Shown piece by piece: positions 1 through 42,893 of a stretch of 42,893 nucleotides of DNA (position 1 is the first letter of the stretch; every line of letters starts with the position of its first letter). The notes below the pieces were generated by a model. That model did no database searches. It saw nothing but the letters and a program-made list of their open reading frames with translations, and was not told where the DNA came from. Source of the stretch: a virus (taxonomy: Duplodnaviria; Caudoviricetes); the IMG/VR virus record IMGVR_UViG_3300044960_000121, positions 1 through 42,893 of that record; one strand, given 5' to 3'. A program made the translations under genes and the position numbers.

Positions 1-158
1 TGAAAAACTACCAAACACAAACATCTTAAAATGTGTGCCTGTCCCCGCAAAAAATGATAATGGATTTTTTGATTATGATTTTGAAAGTAATACTCTACAA
101 GTTAATTTAAATCAAAATGGAAAATTTAATCTTTTTGATTGTGATTTAATGCTTTTTC
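1..158. repeat. Terminal direct repeat, left copy (circular-contig overlap)
   Basis: 1-158 equals 42736-42893 except C113 vs A42848; an ORF reads through the junction. Confidence 0.95.
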
Positions 159-337
159 GTTTTGCAAATAGATTACATGGTAGAAGCATTGATGGCTCTA
201 GTGTTGCGTTCATCGCTCAAGATACCGTTGGCAAACTAATTTATAATTTTTATAAAATTAGATTTTCATTAACAACGCAAAATCAAAATGCATGGGTAGG
301 CATTGAGATGCATACATATGTGCGGGGCAATGTATGA
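1..337 (+). CDS. 3' part of a 239-aa hypothetical (likely structural) protein starting at 42353 across the junction
   Basis: The frame of ORF 35..337 is continuous with the ORF from ATG 42353 through the terminal repeat. Confidence 0.8.
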   Translation, partial: EKLPNTNILKCVPVPAKNDNGFFDYDFESNTLQVNLNQNGKFNLFDCDLMLFRFANRLHGRSIDGSSVAFIAQDTVGKLIYNFYKIRFSLTTQNQNAWVGIEMHTYVRGNV

Positions 338-813
338 TAGTGATTGTAGCGGCAGGAAAGTCTTTATTATCAAGGCTTATAAGCCTTACAACAAAAAGCG
401 AATACACACACACAATAATACAACTTCCGCCTCCTTATGATATGCTTGTTTTGCATTCAACAATTTTTGGAGTTAGACTAAATTTTTTAAACAAAATAAA
501 AAGAAGATATAAAAAGTACATATCCTTCGAATGCCTTGATAGTCAAGTCAATCAAGCGACTTTATATATTGCTAAAAAATTAGATAATGAAAAATATGAT
601 TATCTGAGCTTGTTTTTAATTTTATTAAATAAAATTTTTAAAACAAAAAAATTAAATGAATATAGAAAAAATAAAAGTTATAATTGTGTTGAAGTGTTTT
701 TAGAGATAATGAAAAATTCAAATATTGAATTTGATTTTGAGATTGATAAAATTGAAACGCCACAAGATATAATTGACGAACTAAGATGTAGCAAGCTTTT
801 TAAGGAGATATAA
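334..813 (+). CDS. Permuted NlpC/P60 papain-like amidase (YiiX/YebB-like)
   Basis: His motif SEYTH near the N-terminus, then KYDY and YNCVE (His before Cys, the permuted order). Confidence 0.65.
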   Translation: MIVIVAAGKSLLSRLISLTTKSEYTHTIIQLPPPYDMLVLHSTIFGVRLNFLNKIKRRYKKYISFECLDSQVNQATLYIAKKLDNEKYDYLSLFLILLNKIFKTKKLNEYRKNKSYNCVEVFLEIMKNSNIEFDFEIDKIETPQDIIDELRCSKLFKEI

Positions 814-1347
814 ATGCCAACAGTCAGACAAGGCGATTTTATTCCATTGAGCTTAAAGCTTTATGATGAGCGTAGCGATAGATACGTGCGTGCATACCTC
901 ACTGATAGCAATGGCAATCCATTGCCACAATCACCTGTCAATCTTACACATGTAGGCTTTGGCTTGTATGAGAATAGAACCATTGCAATGCCTAATGTGG
1001 AGCATGTTACTGCGGTTTATGTTGTTTATTCTGATGCTGGCTATACAATTGAGGATGAAAATTATACTCATGGCGTTGATTTATTCGAACTTCACGTTCC
1101 TGATTTTGTAATTTTGACAAAATTAAATGAAATAAAAAATATATGCGAAAAGCTAGCGGCTCAAACATCAGTGGCTCAAGAGGTTAAAGGCATTGTGCAA
1201 TTAGCCGATGAAATTAGTGCATTATTATCTTCAAATAAAATTGAGGCTAAAGTGTTAGATGAAAAAATTGAGACACAAACAAGCGATAAAAATAATTTAT
1301 CAATAGATTTAAATGATAATAAATTTTTATTAGGAGAAATAAAATGA
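814..1347 (+). CDS. Hypothetical protein, probably virion-associated
   Basis: 177-aa ORF coupled to its neighbours; beta-rich N-terminal half. Confidence 0.5.
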   Translation: MPTVRQGDFIPLSLKLYDERSDRYVRAYLTDSNGNPLPQSPVNLTHVGFGLYENRTIAMPNVEHVTAVYVVYSDAGYTIEDENYTHGVDLFELHVPDFVILTKLNEIKNICEKLAAQTSVAQEVKGIVQLADEISALLSSNKIEAKVLDEKIETQTSDKNNLSIDLNDNKFLLGEIK

Positions 1348-1724
1348 GCATACCTTGCATTACAACAACACAAACTTTAACGATTGTAAGAGGTGAAGAA
1401 AAGGAGTTTTACATTAGATTAAAAACTGAAAGTGATGATTTTTATAATTTGTCAAGCATTGATCCCGCTAGCGGTGATAACATAAGCGTGATTTTTTTGA
1501 AAGCAGATAACACAACGCTGACAAAAGGTTTAATTAATGGCGTTTCGATTGTATCGGCTGAAGGCGGTAAGATAAAAGTGATATTGCAAGAGACAGAAAC
1601 CGCACTTTTAAAGGTAGGGGATTCTCAAGATATCGAGGTAGAAATTTTAGAAAATGGTGGAACATCAAAAAGAATAATACAGATCAAAGGCGTTTTAAAT
1701 GTTGTTAAACGCTTAGGTGAGTAG
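1344..1724 (+). CDS. BppU N-terminal-like structural protein
   Basis: LTIVRGE...YNLS...GKIKVIL.ETET..L...DIEV pattern typical of BppU_N-like domains. Confidence 0.45.
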   Translation: MSIPCITTTQTLTIVRGEEKEFYIRLKTESDDFYNLSSIDPASGDNISVIFLKADNTTLTKGLINGVSIVSAEGGKIKVILQETETALLKVGDSQDIEVEILENGGTSKRIIQIKGVLNVVKRLGE

Positions 1725-1758
1725 TCAAAAAATTAGACACTAGCCTATAAGTCTCTTT

Positions 1759-1824
1759 TAGCAAATTTTATGCCTATCAATTTATGCAAGAATTAAGCCA
1801 TGCATTTATGCAAAAAATAAGCCA
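1759..1824 (-). promoter_or_regulatory. Three tandem sigma54-like -24/-12 boxes
   Basis: Minus strand AGGCATAAAATTTGCT, TGGCTTAATTCTTGCA, TGGCTTATTTTTTGCA; each is GG-N10-GC, spaced 24-25 bp. Confidence 0.55.
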
Positions 1825-1855
1825 AAAAAAGCGGCTAGAACAATGTCCTAGCCGC
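1824..1855 (-). terminator. Rho-independent terminator of the leftward operon
   Basis: Minus strand GCGGCUAGGAC-AUU-GUUCUAGCCGC followed by U7. Confidence 0.85.
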
Positions 1856-1906
1856 CAAAAACAAACAACAGAAAGGAGGGCAGCCTAAAGATAATACTCT
1901 AGGCTA
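1824..1906 (-). ncRNA. Candidate 3'-UTR-derived anti-SD small RNA
   Basis: Hairpin AGCCUAGAG/CUUUAGGCU, then single-stranded CCCUCCUUUCUGUUGUUUGUUUUUG, then the terminator. Confidence 0.4.
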
Positions 1907-1908
1907 TC

Positions 1909-2070
1909 CTAGTGTATAGTGTAGCATACAATTTGATTTTTCTCATTCGTTTTTTGCTCATTTTCATCTAAATCATTGATTTCATTGTTATAATCTATTT
2001 CTAACTCTGTATCATCTAAAAGTATATCATCATCAGAATATTGCATTTTTTGATTGTTGTATACTAACAT
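1909..2070 (-). CDS. Small very acidic protein (53 aa), absent from the ORF track
   Basis: GGAGGT RBS 4 nt before ATG; MLVYNNQKMQYSDDDILLDDTELEIDYNNEINDLDENEQKTNEKNQIVCYTIH. Confidence 0.75.
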   Translation of the reverse strand: MLVYNNQKMQYSDDDILLDDTELEIDYNNEINDLDENEQKTNEKNQIVCYTIH

Positions 2071-2079
2071 CGTAACCTC

Positions 2080-2598
2080 CTAGTTTTCTTTATTTATTTC
2101 TTCAATTACTTCTTTAACAAAATTTTTTAATGATTTTACTGATTTAAAGCAGTATGAGCCAAACAGTACATGTTTGTACTTTAGTTCAGGGCGGACTGCT
2201 ACGTCCGCCGTACAATTAAAGCAATCCTCATAATGCATGTAAGTATATGTATCTACTATAAAATTTTTATCTATCGAAATGTAAGGTTTGCCGCTATCAT
2301 CAAGCAATTGATATTTTTCATCTTTTTTGCTTGTAAGTCGTAAGCCATTGATACGTATATGTTTTTTGTTAAAAAACCAACGCAGCGCTACCTCAAATAC
2401 AGGGGAGTAGAGAACACTAGCGTGTACTGCAGTAGTATCCTGCCATACTGCTGGGGCGTATTTTGGCCTACCCATCACTAGCAAGTGCTGCCAAGTGGGG
2501 TTTACACCTCCTAACCTTCTGTTTTTATTAAGAATTTCAGCTGTTATTTGAAGCTCAAGCTTTTTAATTAATTCTTTGATTTTATTGTTGTTTTTCAT
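2080..2598 (-). CDS. Hypothetical protein, paralog 3 of a tandem family
   Basis: GGAGG RBS; shares WF..K..I.I and YK..LF..F...S.K.L..F..EV motifs with the next two genes. Confidence 0.8.
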   Translation of the reverse strand: MKNNNKIKELIKKLELQITAEILNKNRRLGGVNPTWQHLLVMGRPKYAPAVWQDTTAVHASVLYSPVFEVALRWFFNKKHIRINGLRLTSKKDEKYQLLDDSGKPYISIDKNFIVDTYTYMHYEDCFNCTADVAVRPELKYKHVLFGSYCFKSVKSLKNFVKEVIEEINKEN

Positions 2599-2607
2599 TT
2601 TTGCCTC

Positions 2608-3222
2608 CTAGTAAATCCTGTCAATCACTTCATTAACAAAATTTTCCAAATCTTTCAAGGAGTTAAACCAAAACCTGCTAAATATGCAATATTTATAGGA
2701 TTTTTCTGGGGCTGAAGAGATGCGGGCATTAAAATCTAACCATTTATCGGCTACTTCAGAGGCGTAACTTGTAACTATGTGTTTTTGTTTGATTTCTACG
2801 TGTAAGTCGTCCCCATAAAACCATGTACATGTAGCTTCATCATCATTTAAATCAACGTTTTTTGAGCCTTCTAAATGTACATCATTGATTTCAATAGGTT
2901 TTTTATCACAAAACCATTCTTCTGCAACACGCATAAAGATGTCCTTTCTGGAATTAAAATATGAATAGCTATTAATTTTTAAACTATCAGGTTTAAAATA
3001 TGCACTTTCACAGATCTCAGAATAATATGAGCCGTTTAATGCCTTTTTTGCTTTTTGTTCTAATTCTTTGATTTTATTAATTTCTTCTTTTGTTAAAAAA
3101 TATCCGTACTTGCAATAAGTTACTGAATTGTCTGATGTTTTCATAGTGTTACCTCCTTTATTTGTTAAATTGTTGTTTTTGTTTAACTTTTTGCTTTCGT
3201 TGTTTTTTGTTAATTGTTTCAT
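2608..3222 (-). CDS. Hypothetical protein, paralog 2 (alternative in-frame start 3144)
   Basis: SD before both ATG 3222 (AAAGGAGA) and ATG 3144 (AAAGGAGG); shared family motifs. Confidence 0.8.
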   Translation of the reverse strand: MKQLTKNNESKKLNKNNNLTNKGGNTMKTSDNSVTYCKYGYFLTKEEINKIKELEQKAKKALNGSYYSEICESAYFKPDSLKINSYSYFNSRKDIFMRVAEEWFCDKKPIEINDVHLEGSKNVDLNDDEATCTWFYGDDLHVEIKQKHIVTSYASEVADKWLDFNARISSAPEKSYKYCIFSRFWFNSLKDLENFVNEVIDRIY

Positions 3223-3272
3223 GGTTTTATCTCCTTTCTTTTGTTAAGTTAATGTTTGTATTTGACTTTTTG

Positions 3273-3998
3273 TTACGCTGCTTTATTCATGTTGTTTTTG
3301 TCTTTTTGTTCTTCTTCGTCATCCTTAAAAAATTCAAGTTCTTTTTTAACTTCTTCTTCAAGTTTTTTTAGGTCTGATTTTTTTGTAAGATAAAATTTGC
3401 CAAAAAGGCAATATTTGTATGTTGCTTTTTTGTTGTTTGTTATATCCACCAGTCCATATATTTTTTCGGCTGGCAAATCCAAGGGTTCAAATGTGCGTAT
3501 TTCTGGCTCTTTTTCAGTTAGCATTTGTTCTTTTTGTATACTAACATAAAAATCTTTTTCAAAAGGCTCAAACGTAAATGGAATGTGCAAGCCTTTTTCT
3601 TCGTCCTCTTTTATGTATACATTTTTAATTTTTATATTGGTTTCATTGTTTGAAAACCAACGAAAAAGCACCTCCGCTATTGGGTCGTATGTTTTCATGT
3701 ACTTCCACTCGCCATTAACATATTGGTGATGAGGCTCATAGCCTATAGTCCTACCGTATCCGATGATGTAACCTTGTTTTAGTCTTTTCATCAATCGAAA
3801 AGAGCCTCGTATCCCTTCGTTGTACTCTGCAATCATTTTTCTTATTCTTTCGATTGTCTCTTGTACTACTTCGGCGGCTGACTTTTTACTGATTTTTTTG
3901 TTTGTTTTGTTTTGTTTCATTGTTTTTTTCCTCCTTTCTTTGTTTGTTGTTGTTTTGTTGTTTACTTTTTTTGTTTCGTTTGTTTTTGTTGTTTTCAT
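3273..3998 (-). CDS. Hypothetical protein, paralog 1 (start 3998 or 3920, not 4070)
   Basis: SD before ATG 3998 (AAAGGGGA) and 3920 (AAAGGAGG); ATG 4070 overlaps the promoter -10. Confidence 0.75.
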   Translation of the reverse strand: MKTTKTNETKKVNNKTTTNKERRKKTMKQNKTNKKISKKSAAEVVQETIERIRKMIAEYNEGIRGSFRLMKRLKQGYIIGYGRTIGYEPHHQYVNGEWKYMKTYDPIAEVLFRWFSNNETNIKIKNVYIKEDEEKGLHIPFTFEPFEKDFYVSIQKEQMLTEKEPEIRTFEPLDLPAEKIYGLVDITNNKKATYKYCLFGKFYLTKKSDLKKLEEEVKKELEFFKDDEEEQKDKNNMNKAA

Positions 3999-4068
3999 TT
4001 TTTGTCCCCTTTCTGTTTGTTTTTGTTTGGGGGATTTTTCTCTTTTCCCCTTAGTTAATCTATAATAC

Positions 4069-4095
4069 ATATCGGCATTATTTTAAAAAACTTTA
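4069..4095 (-). promoter_or_regulatory. Sigma28 (FliA/SigD) promoter
   Basis: Minus strand TAAAGTTT...GCCGATAT with exact TAAA-N15-GCCGATAT spacing. Confidence 0.8.
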
Positions 4096-4236
4096 GGGCA
4101 AAAATGCAAAAATTTTATAAGTTGTTGAAATCATTGAAAAGAAAATTTTTTAAAGGTTAATTTTTTTTGCTTTTTGATATCGTGTTTTTTCGTAATGATT
4201 TCAATTGTTTGTAAAAGTGTCGAATTACAATTGTAA

Positions 4237-4249
4237 AATCAATATGTTA
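4237..4249 (+). promoter_or_regulatory. IHF consensus site, with near-matches at about 4118-4130 and 4199-4211
   Basis: AATCAATATGTTA matches WATCAANNNNTTR; AT-rich context lowers specificity. Confidence 0.45.
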
Positions 4250-4331
4250 TAACGCAAATTTTTTGCATTTTTTTGATTTGAAGCAATTTTTTTTGATTTT
4301 TTTTGTTTTTTACAATGCTTTTTTGTTTTGA

Positions 4332-4406
4332 AAAGCCTTGTAGCTCAAGGCTTTCAGAGGTATAACAAAAACTTATGTTGTTAAAAGCCTTGTTGCTCAA
4401 GGTTTT
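4332..4406. repeat. Two intergenic copies of the genome-wide palindrome AAAGCCTTG-N5-CAAGGCTTT
   Basis: 4332-4354 perfect; 4384-4406 one mismatch. Confidence 0.9.
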
Positions 4407-4504
4407 TAAGAGATTAACGCTAATTTTTTTGGAAATTTTTTGAATTGATTTTTTTAAATGCTATATATATACATATTACATATATATGTTTTTCGTATTA
4501 TAAT

Positions 4505-4563
4505 AGCAAATAACATGCCTATTTTTAGGAATTAATATTGCATGATTAGCAACATGTATGCCG
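4505..4563. promoter_or_regulatory. Second cluster of three sigma54-like boxes
   Basis: GG-N10-GC at 4506-4519 (-), 4528-4541 (+) and 4549-4562 (-), each ending TTGC[AT]. Confidence 0.5.
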
Positions 4564-4633
4564 TGCAATTTTAGGCTCTAGTGGTATGTTGGCATGGCAT
4601 AAGTCCATATATAGCGTGTGTAAAAAATTTAGA

Positions 4634-4649
4634 CGTTTCATGTGAAACT
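4634..4649. promoter_or_regulatory. parS-like palindrome
   Basis: cGTTTCATGTGAAACt versus chromosomal parS consensus TGTTTCACGTGAAACA. Confidence 0.6.
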
Positions 4650-4651
4650 AT

Positions 4652-4870
4652 TTATTTTTTATCTCTTTTTACGTTTAATAAAAAAAGCTGATGAGAGGCG
4701 GCTAGATTATATAATCTTTGCCTTGCACAATTTGGGCATAGCCACCTATCCTTTTCAACATCATAACCTCTAACACCATTGTAAATCGCTTGTGTCCCAA
4801 CGAATCTACAAAGTCCCGCCTCAATGTCTTCAATTGTGATAATGTTTGAACATCTAACGCAAGTAATCAT
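4652..4870 (-). CDS. Small zinc-binding protein
   Basis: CVRC and CPNC pairs; GGAGG RBS. Confidence 0.65.
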   Translation of the reverse strand: MITCVRCSNIITIEDIEAGLCRFVGTQAIYNGVRGYDVEKDRWLCPNCARQRLYNLAASHQLFLLNVKRDKK

Positions 4871-5118
4871 GTCCCCCTCCTTATGTGTGTGTTTGCGTAG
4901 CGCATTGCCGAAATAAAATTTTCAAATAAAACTAGATTGTCTCCTTTTTTGACAGGCTTCCAGTCGCTTGCGGGATAAGGCTTTCCAAAGATAAAAAATT
5001 TTGGCGTTAATTTTTGATACTCAATTGTCCAAAATTTTCTATTATCAATCTCAATAATTTTATATCTCACATCTACTTTATTTTTTATAAAAATATTGTC
5101 TTTAAAAAACTTAAGCAT
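4867..5118 (-). CDS. Hypothetical protein
   Basis: AAGGAG RBS; overlaps the next gene by 4 nt. Confidence 0.65.
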   Translation of the reverse strand: MLKFFKDNIFIKNKVDVRYKIIEIDNRKFWTIEYQKLTPKFFIFGKPYPASDWKPVKKGDNLVLFENFISAMRYANTHIRRGT

Positions 5119-5145
5119 ATCATACTCCTTTAAAAGCCTTGTGTG

Positions 5146-5631
5146 TCAAGCCTTTGCGGCATATGTCCTACACCATTCCGCAATTAAAATTGCATCTACC
5201 TTGCCATCACTAAAAGATTTTTTTGTTTTTACAATATCAATGTATTGCGAAAATAATCGACAGAAAACAGTATAAGCTTTGTGTTTAGAGTTTTGACAGC
5301 CTTCAACACCAACAAACATAGGCTTTTGCCAAGTATGTGGTGAGACAAGCACATAAGGCAAGCCTAAAGCCAAAATTATCCCCTCAATCTGTCCGCAATG
5401 ATAGCCATATCTGAACATTGAGACAACGCCTTGCTTTGGCATTGCTTGCGCTTTTTCAATTGCAACGATTTTGATTTTATGTTTTTGTTTTATCTCTTTC
5501 ATCAATTCAAAAAATTTTAATAAATCAAATTTGCCGCTTGTTTTTGGAATTTCATAAGCCGCAACAGATTGCGGCGTTATAACCGCAATAGCTCCATGAT
5601 TGCCAACATCAATGCCAACATATGCACACAT
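5146..5631 (-). CDS. RuvC-like Holliday junction resolvase
   Basis: VGIDVG..GAIA, VAIE, P..W.K, DG.VDAILIA RNase H-fold motifs. Confidence 0.85.
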   Translation of the reverse strand: MCAYVGIDVGNHGAIAVITPQSVAAYEIPKTSGKFDLLKFFELMKEIKQKHKIKIVAIEKAQAMPKQGVVSMFRYGYHCGQIEGIILALGLPYVLVSPHTWQKPMFVGVEGCQNSKHKAYTVFCRLFSQYIDIVKTKKSFSDGKVDAILIAEWCRTYAAKA

Positions 5632-6084
5632 TTAAAATGGCAGCTCCTTTAGTGCTTGTTCTGATTTTGTTGTTGTTTGTGTTGTTGTTTTTGATTTTGC
5701 ATTTTGTATTATTGATGATAGTTTTTGCTTTAAAATTTCTTTGTCAGGTTTTTGTTTAAACTCATTTACGTATTCGGCAACATATCTAATTTTTCCATTC
5801 TCATCTGTTTCTACGCTTGTCTTAATATCATAAAATCTAGATGTATCAAGGCTTTTAGAGTCAATGCCATCCGCTAGATTGACAACATCATCAATTGAGC
5901 CATTAAAACCACAAGTTTTTAATGTGTCTAAAATTCTTTGAATTGATTTTTCGGTTGTTAACCACCCTGTCCATACGTATGTATCTTTATCAAGTGTTTC
6001 AAGAGTTTCAAATTCTATGAATACAACAGCCTTATCATTGCTTGTCACATTAATGCCGTAGTCTTTAATTTTTGCCTTCGCCAT
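5632..6084 (-). CDS. Putative ssDNA-binding protein (DUF669-like)
   Basis: Follows the Sak4-type ATPase; flexible tail ending ELPF. Confidence 0.6.
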   Translation of the reverse strand: MAKAKIKDYGINVTSNDKAVVFIEFETLETLDKDTYVWTGWLTTEKSIQRILDTLKTCGFNGSIDDVVNLADGIDSKSLDTSRFYDIKTSVETDENGKIRYVAEYVNEFKQKPDKEILKQKLSSIIQNAKSKTTTQTTTKSEQALKELPF

Positions 6085-6985
6085 TTGTTTCTCCTTTCTG
6101 TGTTTGAGTTAATGATTTTACTTTTTGCTCAATCTTTTTTAGCATTTCTAAATTTGTTTTATTTTCATCAATTGATTTTTTGATTTTTTCTTTTAATTCT
6201 TCATCTTCAATTTTTAAAATCAATTCAGATAAGTTTTTTATTATATCCTGTATCTCATGTGAGCCTTGCGTAGCAAGGCGTACAAGCTCATCATATTTTT
6301 TAAAGTCTAATGATATCTCAAAAGGCAAACAAAATCTATTTTTAGCATCTATGCCTATGCGTGCCTCCGTATATATTACTCTTTCACCTGTCAGTGTTGG
6401 GTTTTCCTTATCTCTTATCAATTTGTAATTTGCAAATAAAACACTGTCAACAAATTCTTTAAATAATGCCGCCGATTTTTTATGTAGTTTAAATGTATAA
6501 CGATTATACTCAATCTGATTTTGGGGATCGCTAAATGTTGTAATGTCTGCATGGCATATGATTGCAATGTTATATTTTTTTCTAAGATCAGTTAATTTAT
6601 CTTTTAATAAAATAAAGCTAGCTAATGCCTCAGTGTAGCCTTTTCCATAGCCGCCTGCGGCTAATTCAATGTTTTTAACTTTATATTTTTCACAAATTTG
6701 TTTATGAAGCATGTACTCCACCCAGTCGAGACTATCAATTACAACGCTTTTATATTTTGTTTCGTTTTTTAATAGCCAGTCACAAAATTCTAAAACCTCT
6801 TCAAAGCCTTGTGGCTCAAAGCGTTCAACATCTATAACTGCAGTACCATCTTCAGCGGCGATAAAAATAGGGGCGGGCATAGAGGCACAAAATGTTGTTT
6901 TGCCAATGCCTGATACCCCATATATCAAAAACAAATGGTTTTTAGTTGTTATTCCTCTTTTTATTTGTTCATTAAAATTTTTCAT
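6065..6985 (-). CDS. AAA_24 / Sak4-like single-strand annealing ATPase
   Basis: YGVSGIGKTT Walker A, VVIDSLD Walker B, GYGKGY, IICH, AKNR. Confidence 0.85.
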   Translation of the reverse strand: MKNFNEQIKRGITTKNHLFLIYGVSGIGKTTFCASMPAPIFIAAEDGTAVIDVERFEPQGFEEVLEFCDWLLKNETKYKSVVIDSLDWVEYMLHKQICEKYKVKNIELAAGGYGKGYTEALASFILLKDKLTDLRKKYNIAIICHADITTFSDPQNQIEYNRYTFKLHKKSAALFKEFVDSVLFANYKLIRDKENPTLTGERVIYTEARIGIDAKNRFCLPFEISLDFKKYDELVRLATQGSHEIQDIIKNLSELILKIEDEELKEKIKKSIDENKTNLEMLKKIEQKVKSLTQTQKGETNGEGKN

Positions 6986-7194
6986 TCTTTTAACTCCTCT
7001 ATTAATCTTAATACATTATTAACTTGTTGGTTGGGTATTTTCTTTTGTCTTAACCATGCTCTTATTGGGTATGATGAGCGATAGCCTAATTTGTATGCTA
7101 TGAAAACATCGCCATACTTGTTTTTTAATAGATTTAAATTTTTTATTATCTCATTGATATTGATATTTTTATCATAATAAGCCTTGTTGTACAT
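6982..7194 (-). CDS. Small HTH (Cro-like) DNA-binding protein
   Basis: IAYKLGYRSSYPIRAW...KIP HTH-like pattern; GGAGG before ATG 7194. Confidence 0.55.
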   Translation of the reverse strand: MYNKAYYDKNININEIIKNLNLLKNKYGDVFIAYKLGYRSSYPIRAWLRQKKIPNQQVNNVLRLIEELKE

Positions 7195-7218
7195 GTTTGC
7201 CTCCTCTTTGTTTAGCAT

Positions 7219-7247
7219 AATATACTTTTTTTTATGAAAATTTGCAA
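7219..7247 (-). promoter_or_regulatory. Leftward sigma70-like promoter (divergent partner about 7263-7291 on +)
   Basis: TTGCAA-N17-TATATT on -; TTGAAA-N17-TATAAA on +. Confidence 0.5.
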
Positions 7248-7319
7248 CACAAAAAAAATTATTTGAAAAATAAAATTAACTATTATATAAAAAATCTACA
7301 ATTCAATTCGGAGAAAAAA

Positions 7320-8183
7320 ATGAAAATCTTAAACGTTGAACAAAACACGCCTGAGTGGCATGAGCTACGTAGGACACACATAGGGGCTTCTGACGCACCA
7401 ATCATAATGGGAGTATCTCCATACATGACGCCTTTGGAGTTATGGAGATATAAGCTTGAAAACCTTGAGCCTCAAGGCTTTCAAGACAACGAGATTTTAA
7501 AAAAAGGGCATGAATGCGAAATTATTGCAAGAGAGATTTTCAATAACACATACAACACTAATCTTAAACCTTGTGTGTGTCAGTCTGATAGTAGGCAGTA
7601 CTGCATTGCATCTTTAGATGGATTAGATATTGAAAAAAATTTAATTGTAGAATTTAAATATGTTGGAAAACAAGATTTTGATAATGGCAAAATATTGCAA
7701 CATCATGAGCCGCAATTGTTACATCAATGCTATGTTTGTGAGACTGATAGAGTTTTATATGTGCTTTATAATGATTTTTACAACACTATTAAAGTGATTG
7801 AGTATTTGCGTGATGAAAAAAAATTAAAAACACTTTTAAAAAAAGAAGAAGAGTTTTATAAGTGCATGACTGACAAAGTGCCGCCTGAACCCACTGACAA
7901 GGATTTTTATGTGGTAGATGATAGTGAGCTATCAACATTAATAGATGAATATAAAAAATTAAATGAAGAGTTAAAAAATTTAGAACAAAAACAAAAAGAG
8001 CTAAAAGATAAAATTTTAAATCATGAGATTATAAAATCTCATCAAAGAGTTTTAATTAATGATACAAAGATTTTTGAAATAGTACGCCGTGGAAGCATTG
8101 ATACGCAACGCTTACAAGAGGAGTTAAAAATTGATTTAGAAAAGTATAGAAAAGAAAACATTAAATATTGGATCATCAAATAA
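7320..8183 (+). CDS. YqaJ / lambda-exonuclease family nuclease
   Basis: QNTPEW...R..IGASD, G...E, ASLDG, VEFK, Q...Q motifs; GGAG before ATG 7320. Confidence 0.9.
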   Translation: MKILNVEQNTPEWHELRRTHIGASDAPIIMGVSPYMTPLELWRYKLENLEPQGFQDNEILKKGHECEIIAREIFNNTYNTNLKPCVCQSDSRQYCIASLDGLDIEKNLIVEFKYVGKQDFDNGKILQHHEPQLLHQCYVCETDRVLYVLYNDFYNTIKVIEYLRDEKKLKTLLKKEEEFYKCMTDKVPPEPTDKDFYVVDDSELSTLIDEYKKLNEELKNLEQKQKELKDKILNHEIIKSHQRVLINDTKIFEIVRRGSIDTQRLQEELKIDLEKYRKENIKYWIIK

Positions 8184-8199
8184 AACAAAGGAGAAAAAA

Positions 8200-9174
8200 A
8201 TGAAAAGAAAAACAAAAAAAGAAAAGCAAGAATTGCATTACAAAGTTTTAGAGATTTTAGATAATCATGAATTAGATGAAAAGTTTATAACATATAGATC
8301 TCCAGGTGGGGTTTTTTTGGCAAAGCTACATGACAACGGAGTTATAACTGATGTTAGCATTAATGAACTTAAAAAATTTTTATATAAATTCTTAAAAACA
8401 CATTACCGTGAATTTTCATTAACACACAAAGATTGTGATGAGATTGCGGAGTGGTATGTGGATTTATATGATACGTTTGAAGAACCATTGGTTTTTAAAT
8501 TTAAAGGTAATGCTGCATATGCAAGGCACATCATACCTTTTGAGCTTAACATGTCTAGCATATCAGATGAAGAATTGAAAAATAAAGCTCCGCATTGGAA
8601 TATGATTTTAAATGCGTGTTCGAGGGTAGAAAATTATACTTATTTTAAAGGATGTAAAGAAGATTTTTGTTATTTTTTGGCTACGCTTTTTGATTTAAAT
8701 GCAAAAAGAGACAAGTATCTATGGCTATGTGGAGACAACAAAATCACTAATGCTATACTTAACGCATTGGAATGGGCTTTTGGCAGTACTTTTTTTAATT
8801 CTTATCCGCCAAAACACTATGGAATATTTTGGAGGAATGAACTAATTGGCAAGCGTGTTGTAGTGTTTAAAGATTGTGATGATTATCAACAAGAAGACTA
8901 TCAAGGCACAATGATAGCATCACACAATAATGTTATAACAATATTCCAAAGGCGTAAGCCGCAATTTCAATCACGCATGCATTGCAAATTTATTTTTACA
9001 TCAAAAGAAATGCCAAAAGATTTAATAAAAAAAGAAGAGAGATTTATACCTTGCAGAATTTTAAAATTTAAAATTGATAATAATTTTGGAAATCATTTAA
9101 TTGATGAAGCGCCTATATTTTTTAACTATTGTTATAATTTTTATCAAAGTATAATCAATAATAGTAATGCCTAA
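8200..9174 (+). CDS. Degenerate paralog of the SF3 helicase, P-loop lost
   Basis: Aligns by eye to 9861..11378 (APHW, FC.FL..LFD, YLW..G, WAFG.T, KR.V.F.DC, CK.IF.S) but has GDNKITN in place of GAGQNSKS. Confidence 0.75.
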   Translation: MKRKTKKEKQELHYKVLEILDNHELDEKFITYRSPGGVFLAKLHDNGVITDVSINELKKFLYKFLKTHYREFSLTHKDCDEIAEWYVDLYDTFEEPLVFKFKGNAAYARHIIPFELNMSSISDEELKNKAPHWNMILNACSRVENYTYFKGCKEDFCYFLATLFDLNAKRDKYLWLCGDNKITNAILNALEWAFGSTFFNSYPPKHYGIFWRNELIGKRVVVFKDCDDYQQEDYQGTMIASHNNVITIFQRRKPQFQSRMHCKFIFTSKEMPKDLIKKEERFIPCRILKFKIDNNFGNHLIDEAPIFFNYCYNFYQSIINNSNA

Positions 9175-9216
9175 AAGGTTTGTTAGTCAAGGCTTTTAGG
9201 CTATATAAGGATAGAT

Positions 9217-9864
9217 ATGGATATCATTGAGCTAATTAAAAAGAAGTATGATTGTGATAGTGATGTGCTAGCTCATTATGCAATTGCAAAACATGAGCTA
9301 GTACAACAATCAAAATATTTTAAACGAAAAAAATTAGATACTTTAAAAATTGATTATAGCAACATTAAAGCAATTAAAAAACCTTATGATGTTATAAGCC
9401 TTGTTGTGCCTTTGTTTGACATATCAACATCTGAGATAAAAAATATTCAATACATTGATGATGACGGCACAAAGATGTTTTTAGCAGGCAAGACTACTAA
9501 TGGGCTTGCATACGTTTTTAATGGAGATGAGAGTGAGGTTTTTATATGCGAAGGTTTTGCTACTGCGGCGACTATACATGCGGCAACAGGCAAAACAACA
9601 TATGCCGCAATGAGTTGTATTAATTTGATTGATGTTTATAAAATTCTTAAATTTAAGTATAAAGCTAATCAGATAGTTTTTGCACTAGATTATGATTTAA
9701 TGTTTTCTAATTCAATGGAAATAAAAAAGTTGTTTTGTCAAAAGTATAATATCGCAATTGCAATATGTGATGATGAAGAAGATACAACAACAAAGGATTT
9801 TAATGATATTTTAATCAAATACGATTTAGAAACTGTTAAAAGGATGATAGAAGAAAGACTATGA
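9217..9864 (+). CDS. Toprim-domain primase
   Basis: QYID.DG.K.FL.G, ICEGFATA, ALDYD, KDFND. Confidence 0.8.
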   Translation: MDIIELIKKKYDCDSDVLAHYAIAKHELVQQSKYFKRKKLDTLKIDYSNIKAIKKPYDVISLVVPLFDISTSEIKNIQYIDDDGTKMFLAGKTTNGLAYVFNGDESEVFICEGFATAATIHAATGKTTYAAMSCINLIDVYKILKFKYKANQIVFALDYDLMFSNSMEIKKLFCQKYNIAIAICDDEEDTTTKDFNDILIKYDLETVKRMIEERL

Positions 9865-11378
9865 GCAATTTAAAAGACAAAAAATTTAAAACACAAAATT
9901 ACACTTATAACGAAAATGAAGAAAATTGGGTTTATTTTTGTACTTACGATCATAGCACTATATTCATGTTTGAGAAAAACAAAAAAACACTAACAAAAAA
10001 ATATATTAAAGCAAAGCTCAAGGAGTATAGGCATATCACATGCAAGGACTCGCCTTTTTCCTATGTTCCGCCGCAAGTTTTTCAAAAAAAAACAAAAGTG
10101 GACAAATGCTATATTGTTGCTGATTTAATTGAGAATGGATATTTGGACAAGGAATTTGTGCTTTACACAACGCAAGGCAGTTCAATGATGTTAGCAGAGT
10201 TAGGAGATTACAATGTTATAAAAAATGTATATTTAGAAGATTTAAAAAAGAGTTTAACTAAATTTTGTGTTCACTACAAACAGTACTTAAATTTTTCGCC
10301 TGAAGATATTAGAAAAACTATGACTTTGTTTTTAGATAAAACTGACGTTATAAGAAACCCTTTGCTTTTTAGATTCAGATATGAAATTGCTCATGCCTTG
10401 CATGTTATTCCTTTTGATGTTGATTTATCAGGGGCTACAACGTTTGATACTGAAAAATACGCTCCGCATTGGCATGATATTTTGATGAGATGCTCAAACC
10501 CTGAAATGTTTTGTGCGTTTTTAGGCTCATTGTTTGATAGAGATAGCGATTTACAGCATTATCTATGGATGTATGGGGCAGGGCAAAATTCAAAAAGCAC
10601 AATCTTAAATGTTTTACATTGGGCGTTTGGACCTACTTATTGCTCATCAATGGTTTTAAACGATGATAAATTTTGGACCTACGATATACTGAATAAACGT
10701 ATAGTTGCATTTGCAGATTGTAAAGAAGGATTTATAGAATCTCATACATTTAAATCATTGACAGGGGGAGATTTAATTAGAATTGAGCCGAAAGGCAAAC
10801 AAGCCTATAACATTAAGCCTACATGCAAATTAATTTTTGCATCAAATGCAAGACCTGAAATTTCTAACACAATAGCCGATAAAAGAAGAATAATAATGTG
10901 TTCTTTTGAGCCTATTAAAGGTGAGCCAATGCAACATTATCCTGACCTTTTAAAAAATGAAGCATTTTATTTTTTCAATTATTGTTTTCACATTTACAAA
11001 AAAAATAGCATTAATGGAAAACTCATATATAACTATAATGAAAGCATTGATATTCAAGGGCTTGTTGAGGAATCTAATGCGGAATATGAAAGAGTTTTTA
11101 AAAATTCATTTGTGTTAGATGAAAGACAAGTTAGTGAAAACGAAAAATATAGGTTTTCTGCAACAGAATTGGATAAAGTTGTAAACTACCATTGCAACGA
11201 CAAAAATAAAAAACAATGGAAGAAAAAATTTTTAGATTACATTATGAGCACGTATAAGATTGTCTACAAGCCAATCAAAGTGAAAGGCAAGGTTGTGTGG
11301 ACGTATGTAGGGGCATATGTTAACATTGGATTTAGAGATTTAGACAGTGAGCAAAGCGGCAAGTCTCATAGGCCATGA
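9861..11378 (+). CDS. D5/P4-type superfamily 3 helicase
   Basis: GAGQNSKST Walker A, FK.LTGGD.I..E.KG, KLIFASN..P, RRII. Confidence 0.85.
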   Translation: MSNLKDKKFKTQNYTYNENEENWVYFCTYDHSTIFMFEKNKKTLTKKYIKAKLKEYRHITCKDSPFSYVPPQVFQKKTKVDKCYIVADLIENGYLDKEFVLYTTQGSSMMLAELGDYNVIKNVYLEDLKKSLTKFCVHYKQYLNFSPEDIRKTMTLFLDKTDVIRNPLLFRFRYEIAHALHVIPFDVDLSGATTFDTEKYAPHWHDILMRCSNPEMFCAFLGSLFDRDSDLQHYLWMYGAGQNSKSTILNVLHWAFGPTYCSSMVLNDDKFWTYDILNKRIVAFADCKEGFIESHTFKSLTGGDLIRIEPKGKQAYNIKPTCKLIFASNARPEISNTIADKRRIIMCSFEPIKGEPMQHYPDLLKNEAFYFFNYCFHIYKKNSINGKLIYNYNESIDIQGLVEESNAEYERVFKNSFVLDERQVSENEKYRFSATELDKVVNYHCNDKNKKQWKKKFLDYIMSTYKIVYKPIKVKGKVVWTYVGAYVNIGFRDLDSEQSGKSHRP

Positions 11379-11381
11379 GCA

Positions 11382-12425
11382 TCAAGGCTTTTGCGGGTTT
11401 TTGTGTTTTATAAAAATTCTTTTATATAATTCTTTTCCATTTATGAAAACAGGCTTGCCATACATTACTCCGTTGTAATATTCTTTAAATGTACTTGTAC
11501 CTAGTATCTCAAATTGATAACTATTATATTTATCTAAAAAAGAAACAGGTAACCCCATTATTCCATCATAATCATTAGGTATTGCATCAGTATAAGGCAC
11601 TTCAATAGCATCATAGTTATCATATTTTTTATATGAATTATTGTTGTTTTGGATTTTTTTGTTATGTTTTAAATTTTCATTCATTGATTTTAGTTTTAGA
11701 GGTTTTGGTTGTTTTCCATGTTGCAAATTTGTAAACCATCGTATTCGGCTTACTCTTATATACTTTTTACCGCTCTTATCTACTCTATACACCGCCGCAT
11801 TGAGCGGGTACTCACTAGGCACTAAAAACTCCCTATCGCCGCTCCTTATGCTATGTCCTAACCATACAATATTATTTTTTATTAAATAAAAAACATCTTT
11901 GTAAGTGATTGCATTCATATTACCAAGTACTAAAAACTTTTTATTATGCTCAATCAATAATTTAAAAAAATATCTAAACAGTGAATAAGGCGGATTGGTT
12001 ACTATAATATCTGATTGTTTTAATATTTCAATGCATTCAGGACTACGAAAATCGCCATTGCCGTTTAGTGTTGTTAATTCGTTTTTTTTGTTTTTCAAAA
12101 TTTGATTAATAACGTCAATTAGGCTTGTATCAAGGCTTTCAGGCACTTCATTGACTTCATTTATTATTAGTTTTTTACCATTTCCGTTTTTGCTATAACA
12201 AGTGGCTATGAGAGTTTTTAATTTAAATTTATTAAAATTAAAAATAAAATATTTTATAAAATTGCTTTTTGTAGGCTCATCACAATTGCAATATATGGTT
12301 TTGTTTCTGAATACATTGATATCATGTTCATAATAAACATTAACTTCTTTTTCTATATCTTCGTACAAAGTATAGAACTCATCACATTTCGCTTTTCTTG
12401 CATTGTTTAGATTTTTGTTTTTCAT
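11382..12425 (-). CDS. EcoRI-family adenine DNA methyltransferase, copy 2
   Basis: DEFYT, IYCNCD, GDFRS.EC, IVTNPPYS, YDNYDAIEV, FLDKY. Confidence 0.88.
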   Translation of the reverse strand: MKNKNLNNARKAKCDEFYTLYEDIEKEVNVYYEHDINVFRNKTIYCNCDEPTKSNFIKYFIFNFNKFKLKTLIATCYSKNGNGKKLIINEVNEVPESLDTSLIDVINQILKNKKNELTTLNGNGDFRSPECIEILKQSDIIVTNPPYSLFRYFFKLLIEHNKKFLVLGNMNAITYKDVFYLIKNNIVWLGHSIRSGDREFLVPSEYPLNAAVYRVDKSGKKYIRVSRIRWFTNLQHGKQPKPLKLKSMNENLKHNKKIQNNNNSYKKYDNYDAIEVPYTDAIPNDYDGIMGLPVSFLDKYNSYQFEILGTSTFKEYYNGVMYGKPVFINGKELYKRIFIKHKNPQKP

Positions 12426-13462
12426 TTTTGTTTATTTTTGTGTTTTATAAAAATTCTGTTGAAAACCTCTTTTCCATTTATATAAGGTGATCTTCCATAA
12501 ATTTTATTTGGATCTTGGTAAATGCCACGGGTTGAGCCTAAAATCTCAAACTGATCAGGATTATATTTATCTAAAAAACTAATCGGGACACCCATTACTC
12601 CCTCATAATCGCTAGGTATTGCATCGGTATAAGGCACTTCAATAGCATCGTAATTATCGTATTTTTTGTAGGCATTAGGGTTTTTTTGGATTTTTTTATT
12701 GTGTTTTAGATTATACTGCATTGTTTTTAATCTTAATGGCTTGGGTTGTTTTCCGTGTTCTAAATTTGTAAACCATCTGATTGCGTCTATTTTTATGTAC
12801 TTGTTGCCATTATCATCTACAAAATAATTTTTTGAATATAGATTATATTCATCAGAAACTAAAAAAATCATATTGCCGCCTCTAGTGCTATGACCTAGCC
12901 ACATTTTATTTTGTTTTATCTGCGAAAAAACACCCGTATACGTTACTGCGTTTAGGTTTCCTACTATCAAAAATTTTTTTTCATATAGAAAAAGTAACTT
13001 AAAAAATTCATGCAATAAAGAGAAAGGCGGATTAGTTATTATAATGTCGGATTGTTTTAACAGCTCAACACATTCATCACTTCGAAAATCTCCGTTGCCG
13101 TTTAATGTTGTTAGCTCATTGTTTTTGTTTCTTACTAATCTATTAACAATACCAACAAGGCTTGCATCAAGGCTTTCAAAGATATCGTTAGTTTCATTGA
13201 CTACTAGTTTTAACCCTTTGCTATCTTTTTTGTAACAAGTTGCAATCAATCTTTTTAATCCAAATTTTTTGAAGTTTAAAACAAAGTACTTTGCAAAGTT
13301 GCTTTTGTATGGATTATCGCAATTGCAATATATTACTTTGTCTCTGAATACATCTTTATCATACTCATAATATATGTTTATCTCTTTTTCGATATAATGG
13401 TATAAAGTATAAAACTCTACGTTTTTCTCTTTTTGTTGCCTGTTTAGCCTTTGACCCCTCAT
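12422..13462 (-). CDS. EcoRI-family adenine DNA methyltransferase, copy 1
   Basis: EFYT, IYCNCDNP, GDFRS.EC, ITNPPFS, MGVPISFLDKYNPDQFEILG. Confidence 0.88.
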   Translation of the reverse strand: MRGQRLNRQQKEKNVEFYTLYHYIEKEINIYYEYDKDVFRDKVIYCNCDNPYKSNFAKYFVLNFKKFGLKRLIATCYKKDSKGLKLVVNETNDIFESLDASLVGIVNRLVRNKNNELTTLNGNGDFRSDECVELLKQSDIIITNPPFSLLHEFFKLLFLYEKKFLIVGNLNAVTYTGVFSQIKQNKMWLGHSTRGGNMIFLVSDEYNLYSKNYFVDDNGNKYIKIDAIRWFTNLEHGKQPKPLRLKTMQYNLKHNKKIQKNPNAYKKYDNYDAIEVPYTDAIPSDYEGVMGVPISFLDKYNPDQFEILGSTRGIYQDPNKIYGRSPYINGKEVFNRIFIKHKNKQK

Positions 13463-13689
13463 GTCCTTTGCTATTCAATGTGTTTAGTGATTTATTTTTA
13501 TTATTTAAAAATCAGATAAGAATGTCAAAATCAAATAACGCATAAAAAAATCATCTTTATTCAATCAGTGCATAATTCAAGCAATACATAAAAAACACAT
13601 ATTTATTCGTTTTTCTTATAATTCAATTAACGCATATCATCATAGTTTTTTATTCATTTTTGAAATTATGCATGAAATAAATTATTAAC

Positions 13690-14160
13690 TTTTGGTAATT
13701 CATTTTGAGAATAATATTAAAATTTGATTAGAAAATGAGTTAAAAAAGGTAAAGTGTGAAATTTTTATAATCAAAATCTCATGAAAGATTGATTAAAAAA
13801 ACAATTAAAAAATGATTAATTTTGACTGTTTTTTATTTTGATTTTGCAAATAACAAAAAAAAGTTTATGGTAAGTAGTGCTCGAAAAATGTGCAAATGAG
13901 CTAATTTAATAAAATTCTCATCAAAAAAATGAAAGGTAAAGTGTTTACTTTTAAAAAAAATTTACCTTTTACCTTACCCACTTTTTATTAATTATTTTAA
14001 TTATTTATACTTATTTTTTTTATTATTTTTTTTGGTAAACCTTACCTTTTAATATTGTAAAATATATTTCCTTATATATATATATAATAATATATATATA
14101 GAGAAGAAAAGTATAGAGCGATGGTAAAATGCACTTTACCTAACTTACCTACTTACCCTT
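13690..14160. other. Candidate replication origin
   Basis: Very AT-rich non-coding DNA with many GGTAA/TTACC units in both orientations, AAAGGTAAAGTG twice, and (TA)n tracts. Confidence 0.55.
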
Positions 14161-14280
14161 AATTTTTTAATGAATTTTTAATTTGACTTGCTATTAGATG
14201 TGAGCACAAAAAAAATAAAAAACACAAATAAAAAATAAAACACACAAAGATAGTTTTAAGCTTACAATTTTGTTTTTTGT

Positions 14281-14309
14281 TTGTCAAGTGGTTTTTTAAA
14301 TGCTATGAT
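14281..14309 (+). promoter_or_regulatory. Sigma70-like promoter of the packaging/late operon
   Basis: TTGTCA-N17-TATGAT with extended TG. Confidence 0.6.
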
Positions 14310-14354
14310 TTAAAATATATATAATATATATTAAAATTTTTAATCTAGCAAAAG

Positions 14355-14627
14355 ATGAGACTTATACCTGACAAAAAGTTGTTGTTAAAATTGGATTATA
14401 AAATTGATACTGAAATGCGAAAGCTTGTCTATTGGCTTATCTGCAATGTTCACCCAGGTATTAGCATGACGCAATTCATCGAAGAGGCAATAACAAAGTA
14501 TATGAATGAAGTCAAACAAAAATATAATGTTCCTCCTTTAGATGATGTTGAAATTTATCACTTTAATATGAAGCGTCCAAAATCAATATTGCCTAAAACC
14601 GTTGATAGTCAAGGCATTCAAAGATGA
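14355..14627 (+). CDS. Hypothetical, possible ribbon-helix-helix DNA-binding protein
   Basis: Strand-helix-helix pattern ending SMTQFIEEAITKY. Confidence 0.45.
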   Translation: MRLIPDKKLLLKLDYKIDTEMRKLVYWLICNVHPGISMTQFIEEAITKYMNEVKQKYNVPPLDDVEIYHFNMKRPKSILPKTVDSQGIQR

Positions 14628-15079
14628 GAGAATTAACACAAAAAGAAGAAGAAATATTGATAGAAGGATTAACATGGAACATTCCGCATGCGTGGATATG
14701 CGGCAAGAACAAAATTACACCTAATTACTTTTACAATTTAATTGAACTAGATAAAAACAAACAAGAAAAGGGAAAGTATACACAAGAGGCATACGCACGC
14801 AAGTACGATGTTGTTATGAGTGTTATCAGAGTTTTGTATGAGCAAGCTATCAAAAAGAAAAATCTAGCAGCTTGCAAAATTCTTTTGGACTTATTAGGAA
14901 TGATAAAAGAAGAGAACAAAGTTGTGATTGAGGGCACAATCTCACATGAGTTATCATTAGCATCAATAAGGGAAGAGCTTGCAAAATTGGCTCAGGACAA
15001 GGCTCACAGAGAGATGAAAAAACAAATAATCGAAGCGGAGCTAATTCACAATGATGAAACAAACACTAAAAACAATTGA
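14624..15079 (+). CDS. Probable terminase small subunit
   Basis: Directly upstream of TerL; N-terminal HTH-like region. Confidence 0.55.
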   Translation: MRELTQKEEEILIEGLTWNIPHAWICGKNKITPNYFYNLIELDKNKQEKGKYTQEAYARKYDVVMSVIRVLYEQAIKKKNLAACKILLDLLGMIKEENKVVIEGTISHELSLASIREELAKLAQDKAHREMKKQIIEAELIHNDETNTKNN

Positions 15080-16442
15080 TAATTACCTTTGGATGTTATA
15101 CCCACACATATTTGCCTACGTTGCATCAAAAGCTAAATGGATACCATACAAATTTTTGCGTTACATTTCTGATGTGATAAGCAATGCAATCTTTGACGGC
15201 GCAGGACGAATAATTATTAATGTGCCTCCTAGGCACGGCAAAAGCATGTTTGTCTCATTTTGGCTTCCTTGTTGGTTTTTAAATTTGTATCCTCACAAAA
15301 ACGTTTTGCTTGTCTCATATGAGGCAGACTTTGCCGCATCTTTTGGGCGAAGAGTTAGAAATGAATTGATGAGCAATCCAAAATTAAGAGTTCCGATAAA
15401 TGTAGACACAACAGCCGCAAACCGTTGGTACACAAGCGAAGGCGGCGGCATGGTGTCAATGGGCATAGGAGGGGCTATAACAGGTAGAGGGGCAGATTTA
15501 ATAATTGTAGATGACCCAATCAAAAATTGGATTGAGGCAACATCTCAAACATATCAAGAGCGAACATTTGATTGGTTTCGCTCAGTGCTGCTAACACGTT
15601 GTGAGCCACATACTACTGTGATTTTACTCATGACCCGTTGGCATGAGAATGACTTAACAGGCAAGCTATTAAGATATCATGCCGACGAATGGCAACATAT
15701 ATCTTTGCCTGCTATTTGCAATTCTGATAATGACCCAATTGGAAGAAAAATTGGCGAAGCTTTATGTCCACAGCGTTTTGATTTACAAAAATTAGAAAAA
15801 CTAAAAAAATCTTTAGGAACTCACATTTTTAACGCAATGTATCAACAAGAACCTACAAATCCAAAAGCAGTTATAAAAAGGCATCATTTTAGATTTTACG
15901 AAAGCCTTGATACTCAAGCTTTTGAGGAGATTTTTCAATCATGGGATTTAGCTTTAACAGATAATGAAAAATCTTCATTCGTTGTTGGGCAAGTTTGGGG
16001 TGTTAAAAACGGAGATTATTATCTCATTGACCAAATTAGGGCACAATTGGATTTTTCTGATACAATAAAAGCATTCATTTCTTTGTCAGAACAATACCCA
16101 AAAGCCTACAAAAAAATAGTTGAAAACAAAGCATCGGGACTTCCTCTTATTAGCATACTACGCAGAAGAGTATACGGCATAATCGCACACAATCCGCAAG
16201 GCTCAAAGCTTATGCGGCTTATGAGTGTACTACATCTTTTTGAGGCGGGTAGAGTATACCTTCCCGCTCATGCTCAATGGGTTGAAGACTACATCTATGA
16301 GCTCACAACATTCCCCGATTGTGAGCATGACGATCAAGTGGATGCAACAACGCAAGCGTTATATTTGTTTCAAAGCTCAAAAAGTTATGATAAAATTACA
16401 CCATTAGAGATTTTAAAAAACAAGTATGATTTAGAGGTTTAA
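15051..16442 (+). CDS. terL: Terminase large subunit
   Basis: PPRHGKS, GRGADLIIVDDP, MTRWH..DL, SWDLA, VENKASG, HDDQVDA. Confidence 0.95.
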   Translation: MMKQTLKTIDNYLWMLYPHIFAYVASKAKWIPYKFLRYISDVISNAIFDGAGRIIINVPPRHGKSMFVSFWLPCWFLNLYPHKNVLLVSYEADFAASFGRRVRNELMSNPKLRVPINVDTTAANRWYTSEGGGMVSMGIGGAITGRGADLIIVDDPIKNWIEATSQTYQERTFDWFRSVLLTRCEPHTTVILLMTRWHENDLTGKLLRYHADEWQHISLPAICNSDNDPIGRKIGEALCPQRFDLQKLEKLKKSLGTHIFNAMYQQEPTNPKAVIKRHHFRFYESLDTQAFEEIFQSWDLALTDNEKSSFVVGQVWGVKNGDYYLIDQIRAQLDFSDTIKAFISLSEQYPKAYKKIVENKASGLPLISILRRRVYGIIAHNPQGSKLMRLMSVLHLFEAGRVYLPAHAQWVEDYIYELTTFPDCEHDDQVDATTQALYLFQSSKSYDKITPLEILKNKYDLEV

Positions 16443-16443
16443 A

Positions 16444-17700
16444 ATGGATGAAACAATGCTTTTTGCAGAATTAGGAGAGACAGGGCTACGCCGCCATAGC
16501 GGCATTATCGATGAAGAACCATTGCAAGATTTAAAGGGCTCAAAAGCAATAAAAATTTATAAAGATATGTCTTTGAACGATCCTATTATTGGCGGAATTT
16601 TGTTTGCCATTGAGATGTTAATTCGTGGCGTTGATTGGTACGTTGAGAGTTATAGCGATGACAGGGATGAGGTTATCGCCAAGGAGCTTGTTGAGACTGC
16701 ATTAGACGATATGACAATATCTTTTAAGGATTTAATTGCCGATATTTTGAGTTTTTTAGTTTATGGGTTTTCATTTTTTGAGATTGTCTATAAAAAAAGA
16801 ACAAGCGAAAACTCAAAGTACAATGATGGTTTAATAGGTTGGCGAAAGCTTGCATCTAGGGCTCAAGACACATTATACCGTTGGGAGTTTGACAATGCGG
16901 GCAATCTATTAGGCATGATACAACAATCGCCAATAACATTTAAGTTAATTTTTATACCAATTGAAAAAGCTTTATTGTTTAGAACAACATCAAAAAAGGA
17001 AAACCCAGAAGGCAAAAGCATTTTACGCAACGCCTATCGTCCATACTATTTTAAGCGGCACATTGAAAGCATTGAAGCCGTTGGTGTTGAGAGGGATTTA
17101 GCAGGACTGCCTATTATGTATGTGCCTGCAGAGTATCTAGCTCACAATGCAGATCCACAAGCAAAAGCAATGCTAGAGCATTTCAAAAAAATCATTAGAA
17201 ACATAAGAAGAGATGAGCAAGAGGGTATAATTCTTCCGTCAATGTATGATGAGCAAGGGCATCAGCTTTTTAAGATTGAACTTTTAAGCTCAGGAGGAAA
17301 ACGAAACTTTGATACAAGCACAATCATAAGCCGCTATCAGCAAGAGATTGCAATGAGTGTTTTAGCGGACTTCATACTATTAGGGCATGAAAAAGTTGGC
17401 TCATTTGCATTATCATCATCAAAAACTGAACTTTTTGCTATTGCAATTGGGGCATGGCTAGATACAATTGCAGACACTTTTAATAATGTTGCAATTCCTA
17501 GACTAATAGCCTTAAATCCATTAAAGCCTAAAAATTTACCTGTATTATCGCATACAGATATTGAAACGCTTGACTTGCAAGAGATTTCGCAATTTTTAAC
17601 CTCTCTCACTAATGCAGGAGTTGAGCTTTTCCCTGATGATGAGTTAGAAAATTTCCTACGCAGACAAGCAGGACTACCTGAGAAGAAAATAGAAGGTTAG
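16444..17700 (+). CDS. Portal protein (DUF935 / Mu gp29-like)
   Basis: Follows TerL; YGFS.FEIV, NPEG.SILR..Y, GVERD.AG.P. Confidence 0.85.
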   Translation: MDETMLFAELGETGLRRHSGIIDEEPLQDLKGSKAIKIYKDMSLNDPIIGGILFAIEMLIRGVDWYVESYSDDRDEVIAKELVETALDDMTISFKDLIADILSFLVYGFSFFEIVYKKRTSENSKYNDGLIGWRKLASRAQDTLYRWEFDNAGNLLGMIQQSPITFKLIFIPIEKALLFRTTSKKENPEGKSILRNAYRPYYFKRHIESIEAVGVERDLAGLPIMYVPAEYLAHNADPQAKAMLEHFKKIIRNIRRDEQEGIILPSMYDEQGHQLFKIELLSSGGKRNFDTSTIISRYQQEIAMSVLADFILLGHEKVGSFALSSSKTELFAIAIGAWLDTIADTFNNVAIPRLIALNPLKPKNLPVLSHTDIETLDLQEISQFLTSLTNAGVELFPDDELENFLRRQAGLPEKKIEG

Positions 17701-17704
17701 TTTT

Positions 17705-18625
17705 ATGTTTGTGTTTATAAAAAAAGCAAAAAAAAACACAAAAAATATTTTTACAAGAGCACAGCTAAACGCAATAAAAAAAATCTACAATAAACACTTT
17801 AAACTCTTTTCTACATCATTAAAAGATACATTTAAAAATTTTTCAAATGAAATATCTAAAAAGAAATTCATTGAAACCCTTGCAGCTCAAGGCACAGAGG
17901 CAGGCATATCAGAATTAACACAAAAAAAATTAATTGAAAAACTAAATGAAGTGTCTGATAGTGCTTTTACTGCAGCAATGACTGACACAATTAACAAAAT
18001 GGGAGTTATCCATACAATCAAAAAACCTACTATTAATTTTAATTCTTCAAACTCTAGAGTTGTGCAATACATTAAAAACTCAGTGGGCAATTTAATCCAA
18101 AATATTAGCACGCAAACACTAACACAAGTACGCAATCTTTTTATCGATAGCATGCGAATAGCAAAACCTGTAGATGAGCTTGCAATGGATTTAAAAAACA
18201 TTGTTGGCTTATTGCCAGAGCAGCAACAAAAATATTTTGAACTAAAAGAAACAAGCCTTAAAAAGCTTGAGGCTCAAGGCGTTTCAAGGAATGAAGCATT
18301 AAAACAAGTTGAAACAAAATTAGAAAGTTTCTATAATCGTCAATTAGATATAAGGGCGAAACGCATCGCACGCACCGAAACGTCCCGCATTGTTAATGAG
18401 GGGCAAATGGAGATTTACAGGCAGATGAGTGAGGCGGGTATCATTGATATTAGAGAGGCAAAAAAGCAATGGGTTATTTTTGAAGACACTGCTTGCTCAA
18501 TTTGTGAGCCGTTAGATGGCACAATTGTAGGCTTTAATGATTTTTTTGAAACGCAAAATGGGGCAGTGTCTACACCACCATTACATCCTAATTGCAATTG
18601 TACAGTGATTTTATTATATGAGTAG
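17705..18625 (+). CDS. MuF-type minor head protein
   Basis: RA.RIARTE, K.W, C..C..LDG, PP.HPNC.C. Confidence 0.88.
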   Translation: MFVFIKKAKKNTKNIFTRAQLNAIKKIYNKHFKLFSTSLKDTFKNFSNEISKKKFIETLAAQGTEAGISELTQKKLIEKLNEVSDSAFTAAMTDTINKMGVIHTIKKPTINFNSSNSRVVQYIKNSVGNLIQNISTQTLTQVRNLFIDSMRIAKPVDELAMDLKNIVGLLPEQQQKYFELKETSLKKLEAQGVSRNEALKQVETKLESFYNRQLDIRAKRIARTETSRIVNEGQMEIYRQMSEAGIIDIREAKKQWVIFEDTACSICEPLDGTIVGFNDFFETQNGAVSTPPLHPNCNCTVILLYE

Positions 18626-18634
18626 GAGGCAAAA

Positions 18635-21600
18635 ATGAAGTTAGAAGAGATCAATCCGCAATCTTTGAAAAGCGTTGATAATGAAGAGTTAGCACAAGTG
18701 TGGCATCGCCTAAATCAATGGTATGCAAACGCAATCAACGAACATAAACCTACAGAGGATATAATCAATGCCGCAATGTGGGCATTGGACGAAATGCAAG
18801 CAAGAGGTTTTGATTACGATGAAAACAGTGAGCTAGTTCATGCAATTCAATCTTTTAAAAAGTCTGAAATCGTTGATTATCAAGCGTTGCCTGATGAGGT
18901 TGTGGTTGTTTATGATTTTGTTTCTGTGGTTGGCTCAAGCGTTAAAAGTGAAGATTATAATGATGTTGATATCCTTGTGCGTGCTAATCTCAGCGGTGGC
19001 TCATATTTGGTTGATTACCCAAATGTATTTTTGCCAATCAGAAACGCAATTGCAAAAGACAAACAGCAAAAACTGCATTTAATCAGTAACCCGCAAGGGG
19101 CACATTCTGATTACATGCCGCTATATGATTTAATATTAAGAAAGAAAAAACAGCCGCAAATTAAAGTTTTAAAATCTGATTATGTGATGATTGATTTAGG
19201 TTGCGGCAATAACAAGCCTAACGGTTATATCGGCATTGACAAGGATAGCAATAGCAATGCCGATATAATTCACAACATTGAGCTAGGTTTACCTTTTGCT
19301 AATAATAGCGTTGACAAGGTTAGAGCTTATCATCTTTTAGAACACTTGCCTGACAAGGATTTTATAATGCGTGAGATTTATAGGGTTTTAAAAAATGGCG
19401 GAACTTTTGAATTTGAAATACCTAGTGCGGACTCTGATGGGGCAGTAGCTCATCCTGAACATAAGACACTTTGGAATGTCTCAAGTTTTGCATTCTACAC
19501 TAATCCGCAATTGATTGAAGACAGGCCTATGTTTGAAGTGATTGAATTAGCGGAATGTGAAAGAAACGGACACAAGTACGTTAAAGGCATTCTTCGAAAA
19601 CCTTTGAACAAAGCCGATTTTAAGCCATTCATTCCATTTACTCCTCCAAAACCTGCAATGGCGTGGTATACTGAGCTATCGCCGCAAGATAAAGACAAAT
19701 TGTTAGAATGGGCAGATAGTCAATCTTTTGCAATTGAGCCGAAATATAATGGCTTTCGAGCGATAATTGAAAAGCAAGGCATAAGAATTCGCATGTGGTT
19801 TGAGGGCTCTCAACACATTGATAGGTTTAAAAGCCTTATCTATCAAGGCATAAAGAATGCGTTGCTTTCAATCCCTGAAGATTTTATTTTAGATTGTGAT
19901 GTTGGGATAACAAAAAATGGCGAAAGATTGCCACGGATTGAATTAATGAAACTCAATTCAGACAATCCACAATTAGAAGAAAATGAGAAAATCGAAATAA
20001 CATTATTTGATATTCCTTATTTTGTTGAGCCGTTGATAGACAAGCCTTTTGAGGATAGAAGAAAAATTTTAGAAGAGTTTTATAAAAAATACAAAAACAA
20101 AATTAAAGAATGGATAAAAATATCCGATATCAAATATATCAAACAGCCAAAACAATTAAATGACAACGCAATTAAATGGGCTTTTGACTTTTCGATGTCT
20201 GAGGGTTTAGTTGCCAAAAAACTAAACTCAACATACTCAATTAATGGCTCAACGAATGATTGGGCAAAAATGAAAAAAGTTGCAGAATTAAAAGTTATTG
20301 TGCTTGATAAGGCAAGCACAAAAACAGAAGGCACTTATAACTACACTGTTGGATTAATTGATACGCTTAGCTTTTCAAATACAATAGAATTTGAAGGCAA
20401 AAAATATGTGAATTTAGGCAACACATTTAACACTGATTTAGATGTTTCTGTTGGCTCAATTCTTACAATTGAATTAATTGAGCTCATAATGGATGAAACA
20501 AAAAACACACTTGTACTATTAGGCGGCAGAGTTGTAGATGTTGATACAACAAGGCATGAGCCATATACTGATGAACAAGCTATAGATATAGCACGCCGTT
20601 ATCAAGTTCTTCAAATTAAAAAATCAATTTTTAAAATGATTTTGCTATATAACAAGCTCAAAAAGCTTGATATTCAAGGCGAAGAGGACACAGAGACAAG
20701 AGGAGAGATAGCTCAAAGAGAATGGGAAAAAAATTGGATTACATATTTGCCTAAAAATGGAAAAGGCAAATTCGTATATCAACATCATTGGAGAGGTTTA
20801 AATGAGGAAGAGATAAAATTAAGCGATGATGAGCTAATGAATTCTAGCCATTCTGTACATGGGGATCTGCGCTTTGAGTCCGATAATTTTTTATTTGGCT
20901 TTTCTGTTTTTTTGGGCACAACAAAAGATAATAAAAAAGTAGGCGGCGATAGATTAGTTGCATTAGACAAAACAAAAGATAATCTTCAAGGCACATTCAA
21001 ATTAAAACAGCCGATTGAGTGGCTACATGTGGGAGAGGGCTCAGGACAAGCCTTTGCGCCTATGATGCCTGGCTCAACATCAAAAACATACTCAAAATTT
21101 TTTGTTATAGATAACGGTGAGTATGAACTAGGCGTTGTAAAACAACATTTTGTTGAGATATTTTTTAATGGCAAAAAATTAAAAGGTAGGTATACTATTC
21201 AATCAGTTCCAAAAGAGAATGAAGAACGTTATTGGATTATTAATAAACCTGATGAGCAAACACCATACGCTCAAAGCTATGAGCTTCAAGCGGTTGCAGA
21301 AGAAGAAAAAGCAAAAGGCTATGAGTGGCTATATTGGAGATCACCGATGAGCAAAAAAACTAAAATTATTGATTTAAAAAAATTAAAAACAGTTAACGTT
21401 AAAAAAATTGATAATGAAAAACATCTAGTTTATGGTGTTGTGCTTGAGCCTTCAATTGATGAGTTCGGCAAACTCATTGCTGAGCCTGATACACAAGGCG
21501 ATGTTATTACAGCTGAGGAAATCGAAAAAGCGGCACATGAATACATAATTAACTCCCGCATTGTTGGCGAAAATCATAGCGGCAAATTCAATGCGCAAGT

Positions 21601-21772
21601 GGTTGAGAGTTATATCGCTCCTGTTGATTTTTATATTAATAAAGAGAAGATAAGAAAAGGCTCATGGGTTTTGGTTGTTCATGTGCCTGATGATGCTGAT
21701 TGGGCAAGAATTAAAAACGGTGAGTTTAACGCTTTTTCGATTGGTGGCATTGGCGAGCGAAAAAAATTGTAA
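18635..21772 (+). CDS. Multidomain protein: NTase-like + SAM methyltransferase + ATP-dependent DNA ligase + LigD-like phosphoesterase + XkdF-type prohead protease
   Basis: VVGS...DVDILV; IDLGCG...HLLEHL; EPKYNGFR, EGLVAK, WAKMK; FVYQHH, HGDLRFE, D.GEYE, LKGRY; VYGVVLEP, DTQGD, IEKAAH, FSIGG. Confidence 0.85.
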   Translation: MKLEEINPQSLKSVDNEELAQVWHRLNQWYANAINEHKPTEDIINAAMWALDEMQARGFDYDENSELVHAIQSFKKSEIVDYQALPDEVVVVYDFVSVVGSSVKSEDYNDVDILVRANLSGGSYLVDYPNVFLPIRNAIAKDKQQKLHLISNPQGAHSDYMPLYDLILRKKKQPQIKVLKSDYVMIDLGCGNNKPNGYIGIDKDSNSNADIIHNIELGLPFANNSVDKVRAYHLLEHLPDKDFIMREIYRVLKNGGTFEFEIPSADSDGAVAHPEHKTLWNVSSFAFYTNPQLIEDRPMFEVIELAECERNGHKYVKGILRKPLNKADFKPFIPFTPPKPAMAWYTELSPQDKDKLLEWADSQSFAIEPKYNGFRAIIEKQGIRIRMWFEGSQHIDRFKSLIYQGIKNALLSIPEDFILDCDVGITKNGERLPRIELMKLNSDNPQLEENEKIEITLFDIPYFVEPLIDKPFEDRRKILEEFYKKYKNKIKEWIKISDIKYIKQPKQLNDNAIKWAFDFSMSEGLVAKKLNSTYSINGSTNDWAKMKKVAELKVIVLDKASTKTEGTYNYTVGLIDTLSFSNTIEFEGKKYVNLGNTFNTDLDVSVGSILTIELIELIMDETKNTLVLLGGRVVDVDTTRHEPYTDEQAIDIARRYQVLQIKKSIFKMILLYNKLKKLDIQGEEDTETRGEIAQREWEKNWITYLPKNGKGKFVYQHHWRGLNEEEIKLSDDELMNSSHSVHGDLRFESDNFLFGFSVFLGTTKDNKKVGGDRLVALDKTKDNLQGTFKLKQPIEWLHVGEGSGQAFAPMMPGSTSKTYSKFFVIDNGEYELGVVKQHFVEIFFNGKKLKGRYTIQSVPKENEERYWIINKPDEQTPYAQSYELQAVAEEEKAKGYEWLYWRSPMSKKTKIIDLKKLKTVNVKKIDNEKHLVYGVVLEPSIDEFGKLIAEPDTQGDVITAEEIEKAAHEYIINSRIVGENHSGKFNAQVVESYIAPVDFYINKEKIRKGSWVLVVHVPDDADWARIKNGEFNAFSIGGIGERKKL

Positions 21773-21780
21773 TTAAATTA

Positions 21781-21808
21781 TTGCAATTGAATTAAAAAAT
21801 GTTAAAAT
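21781..21808 (+). promoter_or_regulatory. Possible internal promoter for scaffold/capsid genes
   Basis: TTGCAA-N16-TAAAAT with extended TG. Confidence 0.4.
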
Positions 21809-21816
21809 AATTTATT

Positions 21817-22638
21817 ATGAGTCAAGTAAATGAATTAAAAAATTTAAATATTTTTGAAGTTAGTGTTGTCCCTAAAGGGGCAAACAGAAAAAAATTTTTT
21901 TTGTTAAAAGGAGATTATCAAATGGATGAGCTTTTAAAAAAAATTGACGAAATAAAGTTAAATGAAAATTTTAAAAACGTTTTTGAAAAAATGCAATTAA
22001 CAGAAGAAGAAAAAAACGCACTAGAAAGTGCGTTAAAACTTTTGCAAGCCTTGAAAGACAAGCTTCCCGAAGACCTGTTAAAACAATTGTATGAACTGTT
22101 AGGGTATCCAGCTCCATACTGCGCCGCTCCTGAATATTACGCCGCTCCAACAAAAAAAGAAGAAGAACAAAAAAACGAAATTGAAAAAATGGATGAAAGC
22201 ATAAAACAAAAATTTGAAACCATATTAAAAGAAAAAGAAGAAATCGCAAAAAAAGCTAAAGAATTAGAAGAAGAATTGCAAAAACAAAAAATTGAAAAAG
22301 AAAAAATTGAATTTGTTGCAAAGATTGATAGCGAATATAAAAATATAGCAGGAGACAAAAAAGAATTAGCTAACGCTCTCTTTGAAATCCGCAATACTCA
22401 AGCCTTTTCAGTGATTGATAGAATTTTAAAATCCGCCGATGTTGCATTATCTAATTCAGTATTAACTCAAGAATTAGGCACATCAGTAGAGGGCTCAGGT
22501 TCGGCTTGGGAATTAATTGAAAAAGCTGCAAGCGAACTTGTAAAACAAGATAAAAACTTAACAATGCAAAAAGCAATTTATCAAGTTATAAAATCAAATC
22601 CTAAACTTTATCAAAACTATCTAAATGAAAGGAGTTAA
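21817..22638 (+). CDS. Capsid scaffolding protein with an N-terminal protease-like strand (internal start 21922)
   Basis: N-terminal EVSVVPKGAN; E/K-rich coiled coil; AAAGGAG before ATG 21922. Confidence 0.75.
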   Translation: MSQVNELKNLNIFEVSVVPKGANRKKFFLLKGDYQMDELLKKIDEIKLNENFKNVFEKMQLTEEEKNALESALKLLQALKDKLPEDLLKQLYELLGYPAPYCAAPEYYAAPTKKEEEQKNEIEKMDESIKQKFETILKEKEEIAKKAKELEEELQKQKIEKEKIEFVAKIDSEYKNIAGDKKELANALFEIRNTQAFSVIDRILKSADVALSNSVLTQELGTSVEGSGSAWELIEKAASELVKQDKNLTMQKAIYQVIKSNPKLYQNYLNERS

Positions 22639-22640
22639 AA

Positions 22641-23003
22641 ATGGCTATAGAAGAAAGACTTATAACAATAGGTTTTTTAGCTGCAGGCTCAGACCTATCT
22701 ACAAAACAGTATCACGTTGTAAAGCTTGACGCTCAAGGCAAGGCAGTGCTTGCAGGTGCAGGCGAATTATCACTAGGCATTTTGCAAAATGACCCCTCTG
22801 AGGGACAGGCATGTGATATCGCCGTTGACGGCGTTAGCAAAGCAAAAGCAGGCGCTAGCATTACTTTGGGCTCACTATTATCCGCTAATGCTAATGGGCA
22901 AGTAGTACCCGCTACTAGCGGCGACTACGTAATAGGAATAGCTTTAGAGGCTGCTAGCAGTGGCGATATAGTTAGCGTATTAATTAGGAATTTTAAAATA
23001 TAA
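22641..23003 (+). CDS. Capsid decoration/cement protein (DUF2190-like)
   Basis: Small Gly/Ala-rich protein ending IGIALEAA..GDIV.V; precedes the capsid gene. Confidence 0.75.
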   Translation: MAIEERLITIGFLAAGSDLSTKQYHVVKLDAQGKAVLAGAGELSLGILQNDPSEGQACDIAVDGVSKAKAGASITLGSLLSANANGQVVPATSGDYVIGIALEAASSGDIVSVLIRNFKI

Positions 23004-23015
23004 GGAGATTGAACA

Positions 23016-23963
23016 ATGGCTAACCCAACAAAAAACGAAGTTCATGTTAATAAACCATTAACCAACATATCAGTAGCATACATGCAAGATTTAAACGCTT
23101 TTGTTGCCGATCAAGTTTTTCCAAAAGTGGCGGTAGCAAAGCAATCCGATAGATATATCGTTTACGATAAGGCAGATTTTTATAGGGATGAGATGAAACT
23201 GAGAGCTCCCGCCTCTGAGAGCGCAGGGGCAGGTTTTCGAATTGATAACACGCCTACATACTATTGTGCAGTCTACGCATTGCACAAAGATATTGACGAT
23301 CAGTTGAGGGCAAACGTTGATGAGCCTATCAATCTAGATGAAGACACAACAAAATTTTTAACTCAAAAAATGATGTTAAAAAAAGATAAAATCTTTGTTG
23401 AAAACTATTTTAAAACAGGCGTATGGGGCACTGACTACACCCCCTCAACATTGTGGAGTGCGGCAAACTCAACACCTGTAAAAGATATAGACGCACAAAA
23501 AGATAGCGTTTATAAAAAAACGGGCTACATGCCTAACGTTTTAGTTGTAACCTCTGACGTTCATACTGTACTTAAAAATCATCCCGATGTATTAGACAGG
23601 GTTAAGTACACACAACAGGCAACAATATCAGAACAGTTATTAGCATCTTTATTTGGCGTTCAAAAATATTTAGTTTTAAGAACCATTGAAAACAAAGCCG
23701 CAGAAGGGGCTAGTGCAGACTTTGATTTTCTAGCTAGCAAAAAAGCTTTATTAGTTTATGCCGCAAGTGCTCCGTCTCTTATGACTCCATCGGCGGGCTA
23801 TTCATTTGTTTGGCAAGGACTTACTGGCTCAATTGACGGCGTAAGAGTTAAAAATTTCCGATTAGAACATTTAGCCGCTGATAGAATTGAGATTGAAGCC
23901 GCTTTTGATTTAAAAGTTGTTGCGGCTGACTTAGGCGTTTTCTTTAACGGAGTGATTGCCTAA
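23016..23963 (+). CDS. Major capsid protein
   Basis: LTNISVAY.Q..FVAD.VFP.V N-terminus, G..PN.LV, G..F ending; strong RBS; position. Confidence 0.85.
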   Translation: MANPTKNEVHVNKPLTNISVAYMQDLNAFVADQVFPKVAVAKQSDRYIVYDKADFYRDEMKLRAPASESAGAGFRIDNTPTYYCAVYALHKDIDDQLRANVDEPINLDEDTTKFLTQKMMLKKDKIFVENYFKTGVWGTDYTPSTLWSAANSTPVKDIDAQKDSVYKKTGYMPNVLVVTSDVHTVLKNHPDVLDRVKYTQQATISEQLLASLFGVQKYLVLRTIENKAAEGASADFDFLASKKALLVYAASAPSLMTPSAGYSFVWQGLTGSIDGVRVKNFRLEHLAADRIEIEAAFDLKVVAADLGVFFNGVIA

Positions 23964-24286
23964 TGTACATTAGCACAAGATACTTCACCACAGCACTAAG
24001 ATCCTATATGCCTAATGAGCCGATACCTGAGGCAGAGACTTGGGATTGGCTCATTAGGGCAAAGTTATTAGATTTAGGTTGGATTAAAAAAATTGATGAG
24101 CCTGTAAACCTTGCGGCTCATAGAGTTGCAAAGGAGAAAGCTCAAGAGACAAAAAAAGAACAAAAAGAAGATGAGCCGATAAGCGAAAGAACATGTAAAC
24201 AATGTGGCAAAGTTTTAGCAACAAAATATTCTTTAAAACGCCACATGGTAAGCGTACACAATCATGGCTTGGACGTACTCACATAG
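23963..24286 (+). CDS. Hypothetical protein with a C-terminal C2H2 zinc finger
   Basis: CKQCGKVLATKYSLKRHMVSVH (C-x2-C-x12-H-x4-H). Confidence 0.75.
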   Translation: MYISTRYFTTALRSYMPNEPIPEAETWDWLIRAKLLDLGWIKKIDEPVNLAAHRVAKEKAQETKKEQKEDEPISERTCKQCGKVLATKYSLKRHMVSVHNHGLDVLT

Positions 24287-24656
24287 TCCTGATACATCAA
24301 CACTAGATTGGGTTAGGCTTGTCATTGGAGACACTGACTCAAATGACAAATTATTATCTGATGAAGAAATCAACGCAATAATAAATAAATCAATAAATGT
24401 ATGGCATGCGGCTTATTACGCCGCATTACTTATCGCAAGCAAATTTGCAAGGCTTGCGGATGAAAGCGTGGGAGATGTTTCTGTTCGTTATTCGCAAAAA
24501 TCAGAACAATACTATAGATTAGCGGACAAGCTAAAACAAGAAGCAAACACGAAAAGCTATGTGTCTGCATACGCCGCAGGCATATCCTTGTCTGATAAGG
24601 CTTTTAATGAGTCCGATAATGATTTAGTAAAATCAAAATTTAAAATCGATGTTTAA
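24264..24656 (+). CDS. Head-tail adaptor
   Basis: VRL.IGDTD...LLSDEEI, ESVGDVSV.Y. Confidence 0.7.
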   Translation: MAWTYSHSPDTSTLDWVRLVIGDTDSNDKLLSDEEINAIINKSINVWHAAYYAALLIASKFARLADESVGDVSVRYSQKSEQYYRLADKLKQEANTKSYVSAYAAGISLSDKAFNESDNDLVKSKFKIDV

Positions 24657-25122
24657 ATTCATTAGCTCAACAAAAGTTTTAAAATCACAACGGGAGACTC
24701 TTTTTAAAAGACTAAAAGAGATTGAAAAAAAATATGTAACGGTTGGCATACACGAAAATAAAAAGTATGAAGATAATACTCCCGTTGCAATGATTGCGGC
24801 AATTCATGAGTTTGGTTCTGATAATGTGCCTGAGCGATCATTCATTCGCTCATCAATCAATGAAAACAAAAGCACAATAAAAAAATATATTAGACTTTAT
24901 TTGCAACAAGTTTTAAGATTATCAATGAGTGTTGACACTGCACTAGCAAGCATTGGTAATGTAGTGGCGGCAAAACACAAAGAAAAAATTGTTAAAGGTG
25001 AGTTTACGCCATTGAGCAAAGTATATTATGAGCTCAAAATGAAAAAACTTGGAAAGGCTTATATACTAAGGTATACAGACACGTTACTTCAATCTATTGA
25101 CTATGAGATTAAAACAGAATGA
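24649..25122 (+). CDS. Neck / tail-completion protein
   Basis: VTVGI, IA.IHEFG..NVPERSFIR. Confidence 0.7.
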   Translation: MFKFISSTKVLKSQRETLFKRLKEIEKKYVTVGIHENKKYEDNTPVAMIAAIHEFGSDNVPERSFIRSSINENKSTIKKYIRLYLQQVLRLSMSVDTALASIGNVVAAKHKEKIVKGEFTPLSKVYYELKMKKLGKAYILRYTDTLLQSIDYEIKTE

Positions 25123-25460
25123 GCATGTACAACATTAGACTGCCAATCATGATAAAAAAGGGAAAACGCATAGTTGTTGTGCGATATTCGTTTCGCTCTA
25201 CAGCAAAAGGCAGAATGCAAAAAGTAAAAGCATATGAGACCGCAACAATAGCGGAAGTGCAGCCTGCAACATCAGATGATTTATTAAAATTAGCCGAAGG
25301 CGATAGAGATAAAGATGTAATCGCAATTTGGACAACATTTAAACTTTGTCTTAATGATGAGATATGCTATAATAATAATATTTATAAGATTATCAAAGTG
25401 CAAAATTGGAATGATTTTTTTAAGGGAATAGGTATTAAGCAAGATGCAATTAATAACTGA
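25119..25460 (+). CDS. Head closure protein
   Basis: VQPA...DL..L.EGDR, D.I.Y....YKI..V..W. Confidence 0.65.
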   Translation: MSMYNIRLPIMIKKGKRIVVVRYSFRSTAKGRMQKVKAYETATIAEVQPATSDDLLKLAEGDRDKDVIAIWTTFKLCLNDEICYNNNIYKIIKVQNWNDFFKGIGIKQDAINN

Positions 25461-25998
25461 TTTTAATAAAATTGAAGATGAAATTGTAAGCATAATTGAA
25501 GACGCAAGCGGCAAGCGTGTTATATGGGAGTTGTCTGATACCCTTGCACCGCAAGGCTCTTACATATCTTTAGCGTATGTTAATCCTATGAATTTTGTAA
25601 CTCAGTTTTTTGACGTGAAAGCGATAGATGATGACACAAGCGAATTCTCTACGATTGCAGAATTGGTTTTGTCTGTTAAGATAATTCACAAAGATGTTTA
25701 CGATGCAAAATTAATGAGAGAAGCCGCAAGCCTTGCGGCTCAATTAAATGAGCCTGATACTCAAAAAAGATTAAGACCTTTAGGCGTGGCATTGATTAAT
25801 ATATCAAATGTAAGAGATATCTCTTTGAACATCAATGAAGAATATTATTTGCGTTTTCAATTTGATATGACTTTTTATTTTAATTTTAAATTTTTAGTTA
25901 AAACATCTACAATTAAAAATGTACAAATATCGCAAGGACATTTTTATGATTTTAATAATTCATTAATTCATGAAGTTAATAAATTAATTTCAACGTAA
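25444..25998 (+). CDS. Tail terminator protein
   Basis: Position before the sheath gene; size; R.QFD..F. Confidence 0.55.
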   Translation: MQLITDFNKIEDEIVSIIEDASGKRVIWELSDTLAPQGSYISLAYVNPMNFVTQFFDVKAIDDDTSEFSTIAELVLSVKIIHKDVYDAKLMREAASLAAQLNEPDTQKRLRPLGVALINISNVRDISLNINEEYYLRFQFDMTFYFNFKFLVKTSTIKNVQISQGHFYDFNNSLIHEVNKLIST

Positions 25999-26009
25999 GG
26001 AGATTAAAA

Positions 26010-27035
26010 ATGACACTATCGCAAATTGTTAACATTCAAATCTCAAGGCAAACAACAGCACCAACACAAAAAGGTTTTGGCACTGCTTTATTTTTAGCCT
26101 CTTCAGTGCCTACAGGTTACACAACAAGATTTAAAGCTTATTCAAGCATTGAAGAAATGCAAACAGATGGGTGGACTACTGAGGCTGCTTTTGTTGCGGC
26201 AACAAAATATTTCGGGCAAGAGTTAAAACCTGAAAAAATTTATATCGGACTTGTTGATAGCGGGGAAACCTATACTCAAGCTCTTCAAGCAGTTCAAGCG
26301 GTTAATAATGATTGGTATGTTTTGCTAGCAGAAACACATGTTAAAGCCGATATTCTAGCATTAGCGGCGGCAATTGAGCCACAAGATAAAATGTATATTT
26401 GTTCATCTTCAGATAGCGATATTATAACCTCCGTAAACACTGATGTAGCAAGCTCTTTACATTCTGCTAACTATGACAGAACAGCAATAATTTACTCTTC
26501 TAATGCGGCTCAATATCCTGAGGCTGCAATAGTTGGCTTGCAATTGCCTAAAGCGGCAGGCTCATCAACATGGAAATTTAAAACATTAAAGGGGATCACT
26601 GTAGACAATCTTACAACAACACAAATCAGTAACGCAAAAAACAAAATGTGCAATGTGTACACAACAATAGCAGGAGTTAACATATTGCATGAGGGTGTGG
26701 TATCATCGGGCGAATTTATCGATGTTATTCAGGGTATTGATTTTATAAAATCTAGATTGCAAGAGAATATTTATTTTTCGTTAATCAATTCTGAAAAAAT
26801 TCCATACACTAATGCAGGAATTTCTGTTGTTGTTAACATTATAAAACAAGTGTTGACTGATGCTATTGATAGAGGCATACTTGCCGCAAGTCCTACCCCT
26901 GAAGTATCCGCTCCATTAGTAGATGATGTTAGTGCAATTGATAAAGCTAATAGATTACTACCTAATGTAAAATTTTCCGCAACATTAGCGGGTGCGGTGC
27001 ATAAAATTCAAATTAACGGCATTGTAACAATATAA
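26010..27035 (+). CDS. Contractile tail sheath (DUF3383-like)
   Basis: IVNIQIS, TWKFKTL.G, GEFID.I.G.D, KIPYT.AG, LAGAVH...I.G. Confidence 0.88.
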   Translation: MTLSQIVNIQISRQTTAPTQKGFGTALFLASSVPTGYTTRFKAYSSIEEMQTDGWTTEAAFVAATKYFGQELKPEKIYIGLVDSGETYTQALQAVQAVNNDWYVLLAETHVKADILALAAAIEPQDKMYICSSSDSDIITSVNTDVASSLHSANYDRTAIIYSSNAAQYPEAAIVGLQLPKAAGSSTWKFKTLKGITVDNLTTTQISNAKNKMCNVYTTIAGVNILHEGVVSSGEFIDVIQGIDFIKSRLQENIYFSLINSEKIPYTNAGISVVVNIIKQVLTDAIDRGILAASPTPEVSAPLVDDVSAIDKANRLLPNVKFSATLAGAVHKIQINGIVTI

Positions 27036-27055
27036 AAAAATAAGGAGATATAACA

Positions 27056-27478
27056 ATGGCAGTAAAAACCTATGACCCAAAACAGGTAACAGTAATAGTA
27101 GGCACAAGACCTATATCAGGCTTTGCAGATGGGACTTTTATAACTGTTGCTAGAAATTCAGACATGTGGAGTTTGGTAGTTGGGGCTGATGGTGAGGCAA
27201 CAAGGGCAAAATCAAATGATAAGTCAGGGCGTATCACAATCACATTGACACAATCGGCAGAAAGCAATCAATACCTATCTGAGCTAGCTTTAGCTGATGA
27301 ATTAAGTAATGGCGGGCTTGTTCCTATTCTGATAAGAGATGCGTCAGGCAAAACAATACATGCATGTGCTAGTGCTTGGATTGTCAAGCGTCCCGAAAGT
27401 GCCTTTGCAAAAGAAGCGGGTACACGTGAGTGGGTTTTTGAGACTGACACATTAGAAATGTTTGAAGGGGGTAATTAA
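27056..27478 (+). CDS. Tail tube protein (DUF3277-like)
   Basis: TYDPK.V, ISGFADG, VGADG, G.ITITL.Q...SN..L, REW.F. Confidence 0.88.
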   Translation: MAVKTYDPKQVTVIVGTRPISGFADGTFITVARNSDMWSLVVGADGEATRAKSNDKSGRITITLTQSAESNQYLSELALADELSNGGLVPILIRDASGKTIHACASAWIVKRPESAFAKEAGTREWVFETDTLEMFEGGN

Positions 27479-27918
27479 TGATAAACGTTGAGACAAGAGA
27501 GATTGACGGGCACAATTATGAGTTTTATCAATTAGGGGCAGTCAAATCTTTAAAAATTTTAACACGAATTTTAAAAATCATTGGTGAGCCTATAGGACTT
27601 ATTACGGGAGAGGCAACAGTTAAAGATTTTTTAAAAACTGAGCTTAACAGTGATATTTTAGGAAAGGCTTTAAAAGCGTTGACAGACAAGCTAGATGAGG
27701 AGTTAGTGGTTAACACAATCAAAGAGCTTTTAGAGCCTGTACTTTGCGATGGCAAAAGAATTCAATTTGATTTACATTTTCAGGGTAGAATTGGACATTT
27801 ATTAAAAGTTGTTAAAGCGGCATTGGAGGTTAATTATAAAGATTTTTTCGGCGTAAGCCAAAGCCTCCTAGAAGGCTTGGCAATCAAGGCTCATACACAA
27901 TCAACACAGACAACATAA
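27478..27918 (+). CDS. Tail assembly chaperone (G)
   Basis: Between tube and tape measure; D.HF.G...L..V...L.VNY.DFF. Confidence 0.8.
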   Translation: MINVETREIDGHNYEFYQLGAVKSLKILTRILKIIGEPIGLITGEATVKDFLKTELNSDILGKALKALTDKLDEELVVNTIKELLEPVLCDGKRIQFDLHFQGRIGHLLKVVKAALEVNYKDFFGVSQSLLEGLAIKAHTQSTQTT

Positions 27919-28076
27919 ACGTTGATTGGTTTGTTTGGAGAATTGTTTTAGCTAAAATTGCAACACTAACAGAGATAAGCGAAAAGTGGAATATCAATGA
28001 TTTATTTGATGCGCATGAAGCGCTAGATATAAAAGAAGAATTAGAGCTAGAAAGCTTAAAAAATATTAAGAGATAA
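27843..28076 (+). CDS. -1 frameshift extension of the tail chaperone (GT)
   Basis: Slippery T TTT TTC at 27843-27849; -1 frame open 27840-28076 without an ATG, encoding ...WRIVLAKIATLTEISEKWNINDLFDAHEALD... Confidence 0.75.
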   Translation, partial: FFRRKPKPPRRLGNQGSYTINTDNINVDWFVWRIVLAKIATLTEISEKWNINDLFDAHEALDIKEELELESLKNIKR

Positions 28077-28080
28077 AAAT

Positions 28081-29667
28081 ATGGCTTTAGTAATTGAGGA
28101 GCTAATCACTAAATGGGGTTTTAAGGTTGATCCCCAAGGCGTTGAGCGTGCAAATGCCGCACTACAAGGGCTTAAAGGGGCATTGCAACGTTTAAGCCTG
28201 ACAGCATTATTATCATCAGGGACTCTAGGGGCGTTTTTTAAAAAAACTTTTGATTATGCGGATGCGGTTGATAAAAACGCAAAAACTCTAGGCTTATCTA
28301 CTGACTCATACCAAAAGCTAAATTATGCCGCAGGACTTGCTTCAATTTCACAAGATCAGTTTTTAATGGGAATGCGTACTTTATCAAAAGTTTTTGCTGA
28401 GGCTCAAAGAGGTTCAAAGCAATACACTGAAACCCTTGCGGCACTTGGCATTTCATCGGAGATGCTTCAAGATAAAAATTTAAAATTAGATAAAGTTATT
28501 TTAACTGTTGCTGATAGATTTAAATCAATGCCTGACGGTGTGCAAAAAACTGCATTAGCCACTGAATTGTTTGGGCGAGCAGGCGGCAGAATGATTAACA
28601 TGCTAAAGGACGGCTCAAAAGGCTTGCGGCTCATGGCTCAGGAGGCACAGGATTTAGGCATTATTTTATCAGAACAAGAAATTAAAAACACTGTTGAGCT
28701 AAAAGATGAGACTTCAAAATTAATTATAACATTAAAAAATCTGATGTACTCAGTTGGGGCAAGATTATCCCCTGTAATCCTAGAGCAAGTGCAATATATA
28801 AAAGGTTGGGTTTTGCAAAATCGAAATCTAATAAAAACTAGAGTTGAAAAATTTATTTTAGCATTAACATCTCTTTTAAAAAATGCCATTAGCATTTTTA
28901 AACTTTTTGCCTCTGCTATAAGCCTTGTCACTTCTATGTTTGGAGGCTTTGATGCAACAGTTAAATTTTTAATAAAATCATTCATGATTTTAAATGCTTT
29001 AAAGCTAGCAAACAACATCGGGCAATTAGCAACATCTTTTGTTAGCTTGAGCTCAACAATTAAATCCGCCGCAAGCATATTCTCACTTTTAACATCAAAA
29101 GCTACCTTAATAGGTTTTGCAATTTTATCAATTGGATTAATCGTTGAGGATTTAATTGCGTTTTTTCAAGGTAGGGATAGCGTAACAGCCTTGATAGTCA
29201 AGGGTTTTGCGGCGTTATATGTTAAATTAAAACCATACATTGATAAATTAATTGAGCTATTAATTTATCTCAAAGATGTTGCGTTGCAAGTGATTGATTT
29301 TTTGCTTGTTAAGATTTCGGAATTTTTCAATTTGATAAGAGAATGGTATTATAAATTAGGAATTGATAAGATTGTTAACTTTTTAGGTTCGGTTTTTAGC
29401 GGTGCAAAAAAACTTTTAGGACTTGAGCAGCAAAAAATCGAAACCATTAGATTTATTGAGACAAGCGGGATATACGCCTATCCGCCAACGCCTGAAACAA
29501 AAAATTTAAACATGAGTAATAATATTACTGCTCCTATCACTATCACAGTTCCGCCTAATACGCCGCCAGATCAGGTAGGCGCACATGTTAGAGCGGGCGT
29601 ATCTGATGCCTTAAGCGAAATACTAAAAGACACTAATCTAATACTAACCCCCGCAACGGAGTACTAG
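28081..29667 (+). CDS. Tape measure protein
   Basis: 528 aa, helical; Q.L.YAA, ELFGRAG..M..ML..G. Confidence 0.85.
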   Translation: MALVIEELITKWGFKVDPQGVERANAALQGLKGALQRLSLTALLSSGTLGAFFKKTFDYADAVDKNAKTLGLSTDSYQKLNYAAGLASISQDQFLMGMRTLSKVFAEAQRGSKQYTETLAALGISSEMLQDKNLKLDKVILTVADRFKSMPDGVQKTALATELFGRAGGRMINMLKDGSKGLRLMAQEAQDLGIILSEQEIKNTVELKDETSKLIITLKNLMYSVGARLSPVILEQVQYIKGWVLQNRNLIKTRVEKFILALTSLLKNAISIFKLFASAISLVTSMFGGFDATVKFLIKSFMILNALKLANNIGQLATSFVSLSSTIKSAASIFSLLTSKATLIGFAILSIGLIVEDLIAFFQGRDSVTALIVKGFAALYVKLKPYIDKLIELLIYLKDVALQVIDFLLVKISEFFNLIREWYYKLGIDKIVNFLGSVFSGAKKLLGLEQQKIETIRFIETSGIYAYPPTPETKNLNMSNNITAPITITVPPNTPPDQVGAHVRAGVSDALSEILKDTNLILTPATEY

Positions 29668-29670
29668 AGT

Positions 29671-30402
29671 ATGGCAATCACATCATTGTTATTCGGAGCG
29701 GGCAAAACAAAAGCAATATTAGGCGCAAAAAAAAGAACAGGTTGGAGTATAACAGGCTCAAAATATTCAGTGATTGATAGCGGCGTAATGATTGATGCGG
29801 TTGTCAATGAGACACACAATTTAAATGCGGATGTAACTCAATATGAAGTAGAAAGCGGGGCAGTGATATCTGATCACGTACAAATAAAACCTGTTCAATT
29901 GACAATCGAAGGCATTATATCGGAAACTCCGATATCATTCGTATCTACCGCATTGACCGCAGGGGCTACGGCTTTAGGCACTGAGCTAGGCAAACGCTAT
30001 GGCAACATTGCGGCGGGTGTTGGTACTTTTGCGGGGGCTTCATTGTCAGGCTTAATAACATCAAAACCTACCGCTCAAGATGTTTTTAAGGTTTTAAAAA
30101 ATCTATTTGAAAAAAAAGAACCTTTTACTGTTGTTACAGGTTTAACTGTGTATGATAATATGATTATCACATCTTTATCAATTCCTAGAAATGCCGCAAC
30201 AGGCAAGGCTTTGCGCTTTACTGCTACTTTGCAACAAATAAAAATTGTAGAAACTCAAACAGTACCCATACCTGAATATAAAACAAAGACTGCTTTAACA
30301 TCATCATCTCAAGATTTAGGCAAACAAGCTACTACCGCCGCAACGGCGGCAGAAAAAGGAAAAAGCTTTTTGCTTAAGGCAATTAATTTTTTTAGGAGAT
30401 AA
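29671..30402 (+). CDS. Baseplate/tail-tube initiator (Dit-like)
   Basis: DAVV.E.H....VT.Y.VE.G..ISDH, VVTGL.VY.NM.I. Confidence 0.75.
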   Translation: MAITSLLFGAGKTKAILGAKKRTGWSITGSKYSVIDSGVMIDAVVNETHNLNADVTQYEVESGAVISDHVQIKPVQLTIEGIISETPISFVSTALTAGATALGTELGKRYGNIAAGVGTFAGASLSGLITSKPTAQDVFKVLKNLFEKKEPFTVVTGLTVYDNMIITSLSIPRNAATGKALRFTATLQQIKIVETQTVPIPEYKTKTALTSSSQDLGKQATTAATAAEKGKSFLLKAINFFRR

Positions 30403-30404
30403 AA

Positions 30405-30728
30405 ATGGCGGTAAAAATCCCATTGACAAATGAGCTTGTGAGTTACATTTTTGAGATTGCACTAGACAATCAAACTTTTAAATTTGATGTTTATTATAAT
30501 TCAAGACTGAATAGGTGGATTTTATCAATTTTTAATTTGAATAATGAGCCGATACTTTGCGGCATTCCTTTGCTTGTTGCATCGCCTTTAATTCAAAGAT
30601 TTAGACTTAAAGAGTTAGAGGGAGAATTTATATTAGTTAATAACAAAAACCCCTTTGAAGAGGTTGATAGACAAGGCTTACAAGGGGCTGAACTAATTTA
30701 TTATAATAAAGATGAGCTTACTATTTGA
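30405..30728 (+). CDS. Baseplate component
   Basis: YNSR..RW.L.I, GIPL; myophage baseplate gene order. Confidence 0.65.
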   Translation: MAVKIPLTNELVSYIFEIALDNQTFKFDVYYNSRLNRWILSIFNLNNEPILCGIPLLVASPLIQRFRLKELEGEFILVNNKNPFEEVDRQGLQGAELIYYNKDELTI

Positions 30729-31542
30729 TAGAAACGCAAAGTTAATAATATCAGAAACGCCTCAATCTACTAAAGGCGTTGACTTGTCAGGATTACATTT
30801 TTCATTTAAAATCGAAAAAACAACAGAACCAAAACCAAACACTGCAACAATTGATGTATACAACATTAGCCAAACAACAAAAGCAAAACTAGAACAAAAA
30901 AATAATGTTGTAATTTTACAAGTAGGCTATAGGGGGTTAGATGTTTTTCCAAAATTTGAAACTTTGTTTATTGGTGATATTACAGATAGCGGTGTAACAG
31001 TAGACAGATCAGGGGCAACAATCAAGTACACTTTTACGGCAATGGATGGGATAAAAAAATATAAAAATGCAATCATTAATAAAAGCTATTCTCAAGGCGT
31101 AACATCAGATATTATAATATCTGATTTAGCTAATATTATGGGTTTAACAATTTCTTATATTGGAGTATCAGAATTTAAATTATATCAACACGGCTATGCC
31201 GCATCAGGCAAGGTTTCTACGATACTAGATGAGATTACAAAATCAATCAATGCGGAATGGAGCATTAACAATTATGAGCTTATTATTACACAAAAAAATA
31301 AACCCGCCGCTAAAACTGCTATATTGATATCGGCTAATACGGGATTAATAGGCAGCGTATCAAAAACAGAAAAAGGTATTCAATTTAAAACTTTGTTAAA
31401 TCCAAAACTTCAGCCTTTTAGTCCCATAAGCGTGGAAAGCCTGACTATCAAGGGTTTTTACAGGATTGAGAGAGTAGTACATGTTGGAGAAACCTCAAGT
31501 GCGGGAGAGTGGATTAGCCAAGTGGAGGCGATATCGCTATGA
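30712..31542 (+). CDS. Baseplate hub
   Basis: F.IEK, PN.A.I.VYN, L.VGY, TGLIGS, LLNP.L, H.G.T. Confidence 0.78.
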   Translation: MSLLFDRNAKLIISETPQSTKGVDLSGLHFSFKIEKTTEPKPNTATIDVYNISQTTKAKLEQKNNVVILQVGYRGLDVFPKFETLFIGDITDSGVTVDRSGATIKYTFTAMDGIKKYKNAIINKSYSQGVTSDIIISDLANIMGLTISYIGVSEFKLYQHGYAASGKVSTILDEITKSINAEWSINNYELIITQKNKPAAKTAILISANTGLIGSVSKTEKGIQFKTLLNPKLQPFSPISVESLTIKGFYRIERVVHVGETSSAGEWISQVEAISL

Positions 31543-32216
31543 GTACTCTAACACCAACATTATCACAATTATTAGATGATTTTATAAATTCGAAATTGCT
31601 AGATGTACATGTTGCACTACCCGCTAGGATTGTTAGCTATGACTCAAAAACACAATACGCAAGTGTACAGCCTGAGATCAAGCGAAAATTTAAAGATGGG
31701 GCAGTTGTAAATTTGCCAATAATTAATAATGTTCCTGTTGTAATGCCTAGAACCTCAAGCTCATATGTGTATTTGCCGATAAAACAAGGCGATAATGTGC
31801 TTTTAATTTTTTCTGAACGCTCAATTGATATTTGGAAAAACAAAGGAGGAGACACAGATCCAAAGGACGCAAGGCATCATGCGTTATCTGATGCTTTTGC
31901 AATTGTGGGAGGCTACCCATTAGCAAAACCTATCGTAGGGCATGATAGCAAAGATTTGTCTTTAGGTAACGTTTTGTCAAAAATTCAAATGACAGAAAAC
32001 GGAAAGTTTTACATTGGCAATAATTTATATAATTTTGTTAAACTAGTAGATGAGCTAGGAGAGCAAGCCAAAAGCCTTGCTATTCAAGCCTCACAAATAA
32101 CTGTTAATACAATAATGGGAGTTTCATCATTGCCTAATAATACTAGTATTTTTGTACAAATTGCTAATGAGATACAAATTATTTTAAATAAATTAAAAAC
32201 ACTAATCAAAGAGTGA
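31539..32216 (+). CDS. Baseplate spike (Gp138-like)
   Basis: VALPA.IVSYD, VQP, VPV..P, GD.VL.IFSER.ID.W, H.LSDA. Confidence 0.8.
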   Translation: MSTLTPTLSQLLDDFINSKLLDVHVALPARIVSYDSKTQYASVQPEIKRKFKDGAVVNLPIINNVPVVMPRTSSSYVYLPIKQGDNVLLIFSERSIDIWKNKGGDTDPKDARHHALSDAFAIVGGYPLAKPIVGHDSKDLSLGNVLSKIQMTENGKFYIGNNLYNFVKLVDELGEQAKSLAIQASQITVNTIMGVSSLPNNTSIFVQIANEIQIILNKLKTLIKE

Positions 32217-32219
32217 TAT

Positions 32220-32768
32220 ATGATTGATGATTTAAATACATGGAAGACAACATATTTGCAGCTTCAAAACATTGGCTCAAGTCAATGGGCACAACAATTT
32301 TCTAATTGGGTAGATGAGAGAGTTAGCGGCAAAATGGAATTAAACGGTGTATATAATGCATCAGGCACAGCATTCATTTTTGTTTTTAACAAAAATTTGT
32401 TTAAATCAGAATTATTAAATTTGCAAATTGTAAATAGCAGATTGCAAGGCGTTACAAACTTTGCAAATGCTTGGAAGACAGCCGTTTTAGGCTCATCAGT
32501 TCAAACGCTTGTCAATTCATACATTGGAATAAACACCCCCGCAACACGTTGGAGTGTAATCAATTCCACAACATTAAACAGTGCAGGCGTTAACGCCGCA
32601 TACAATATTATTCTTACTTTGGCAAATGAAGAACCTACTGATACGGCAAACTCAAAAGTCCCACAAAAACTAAGAGAAGCTTTTTTGTCGCTAACCGTTG
32701 ATACTCAAGGCGTTGACAGCCGTACCCCTCCACAACAATTAAATGACTACAATAGGAGCGTATTATGA
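32220..32768 (+). CDS. Hypothetical protein in the baseplate cluster
   Basis: 182-aa ORF coupled to its neighbours. Confidence 0.55.
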   Translation: MIDDLNTWKTTYLQLQNIGSSQWAQQFSNWVDERVSGKMELNGVYNASGTAFIFVFNKNLFKSELLNLQIVNSRLQGVTNFANAWKTAVLGSSVQTLVNSYIGINTPATRWSVINSTTLNSAGVNAAYNIILTLANEEPTDTANSKVPQKLREAFLSLTVDTQGVDSRTPPQQLNDYNRSVL

Positions 32769-33115
32769 GCGATATAAGATTAGATCACAATCACGATATA
32801 TATATCAATGGCGGAAATTTAGAGCTTGTTAGTGATGTAGATGAGACTGTTCAATTAATAAAACAAACATTAAAATTTTTTAAAGGGGAGTGGTTTTTGG
32901 ATGAGACTTTAGGGATACCGTATTTTGAACTTATGGAAAAGCCTATAAATATAGAGCTTATCAAATCCGTATTAATTGCAACAATTGCGAAAATTCCAAA
33001 TGTTTTAGCAATAGAAAAATTTGAACTTGATTATTTAGGAACAACAAGACAATTAAATATTAATTTTACTTTGAAAGTAGGCAATAATATAATAAGTATG
33101 AATGAGGTGATTTAA
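32765..33115 (+). CDS. Baseplate wedge / sheath initiator
   Basis: L.FFKGEWFLD...GIPY. Confidence 0.78.
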   Translation: MSDIRLDHNHDIYINGGNLELVSDVDETVQLIKQTLKFFKGEWFLDETLGIPYFELMEKPINIELIKSVLIATIAKIPNVLAIEKFELDYLGTTRQLNINFTLKVGNNIISMNEVI

Positions 33116-33116
33116 C

Positions 33117-34565
33117 ATGTTTGGGATTACACCGCAAGGTTTTTTAATTAAAAAATTTGAAAATATAAAATCAGAAATTGAAAATGCCTTAAAATTGGCT
33201 TTAGGCAACGATTTGAACCTATTGCCGCAAAGTGTGCTAGGGCAATTAGTGGCAATTTTTGCCGAAAGAGAAACTCTATTGTGGGAGCTAGCTCAGGCAG
33301 TTTATTATTCGCAATATCCAGATACGGCAGAAGGGACTAGTCTAGACAATGTATGCTCAATCACGGGGACAGTGCGAAAACAAGCAACAAAAAGCTATGG
33401 GCAAGCAATTGCATTAGGGCAAAACGGCACAATCATACCCATTGATAGCATTGTGTCAGTTCCAAATTCTTTAACTTCAAAATTCAAAGTTAAATCTACA
33501 TATGTAATTAATTCACAATTAAGTAGAGTGCAAAAAATTGAATTTTCTGATGTGCCTGATAGCGGCACATTCAAATTGACTTATGGCTCATACTCTACTG
33601 TAAGCCTTGACTATCAAGCCACAGCGGGCACAGTTAAAACCGCATTAGAAGCATTGCCTATAGGCACAACGCTAAAAGTAGAAGGTGATTTTTCTAATGG
33701 ATTTTTGGTTTTTTTTAGAAAAAAAGGAAGCTATCTAGATTTAGGCGTTTCAAATAATACATTAACGAAAAACTCTAATCCCGTGATTATCTCAATTGCA
33801 AAACAATATGGGGTAGAGATTAATATAGAGGCATTAGATTATGGTGAGATTTTGGGCAATGCGGACACTATCGTAAGCATTGATACGCCTGTCTTTGGGT
33901 GGGATAGGGTTATCAATTTAGAAGATGTCTATGTTGGTAGAGAAAGAGAAACCGATGCGGAATTGAGAGTTAGAAGATTAGAGGAGATCACTATCGCAGG
34001 AAAGGCAACGGCTAATGCAATAATTGCCGCATTAAAGGCAATTCAAGGCGTTCAGGCGGTTACCGTTTTCGTTAATAATTCTGATATAACAGATTTAAAT
34101 GGATTGCCGCCGCATTCAATTGAGGCAACAGTTTACGGCGGAGATAATGATGATATTGCTAAAACATTGTTTGATACTGTTGCGGCAGGGATTAAAACGC
34201 ACGGAAGCATATCCTTGCAAGTCTTTGATGCTCAAGGCTTTCAGCATACTGTAAAATTTTCAAGGCCAACAGAAATTGATATTTATGTGAAAGTAGATTT
34301 AACTATTGATAATAACTTATTCCCTGTTAATGGCATTGATTTAGTTAAAGATTACATTTTAGCTTATGGCAAAAGCTTGCAAGTAGGCGATGATGTTATT
34401 GTTGTGCCAAAGCTAATCTCTTCATTTGCTACTGTTGCGGGAATTCTAGATGCGGATATTTATGTGGGCACAGCGCCTAATCCAACACAATCAAACAACA
34501 TAGCAATATCAACAACGCAAATTGCAAAATTTGATAGCGCCAACATTGAGGTTAATATATTATGA
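33117..34565 (+). CDS. Baseplate J-like protein with an inserted domain
   Basis: FG.T..GF, PDTAEG.SLD, GRERETDAELR.R, LPPHSI, FSRP. Confidence 0.88.
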   Translation: MFGITPQGFLIKKFENIKSEIENALKLALGNDLNLLPQSVLGQLVAIFAERETLLWELAQAVYYSQYPDTAEGTSLDNVCSITGTVRKQATKSYGQAIALGQNGTIIPIDSIVSVPNSLTSKFKVKSTYVINSQLSRVQKIEFSDVPDSGTFKLTYGSYSTVSLDYQATAGTVKTALEALPIGTTLKVEGDFSNGFLVFFRKKGSYLDLGVSNNTLTKNSNPVIISIAKQYGVEINIEALDYGEILGNADTIVSIDTPVFGWDRVINLEDVYVGRERETDAELRVRRLEEITIAGKATANAIIAALKAIQGVQAVTVFVNNSDITDLNGLPPHSIEATVYGGDNDDIAKTLFDTVAAGIKTHGSISLQVFDAQGFQHTVKFSRPTEIDIYVKVDLTIDNNLFPVNGIDLVKDYILAYGKSLQVGDDVIVVPKLISSFATVAGILDADIYVGTAPNPTQSNNIAISTTQIAKFDSANIEVNIL

Positions 34566-35245
34566 TAGCACAAATATCTAATCATGTAGAACAGGCTTTA
34601 GACAGGCTTTTGCAGCAATATAAAAATTCACAAAAGTTTAAATCTATTTTGCAAAGTTTAATAAATGAAATTCAAATAATTGAGAATGAATTTTTTAAAT
34701 TAAAAAATGAGCGTAGTCTAGACGCTGCAGTAGGATATCAATTAGATTTAATTGGTACAATCATTGGAGAGAGGCGGCTAGATAGGACTGATGAGGCATA
34801 TAGAGAGGCTTTAAAGAGTAAAATTTTGATTAATATATCGCAAGGGGATGTAGACACTTTAATTAAAATATCTAATCTTCTTACAAACTCAGATTACTGC
34901 CATTATATTAATCTAGGCAATGGGCACATTCAATTATCAACAACAAACACAACATTAACGCAACAACAAGCGAATAACTATATTAGAGTGATACAATCCG
35001 CTAGTGCGGCGGGGTGTAGAGTAGATTACCTTGTGAAACACTTGTCTGACAAGGCTTTTGCGTATGATGGTGTACAAGCTCAAGCTAACAGCCTAGGCTA
35101 TGATGATGGTAGCGGCACACTAGGAGGGCAATACGCCGATCACTATGAGCTATTGATACCTTTTGCTTATGCAGGCGATAACCCAAACTATGCGGGCTAT
35201 GGCACGCCTGAAGATGTATTGGTAGGAGGTATATATTCAGATTAA
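34562..35245 (+). CDS. Baseplate wedge (DUF2612-like)
   Basis: QYKNS, LD.AVG.QLD.IG.IIG..R, DE.YR. Confidence 0.78.
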   Translation: MIAQISNHVEQALDRLLQQYKNSQKFKSILQSLINEIQIIENEFFKLKNERSLDAAVGYQLDLIGTIIGERRLDRTDEAYREALKSKILINISQGDVDTLIKISNLLTNSDYCHYINLGNGHIQLSTTNTTLTQQQANNYIRVIQSASAAGCRVDYLVKHLSDKAFAYDGVQAQANSLGYDDGSGTLGGQYADHYELLIPFAYAGDNPNYAGYGTPEDVLVGGIYSD

Positions 35246-35283
35246 TTTTTATGTTATAATAATTTTTATATAGGAGTACAAAA

Positions 35284-36366
35284 ATGACAAAACCAACATT
35301 TTATCTAGATTGGACTGATGGCTCAGCCTCAAAGGTAGAAGAGCCAACAGCAGCAAAAAAGCTATTGGGATATGTTGCAAATGAGCGTCCTAGCTTTAAA
35401 CATCACAATTGGATATTTTGGGCAACGGATCAATGGATTAAATACTTTGAAGATGTTACTGACACTTTATTATTGTCTAGAAAACCTTGGGACGCAATGG
35501 TTTCCGCAACAGGCGGAACTCACACAACATTGCAAGCGGCAATAAATGCCGTAACTCCATACTCCCGCATTATTGTGTTTGGACAACATCAGATAAGTAC
35601 AACAATCATAGTTAATAAACCCGTTTTAATTTATTTTCATCCCTCCGCCTCATTAGAAAACAATGGGGCAGGGACAGGTGTACAAGTCTCAAGTGTAGAT
35701 GTTAGTTTTAATTTTGGTGTTTTTAAAAATTTTACTACCGCTATTAGCATAACTGCAGGCTCACACAGATGCCGCATTTTAAATTGCTATTTTAGTGGTA
35801 ACACTACCAACGTGTCAGTAGCGGGCGGAGTTCAAGACACACTAAAATTAGGCAATATTCCATTTTCAGAAAACACAATATTAGGAGGCGGCGGAGGAGG
35901 AGGCTCACTATCGTGGGAAAGCCTTGAGGGACAAGCACCAGAAGCGGCTCAAGAGTTTAACGCAAAAATTTTGAAATTTGATCCTTCAGCCACACAATAT
36001 ATAACCACATATGTTAGAGTGCCTATAGTGTACTACGGGGCTCAAATAAAATTGTACATTGCTCACTATTCCCCTGATGCCACGGGCTCACAATTGATAA
36101 AATGCAAAACATATCTAAAAAAATTAGGGTCTCAAGCCTCAAATGAAACAAATTTTTATGTTTCAACAAATTCCCAAATTGTGCCAACAAGTGCATACCA
36201 AATTTTAAATTCAGAAATTGACTTAACAGATACGAATGGAAAAATTAATAACATTGCGGTAGCACCTTATGACTTATTGCGTATTGAGCTATACGCCGAT
36301 AGCTCAAGCACAACAACAGATGATATAAGAGTTATACCTACATCTACCGATATCAAATTTTTATAG
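35284..36366 (+). CDS. Tail fibre / baseplate-attached protein
   Basis: N-terminal GY...ERP....NW......W fibre-attachment motif; TLQAAINA plus beta-helix-like segment; G7 linker. Confidence 0.65.
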   Translation: MTKPTFYLDWTDGSASKVEEPTAAKKLLGYVANERPSFKHHNWIFWATDQWIKYFEDVTDTLLLSRKPWDAMVSATGGTHTTLQAAINAVTPYSRIIVFGQHQISTTIIVNKPVLIYFHPSASLENNGAGTGVQVSSVDVSFNFGVFKNFTTAISITAGSHRCRILNCYFSGNTTNVSVAGGVQDTLKLGNIPFSENTILGGGGGGGSLSWESLEGQAPEAAQEFNAKILKFDPSATQYITTYVRVPIVYYGAQIKLYIAHYSPDATGSQLIKCKTYLKKLGSQASNETNFYVSTNSQIVPTSAYQILNSEIDLTDTNGKINNIAVAPYDLLRIELYADSSSTTTDDIRVIPTSTDIKFL

Positions 36367-36375
36367 GAGGTTTAT

Positions 36376-38436
36376 ATGAAAAAATTTTTATTTTTGTTTG
36401 CTTTAATTTTTTTGTTAGGCTTGCAAAGCCATGAGACACAAGACTTTCCCGCTTTTGTCAATTTGTTAAAAAATTCAGGCTTTGAAAATGGATTGACAAA
36501 ATGGAATAAAACAGGTAGCGCAACAATAGCATTAACATCTCAAGCATTAATAGGAAAATCCGCATTAATTTTTAACTCAACAGCAATTAACGAAACATTA
36601 TACCAAACTATCACAATTCCAAGCTCATTAAACTATCAATCGTGTAGCGCAACAATCTATTACAGATACTCAAGCGGCAATGACGGAGACTATAGGCTAG
36701 AAATCCTTGCTGGAAGCCTATCACAAGGCTATGTAGATTTATTAAAAGGCGATGAGTGGAAAGCCGCAAACATTGCTTTCATATGCTCAACTAGTCAAAC
36801 GTATACGATGAGAGTTATATCAACTACGGACGGAGGAGATTTATTTTTAGATGCGGCTTATTTTGGAATAAATAATAAATTAACAGTTAGGGGGCAGGAT
36901 ACAAATGTACTTGTTCGAGCAAAGACAGGCATATTGCCTTCAGACACCACATTTTTTGCAAAAGACACAGAGCAAGCTTTTGCATTTAATACGTCTGGTT
37001 CAGTTATATATTATAATAATTACAATGTGTTAAATATCAGTAATGGAGTTTTTACTGCGCCAAAACAAGGGGTATACTTACTGAGCCTGCAATACGAAAT
37101 AAATGGAGTTAGCACAGCATACTACATCAAGGAGATCAGACTGAATGTATATATTAATAGCGCATTATACAAAAAGTGTAGTGGGTTTAGACACCAAACA
37201 GACGCAACAGTGTGGGCAAGGACATACACAGATAATTGTACAATAAATTTGCTTTTAAATCAAAATGATACGGTTCAATTTAAAGTTTACGTTGATGAGC
37301 ACTCTAGCAACAATCAATGGCAAATACTCCCCTCAACAATTGAAATTAGCTTGTTAAAATCAGAAATAGAACTAAATCAAGTCGTAGAGCTTGCGGCTCA
37401 AGAGTTTCAAATAGTGTCAAGAGTTTATACATCAGACACTACAAATTTATTGTTATCAACTAGTGACGTAAGCTTTACATTTCCGACAGTGAATGTAGGA
37501 CAAATTCAAAATGCAAATATGGTTTTAGAAAATATTTATGGCAATGCCGAAATCACTTGTGCTTCAGGCGTTTCAAGCGGTACTACTTGTCCAACAAGTA
37601 ATGAAGAGCTAGGCATAGCTTTTAACATAACGAAAACGGGATATTACGAGGTATGCATGAGCGGCACAGACTTTGCTTATGTTAATAACACTGCTGGGTA
37701 TATCAGAGTAAGCTTTCATCTGTTTGAAAGTCCTAATGATCAAAGGGTTTACATTTCTGGAGGAAAAAACCCAGAAAATCACGGGTTTGAAAGTCAAATT
37801 TTAGCAAATAGAATGCCTTTCAAAGTTTGTGAAGTTTTTAATTTTAATTCAATTGGCAAAAAAACTATTAGAACAATCTACAAACAGCAAGCAAACTATG
37901 TAGTAAGCAATCAACATTTTTTGCTTGCTAGCGGCGATAGTGCAGGCATTGCAAATTATATTGTTTTTACAGTTAGACCAATATCAGAAAGAACACCGCA
38001 AGCCGTTGCAATAAATTCTTTAGATGTTATCAACATGACACCAAAAGGGGCTACGGATGTAGGACGCTACAATTATATTGTGGGGCAAACATACAACGCT
38101 AGCACAATTACAATTAGCGGCACTAACTACTCTAGTACTGTTAGAGGGGTACTAACTCCATACCTAACTAATGACGGCACATATAGGCTTAAAGGCAATG
38201 CAACAATTAATTTTAGTTCATCAACAACATCAGGTACATTAAGCATTTCAGGCATTACAACAAAAAATATAACAGGCTATAATCAGCCTTGCACAATCAG
38301 ATCAACAACAGTAACAGGATCATGTTACTTTTCTCCTAATAGTGGTACTCTAAATTTTACATTGTCAGCAGGCGCTACTTCCGCAATTTTTGACTTTGAT
38401 ATTGAATTAGAAACTAAACCCGCATGGAGCTACTAA
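36376..38436 (+). CDS. Receptor-binding-like protein (CBM-like plus C1q-like beta domains) with a signal-peptide-like N-terminus
   Basis: MKKFLFLFALIFLLG; NLLKNSGFE.G...W; GVFTAP..GVY...L. Confidence 0.6.
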   Translation: MKKFLFLFALIFLLGLQSHETQDFPAFVNLLKNSGFENGLTKWNKTGSATIALTSQALIGKSALIFNSTAINETLYQTITIPSSLNYQSCSATIYYRYSSGNDGDYRLEILAGSLSQGYVDLLKGDEWKAANIAFICSTSQTYTMRVISTTDGGDLFLDAAYFGINNKLTVRGQDTNVLVRAKTGILPSDTTFFAKDTEQAFAFNTSGSVIYYNNYNVLNISNGVFTAPKQGVYLLSLQYEINGVSTAYYIKEIRLNVYINSALYKKCSGFRHQTDATVWARTYTDNCTINLLLNQNDTVQFKVYVDEHSSNNQWQILPSTIEISLLKSEIELNQVVELAAQEFQIVSRVYTSDTTNLLLSTSDVSFTFPTVNVGQIQNANMVLENIYGNAEITCASGVSSGTTCPTSNEELGIAFNITKTGYYEVCMSGTDFAYVNNTAGYIRVSFHLFESPNDQRVYISGGKNPENHGFESQILANRMPFKVCEVFNFNSIGKKTIRTIYKQQANYVVSNQHFLLASGDSAGIANYIVFTVRPISERTPQAVAINSLDVINMTPKGATDVGRYNYIVGQTYNASTITISGTNYSSTVRGVLTPYLTNDGTYRLKGNATINFSSSTTSGTLSISGITTKNITGYNQPCTIRSTTVTGSCYFSPNSGTLNFTLSAGATSAIFDFDIELETKPAWSY

Positions 38437-39368
38437 TGAGTAGAAAAATCATAATTGCCTTAAATGCCTTGCTGCTATTGGCTTGTGAGCGATATACTGC
38501 TCAAGATGTTAATAGAGTAGAACAATTAAAAGAAAAAAGAAAACTCTACTGCGAATTATCAAAAGATTTTTATTTAAAAAATAAATTTGTAAACAATAAA
38601 TGCGATGGGCTATTGTGGACTGCATTGCATGGCATAGGATGCGATTATATCACTTCATTAGATGATTTTAAAAATGAAGAAAATAGATGGTTTCGCTCAC
38701 CAACGCATGACTGCTTTAAAAACGGCTCAGATTCAAGCATATCAAAGGATATGTTTGCGGGATTAATTTTATATTCTTTGTATTATGATAGAAAAGATTA
38801 TATTCAATCAATTGTAGATTACGGCGAAAAACACAATTGGATAATGGGCGAAGCAATTGATACACCTACATTGATATCAAAGTGCATTCTGCCACCTTCA
38901 ACGATTTTATTATTATACCATTATTTAGGCAAAATAAAATTTAAACTTAATTCCGATTACGAAATTGAAGATGAAGATGTTAGCGGAATTGCTATCAATG
39001 TAGGCTATGGGGCTCATCTAGATATGCTACGCATTTTGCGAAAATATTTAGTGTATAAATCAATTGGTGCTTGGGATATGTATGTGTTAGAGGAGCAAGC
39101 AAAACGTCAACCTCTAAATGCCTTGTATCAAGCGGTTTATCACATGTTCAAAGATGGAGATATGAGCTTGCCGCAAAAATTATTATTGTCAGATAAGTAC
39201 TTCCCTAACGATAGATTGCCAACAAGCAATGAATATTGCACATGGTACTTGTATCAAAGAGATGCAGAGACAGATGATTGGCTACCTTGTCCACATGAGG
39301 GGCACACACATAGCGGTACAGATTTCATTTTTGCGGCTACTGTTACTTTAGGGGAATTAAAAAAATGA
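38436..39368 (+). CDS. Predicted lipoprotein
   Basis: MSRKIIIALNALLLLA-C lipobox; helical, Cys-containing body. Confidence 0.6.
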   Translation: MSRKIIIALNALLLLACERYTAQDVNRVEQLKEKRKLYCELSKDFYLKNKFVNNKCDGLLWTALHGIGCDYITSLDDFKNEENRWFRSPTHDCFKNGSDSSISKDMFAGLILYSLYYDRKDYIQSIVDYGEKHNWIMGEAIDTPTLISKCILPPSTILLLYHYLGKIKFKLNSDYEIEDEDVSGIAINVGYGAHLDMLRILRKYLVYKSIGAWDMYVLEEQAKRQPLNALYQAVYHMFKDGDMSLPQKLLLSDKYFPNDRLPTSNEYCTWYLYQRDAETDDWLPCPHEGHTHSGTDFIFAATVTLGELKK

Positions 39369-39616
39369 ATGATATTTATATCACAATATTAAACACAGTG
39401 TTAACCTTTGGAATGGGGCTTGTGGCTTGGCTTTTGCAAGGTAGCGTTAGCAAGTTAAATAAGCTAGCTATTGAGGTAGCCGTAATAAAATCAATGATTG
39501 AGACAATAAAAGAAGATCATGAAAATTTAATAATCATAAATGAAAAACTCAAAAAGCATGAGGCGGATATTAAAGCCGCACATGATAAACTAAGACAATT
39601 AAAAAAGGAGGATTAA
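39365..39616 (+). CDS. Holin-like membrane protein
   Basis: One N-terminal TM helix plus coiled coil, near the endolysin. Confidence 0.45.
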   Translation: MNDIYITILNTVLTFGMGLVAWLLQGSVSKLNKLAIEVAVIKSMIETIKEDHENLIIINEKLKKHEADIKAAHDKLRQLKKED

Positions 39617-39618
39617 AC

Positions 39619-39894
39619 ATGCCATTAAAAGAGACAATGGAGATTTTAGATTATGCAAACGCTATCGTTGATCAAATTGAAAATGCTTATTCTGATGGGG
39701 TTATAACAACAACAGAAGTTATTAGAGGCATAATAGCCACAATGCCGCAAGGAGTAAGGGCTTTGGCGGGAGTAAATAAAGTTTATGATGAAATTCAAAA
39801 AGCAACTGAAGCGGAAAAAGAACAAATAATAAGAGAGCTGTTAGAGGTTTTATTTAGACTTGTTACTACATTCATACCAAAAAAAGAAGACTAA
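39619..39894 (+). CDS. Hypothetical protein
   Basis: AAGGAGG RBS; 91 aa, helical. Confidence 0.65.
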   Translation: MPLKETMEILDYANAIVDQIENAYSDGVITTTEVIRGIIATMPQGVRALAGVNKVYDEIQKATEAEKEQIIRELLEVLFRLVTTFIPKKED

Positions 39895-39897
39895 AAA

Positions 39898-40074
39898 ATG
39901 AATTATTTAAAATTTATTTTTTATATTCTTTTAATTGCAAAAGAGCTTTTAAAATTAATTAAAGAGTACAAAGAAGAAAATTTAAAAACTGCGAAAGGAC
40001 TACATGCGAAACTTAAAAGAGCTGTTAAAAATAAAAATACTAATTTTATTGATGAGCTTATTAACAAGCTGTAG
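39898..40074 (+). CDS. Candidate inner-membrane spanin (58 aa), absent from the ORF track
   Basis: MNYLKFIFYILLIAKELLKLIKEYKEENL...; hydrophobic N-terminus plus basic helix; overlaps the lipoprotein gene. Confidence 0.5.
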   Translation: MNYLKFIFYILLIAKELLKLIKEYKEENLKTAKGLHAKLKRAVKNKNTNFIDELINKL

Positions 40075-40273
40075 CCATACAAAAGACAAAAAACAATTAA
40101 ATTCTTTTATTGGCTGCAGTGAAAAAAATGGAATTTGCAGAAATGATATTGTGATACAATGCGGCGATAAAAAGATTGATTCCTTTGTGTGTATTGATGC
40201 TCAAGGCTTTGAGGACTTACTTAATAGATGCTATGAAAACAAAAATTGGGTTAAAAGATGTTTGAGCTTTTAA
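40004..40273 (+). CDS. Lipoprotein, candidate outer-membrane spanin
   Basis: AAAGGA RBS; LLTS-C lipobox; begins in the +1 frame inside the previous ORF. Confidence 0.6.
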   Translation: MRNLKELLKIKILILLMSLLTSCSHTKDKKQLNSFIGCSEKNGICRNDIVIQCGDKKIDSFVCIDAQGFEDLLNRCYENKNWVKRCLSF

Positions 40274-40731
40274 TTTGTGAAAAATCTGAACAGTATAACG
40301 TTGATAAAAATTTGATTAAAGCAATAATCAAAGTAGAGAGTGCATTTAACCCTTTGGCTATTAGGTATGAGCCTAATTTTTTATATTTTGTAGATGTGGA
40401 AAAATTTGCTAAAAAAAATAATATATCAATTGCAACAGAAGGAATTTTACAAAAATGTAGCTATGGACTAATGCAATTAATGGGAGCTACAGCTAGATCT
40501 TTAGGTTTTGAAGACACATTAATAAAACTTTTTGATCCTAATTTAAATCTAGATTGGGGCTTAAGTTTTTTATCAAAACTTTTAAAAAAGTATGATAGCA
40601 TTGAGGATGTGATAGCCTCTTATAATGCAGGCGTAGCAAGGCGTAGAGAGGGGAGATATGTTAATCAATCATATGTTGACAAAGTGATGAAGGCATACAA
40701 TGGCTTTTGCTCAACCAAAAATAATAGCTAG
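40258..40731 (+). CDS. SLT-family lytic transglycosylase endolysin
   Basis: AIIKVESAFNP.A, SYGLMQ, ASYNAG, YV.KV. Confidence 0.9.
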   Translation: MFELLICEKSEQYNVDKNLIKAIIKVESAFNPLAIRYEPNFLYFVDVEKFAKKNNISIATEGILQKCSYGLMQLMGATARSLGFEDTLIKLFDPNLNLDWGLSFLSKLLKKYDSIEDVIASYNAGVARRREGRYVNQSYVDKVMKAYNGFCSTKNNS

Positions 40732-41062
40732 CACATTTGTTGGTGAGCCAAAAATTTTATCATATAAAAATTTTTTGGCGGGAGGGGAACATACAATTTT
40801 TTTGTACACAGTACCGCCTTTAAAAAAAAATTATATTTATAACATTGTTGTAAATTCTGTTTTTTCAAGCTATATTGAGTGTTTACATAATGATAATTTG
40901 ATTAATAGCGGTAGGACTAATGCCGCAAACTCTACCGCATACTTAAGTTTTAATCCGCAATATCCGATTAACGAAAATGAAACACTTAAAATAAAGTGTT
41001 TTATTCGAAACGGTGCACCGTTATCTTTGGTTTCTGCTCATATTTTTTTAACTGAACTTTAA
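40700..41062 (+). CDS. Hypothetical beta-rich protein
   Basis: 120 aa; LYTVP motif; operon context. Confidence 0.55.
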   Translation: MAFAQPKIIASTFVGEPKILSYKNFLAGGEHTIFLYTVPPLKKNYIYNIVVNSVFSSYIECLHNDNLINSGRTNAANSTAYLSFNPQYPINENETLKIKCFIRNGAPLSLVSAHIFLTEL

Positions 41063-41082
41063 AAAACAAGGAGGTAAAAAAC

Positions 41083-41637
41083 ATGTCAGATTTAAGAGAG
41101 CTTTTTCCAATTTTAGAGGATAGCCTTACACAGGAAGGTAAAGGCTGGACATCGGTGTCAGAAAATTTTACAGCCTCACAAGCCAATGCTGGTGCGGTTT
41201 TGGCGGTAAAAGATGAAAGCGGTAAATTGCAGTATATACCAATGGTAGATGGTAAGATCCCAGTTACTTTTGAGAGCGCTGACATTGTTTATAAGTATGC
41301 TAGAGGCGGACATGCAGGCGATAAAAACAATTATCAAGTTTTAGCTACGATCAATTTAATAAATAACAAAGCCTACACAGGACTAGAATGGGTAGTGTCA
41401 TGCTATAGAGACACACATTTTGAGATTGTAAAAATTGATGATAGTACAGGAACACCTGTAGAGACAGTGCTAGCAGATATTTTAACATCCGCAGGATGCG
41501 TAACTCATGCAGGCGGTTTAAAAAATTTGAAATTTGTTGCGGGGGCAACAGGCACATGCATACTTGTTGTTAGAGCAAAAAATTTCGGTGTTGCCTCACA
41601 AATGAGAGCTACTATATCAATCATTGAAAATCAATAG
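41083..41637 (+). CDS. Hypothetical protein, probably structural
   Basis: AAGGAGGT RBS; 184 aa, beta-rich. Confidence 0.65.
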   Translation: MSDLRELFPILEDSLTQEGKGWTSVSENFTASQANAGAVLAVKDESGKLQYIPMVDGKIPVTFESADIVYKYARGGHAGDKNNYQVLATINLINNKAYTGLEWVVSCYRDTHFEIVKIDDSTGTPVETVLADILTSAGCVTHAGGLKNLKFVAGATGTCILVVRAKNFGVASQMRATISIIENQ

Positions 41638-41652
41638 TGTGCTTGTTATAAT
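41624..41652 (+). promoter_or_regulatory. Strong sigma70-like promoter
   Basis: TTGAAA-N17-TATAAT with extended TG. Confidence 0.65.
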
Positions 41653-41658
41653 TAATAT

Positions 41659-41738
41659 TGCTTGTGAGCTTTTGGTTTTTGTTTCCCCCTTTTGTGTAAT
41701 ACGCTCCGCTCAAGATGAGCGGGGCGTCCATATTTTTT
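41659..41738 (+). ncRNA. Candidate anti-SD small RNA (about 80 nt)
   Basis: Lies between the promoter and a GC-rich hairpin with U tract; U/C-rich core UUUUUGUUUCCCCCUUUUGUG. Confidence 0.4.
41701..41738 (+). terminator. Rho-independent terminator-like hairpin
   Basis: ACGCTCCGCTCA-AGA-TGAGCGGGGCGT, then ccata and T7. Confidence 0.65.
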
Positions 41739-41750
41739 TGTGAGATTTTT

Positions 41751-42344
41751 ATGAGATATTTTTTTATCATTTTTTTGCTTTTAAGTTTTAATTTAATGGC
41801 TCAGGATGTTGAGCCATTACTGAATGTTTTTGTTACTAACCCCAAAAGCCTTGTCTATCAAGGCTTTCAAAAGAAGATAATTTTAGATTATCTAAAAGAT
41901 GCTAGTGGCTCAATTGATATGAATGTTGACGGCAGAAACCCAAACAAAAGCTTTAAATTTAATTGTAACCAAAATGATGATATATATATAACATCATTAA
42001 GATTGTATGCTAAAAGGGATAGCATTACTTTGCTAAACTTTTTGGGCGTTGCAAAATTAACAAATGGCTTAAATGTTAACATTAAAACAAATGCAAATTT
42101 AATAAACTTTGCAACATTAAAAGAGACAAAAGATATAATGCTTTTTTTATCTAACCCATTATCAGATTTTAATTTGATTGATGGGGCTGATGATATTGTA
42201 ATATCAAATTACAATTTTTTTAATCCAATAAAAATTCGAAAATGCGAAATATCAAACAATGATTACATTGAATTTGTAATTAGAGATGATTTAAGGGGGA
42301 TAAAAGAATTTTTTGCTTTTGTAATTGGTTTTACAATTGATTAG
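41751..42344 (+). CDS. Hypothetical protein with a signal peptide
   Basis: MRYFFIIFLLLSFNLMA-Q; the track start 41715 lies inside the hairpin. Confidence 0.65.
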   Translation: MRYFFIIFLLLSFNLMAQDVEPLLNVFVTNPKSLVYQGFQKKIILDYLKDASGSIDMNVDGRNPNKSFKFNCNQNDDIYITSLRLYAKRDSITLLNFLGVAKLTNGLNVNIKTNANLINFATLKETKDIMLFLSNPLSDFNLIDGADDIVISNYNFFNPIKIRKCEISNNDYIEFVIRDDLRGIKEFFAFVIGFTID

Positions 42345-42352
42345 GTGAGAGT

Positions 42353-42893
42353 ATGGTAATACAACAATATCAAACAACAAATGAGGGACTGCCATATATC
42401 GGTGTTAATCGTGTCCCTTTAGGCTTTGCGTATTATGTTACTTCGGTAGCCGATAATATTGCAAGCGGCACATACGGCAATGGAGTATCATTAGAGTTAA
42501 CACAACAAAATAATGTTGTAGATTTTCAATTATTGCAACATTGGTATATTGTTGGCGCAAGCGGTACGTTTTATAATTGCACAAAAGACGACAAATTAGA
42601 CGCTTATCTCATAGCTCCGAAAACCCTTGCTACTCAAGGCGTTTACGGCAATTATGTAAAGTATAATGTTGCACAAGGCATAAACATGTATGTGCCTGTA
42701 CAACAGGGATCAGGCGATTGGCATTTAGATTTAAATGAAAAACTACCAAACACAAACATCTTAAAATGTGTGCCTGTCCCCGCAAAAAATGATAATGGAT
42801 TTTTTGATTATGATTTTGAAAGTAATACTCTACAAGTTAATTTAAATAAAAATGGAAAATTTAATCTTTTTGATTGTGATTTAATGCTTTTTC
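42353..42893 (+). CDS. 5' part of the 239-aa hypothetical protein continuing to 337
   Basis: AGGTGA RBS, ATG 42353, MVIQQYQTTNEGLPYIG...; open to the window end. Confidence 0.8.
   Translation, partial: MVIQQYQTTNEGLPYIGVNRVPLGFAYYVTSVADNIASGTYGNGVSLELTQQNNVVDFQLLQHWYIVGASGTFYNCTKDDKLDAYLIAPKTLATQGVYGNYVKYNVAQGINMYVPVQQGSGDWHLDLNEKLPNTNILKCVPVPAKNDNGFFDYDFESNTLQVNLNKNGKFNLFDCDLMLF
42736..42893. repeat. Terminal direct repeat, right copy
   Basis: Matches 1-158 with one mismatch. Confidence 0.95.

Follow-up and report, generated by a model that had tools for sequence, protein, structure and literature searches.

A symmetric motif dispersed through the genes of a 43-kb phage genome, a candidate site for a host DNA-bending protein

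The window, meaning the whole 42,893-nt stretch of viral DNA that we analyzed, is a 43-kb phage genome that carries 57 copies of a long symmetric motif, most of them inside genes. Judged from the sequence, the reader of this motif is probably a host DNABII protein. More tentatively, we propose that the motif is a symmetric site for a host bending dimer of the IHF/HU family, multiplied to fold the phage genome. Literature searches gave no description of the motif or of a phage studded with such sites. The features are listed in Table 1.

The consensus has 18 fixed letters in two arms, which with a 5-base spacer make a 23-base core. Allowing ≤4 mismatches in the 18 letters, there were 33 sites in the window, versus a mean of 4.7 and a maximum of 11 in 200 synonymous-codon shuffles, which bears out the excess claimed in the first-pass annotation; 200 codon-order shuffles gave a mean of 0.33 and a maximum of 2. 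The fixed spacer that it described is also real: CTTG-Nx-CAAG occurred 26 times at x = 5 and 0 to 4 times at any other spacer length between 0 and 13. A symmetric matrix that was self-trained, which makes its count partly circular, called 57 sites at a cut of ≥14 bits, versus a mean of 9.9 and a maximum of 18 in synonymous shuffles at the same cut. The 57 sites are 37 of the 40 listed earlier plus 20 new ones. A copy in register is present at each of the 40 listed coordinates, and those at 4332 and 41845 are perfect, as claimed; thus, the earlier estimate of about 35 to 40 copies described a real feature but was an undercount. As had also been reported, the copies are mostly intragenic (51/57), and there is none in the paralog cassette at 1909-4070. 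The intragenic sites use all three reading frames (32, 12, and 7), and the footprints cover only 4.4% of the phage genome, which counts against the architectural reading proposed below.

Table 1. Coordinates of the motif copies and of other features in the window
Feature	Position	Strand	Remarks
Dispersed symmetric motif	357..42643	.	57 copies; 23-base core, ~33-base footprint
Core starts 1-15	357, 530, 4332, 4384, 4784, 4962, 5133, 6260, 6803, 7459, 8092, 9174, 11369, 14596, 15419
Core starts 16-30	15901, 17564, 17874, 18261, 18669, 18867, 19340, 19830, 20027, 20661, 21273, 22045, 22385, 22720, 24105
Core starts 31-45	24448, 24582, 25538, 27673, 27871, 28430, 28618, 29185, 30190, 30658, 31435, 32071, 32465, 32692, 33601
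Core starts 46-57	34219, 35036, 35481, 35918, 36425, 37385, 37551, 38463, 40188, 40623, 41845, 42621
Weaker copies	11041, 25727, 28121
Intergenic doublet	4332..4406	.	Near-perfect sites 52 bases apart (~five helical turns); in an A/T-tract-rich spacer
Single palindrome, taken to be parS-type	4634..4649	.	~230 bases from the 4332/4384 doublet
78-aa all-helical protein	6982..7218	-	Candidate reader; low-confidence model (pLDDT 63)
Site in RecE-like gene	8092..8114	+	Q, L, and Q in only 3%, 7%, and 3% of 59 homologs
N3-spaced variant	12114..12139	.	In EcoRI-like methyltransferase gene 11382-12425
N3-spaced variant	13151..13176	.	Equivalent position in methyltransferase paralog 12422-13462; peptide ESLDAS
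90-aa protein	14355..14627	+	Candidate reader; ribbon-helix-helix (RHH)/ParG-like look-alikes (lead only); site in 3' end, none upstream
Site in terminase large subunit	15901..15923	+	One residue fills a column gapped in 30/30 aligned homologs
Region with site-free genes	23016..27478	+	Major capsid 23016-23963, sheath 26010-27035, putative tube 27056-27478

Information in the sites is spread over about 33 bases, with an outward flank preference of (C/T)AA(G/A). The spacer ends in T in 36/57 sites, as the first-pass annotation had it, but it also starts with A in 28/57, so the spacer is largely symmetric. The arms are equally conserved and the profile is symmetric (mean mismatches of 1.9 on the left and 2.0 on the right), and thus the asymmetry typical of stoperators is absent. 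This symmetry suggests that the reader is probably a homodimer and that directional roles are unlikely.

Several observations indicate that the motif acts as double-stranded DNA. Among sites deviating in both arms, 10/27 were still paired, versus 13.5/31.3 in permutations; none of the 57 sites has a long T tail, and their median fold energy is -5 kcal/mol. The lack of covariation between the arms points to a double-stranded protein site, as had been proposed, instead of a hairpin; without compensatory pairing or a U tract, an intrinsic terminator or RNA hairpin does not fit. There was no third conserved purine/pyrimidine block within 25 bases of the sites, as would be expected of an intrastrand triplex repeat (BoxC/PIT; PMC4666352). 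At the 7 of 51 intragenic sites for which homologs were aligned, we saw substitutions or insertions of 1 or 2 residues and no 11-residue insert; that is, nothing the size of an inserted palindromic mobile element. The sites appear to have arisen by point changes under selection, without a mobile element having been inserted. Elsewhere, perfect genomic copies do resemble bidirectional terminators or the centers of REP-like repeats, but for this phage any explanation by RNA hairpins, terminators, triplex repeats, or mobile-element remnants is exceedingly improbable.

The motif imprints the encoded proteins, as the first-pass annotation noted, and in the homolog alignments this comes at a cost to conserved residues at the sites. 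The N3-spaced variants that it placed near 12120 and 13157 are present; in the first of these, the peptide ESLDTS stands in place of an acidic loop conserved in homologs. A Tyr-to-Thr change at the RecE site at 8092 is not demanded by the motif. The sites showed no preference for variable protein regions (mean percentile, 0.45; P = 0.38; 7 sites). The best reading is that the motif was multiplied genome-wide at some cost to protein sequence. It is unusual for a DNA signal to override conserved protein loops at dozens of places within a single virus, even if its reader were encoded by the phage.

Genome-wide, the spacing of the sites was random (P = 0.41), and no helical phasing was found among them. 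Spacing in the late region, which was chosen afterwards, was more even than random (CV = 0.67; P = 0.003). From the terminase region onward, the sites were both more even and denser (1 per 646 bases versus 1 per 1,100 bases elsewhere), as might be expected if regular high-affinity sites served as a ratchet pulling DNA from the capsid or as a packaging aid. However, the difference in density also tracks gene age and base composition, and we consider such a role highly unlikely. Promoter and terminator scans of the phage were at chance level, and Rfam and tRNA searches gave no match.

The first-pass annotation had named phage proteins as candidate readers, and a dimeric repressor of the phage, either the RHH-like protein at 14355-14627 or the helical protein at 6982-7218, could in principle block transcription by binding the sites, or form a coat on them for the segregation of a plasmid-like prophage. 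The arm positions richest in information have their centers separated by one helical turn, as in sites of HTH dimers; centromere-binding RHH clusters are look-alikes of the RHH-like protein, although as a lead only; and the parS-type site, together with the failure of any phage sequence to match an integrase, suggests a plasmid-like state. Dispersed stoperators are a precedent (PMC12266134). However, neither candidate gene has a site upstream, at the predicted promoter of the RHH-like gene or in the 6982-7218/7242 divergent promoter region of the HTH-like gene, where a stoperator-type repressor would have one, and the named readers are so far unsupported. Nor were sites linked to gene starts (14/57 genes versus 12.2 expected), and their positions within genes were uniform (Kolmogorov-Smirnov P = 0.79). 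The capsid, sheath, and tube genes are free of sites (P ≈ 0.025, post hoc), and the identical core, spacer, and flanks recur in unrelated elements. On balance, a phage-encoded reader is unlikely.

A host bending protein is suggested by comparison with IHF sites. In lambda attP, there is a TTG-N5-CAA core at 27759, 15 bases beyond the annotated recombination core, whose left arm differs by one letter from that of the phage motif; no better core match exists within 601 bases, but the full matrix gives this site 5.4 bits, below another place in the region. When the IHF 33-mer consensus (PMC10380432) was aligned with the phage sites at register 0, 9.98 of its 18 fixed letters matched, versus 6.93 ± 0.25 at random; 10 letters, including the outer TTG, were enriched, and 8/18 were not. 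The canonical E. coli consensus, WATCAAnnnnTTR, was found in register in 0/57 sites, and the relaxed form TCAA-N4-TT was found in 28/57. Within the core, 9 bases separate the TT step from the AA step, which, with information over about 33 bases, is an IHF-like geometry. IHF kinks DNA at points 9 bp apart in a 35-bp site (PMC8421141), and the kinks are located at TT and AA steps (10.1101/2025.09.08.674847). There was no match to PF00216 (HU/IHF) in the six-frame translation of the phage.

The motif is also present, in 1 to 3 copies, in other viruses and in bacteria from many phyla. There it often lies just 3' of tRNA ends next to tyrosine integrases, which is where the IHF site of lambda attP is located. 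Among exact-copy loci elsewhere, 34/202 have a tRNA or tmRNA gene within 300 bases; the motif is always 3' of it, within 51 bases in 33 loci. A tyrosine integrase adjoins the motif in 8/10 viral loci chosen for tRNA-like flanks, versus 0/10 others; among ORFs flanking genome matches, 1/132 is an integrase. The motif, which the first-pass annotation could not name, can now be placed: it matches an IHF-like element that many phyla carry at integration sites, and this points to a host reader. An imperfect variant across viruses peaked at N5 (35/97 loci; 26/76 distinct), with 5 to 16 at other spacers, and imperfect metagenome copies shared the flank preference of the phage (score, -0.20 versus -1.42 ± 0.24; 88 distinct sites). 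Of 119 perfect palindromes elsewhere, 37, 36, 20, 17, and 8 had spacers of 5, 6, 7, 8, and 9, respectively; these have T-rich tails, unlike the phage sites, and may be terminators.

No comparable density was found among 47 other virus records, nor were there motif-rich viruses in the 119 metagenome loci or the 97 imperfect-variant loci. A control set of 97 head-gene loci gave 3 matches in 1.27 Mb, none phage-like in density, and an extended 27-letter pattern had no match. In some bacteria the copies number in the tens or hundreds, the maximum being 328 in 5.5 Mb. Such genomes would be expected if the motif were a self mark or uptake-type signal of the host lineage, dense in the host genome and read by some other host protein, to which the phage has drifted to match. 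The paralog cassette without the motif looks recently gained, and the phage strongly avoids restriction-type words, which implies that host defense shapes its DNA; both would fit. However, the densest of 50 bacterial genomes, which are unrelated and include no known host, had 0.06 copies per kb, versus 0.44 per kb in the phage at the same cut, and copies in the dense genomes inspected (Pseudanabaena, Clostridia) are the centers of longer palindromic repeats. We regard a host-lineage mark as improbable.

About equally improbable is a sponge, in which the replicating genome, by titration, would draw a host bending protein off oriC, CRISPR leaders, or defenses that sense the nucleoid. E. coli has 5,000 to 10,000 IHF molecules (PMC10380432), and 57 sites in an assumed 100 genomes make 5,700; IHF and HU both stimulate spacer integration (PMC13769266); and nucleoid proteins freed from DNA can trigger abortive infection (10.64898/2026.04.06.716658). 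But a compact intergenic array could serve as a sponge, and dispersal through genes at a cost to proteins fits a positional role better; in addition, none of the 202 exact-match loci had a CRISPR-like array in flanks of 300 to 1,500 bases.

We found no close relatives in which synonymous conservation could be tested. Terminase matches fall from 98% (one fragment, P0002) straight to 52%; at the protein level, an L-to-V change in P0002 at site 15901 would agree with a motif variant of the tolerated kind. The best RecE relative is at 41%, a RecE scan of viral contigs found none, and a search with the tail-fiber-region protein (36376-38436) returned only itself. The best phage match to RecE is in Bdellovibrio phage phi1422 (33%), which has a similar Sak4/RecE layout and 7/57 matching proteins and is without the motif. 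Methyltransferase matches were of mixed taxa, and neither these nor the RecE matches identified the host.

Under the proposed reading, a host IHF/HU-family dimer would bind about 57 symmetric 33-base sites with a TTG-N5-CAA core and kink the circular phage DNA every ~650 to 750 bases, producing small loops; the predicted kinks fall on the core's TT and AA steps, spaced as in IHF. The weakest step is the architectural purpose, which would be compaction and protection of the intracellular genome. IHF sites are normally few per phage. HU-family proteins are generally regarded as binding DNA with no preference for sequence. In simulations, IHF pins plectonemes and compacts DNA (PMC9519438). It is conceivable, though doubtful, that bacteria outside the IHF-bearing phyla mark attachment sites, origins, and repeats with an undescribed symmetric code that an HU-type bending protein reads, and that the phage rewrote some 57 genic places with it, overriding conserved residues, to form a chromatin pattern or a decoy. 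If the proposed IHF/HU reading holds, the motif would provide a candidate consensus for the bending factor of hosts in phyla without IHF, and the phage would be a natural test case for whether phages benefit from positioning nucleoid proteins genome-wide.

Other dispersed elements resemble the motif in part. The DNA uptake sequences of Neisseria and Pasteurellaceae and the cyanobacterial HIP1 occur at about one copy per kb, lie in genes, and bias the encoded peptides, but they are short ungapped words in cellular genomes, whereas the phage motif is a long, degenerate, gapped palindrome. Stoperators are short and asymmetric, follow the direction of transcription, and bind the phage repressor. 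The REP/BIME repeats of E. coli bear IHF sites; like the palindromic repeats of Pseudanabaena and Clostridia, they are present as many palindrome copies centered on the motif, but these are intergenic repeats of 60 to 100 bases with common flanks, whereas the phage copies are alike only over about 33 bases. The mycobacteriophage stoperators are likewise operator-like elements dispersed over a phage genome (PMC12266134), but the phage sites are symmetric, common to unrelated elements, and without a link to a repressor. IHF sites (lambda attP, WATCAAnnnnTTR, and the 33-mer of PMC10380432) share with the phage motif the CA-N4-TTT right half, the 9-base distance between TT and AA steps, the footprint of about 33 to 35 bases, the outer TTG in register, and, in other elements, a place adjoining integration cores. 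They differ in that the phage motif is fully symmetric, with a strong GGC/GCC in the N4, no purine after TT, and no A-tract, and in that the phage uses about 57 copies inside genes instead of a few at att, cos, or the origin.

All 40 copies of the gapped palindrome listed in the first-pass annotation were found where it had placed them. At ≤4 mismatches to the fixed 18-letter consensus, the window has 33 sites, more than in either control: 4.7 (maximum 11) in 200 synonymous-codon shuffles of the window and 0.33 (maximum 2) in 200 codon-order shuffles. The expected preference for a 5-nt spacer also held, with 26 occurrences of CTTG-Nx-CAAG at x = 5 and 0 to 4 at other values of x. The motif is real and far beyond chance. 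Because the two types of shuffle give different backgrounds, the encoded peptides must themselves be biased toward the motif, as the claim that it imprints proteins had implied. A self-trained matrix with a 14-bit cut gave 57 sites, a partly circular count for that reason (synonymous shuffles give 9.9). Of these 57 sites, 51 lie wholly within genes (reading frames, 32/12/7), and the information content covers about 33 bases.

The density of the motif is unmatched among the sequences tested. At ≤3 mismatches of 16 there were 32 sites in the window versus 0 to 3 in each of 47 other virus records, and 3 in 1.27 Mb (97 loci) of phages with related head/baseplate genes. With a 2-mismatch cut, the window has 0.44 sites per kb versus 0.06 per kb in the densest of 50 bacterial genomes. 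A self mark of the host is an improbable reading, and a phage genome acting as a sponge for a host protein is marginally more so. At one viral locus, another gapped palindrome, of the TCATAC-N-GTATGA type, is over-represented (12 to 13 copies in 19.6 kb).

As previously proposed, the motif in the phage is not an RNA hairpin: where both arms are deviant, pairing is retained at 10 of 27 positions (permutations, 13.5 of 31.3), and none of the window sites has a long T tail. We give very little credence to the copies being hairpins or mobile-element remnants. A triplex repeat does not fit the motif. The position of sites within genes is uniform (P = 0.79) and gene starts are not favored (14 of 57 genes versus 12.2 expected); thus, these are not ordinary operators. 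Spacing is random across the whole genome (P = 0.41) and more even from 14.3 kb onward (CV, 0.67; P = 0.003; region picked after the fact). No helical phasing of the sites was detected, and the capsid, sheath, and tube genes have no sites (P about 0.025, post hoc). It is doubtful that the sites aid ejection or packaging. A phage-encoded repressor or segregation protein might read the sites; a tentative RHH-like match of one protein and a parS-type site would fit this. However, neither this protein nor the HTH-like one, both named earlier as candidate readers, has a site at its promoter, and we consider a phage reader unlikely.

The window is probably a complete circular phage genome, with a 158-base terminal repeat (one difference between ends) that leaves a 42,735-base unit. 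Its genes include those for terminase, portal, capsid, sheath, baseplate, SLT, Sak4, RecE, primase/helicase, and two EcoRI-like methyltransferases. None of the 57 ORFs matched an integrase, and ParA and ParB likewise had no match in the phage, which may borrow the host's partition system. The sequencing runs containing the window carry hot-spring or microbial-mat metagenome labels and may be its source. In a 1,045-aa head-module protein (18635-21772), methyltransferase and ATP-dependent DNA ligase domains are fused to an XkdF-type protease; none of the phages in the annotated collection reached 80% coverage of it. Restriction-type words are strongly avoided across the window (CCGG and CGCG, 0; GGCC, GCGC, GATC, and GA(A/T)TC, depleted).

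Features of the phage genome carrying the motif
Feature	Position	Remarks
Orphan-gene cassette	1909-4070	No Pfam/PHROG match at E 0.001; 2080-2598 without usable Atlas match; motif-free
Single palindrome, presumably of chromosomal parS type	4634-4649	
Two tandem EcoRI-like adenine methyltransferases	11382-13462	64% identical; shorter than most homologs listed
A/T-rich spacer, 900 bases (candidate origin)	13462-14354	Between replication and packaging genes; repeated GGTAAA/TTACC words; no motif copy

Judging from homologs of the proteins encoded across them, the sites look built by substitution. The terminase site (15901) puts a residue into an alignment column where each of the 30 homologs aligned (of 120 listed) has a gap, and the RecE site (8092) encodes Q, L, and Q, with frequencies of 3%, 7%, and 3% among 59 homologs (of 150 listed). 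The N3-spaced variants noted earlier in the methyltransferase genes were confirmed, one in each paralog; they encode ESLD(A/T)S, replacing an acidic loop at which SLD occurs in 0 of 48 homologs. The variant DNA is one of five 18/19-identical blocks between the paralog genes, which are 70% identical overall; this is modest evidence. Over the 7 of 51 intragenic sites with enough homologs, there was no preference for variable protein regions.

Exact matches to the 18-letter consensus are present in 78 viral stretches and, by estimate, in 3,600 stretches of the genome collection (124 retrieved), versus about 9 expected by chance (our arithmetic, equal base frequencies). A tRNA or tmRNA lies within 300 bases at 34 of 202 exact-match loci (several being Streptococcus near-duplicates), with the motif always on the 3' side and, at 33 of the 34, within 51 bases. 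In a neighbor search covering 48 of 90 ORFs in 20 viral regions, a tyrosine integrase adjoined the motif in 8 of 10 regions chosen for tRNA-like flanks (3 with 365-residue integrase ORFs, alike in look) and in none of the other 10, which had 2 serine recombinases, 1 transposase, and 2 primase/helicase-type neighbors. Among 132 ORFs flanking 80 of the genome matches, 1 was an integrase, which counts against a simple reading. So do the perfect palindromes elsewhere: they show no unique spacer peak (5/6/7/8/9 nt, 37/36/20/17/8 of 119) and their tails are rich in T, so many of them may be terminators. The imperfect variant peaks at N5 (35 of 97), and the phage's outward flank preference recurs in 88 distinct imperfect metagenome copies (−0.20 versus −1.42 ± 0.24); we regard this as the strongest reason to see one signal in the phage motif and the widespread motif. 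Repeat families with the motif at the center of a longer palindrome occur in Pseudanabaena (up to 328 copies) and in a Clostridiales MAG (77 copies). In five large viral contigs, a promoter-like TTGACA hexamer lies at a distance of about 20 bases from the exact motif. Another phage (locus L596, about 8800-10400, and L591) has a local array in which CAAGG recurs every 9 bases, reminiscent of the CAAG-N5-CAAG repeat formed by the motif's arm and flank.

Most likely, a host dimer of the DNABII (IHF/HU) type would bind and kink each site. That the phage would, in addition, gain from having its circular DNA folded into short loops inside the cell is a more tentative proposal, the two together falling somewhat short of an even chance; plectoneme pinning in simulations, as described in PMC9519438, is in line with it. 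PF00216, the DNABII profile, had no match in the phage. PMC5683647 and PMC10325909 confine reports of IHF to proteobacteria, nitrospirae, and nitrospinae and describe HU as sequence independent; by record title, 9 of the 124 genome matches are proteobacterial. Either HU-type homodimers have a so-far undescribed symmetric preference or the reader is another protein. Our literature search, with most subscription journals outside it, found no account of the motif or of a phage with it genome-wide. IHF-like motifs are reported in about 56.5% of CRISPR leaders (Santiago-Frangos et al. 2021, per PMC13769266), so a logo of the motif may have been published already, in that paper or in supplementary files. 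Further background is in 10.1101/2023.05.26.542337, PMC5829579, PMC12266134, PMC6607411, 10.64898/2026.04.06.716658, and PMC4666352.

In lambda attP, a TTG-N5-CAA core lies at 27759, starting 15 bases beyond the recombination core as annotated; we take it to be the H' site. When the core alone is scored, it ranks first in 601 bases, but the full matrix gives it 5.4 bits and second place in the region. Its left arm is one mismatch from that of the phage motif, and its right half fits WATCAAnnnnTTR, the consensus as printed in PMC10380432. IHF kinks are described as separated by 9 bp within a site of 35 bp (PMC8421141) and located at TT and AA steps (10.1101/2025.09.08.674847), and the TT and AA steps of the phage core have the same spacing. 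Against the 33-mer IHF consensus printed in PMC10380432, the motif sites agree in 9.98 of 18 letters when aligned at register 0 (6.93 at random); 10 of the positions are enriched and the other 8 are not. The canonical E. coli consensus fits 0 of the 57 sites. Thus, the motif appears to work like an IHF site in its geometry and context, yet not as a member of the E. coli type.

Follow-up and report, generated by a model that had tools for sequence, protein, structure and literature searches.

The window analysed here is a stretch of 42,893 nucleotides (positions 1 to 42,893 of IMG/VR virus record IMGVR_UViG_3300044960_000121, Caudoviricetes) from a contractile-tail virus. Its head genes run in the order terminase-portal-MuF-fusion-scaffold-decoration-capsid, and the fusion gene encodes one chain in which an N-domain, a nucleotidyltransferase-like (NTase) domain, a methyltransferase, a ligase with its OB region, a LigD-type phosphoesterase (PE), and an XkdF protease follow one another, giving five enzyme-like domains plus a protease. 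The features considered are as follows.

17705-18625, plus strand: MuF head morphogenesis gene, the upstream neighbour (Pfam Phage_Mu_F, E 5.8e-12; PHROGs)
18635-21772, plus strand: fusion ORF, 1045 aa (stop-free ORF call)
18635-18865, plus strand: helical N-domain, aa 1-77, T4 endonuclease V (Pyr_excise)-like by sequence (relatives' Pfam matches)
18884-19174, plus strand: minimal Pol-beta-type NTase-like domain, G100-S101 and D110-x-D112 (motifs; relatives' Pfam matches)
19175-19612, plus strand: class I SAM methyltransferase, DLGCG (Pfam Methyltransf_11)
19613-20278, plus strand: ATP-dependent DNA ligase adenylation domain, K370 codon at 19742 (Pfam, E 3.7e-21)
20279-20623, plus strand: likely ligase OB domain (Atlas feature matches)
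20690-21370, plus strand: LigD-type PE fold (structure model, profile, conserved residues)
21386-21769, plus strand: XkdF (S78-like) prohead protease without its last strand (Pfam; D952, H981, and S1035 conserved)
21817-22638, plus strand: scaffold-like gene (PHROGs), rich in hydrophobic-x-Lys
21817-21921, plus strand: scaffold N-terminal 35 aa, the missing last strand of the protease, motif LxxLxxxEVSxV (comparison of relatives)
21907-21924, plus strand: nested ribosome-binding site and ATG (21922) (conservation across loci)
23016-23963, plus strand: major capsid protein (PHROGs)

The fusion is genuine. Ligase, PE, and XkdF are joined in a single ORF at 53 of 72 related viral loci and the frame is intact, so that the assembly error raised as a concern in an earlier note on this DNA is ruled out. 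That note had placed one ORF at 18635-21772 in the slot between MuF and scaffold, and both the stop-free frame of 1045 aa and its flanking genes bear this out. Its calls of an ATP-dependent ligase with the K370 codon at 19742, a methyltransferase with DLGCG, and a C-terminal XkdF-type protease likewise held when the fusion protein was searched against Pfam, which matched DNA_ligase_A_M at aa 355-547 (E 3.7e-21), Methyltransf_11 at aa 215-258 (E 4.7e-9), and Peptidase_S78_2/XkdF at aa 921-1042 (E 4.8e-28). A head gene lay on at least one side at 50 of the 72 loci, a count for which the only probes were the proteins of the window. Among sequencing runs, none from RNA was listed with this DNA; four from DNA were, labelled hot springs or microbial mat metagenome and each a possible source of the record, and the reads of three runs covered next to none of it.

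The ligase looks intact, with the motif I lysine and motifs III-V kept. Among relatives, K370 (128/130), D459 (128/130), G524 (130/130), and K545 (127/130) are conserved, as is E523, and the best solved-structure matches are archaeal DNA ligases. The region that follows gave no sequence match in Pfam or the PDB; its best named Atlas clusters were ligase OB families (0.92-0.93), which serve as a lead only.

The beta-barrel fold of the PE domain is confirmed in a predicted structure (pLDDT 96), which aligned with 3p4h at Z 13.1 (rmsd 1.9 over 117 residues) and with 3n9b at Z 11.2, the next-ranked structure reaching only 3.2. Against solved structures, the PE family profile matched solely the five solved LigD PE sequences, and LigD_N reached a Pfam E value of only 0.051 on the fusion protein. 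Alignment to PE structures equates H718, H742, and D744 with the metal ligands His42, His48, and Asp50 and R746 with Arg52, residue roles being those in the available text of PMC3300020 and PMC8656161. H718 is conserved in 146 of 149 relatives, H742, D744, and R746 in 147 of 149, and K789 is invariant. Two of the six essential LigD residues are replaced: Q792 (Q in 115/149) and W796 (148/149) stand at the positions of His84 and Tyr88, both essential in PaePE, an assignment made by strand/helix register and not by superposition. For the LigD-type 3'-phosphoesterase described in the earlier note, the fold stands, and its extent of about 20750-21250 is corrected to about 20690-21370. With invariant metal ligands and a changed phosphate-binding side, this PE variant is a candidate for new end-healing chemistry.

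In sequence, the N-domain is similar to T4 endonuclease V. Pyr_excise matched the N-domain of 14 of 48 relatives, and its Pfam cut-off was passed by three of six chosen relatives and by four relatives overall; the N-domain of the present copy alone gave no Pyr_excise match. The hhalign alignment to T4 DenV was weak (E 0.015, probability 3%) and places the T4 catalytic Glu at an invariant R25. Nothing more specific than general helical folds (Z 7.3 at best) emerged from fold searches with the N-terminal model, in which T4 endonuclease V ranked 24th in Foldseek (E 2.9), and the NTase part, barely covered by these searches, had no fold match. The NTase assignment is a putative one drawn from motifs only, with G100 and both D110 and D112 conserved in 127 of 128 relatives, weak Pfam matches to DUF6932 (16/48) and NTP_transf_2 (6/48) in relatives, and H148, D159, and D165 as candidates for the third catalytic acid; the C-terminal half of its model is of low confidence. 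The GS and DxD signature noticed previously is upheld, with the start moved from about 18863 to about 18884. When alignments of the N-domain, NTase, OB, and XkdF were searched as profiles against solved structures, no match was significant. The methyltransferase is optional in the family (60 of 149 PE-containing relatives), and the solved structures nearest to it are not DNA methylases.

In the protease, D952 (116/116), H981 (115/116), and S1035 (116/116) are conserved in relatives, and the scaffold gene opens with the coding sequence of the last strand. This strand is split from the protease at 39 of 48 loci, fused at 3, and unmatched at 6, and in the fused relatives the S78 match spans the junction, such that the scaffold-start stretch completes the protease. 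We infer that the two parts bind each other. The nested start occurs in 29 of 41 loci compared with 0 to 3 of 41 in seven control windows, and initiation at ATG 21922 would yield a short scaffold lacking the strand. The cultured phages RHph_TM16, RcDurkin, and PaP1 have the same protease split (by profile or by eye), and B83 has a single-chain permuted form with the last strand moved to the N terminus. A sigma-70-like site upstream of the scaffold gene (21781-21808, 9 of 12) was rejected as being at chance level (43 found, 41 expected). Also set aside was the "DNA methyltransferase" label that short XkdF genes bear in cultured phages, which provides no evidence of fusion; the PaP1 and TM16 genes so labelled encode 156-210 aa with no methyltransferase match by profiles.

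Most seams between enzyme domains carry a hydrophobic-x-Lys signal, at 59-84% compared with 12% of interior windows; related sequences supplied these counts, and the class of motif had been broadened after inspection. The observed/expected ratio of the motif is 3.5 in scaffolds and about 1 in terminase, portal, and sheath. The ligase/OB seam has the signal in just 2 of 64 cases, and ligase and OB would form one product of ~337 aa. In 105 of 135 relatives with an extension, the signal stands exactly before the N-domain (background, 6%), so that a cut there would regenerate the N terminus of the 72 unextended members. The HK97 capsid precursor is cleaved at K103/S104 (PMC10275583), and the protease here likely cuts the chain after lysines at domain seams, judging by the distribution of this signal. 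In this chain the predicted cuts fall after K76, K180, K326, and K663 and ahead of the protease. The C-terminal seam of PE counts against such cutting, with the signal in only 12 of 59.

Relatives swap Dam, Acb1/2H, Tad3, and metallo-beta-lactamase-fold domains into the same chain, which confirms that the cargo is exchangeable and that counter-defence domains are included. The most constant partners are the endonuclease V-like N-domain, the NTase, and a UDG fold carried by about half of the relatives. A canonical UDG motif has a motif-A Glu and cysteines, which the relatives' UDG fold mostly lacks. Altered active sites in PE (Q/W), the endonuclease V-like domain (Glu to Arg), and the UDG fold, together with an NTase whose third acid has candidates only, count against repair.

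Considering these results together, we favor, with a probability of roughly 0.5, a reading in which the fusion is scaffold-recruited, self-cut head cargo that repairs the phage's own DNA at nicks and abasic sites. The protease would dock on its last strand at the scaffold start, building the fusion chain into the prohead, and would then cleave after lysines at the seams, releasing the ligase, the end-cleaning domain, and their partners separately. These would stay in the particle and mend nicks and abasic sites at or just after ejection: the endonuclease V-like domain, joined in relatives by the UDG fold, would find or open the lesion, PE would clean the 3' end, the NTase may add a nucleotide, and the ligase would seal last. 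The lesions are proposed to be single stranded because the constant partners point there, and the methyltransferase and the relatives' Dam, Acb1/2H, Tad3, and metallo-beta-lactamase-fold domains may travel as passengers by the route that loads the rest. Head loading via the protease, as the earlier note had proposed, is supported indirectly, by head-module position, the scaffold strand, and the seam signals. Some loci (L060-L062, L070, and L071) encode the cargo as a separate gene unfused to XkdF, which counts against this reading. As a tentative extension, a widespread group of uncultured phages might carry in the virion, as one self-cut polyprotein, an entire excision-repair line of lesion finder or lyase, 3'-end cleaner with a new active site, nucleotide adder, and ligase. 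The two-part protease, complete only once on the scaffold, would then both address the cargo to the head and switch on with assembly, and particles might mend damage suffered by their DNA outside the cell ahead of any phage gene expression.

All evidence for loading would fit equally if the enzymes, loaded and cut in the same way, worked only within the prohead, sealing nicks in the DNA as it is packaged or afterwards, and were not delivered to the next host. The size of the ligase-OB product, far larger than the 76-residue IPI*, also suits such a role, but the Acb1/2H, Tad3, Dam, and metallo-beta-lactamase-fold domains of relatives would have a use only once a new cell is infected, and we regard confinement to the prohead as unlikely. 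Just as improbable is a cargo devoted mainly to counter-defence. DNA ends would then be bound or shielded by the altered domains (PE, UDG-fold, and endonuclease V-like), or these would target nucleotide signals or RNA, and the minimal NTase would have a host protein as its substrate. Active sites are changed in four domains, PE is retained in family forms that lack the ligase, and the available text of PMC5512222 proposes that minimal Pol-beta NTases of polyvalent proteins nucleotidylate proteins; against this, 127 of 149 PE-containing proteins have an intact-looking ligase, to which DNA ligases are the nearest solved relatives, and the PE metal ligands are invariant.

The ligase and PE form the heal-and-seal pair of LigD, and anti-defence passengers occur among relatives, both of which agree with the role given in the earlier note, an ejected kit that circularises the genome or rejoins restriction or CRISPR double-strand cuts. 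This end-joining role fares less well than the loading did and seems quite unlikely. A search of the phage record alone (86% complete) found no Ku, no AEP-type LigD polymerase domain is among the Pfam matches of the fusion protein, and the phage encodes RecE-like, Sak4-like, and resolvase genes of its own. PE carries substitutions at two essential residues. That 9 of 99 near-complete relatives, located on scattered branches, have no ligase counts against end joining and against the preferred repair reading as well. Scaffold and protease fragments often exit the head and at some loci the cargo has a head-module gene of its own, as expected if the fusion merely borrowed late expression and the chain, cut or whole, stayed in the producing cell's cytoplasm with no cargo kept in particles, but this is very unlikely: the protease appears to need the scaffold strand, which would tie cutting to assembly, and PE is attached to more than one protease type (P0067 and P0058, read by eye, and P0278, a Mu-like protease).

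If scaffold-recruited repair cargo is correct, phages would deliver DNA repair inside the particle and not just anti-restriction proteins, and a scaffold-strand-completed protease with a short lysine cut code would constitute a general loading route that might explain the timing of XkdF proteases. Since Acb1- and Tad3-like domains already occur in the swappable slots, new anti-defence domains may be sought there.

The general class has been published as polyvalent proteins (Iyer et al. 2017, PMC5512222), for which the available text describes multidomain chains among virion genes with a C-terminal assemblin-like peptidase, predicts processing and delivery with DNA, and lists NTase, GNAT, methylase, and 2H domains. 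The fusion shares their disparate enzyme domains, variability between relatives, virion-gene context, and C-terminal peptidase. It differs in cargo, as a term search of the main text of PMC5512222 returned no LigD, glycosylase, or DNA-ligase cargo, and in its split protease and lysine seam code, neither of which that text describes. The available text of PMC9503650 notes a Nudix domain fused to a capsid-processing peptidase. No paper on a protease-ligase-PE fusion, its cargo, or a split XkdF protease was found in a literature with partial subscription coverage, and the supplements of PMC5512222 may list one; the split protease with its nested start, the seam signal, and the endonuclease V-like N-domain appear to be new.

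Compared with LigD and stand-alone PE (3p4h and 3n9b; available text of PMC3300020 and PMC8656161), the fusion shares an ATP-dependent ligase and a PE fold with His/His/Asp and Arg kept, but it lacks the AEP domain, a Ku in the phage record, and the His84/Tyr88 pair and has PE insertions, extra terminal elements, and a head-protease partner. T4 endonuclease V (DenV, PF03013) employs its N-terminal amine in lyase chemistry (PMC3285167), and the N-domain shares in-register sequence likeness with it and a predicted free N terminus at a conserved position; the N-domain is shorter (about 77 versus 138 aa), has Arg for Glu, and lacks a significant fold match. Processing, head packaging, and injection are established for T4 IPI* (PMC3012670), as are head packaging and injection for P1 DarB (available text of PMC5512222). 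These proteins and T4 Alt are similar in being processed or head-structural, injected, and genome protecting, but they are encoded by separate genes with their own targeting, whereas the fusion would use the protease itself as the carrier. The XkdF (PF14550) and HK97-type S78 (PF04586) proteases share the conserved Asp/His/Ser, and HK97 also cuts after lysine. Among 50,697 phage records, tblastn found no match to PE or to one N-domain and no cultured phage with PE cargo, a point against the favored reading. Cultured B83, PaP1, RHph_TM16, and RcDurkin have the last strand detached likewise, but all four are without enzyme cargo.

The open reading frame at 18635-21772 (+) is single and free of stops, encodes 1045 residues and lies within a virus record of 42.9 kb (86% complete) in the gene order terminase, portal, MuF, fusion, scaffold-like, decoration, capsid, sheath and baseplate. 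The features recognized in and next to it were as follows:

aa 215-258 of the fusion: methyltransferase (Pfam)
aa 355-547 of the fusion: ATP-dependent ligase core (Pfam E 3.7e-21)
aa 921-1042 of the fusion: XkdF, an S78-like prohead protease (Pfam E 4.8e-28)
fusion protein: LigD_N, weak at Pfam E 0.051
21817-21921 (+): last strand of the protease, first 35 residues of the scaffold gene
21907-21924: nested ribosome-binding site and ATG, just after the strand

An earlier note had proposed that a ligase, a LigD-type phosphoesterase (PE) and a prohead protease share one chain. The intact frame bears this out, as does the same trio on one ORF in 53 of the 72 viral loci retained from a contig scan (80 of 128 stretches confirmed), and the fusion is real. 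A head gene lay on at least one side in 50 of the 72 loci and on both sides in 27, with the window's proteins as the only probes. dsDNA viruses seldom encode DNA ligases, and those that do mostly have large genomes (PMC4889955); for a record of about 43 kb, a ligase is therefore unusual.

Further searches recovered 71 relatives among 8000 scored candidates (full-length), 146 relatives, 120 among the matches listed (PE profile), and 574 representatives at 50% clustering (profile of the N-domain, residues 1-77). On genome contigs, 6 of 25 candidate stretches were relatives, in metagenome-assembled records whose titles, taken as given, name Dehalococcoides, Chloroflexota, Dehalococcoidales, Leptospira, Thermogutta and Proteobacteria. 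The PE domain had no match in any cultured phage searched. Our set of 153 related proteins, skewed by the queries and including fragments, held 149 with a PE, among which we counted ligase (127), nucleotidyltransferase-like domain (NTase; 125), XkdF (115), N-domain (113), methyltransferase (60), UDG fold (57), metallo-beta-lactamase fold (15), Dam (11) and 2H (4). Other passengers in selected relatives were Acb1, GNAT, Tad3, C5 methylase, DHH, AAA and inteins. When the 99 proteins having N-domain, PE and XkdF were placed on a PE tree, with undetected domains scored as absent, the methyltransferase changed state 24 times, the UDG fold 11 and the ligase 9. These changes and the varied domain content indicate that the architecture recurs with swapped cargo, the ligase being dispensable.

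We also observed a Tad3-like domain in relative P0235, an Acb1 domain in P0011, and an N-domain alongside zeta-toxin and RelA-like domains in P0197. Many inserted segments of family chains lacked a Pfam match and are candidate new anti-defence domains. Relatives P0067, P0068 and P0117 and locus L072 (3525-5969) combine a metallo-beta-lactamase fold and PE with a different, canonical-looking prohead protease, the ligase portion being encoded by the upstream gene; PE matched twice in P0067. In locus L008 the chain is divided into two distant genes, an upstream one (152-3175) with N-domain, NTase and methyltransferase and a head-slot one (9911-12178) with ligase, PE and XkdF.

Among solved sequences, archaeal DNA ligases were the top matches of the fusion, and the lysine previously assigned to ligase motif I, K370, is conserved in 128 of 130 proteins, with motifs III-V likewise present. 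The OB region gave no sequence match in Pfam or PDB; ligase OB families were in its nearest named Atlas clusters. Among solved structures, the PE profile had no matches other than the five LigD PE sequences, and the PE model (pLDDT 96) aligned best to 3p4h (Z 13.1) and 3n9b (Z 11.2), the next match scoring 3.2. PaePE requires His42, His48, Asp50, Arg52, His84 and Tyr88 (PMC3300020, PMC8656161). In the fusion, H718, H742, D744 and R746 are conserved in 146-147 of 149 proteins, but by strand and helix register the His84 and Tyr88 positions are Q792 and W796, with invariant K789 close by. As judged from sequence and model, the LigD-type assignment thus holds for the fold and metal site, which are intact, but not for the phosphate-binding side, which is altered.

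The Pol-beta-type NTase assignment retains its motifs, GS and DxD being nearly invariant in relatives, and weak Pfam matches there (DUF6932 in 16 of 48, NTP_transf_2 in 6, Pol-beta palm in 3); the fold of this minimal domain of about 95 residues is predicted from motifs. Pyr_excise matched the N-domain in 14 of 48 relatives and passed the Pfam cut-off in three of six selected relatives and in P0139, and the window's own N-domain, searched alone, gave no Pyr_excise match. The N-domain profile gave a weak, in-register alignment with T4 DenV (E 0.015, probability 3%), placing the catalytic Glu of DenV (PMC3285167) on invariant R25. Fold searches with the N-domain model left a likeness to T4 endonuclease V unconfirmed, and we treat this sequence likeness as a lead. 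Among the UDG folds found in relatives, 53 of 60 retained the HP motif, and the motif-A Glu and cysteines, for which we take the canonical family-4 motif as yardstick, were absent in most.

Under a wider hydrophobic-x-Lys pattern, candidate cut signals occurred at N-domain ends (35/53), NTase ends (36/43), methyltransferase ends (30/43), OB ends (42/61), PE starts (37/63) and XkdF starts (33/54), against 341 of 2817 interior windows, all counted in related, non-independent sequences. Just 2 of 64 ligase/OB seams and 12 of 59 PE ends carried the signal. A narrower pattern lowered the rates and left their order unchanged. The observed/expected ratio reached 3.5 in scaffolds, was 1.5 in MuF, and stayed near 1 for terminase, portal, capsid and sheath (capsid 1.7 with the wider pattern). 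Among N-terminally extended relatives, 105 of 135 have a signal ending exactly one residue before the start of 72 unextended members (background 6%), some starts in this comparison being perhaps mis-called. The HK97 capsid precursor is cleaved at K103/S104 (PMC10275583); candidate cut lysines in the fusion are K76, K180, K326, K663 and those directly ahead of the protease. By eye, most scaffolds (L002-L059; window about 22530-22638) have hydrophobic-x-Lys ahead of a conserved C-terminal helix pair, a candidate site of release from the capsid-binding end.

XkdF residues D952, H981 and S1035 are conserved in 115-116 of 116 proteins, and the chain stops ten residues past S1035. The pattern LxxLxxxEVSxV..AN opens the downstream gene. 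Across 48 aligned loci this strand lay in the next gene in 39, was fused in 3 and lacked a pattern match in 6, which by eye were two fused, two split, one truncated at the contig end and another with the scaffold gene displaced downstream. In fused relatives the junction aligns with the C-terminal portion of the HK97-type S78 profile, so the strand belongs to the protease as its last element. From assemblin-fold proteases, we presume that it holds active-site residues. In locus L019 (1936-6615), five unrelated-looking genes separate the protease fusion from the strand-bearing scaffold gene. Of 41 loci, 29 have a ribosome-binding site and ATG directly after the strand, whereas seven control windows farther downstream gave 0-3 of 41; long scaffold with the strand and short scaffold without it would set the dose of protease, hence of cargo, per head.

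Of 283 phage records matching XkdF, we examined four, all from cultured phages. RHph_TM16 and RcDurkin gave a weak strand-profile match where the next gene begins, PaP1 has the strand there by eye only, and in B83 it sits at the protease's own N-terminus. With these four proteases (L083-L086) split or circularly permuted at one strand, the split is a wider XkdF trait. The "DNA methyltransferase" genes of PaP1 and TM16 are seemingly plain short proteases.

In polyvalent proteins the assemblin-like peptidase invariably stands at the C-terminus (Iyer et al. 2017, PMC5512222), and a Nudix domain fused to a capsid-processing peptidase is described (PMC9503650). The fusion shows the testable features of this head-cargo class and, on our reading, works alike; its class is known and the variant is new. 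A term search of the main text of Iyer et al. 2017 (PMC5512222) returned no LigD, glycosylase or DNA-ligase cargo, the consulted text of PMC7824862 names XkdF once, as a head peptidase, and we found no paper on protease-ligase-PE cargo or a split XkdF protease. We do not class the fusion as a LigD, and its PE is a variant one.

We favor, at a probability of about 0.5, a model of scaffold-recruited, seam-cut cargo that leaves with the DNA and whose constant partners read as a single-strand repair line. The strand on the scaffold would complete and recruit the protease, the chain would become part of the prohead, its seams would then be cleaved, and the folded domains would be retained in the head and exit alongside the DNA, in the manner of processed T4 IPI* and P1 DarB (PMC3012670, PMC5512222). 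The repair line would comprise a lesion finder/lyase with a free N-terminus, a 3'-end cleaner, a nucleotide adder and the ligase. Assembly into the prohead is judged likely and cleavage at the seams nearly as likely; retention and ejection are rather probable, and repair is, by a slight preference, the predicted main job. The altered active sites of the cargo domains would suit counter-defence, which we consider improbable; action solely within the head is equally improbable. Double-strand end joining is marginally less probable. Ku was not found in the 86% complete record, the LigD polymerase domain was not seen in the fusion and the phage has recombination genes of its own; single-strand repair therefore ranks above it.

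Elsewhere in the window, a tandem pair of EcoRI-type adenine methyltransferase genes (11382-13462, -; Pfam E about 1e-109 each) lies on the opposite strand from the primase genes. Three neighbouring ORFs at 2080-4070 (-), with no Pfam match, share similar C-terminal motifs by eye and are possibly a small early-gene paralog family. Three ORFs make up the primase-helicase region at 8200-11378 (+): a DUF5906 gene of degenerate appearance, a Toprim gene, and a more complete primase/helicase gene. The DUF5906 and primase/helicase genes look like diverged duplicates.
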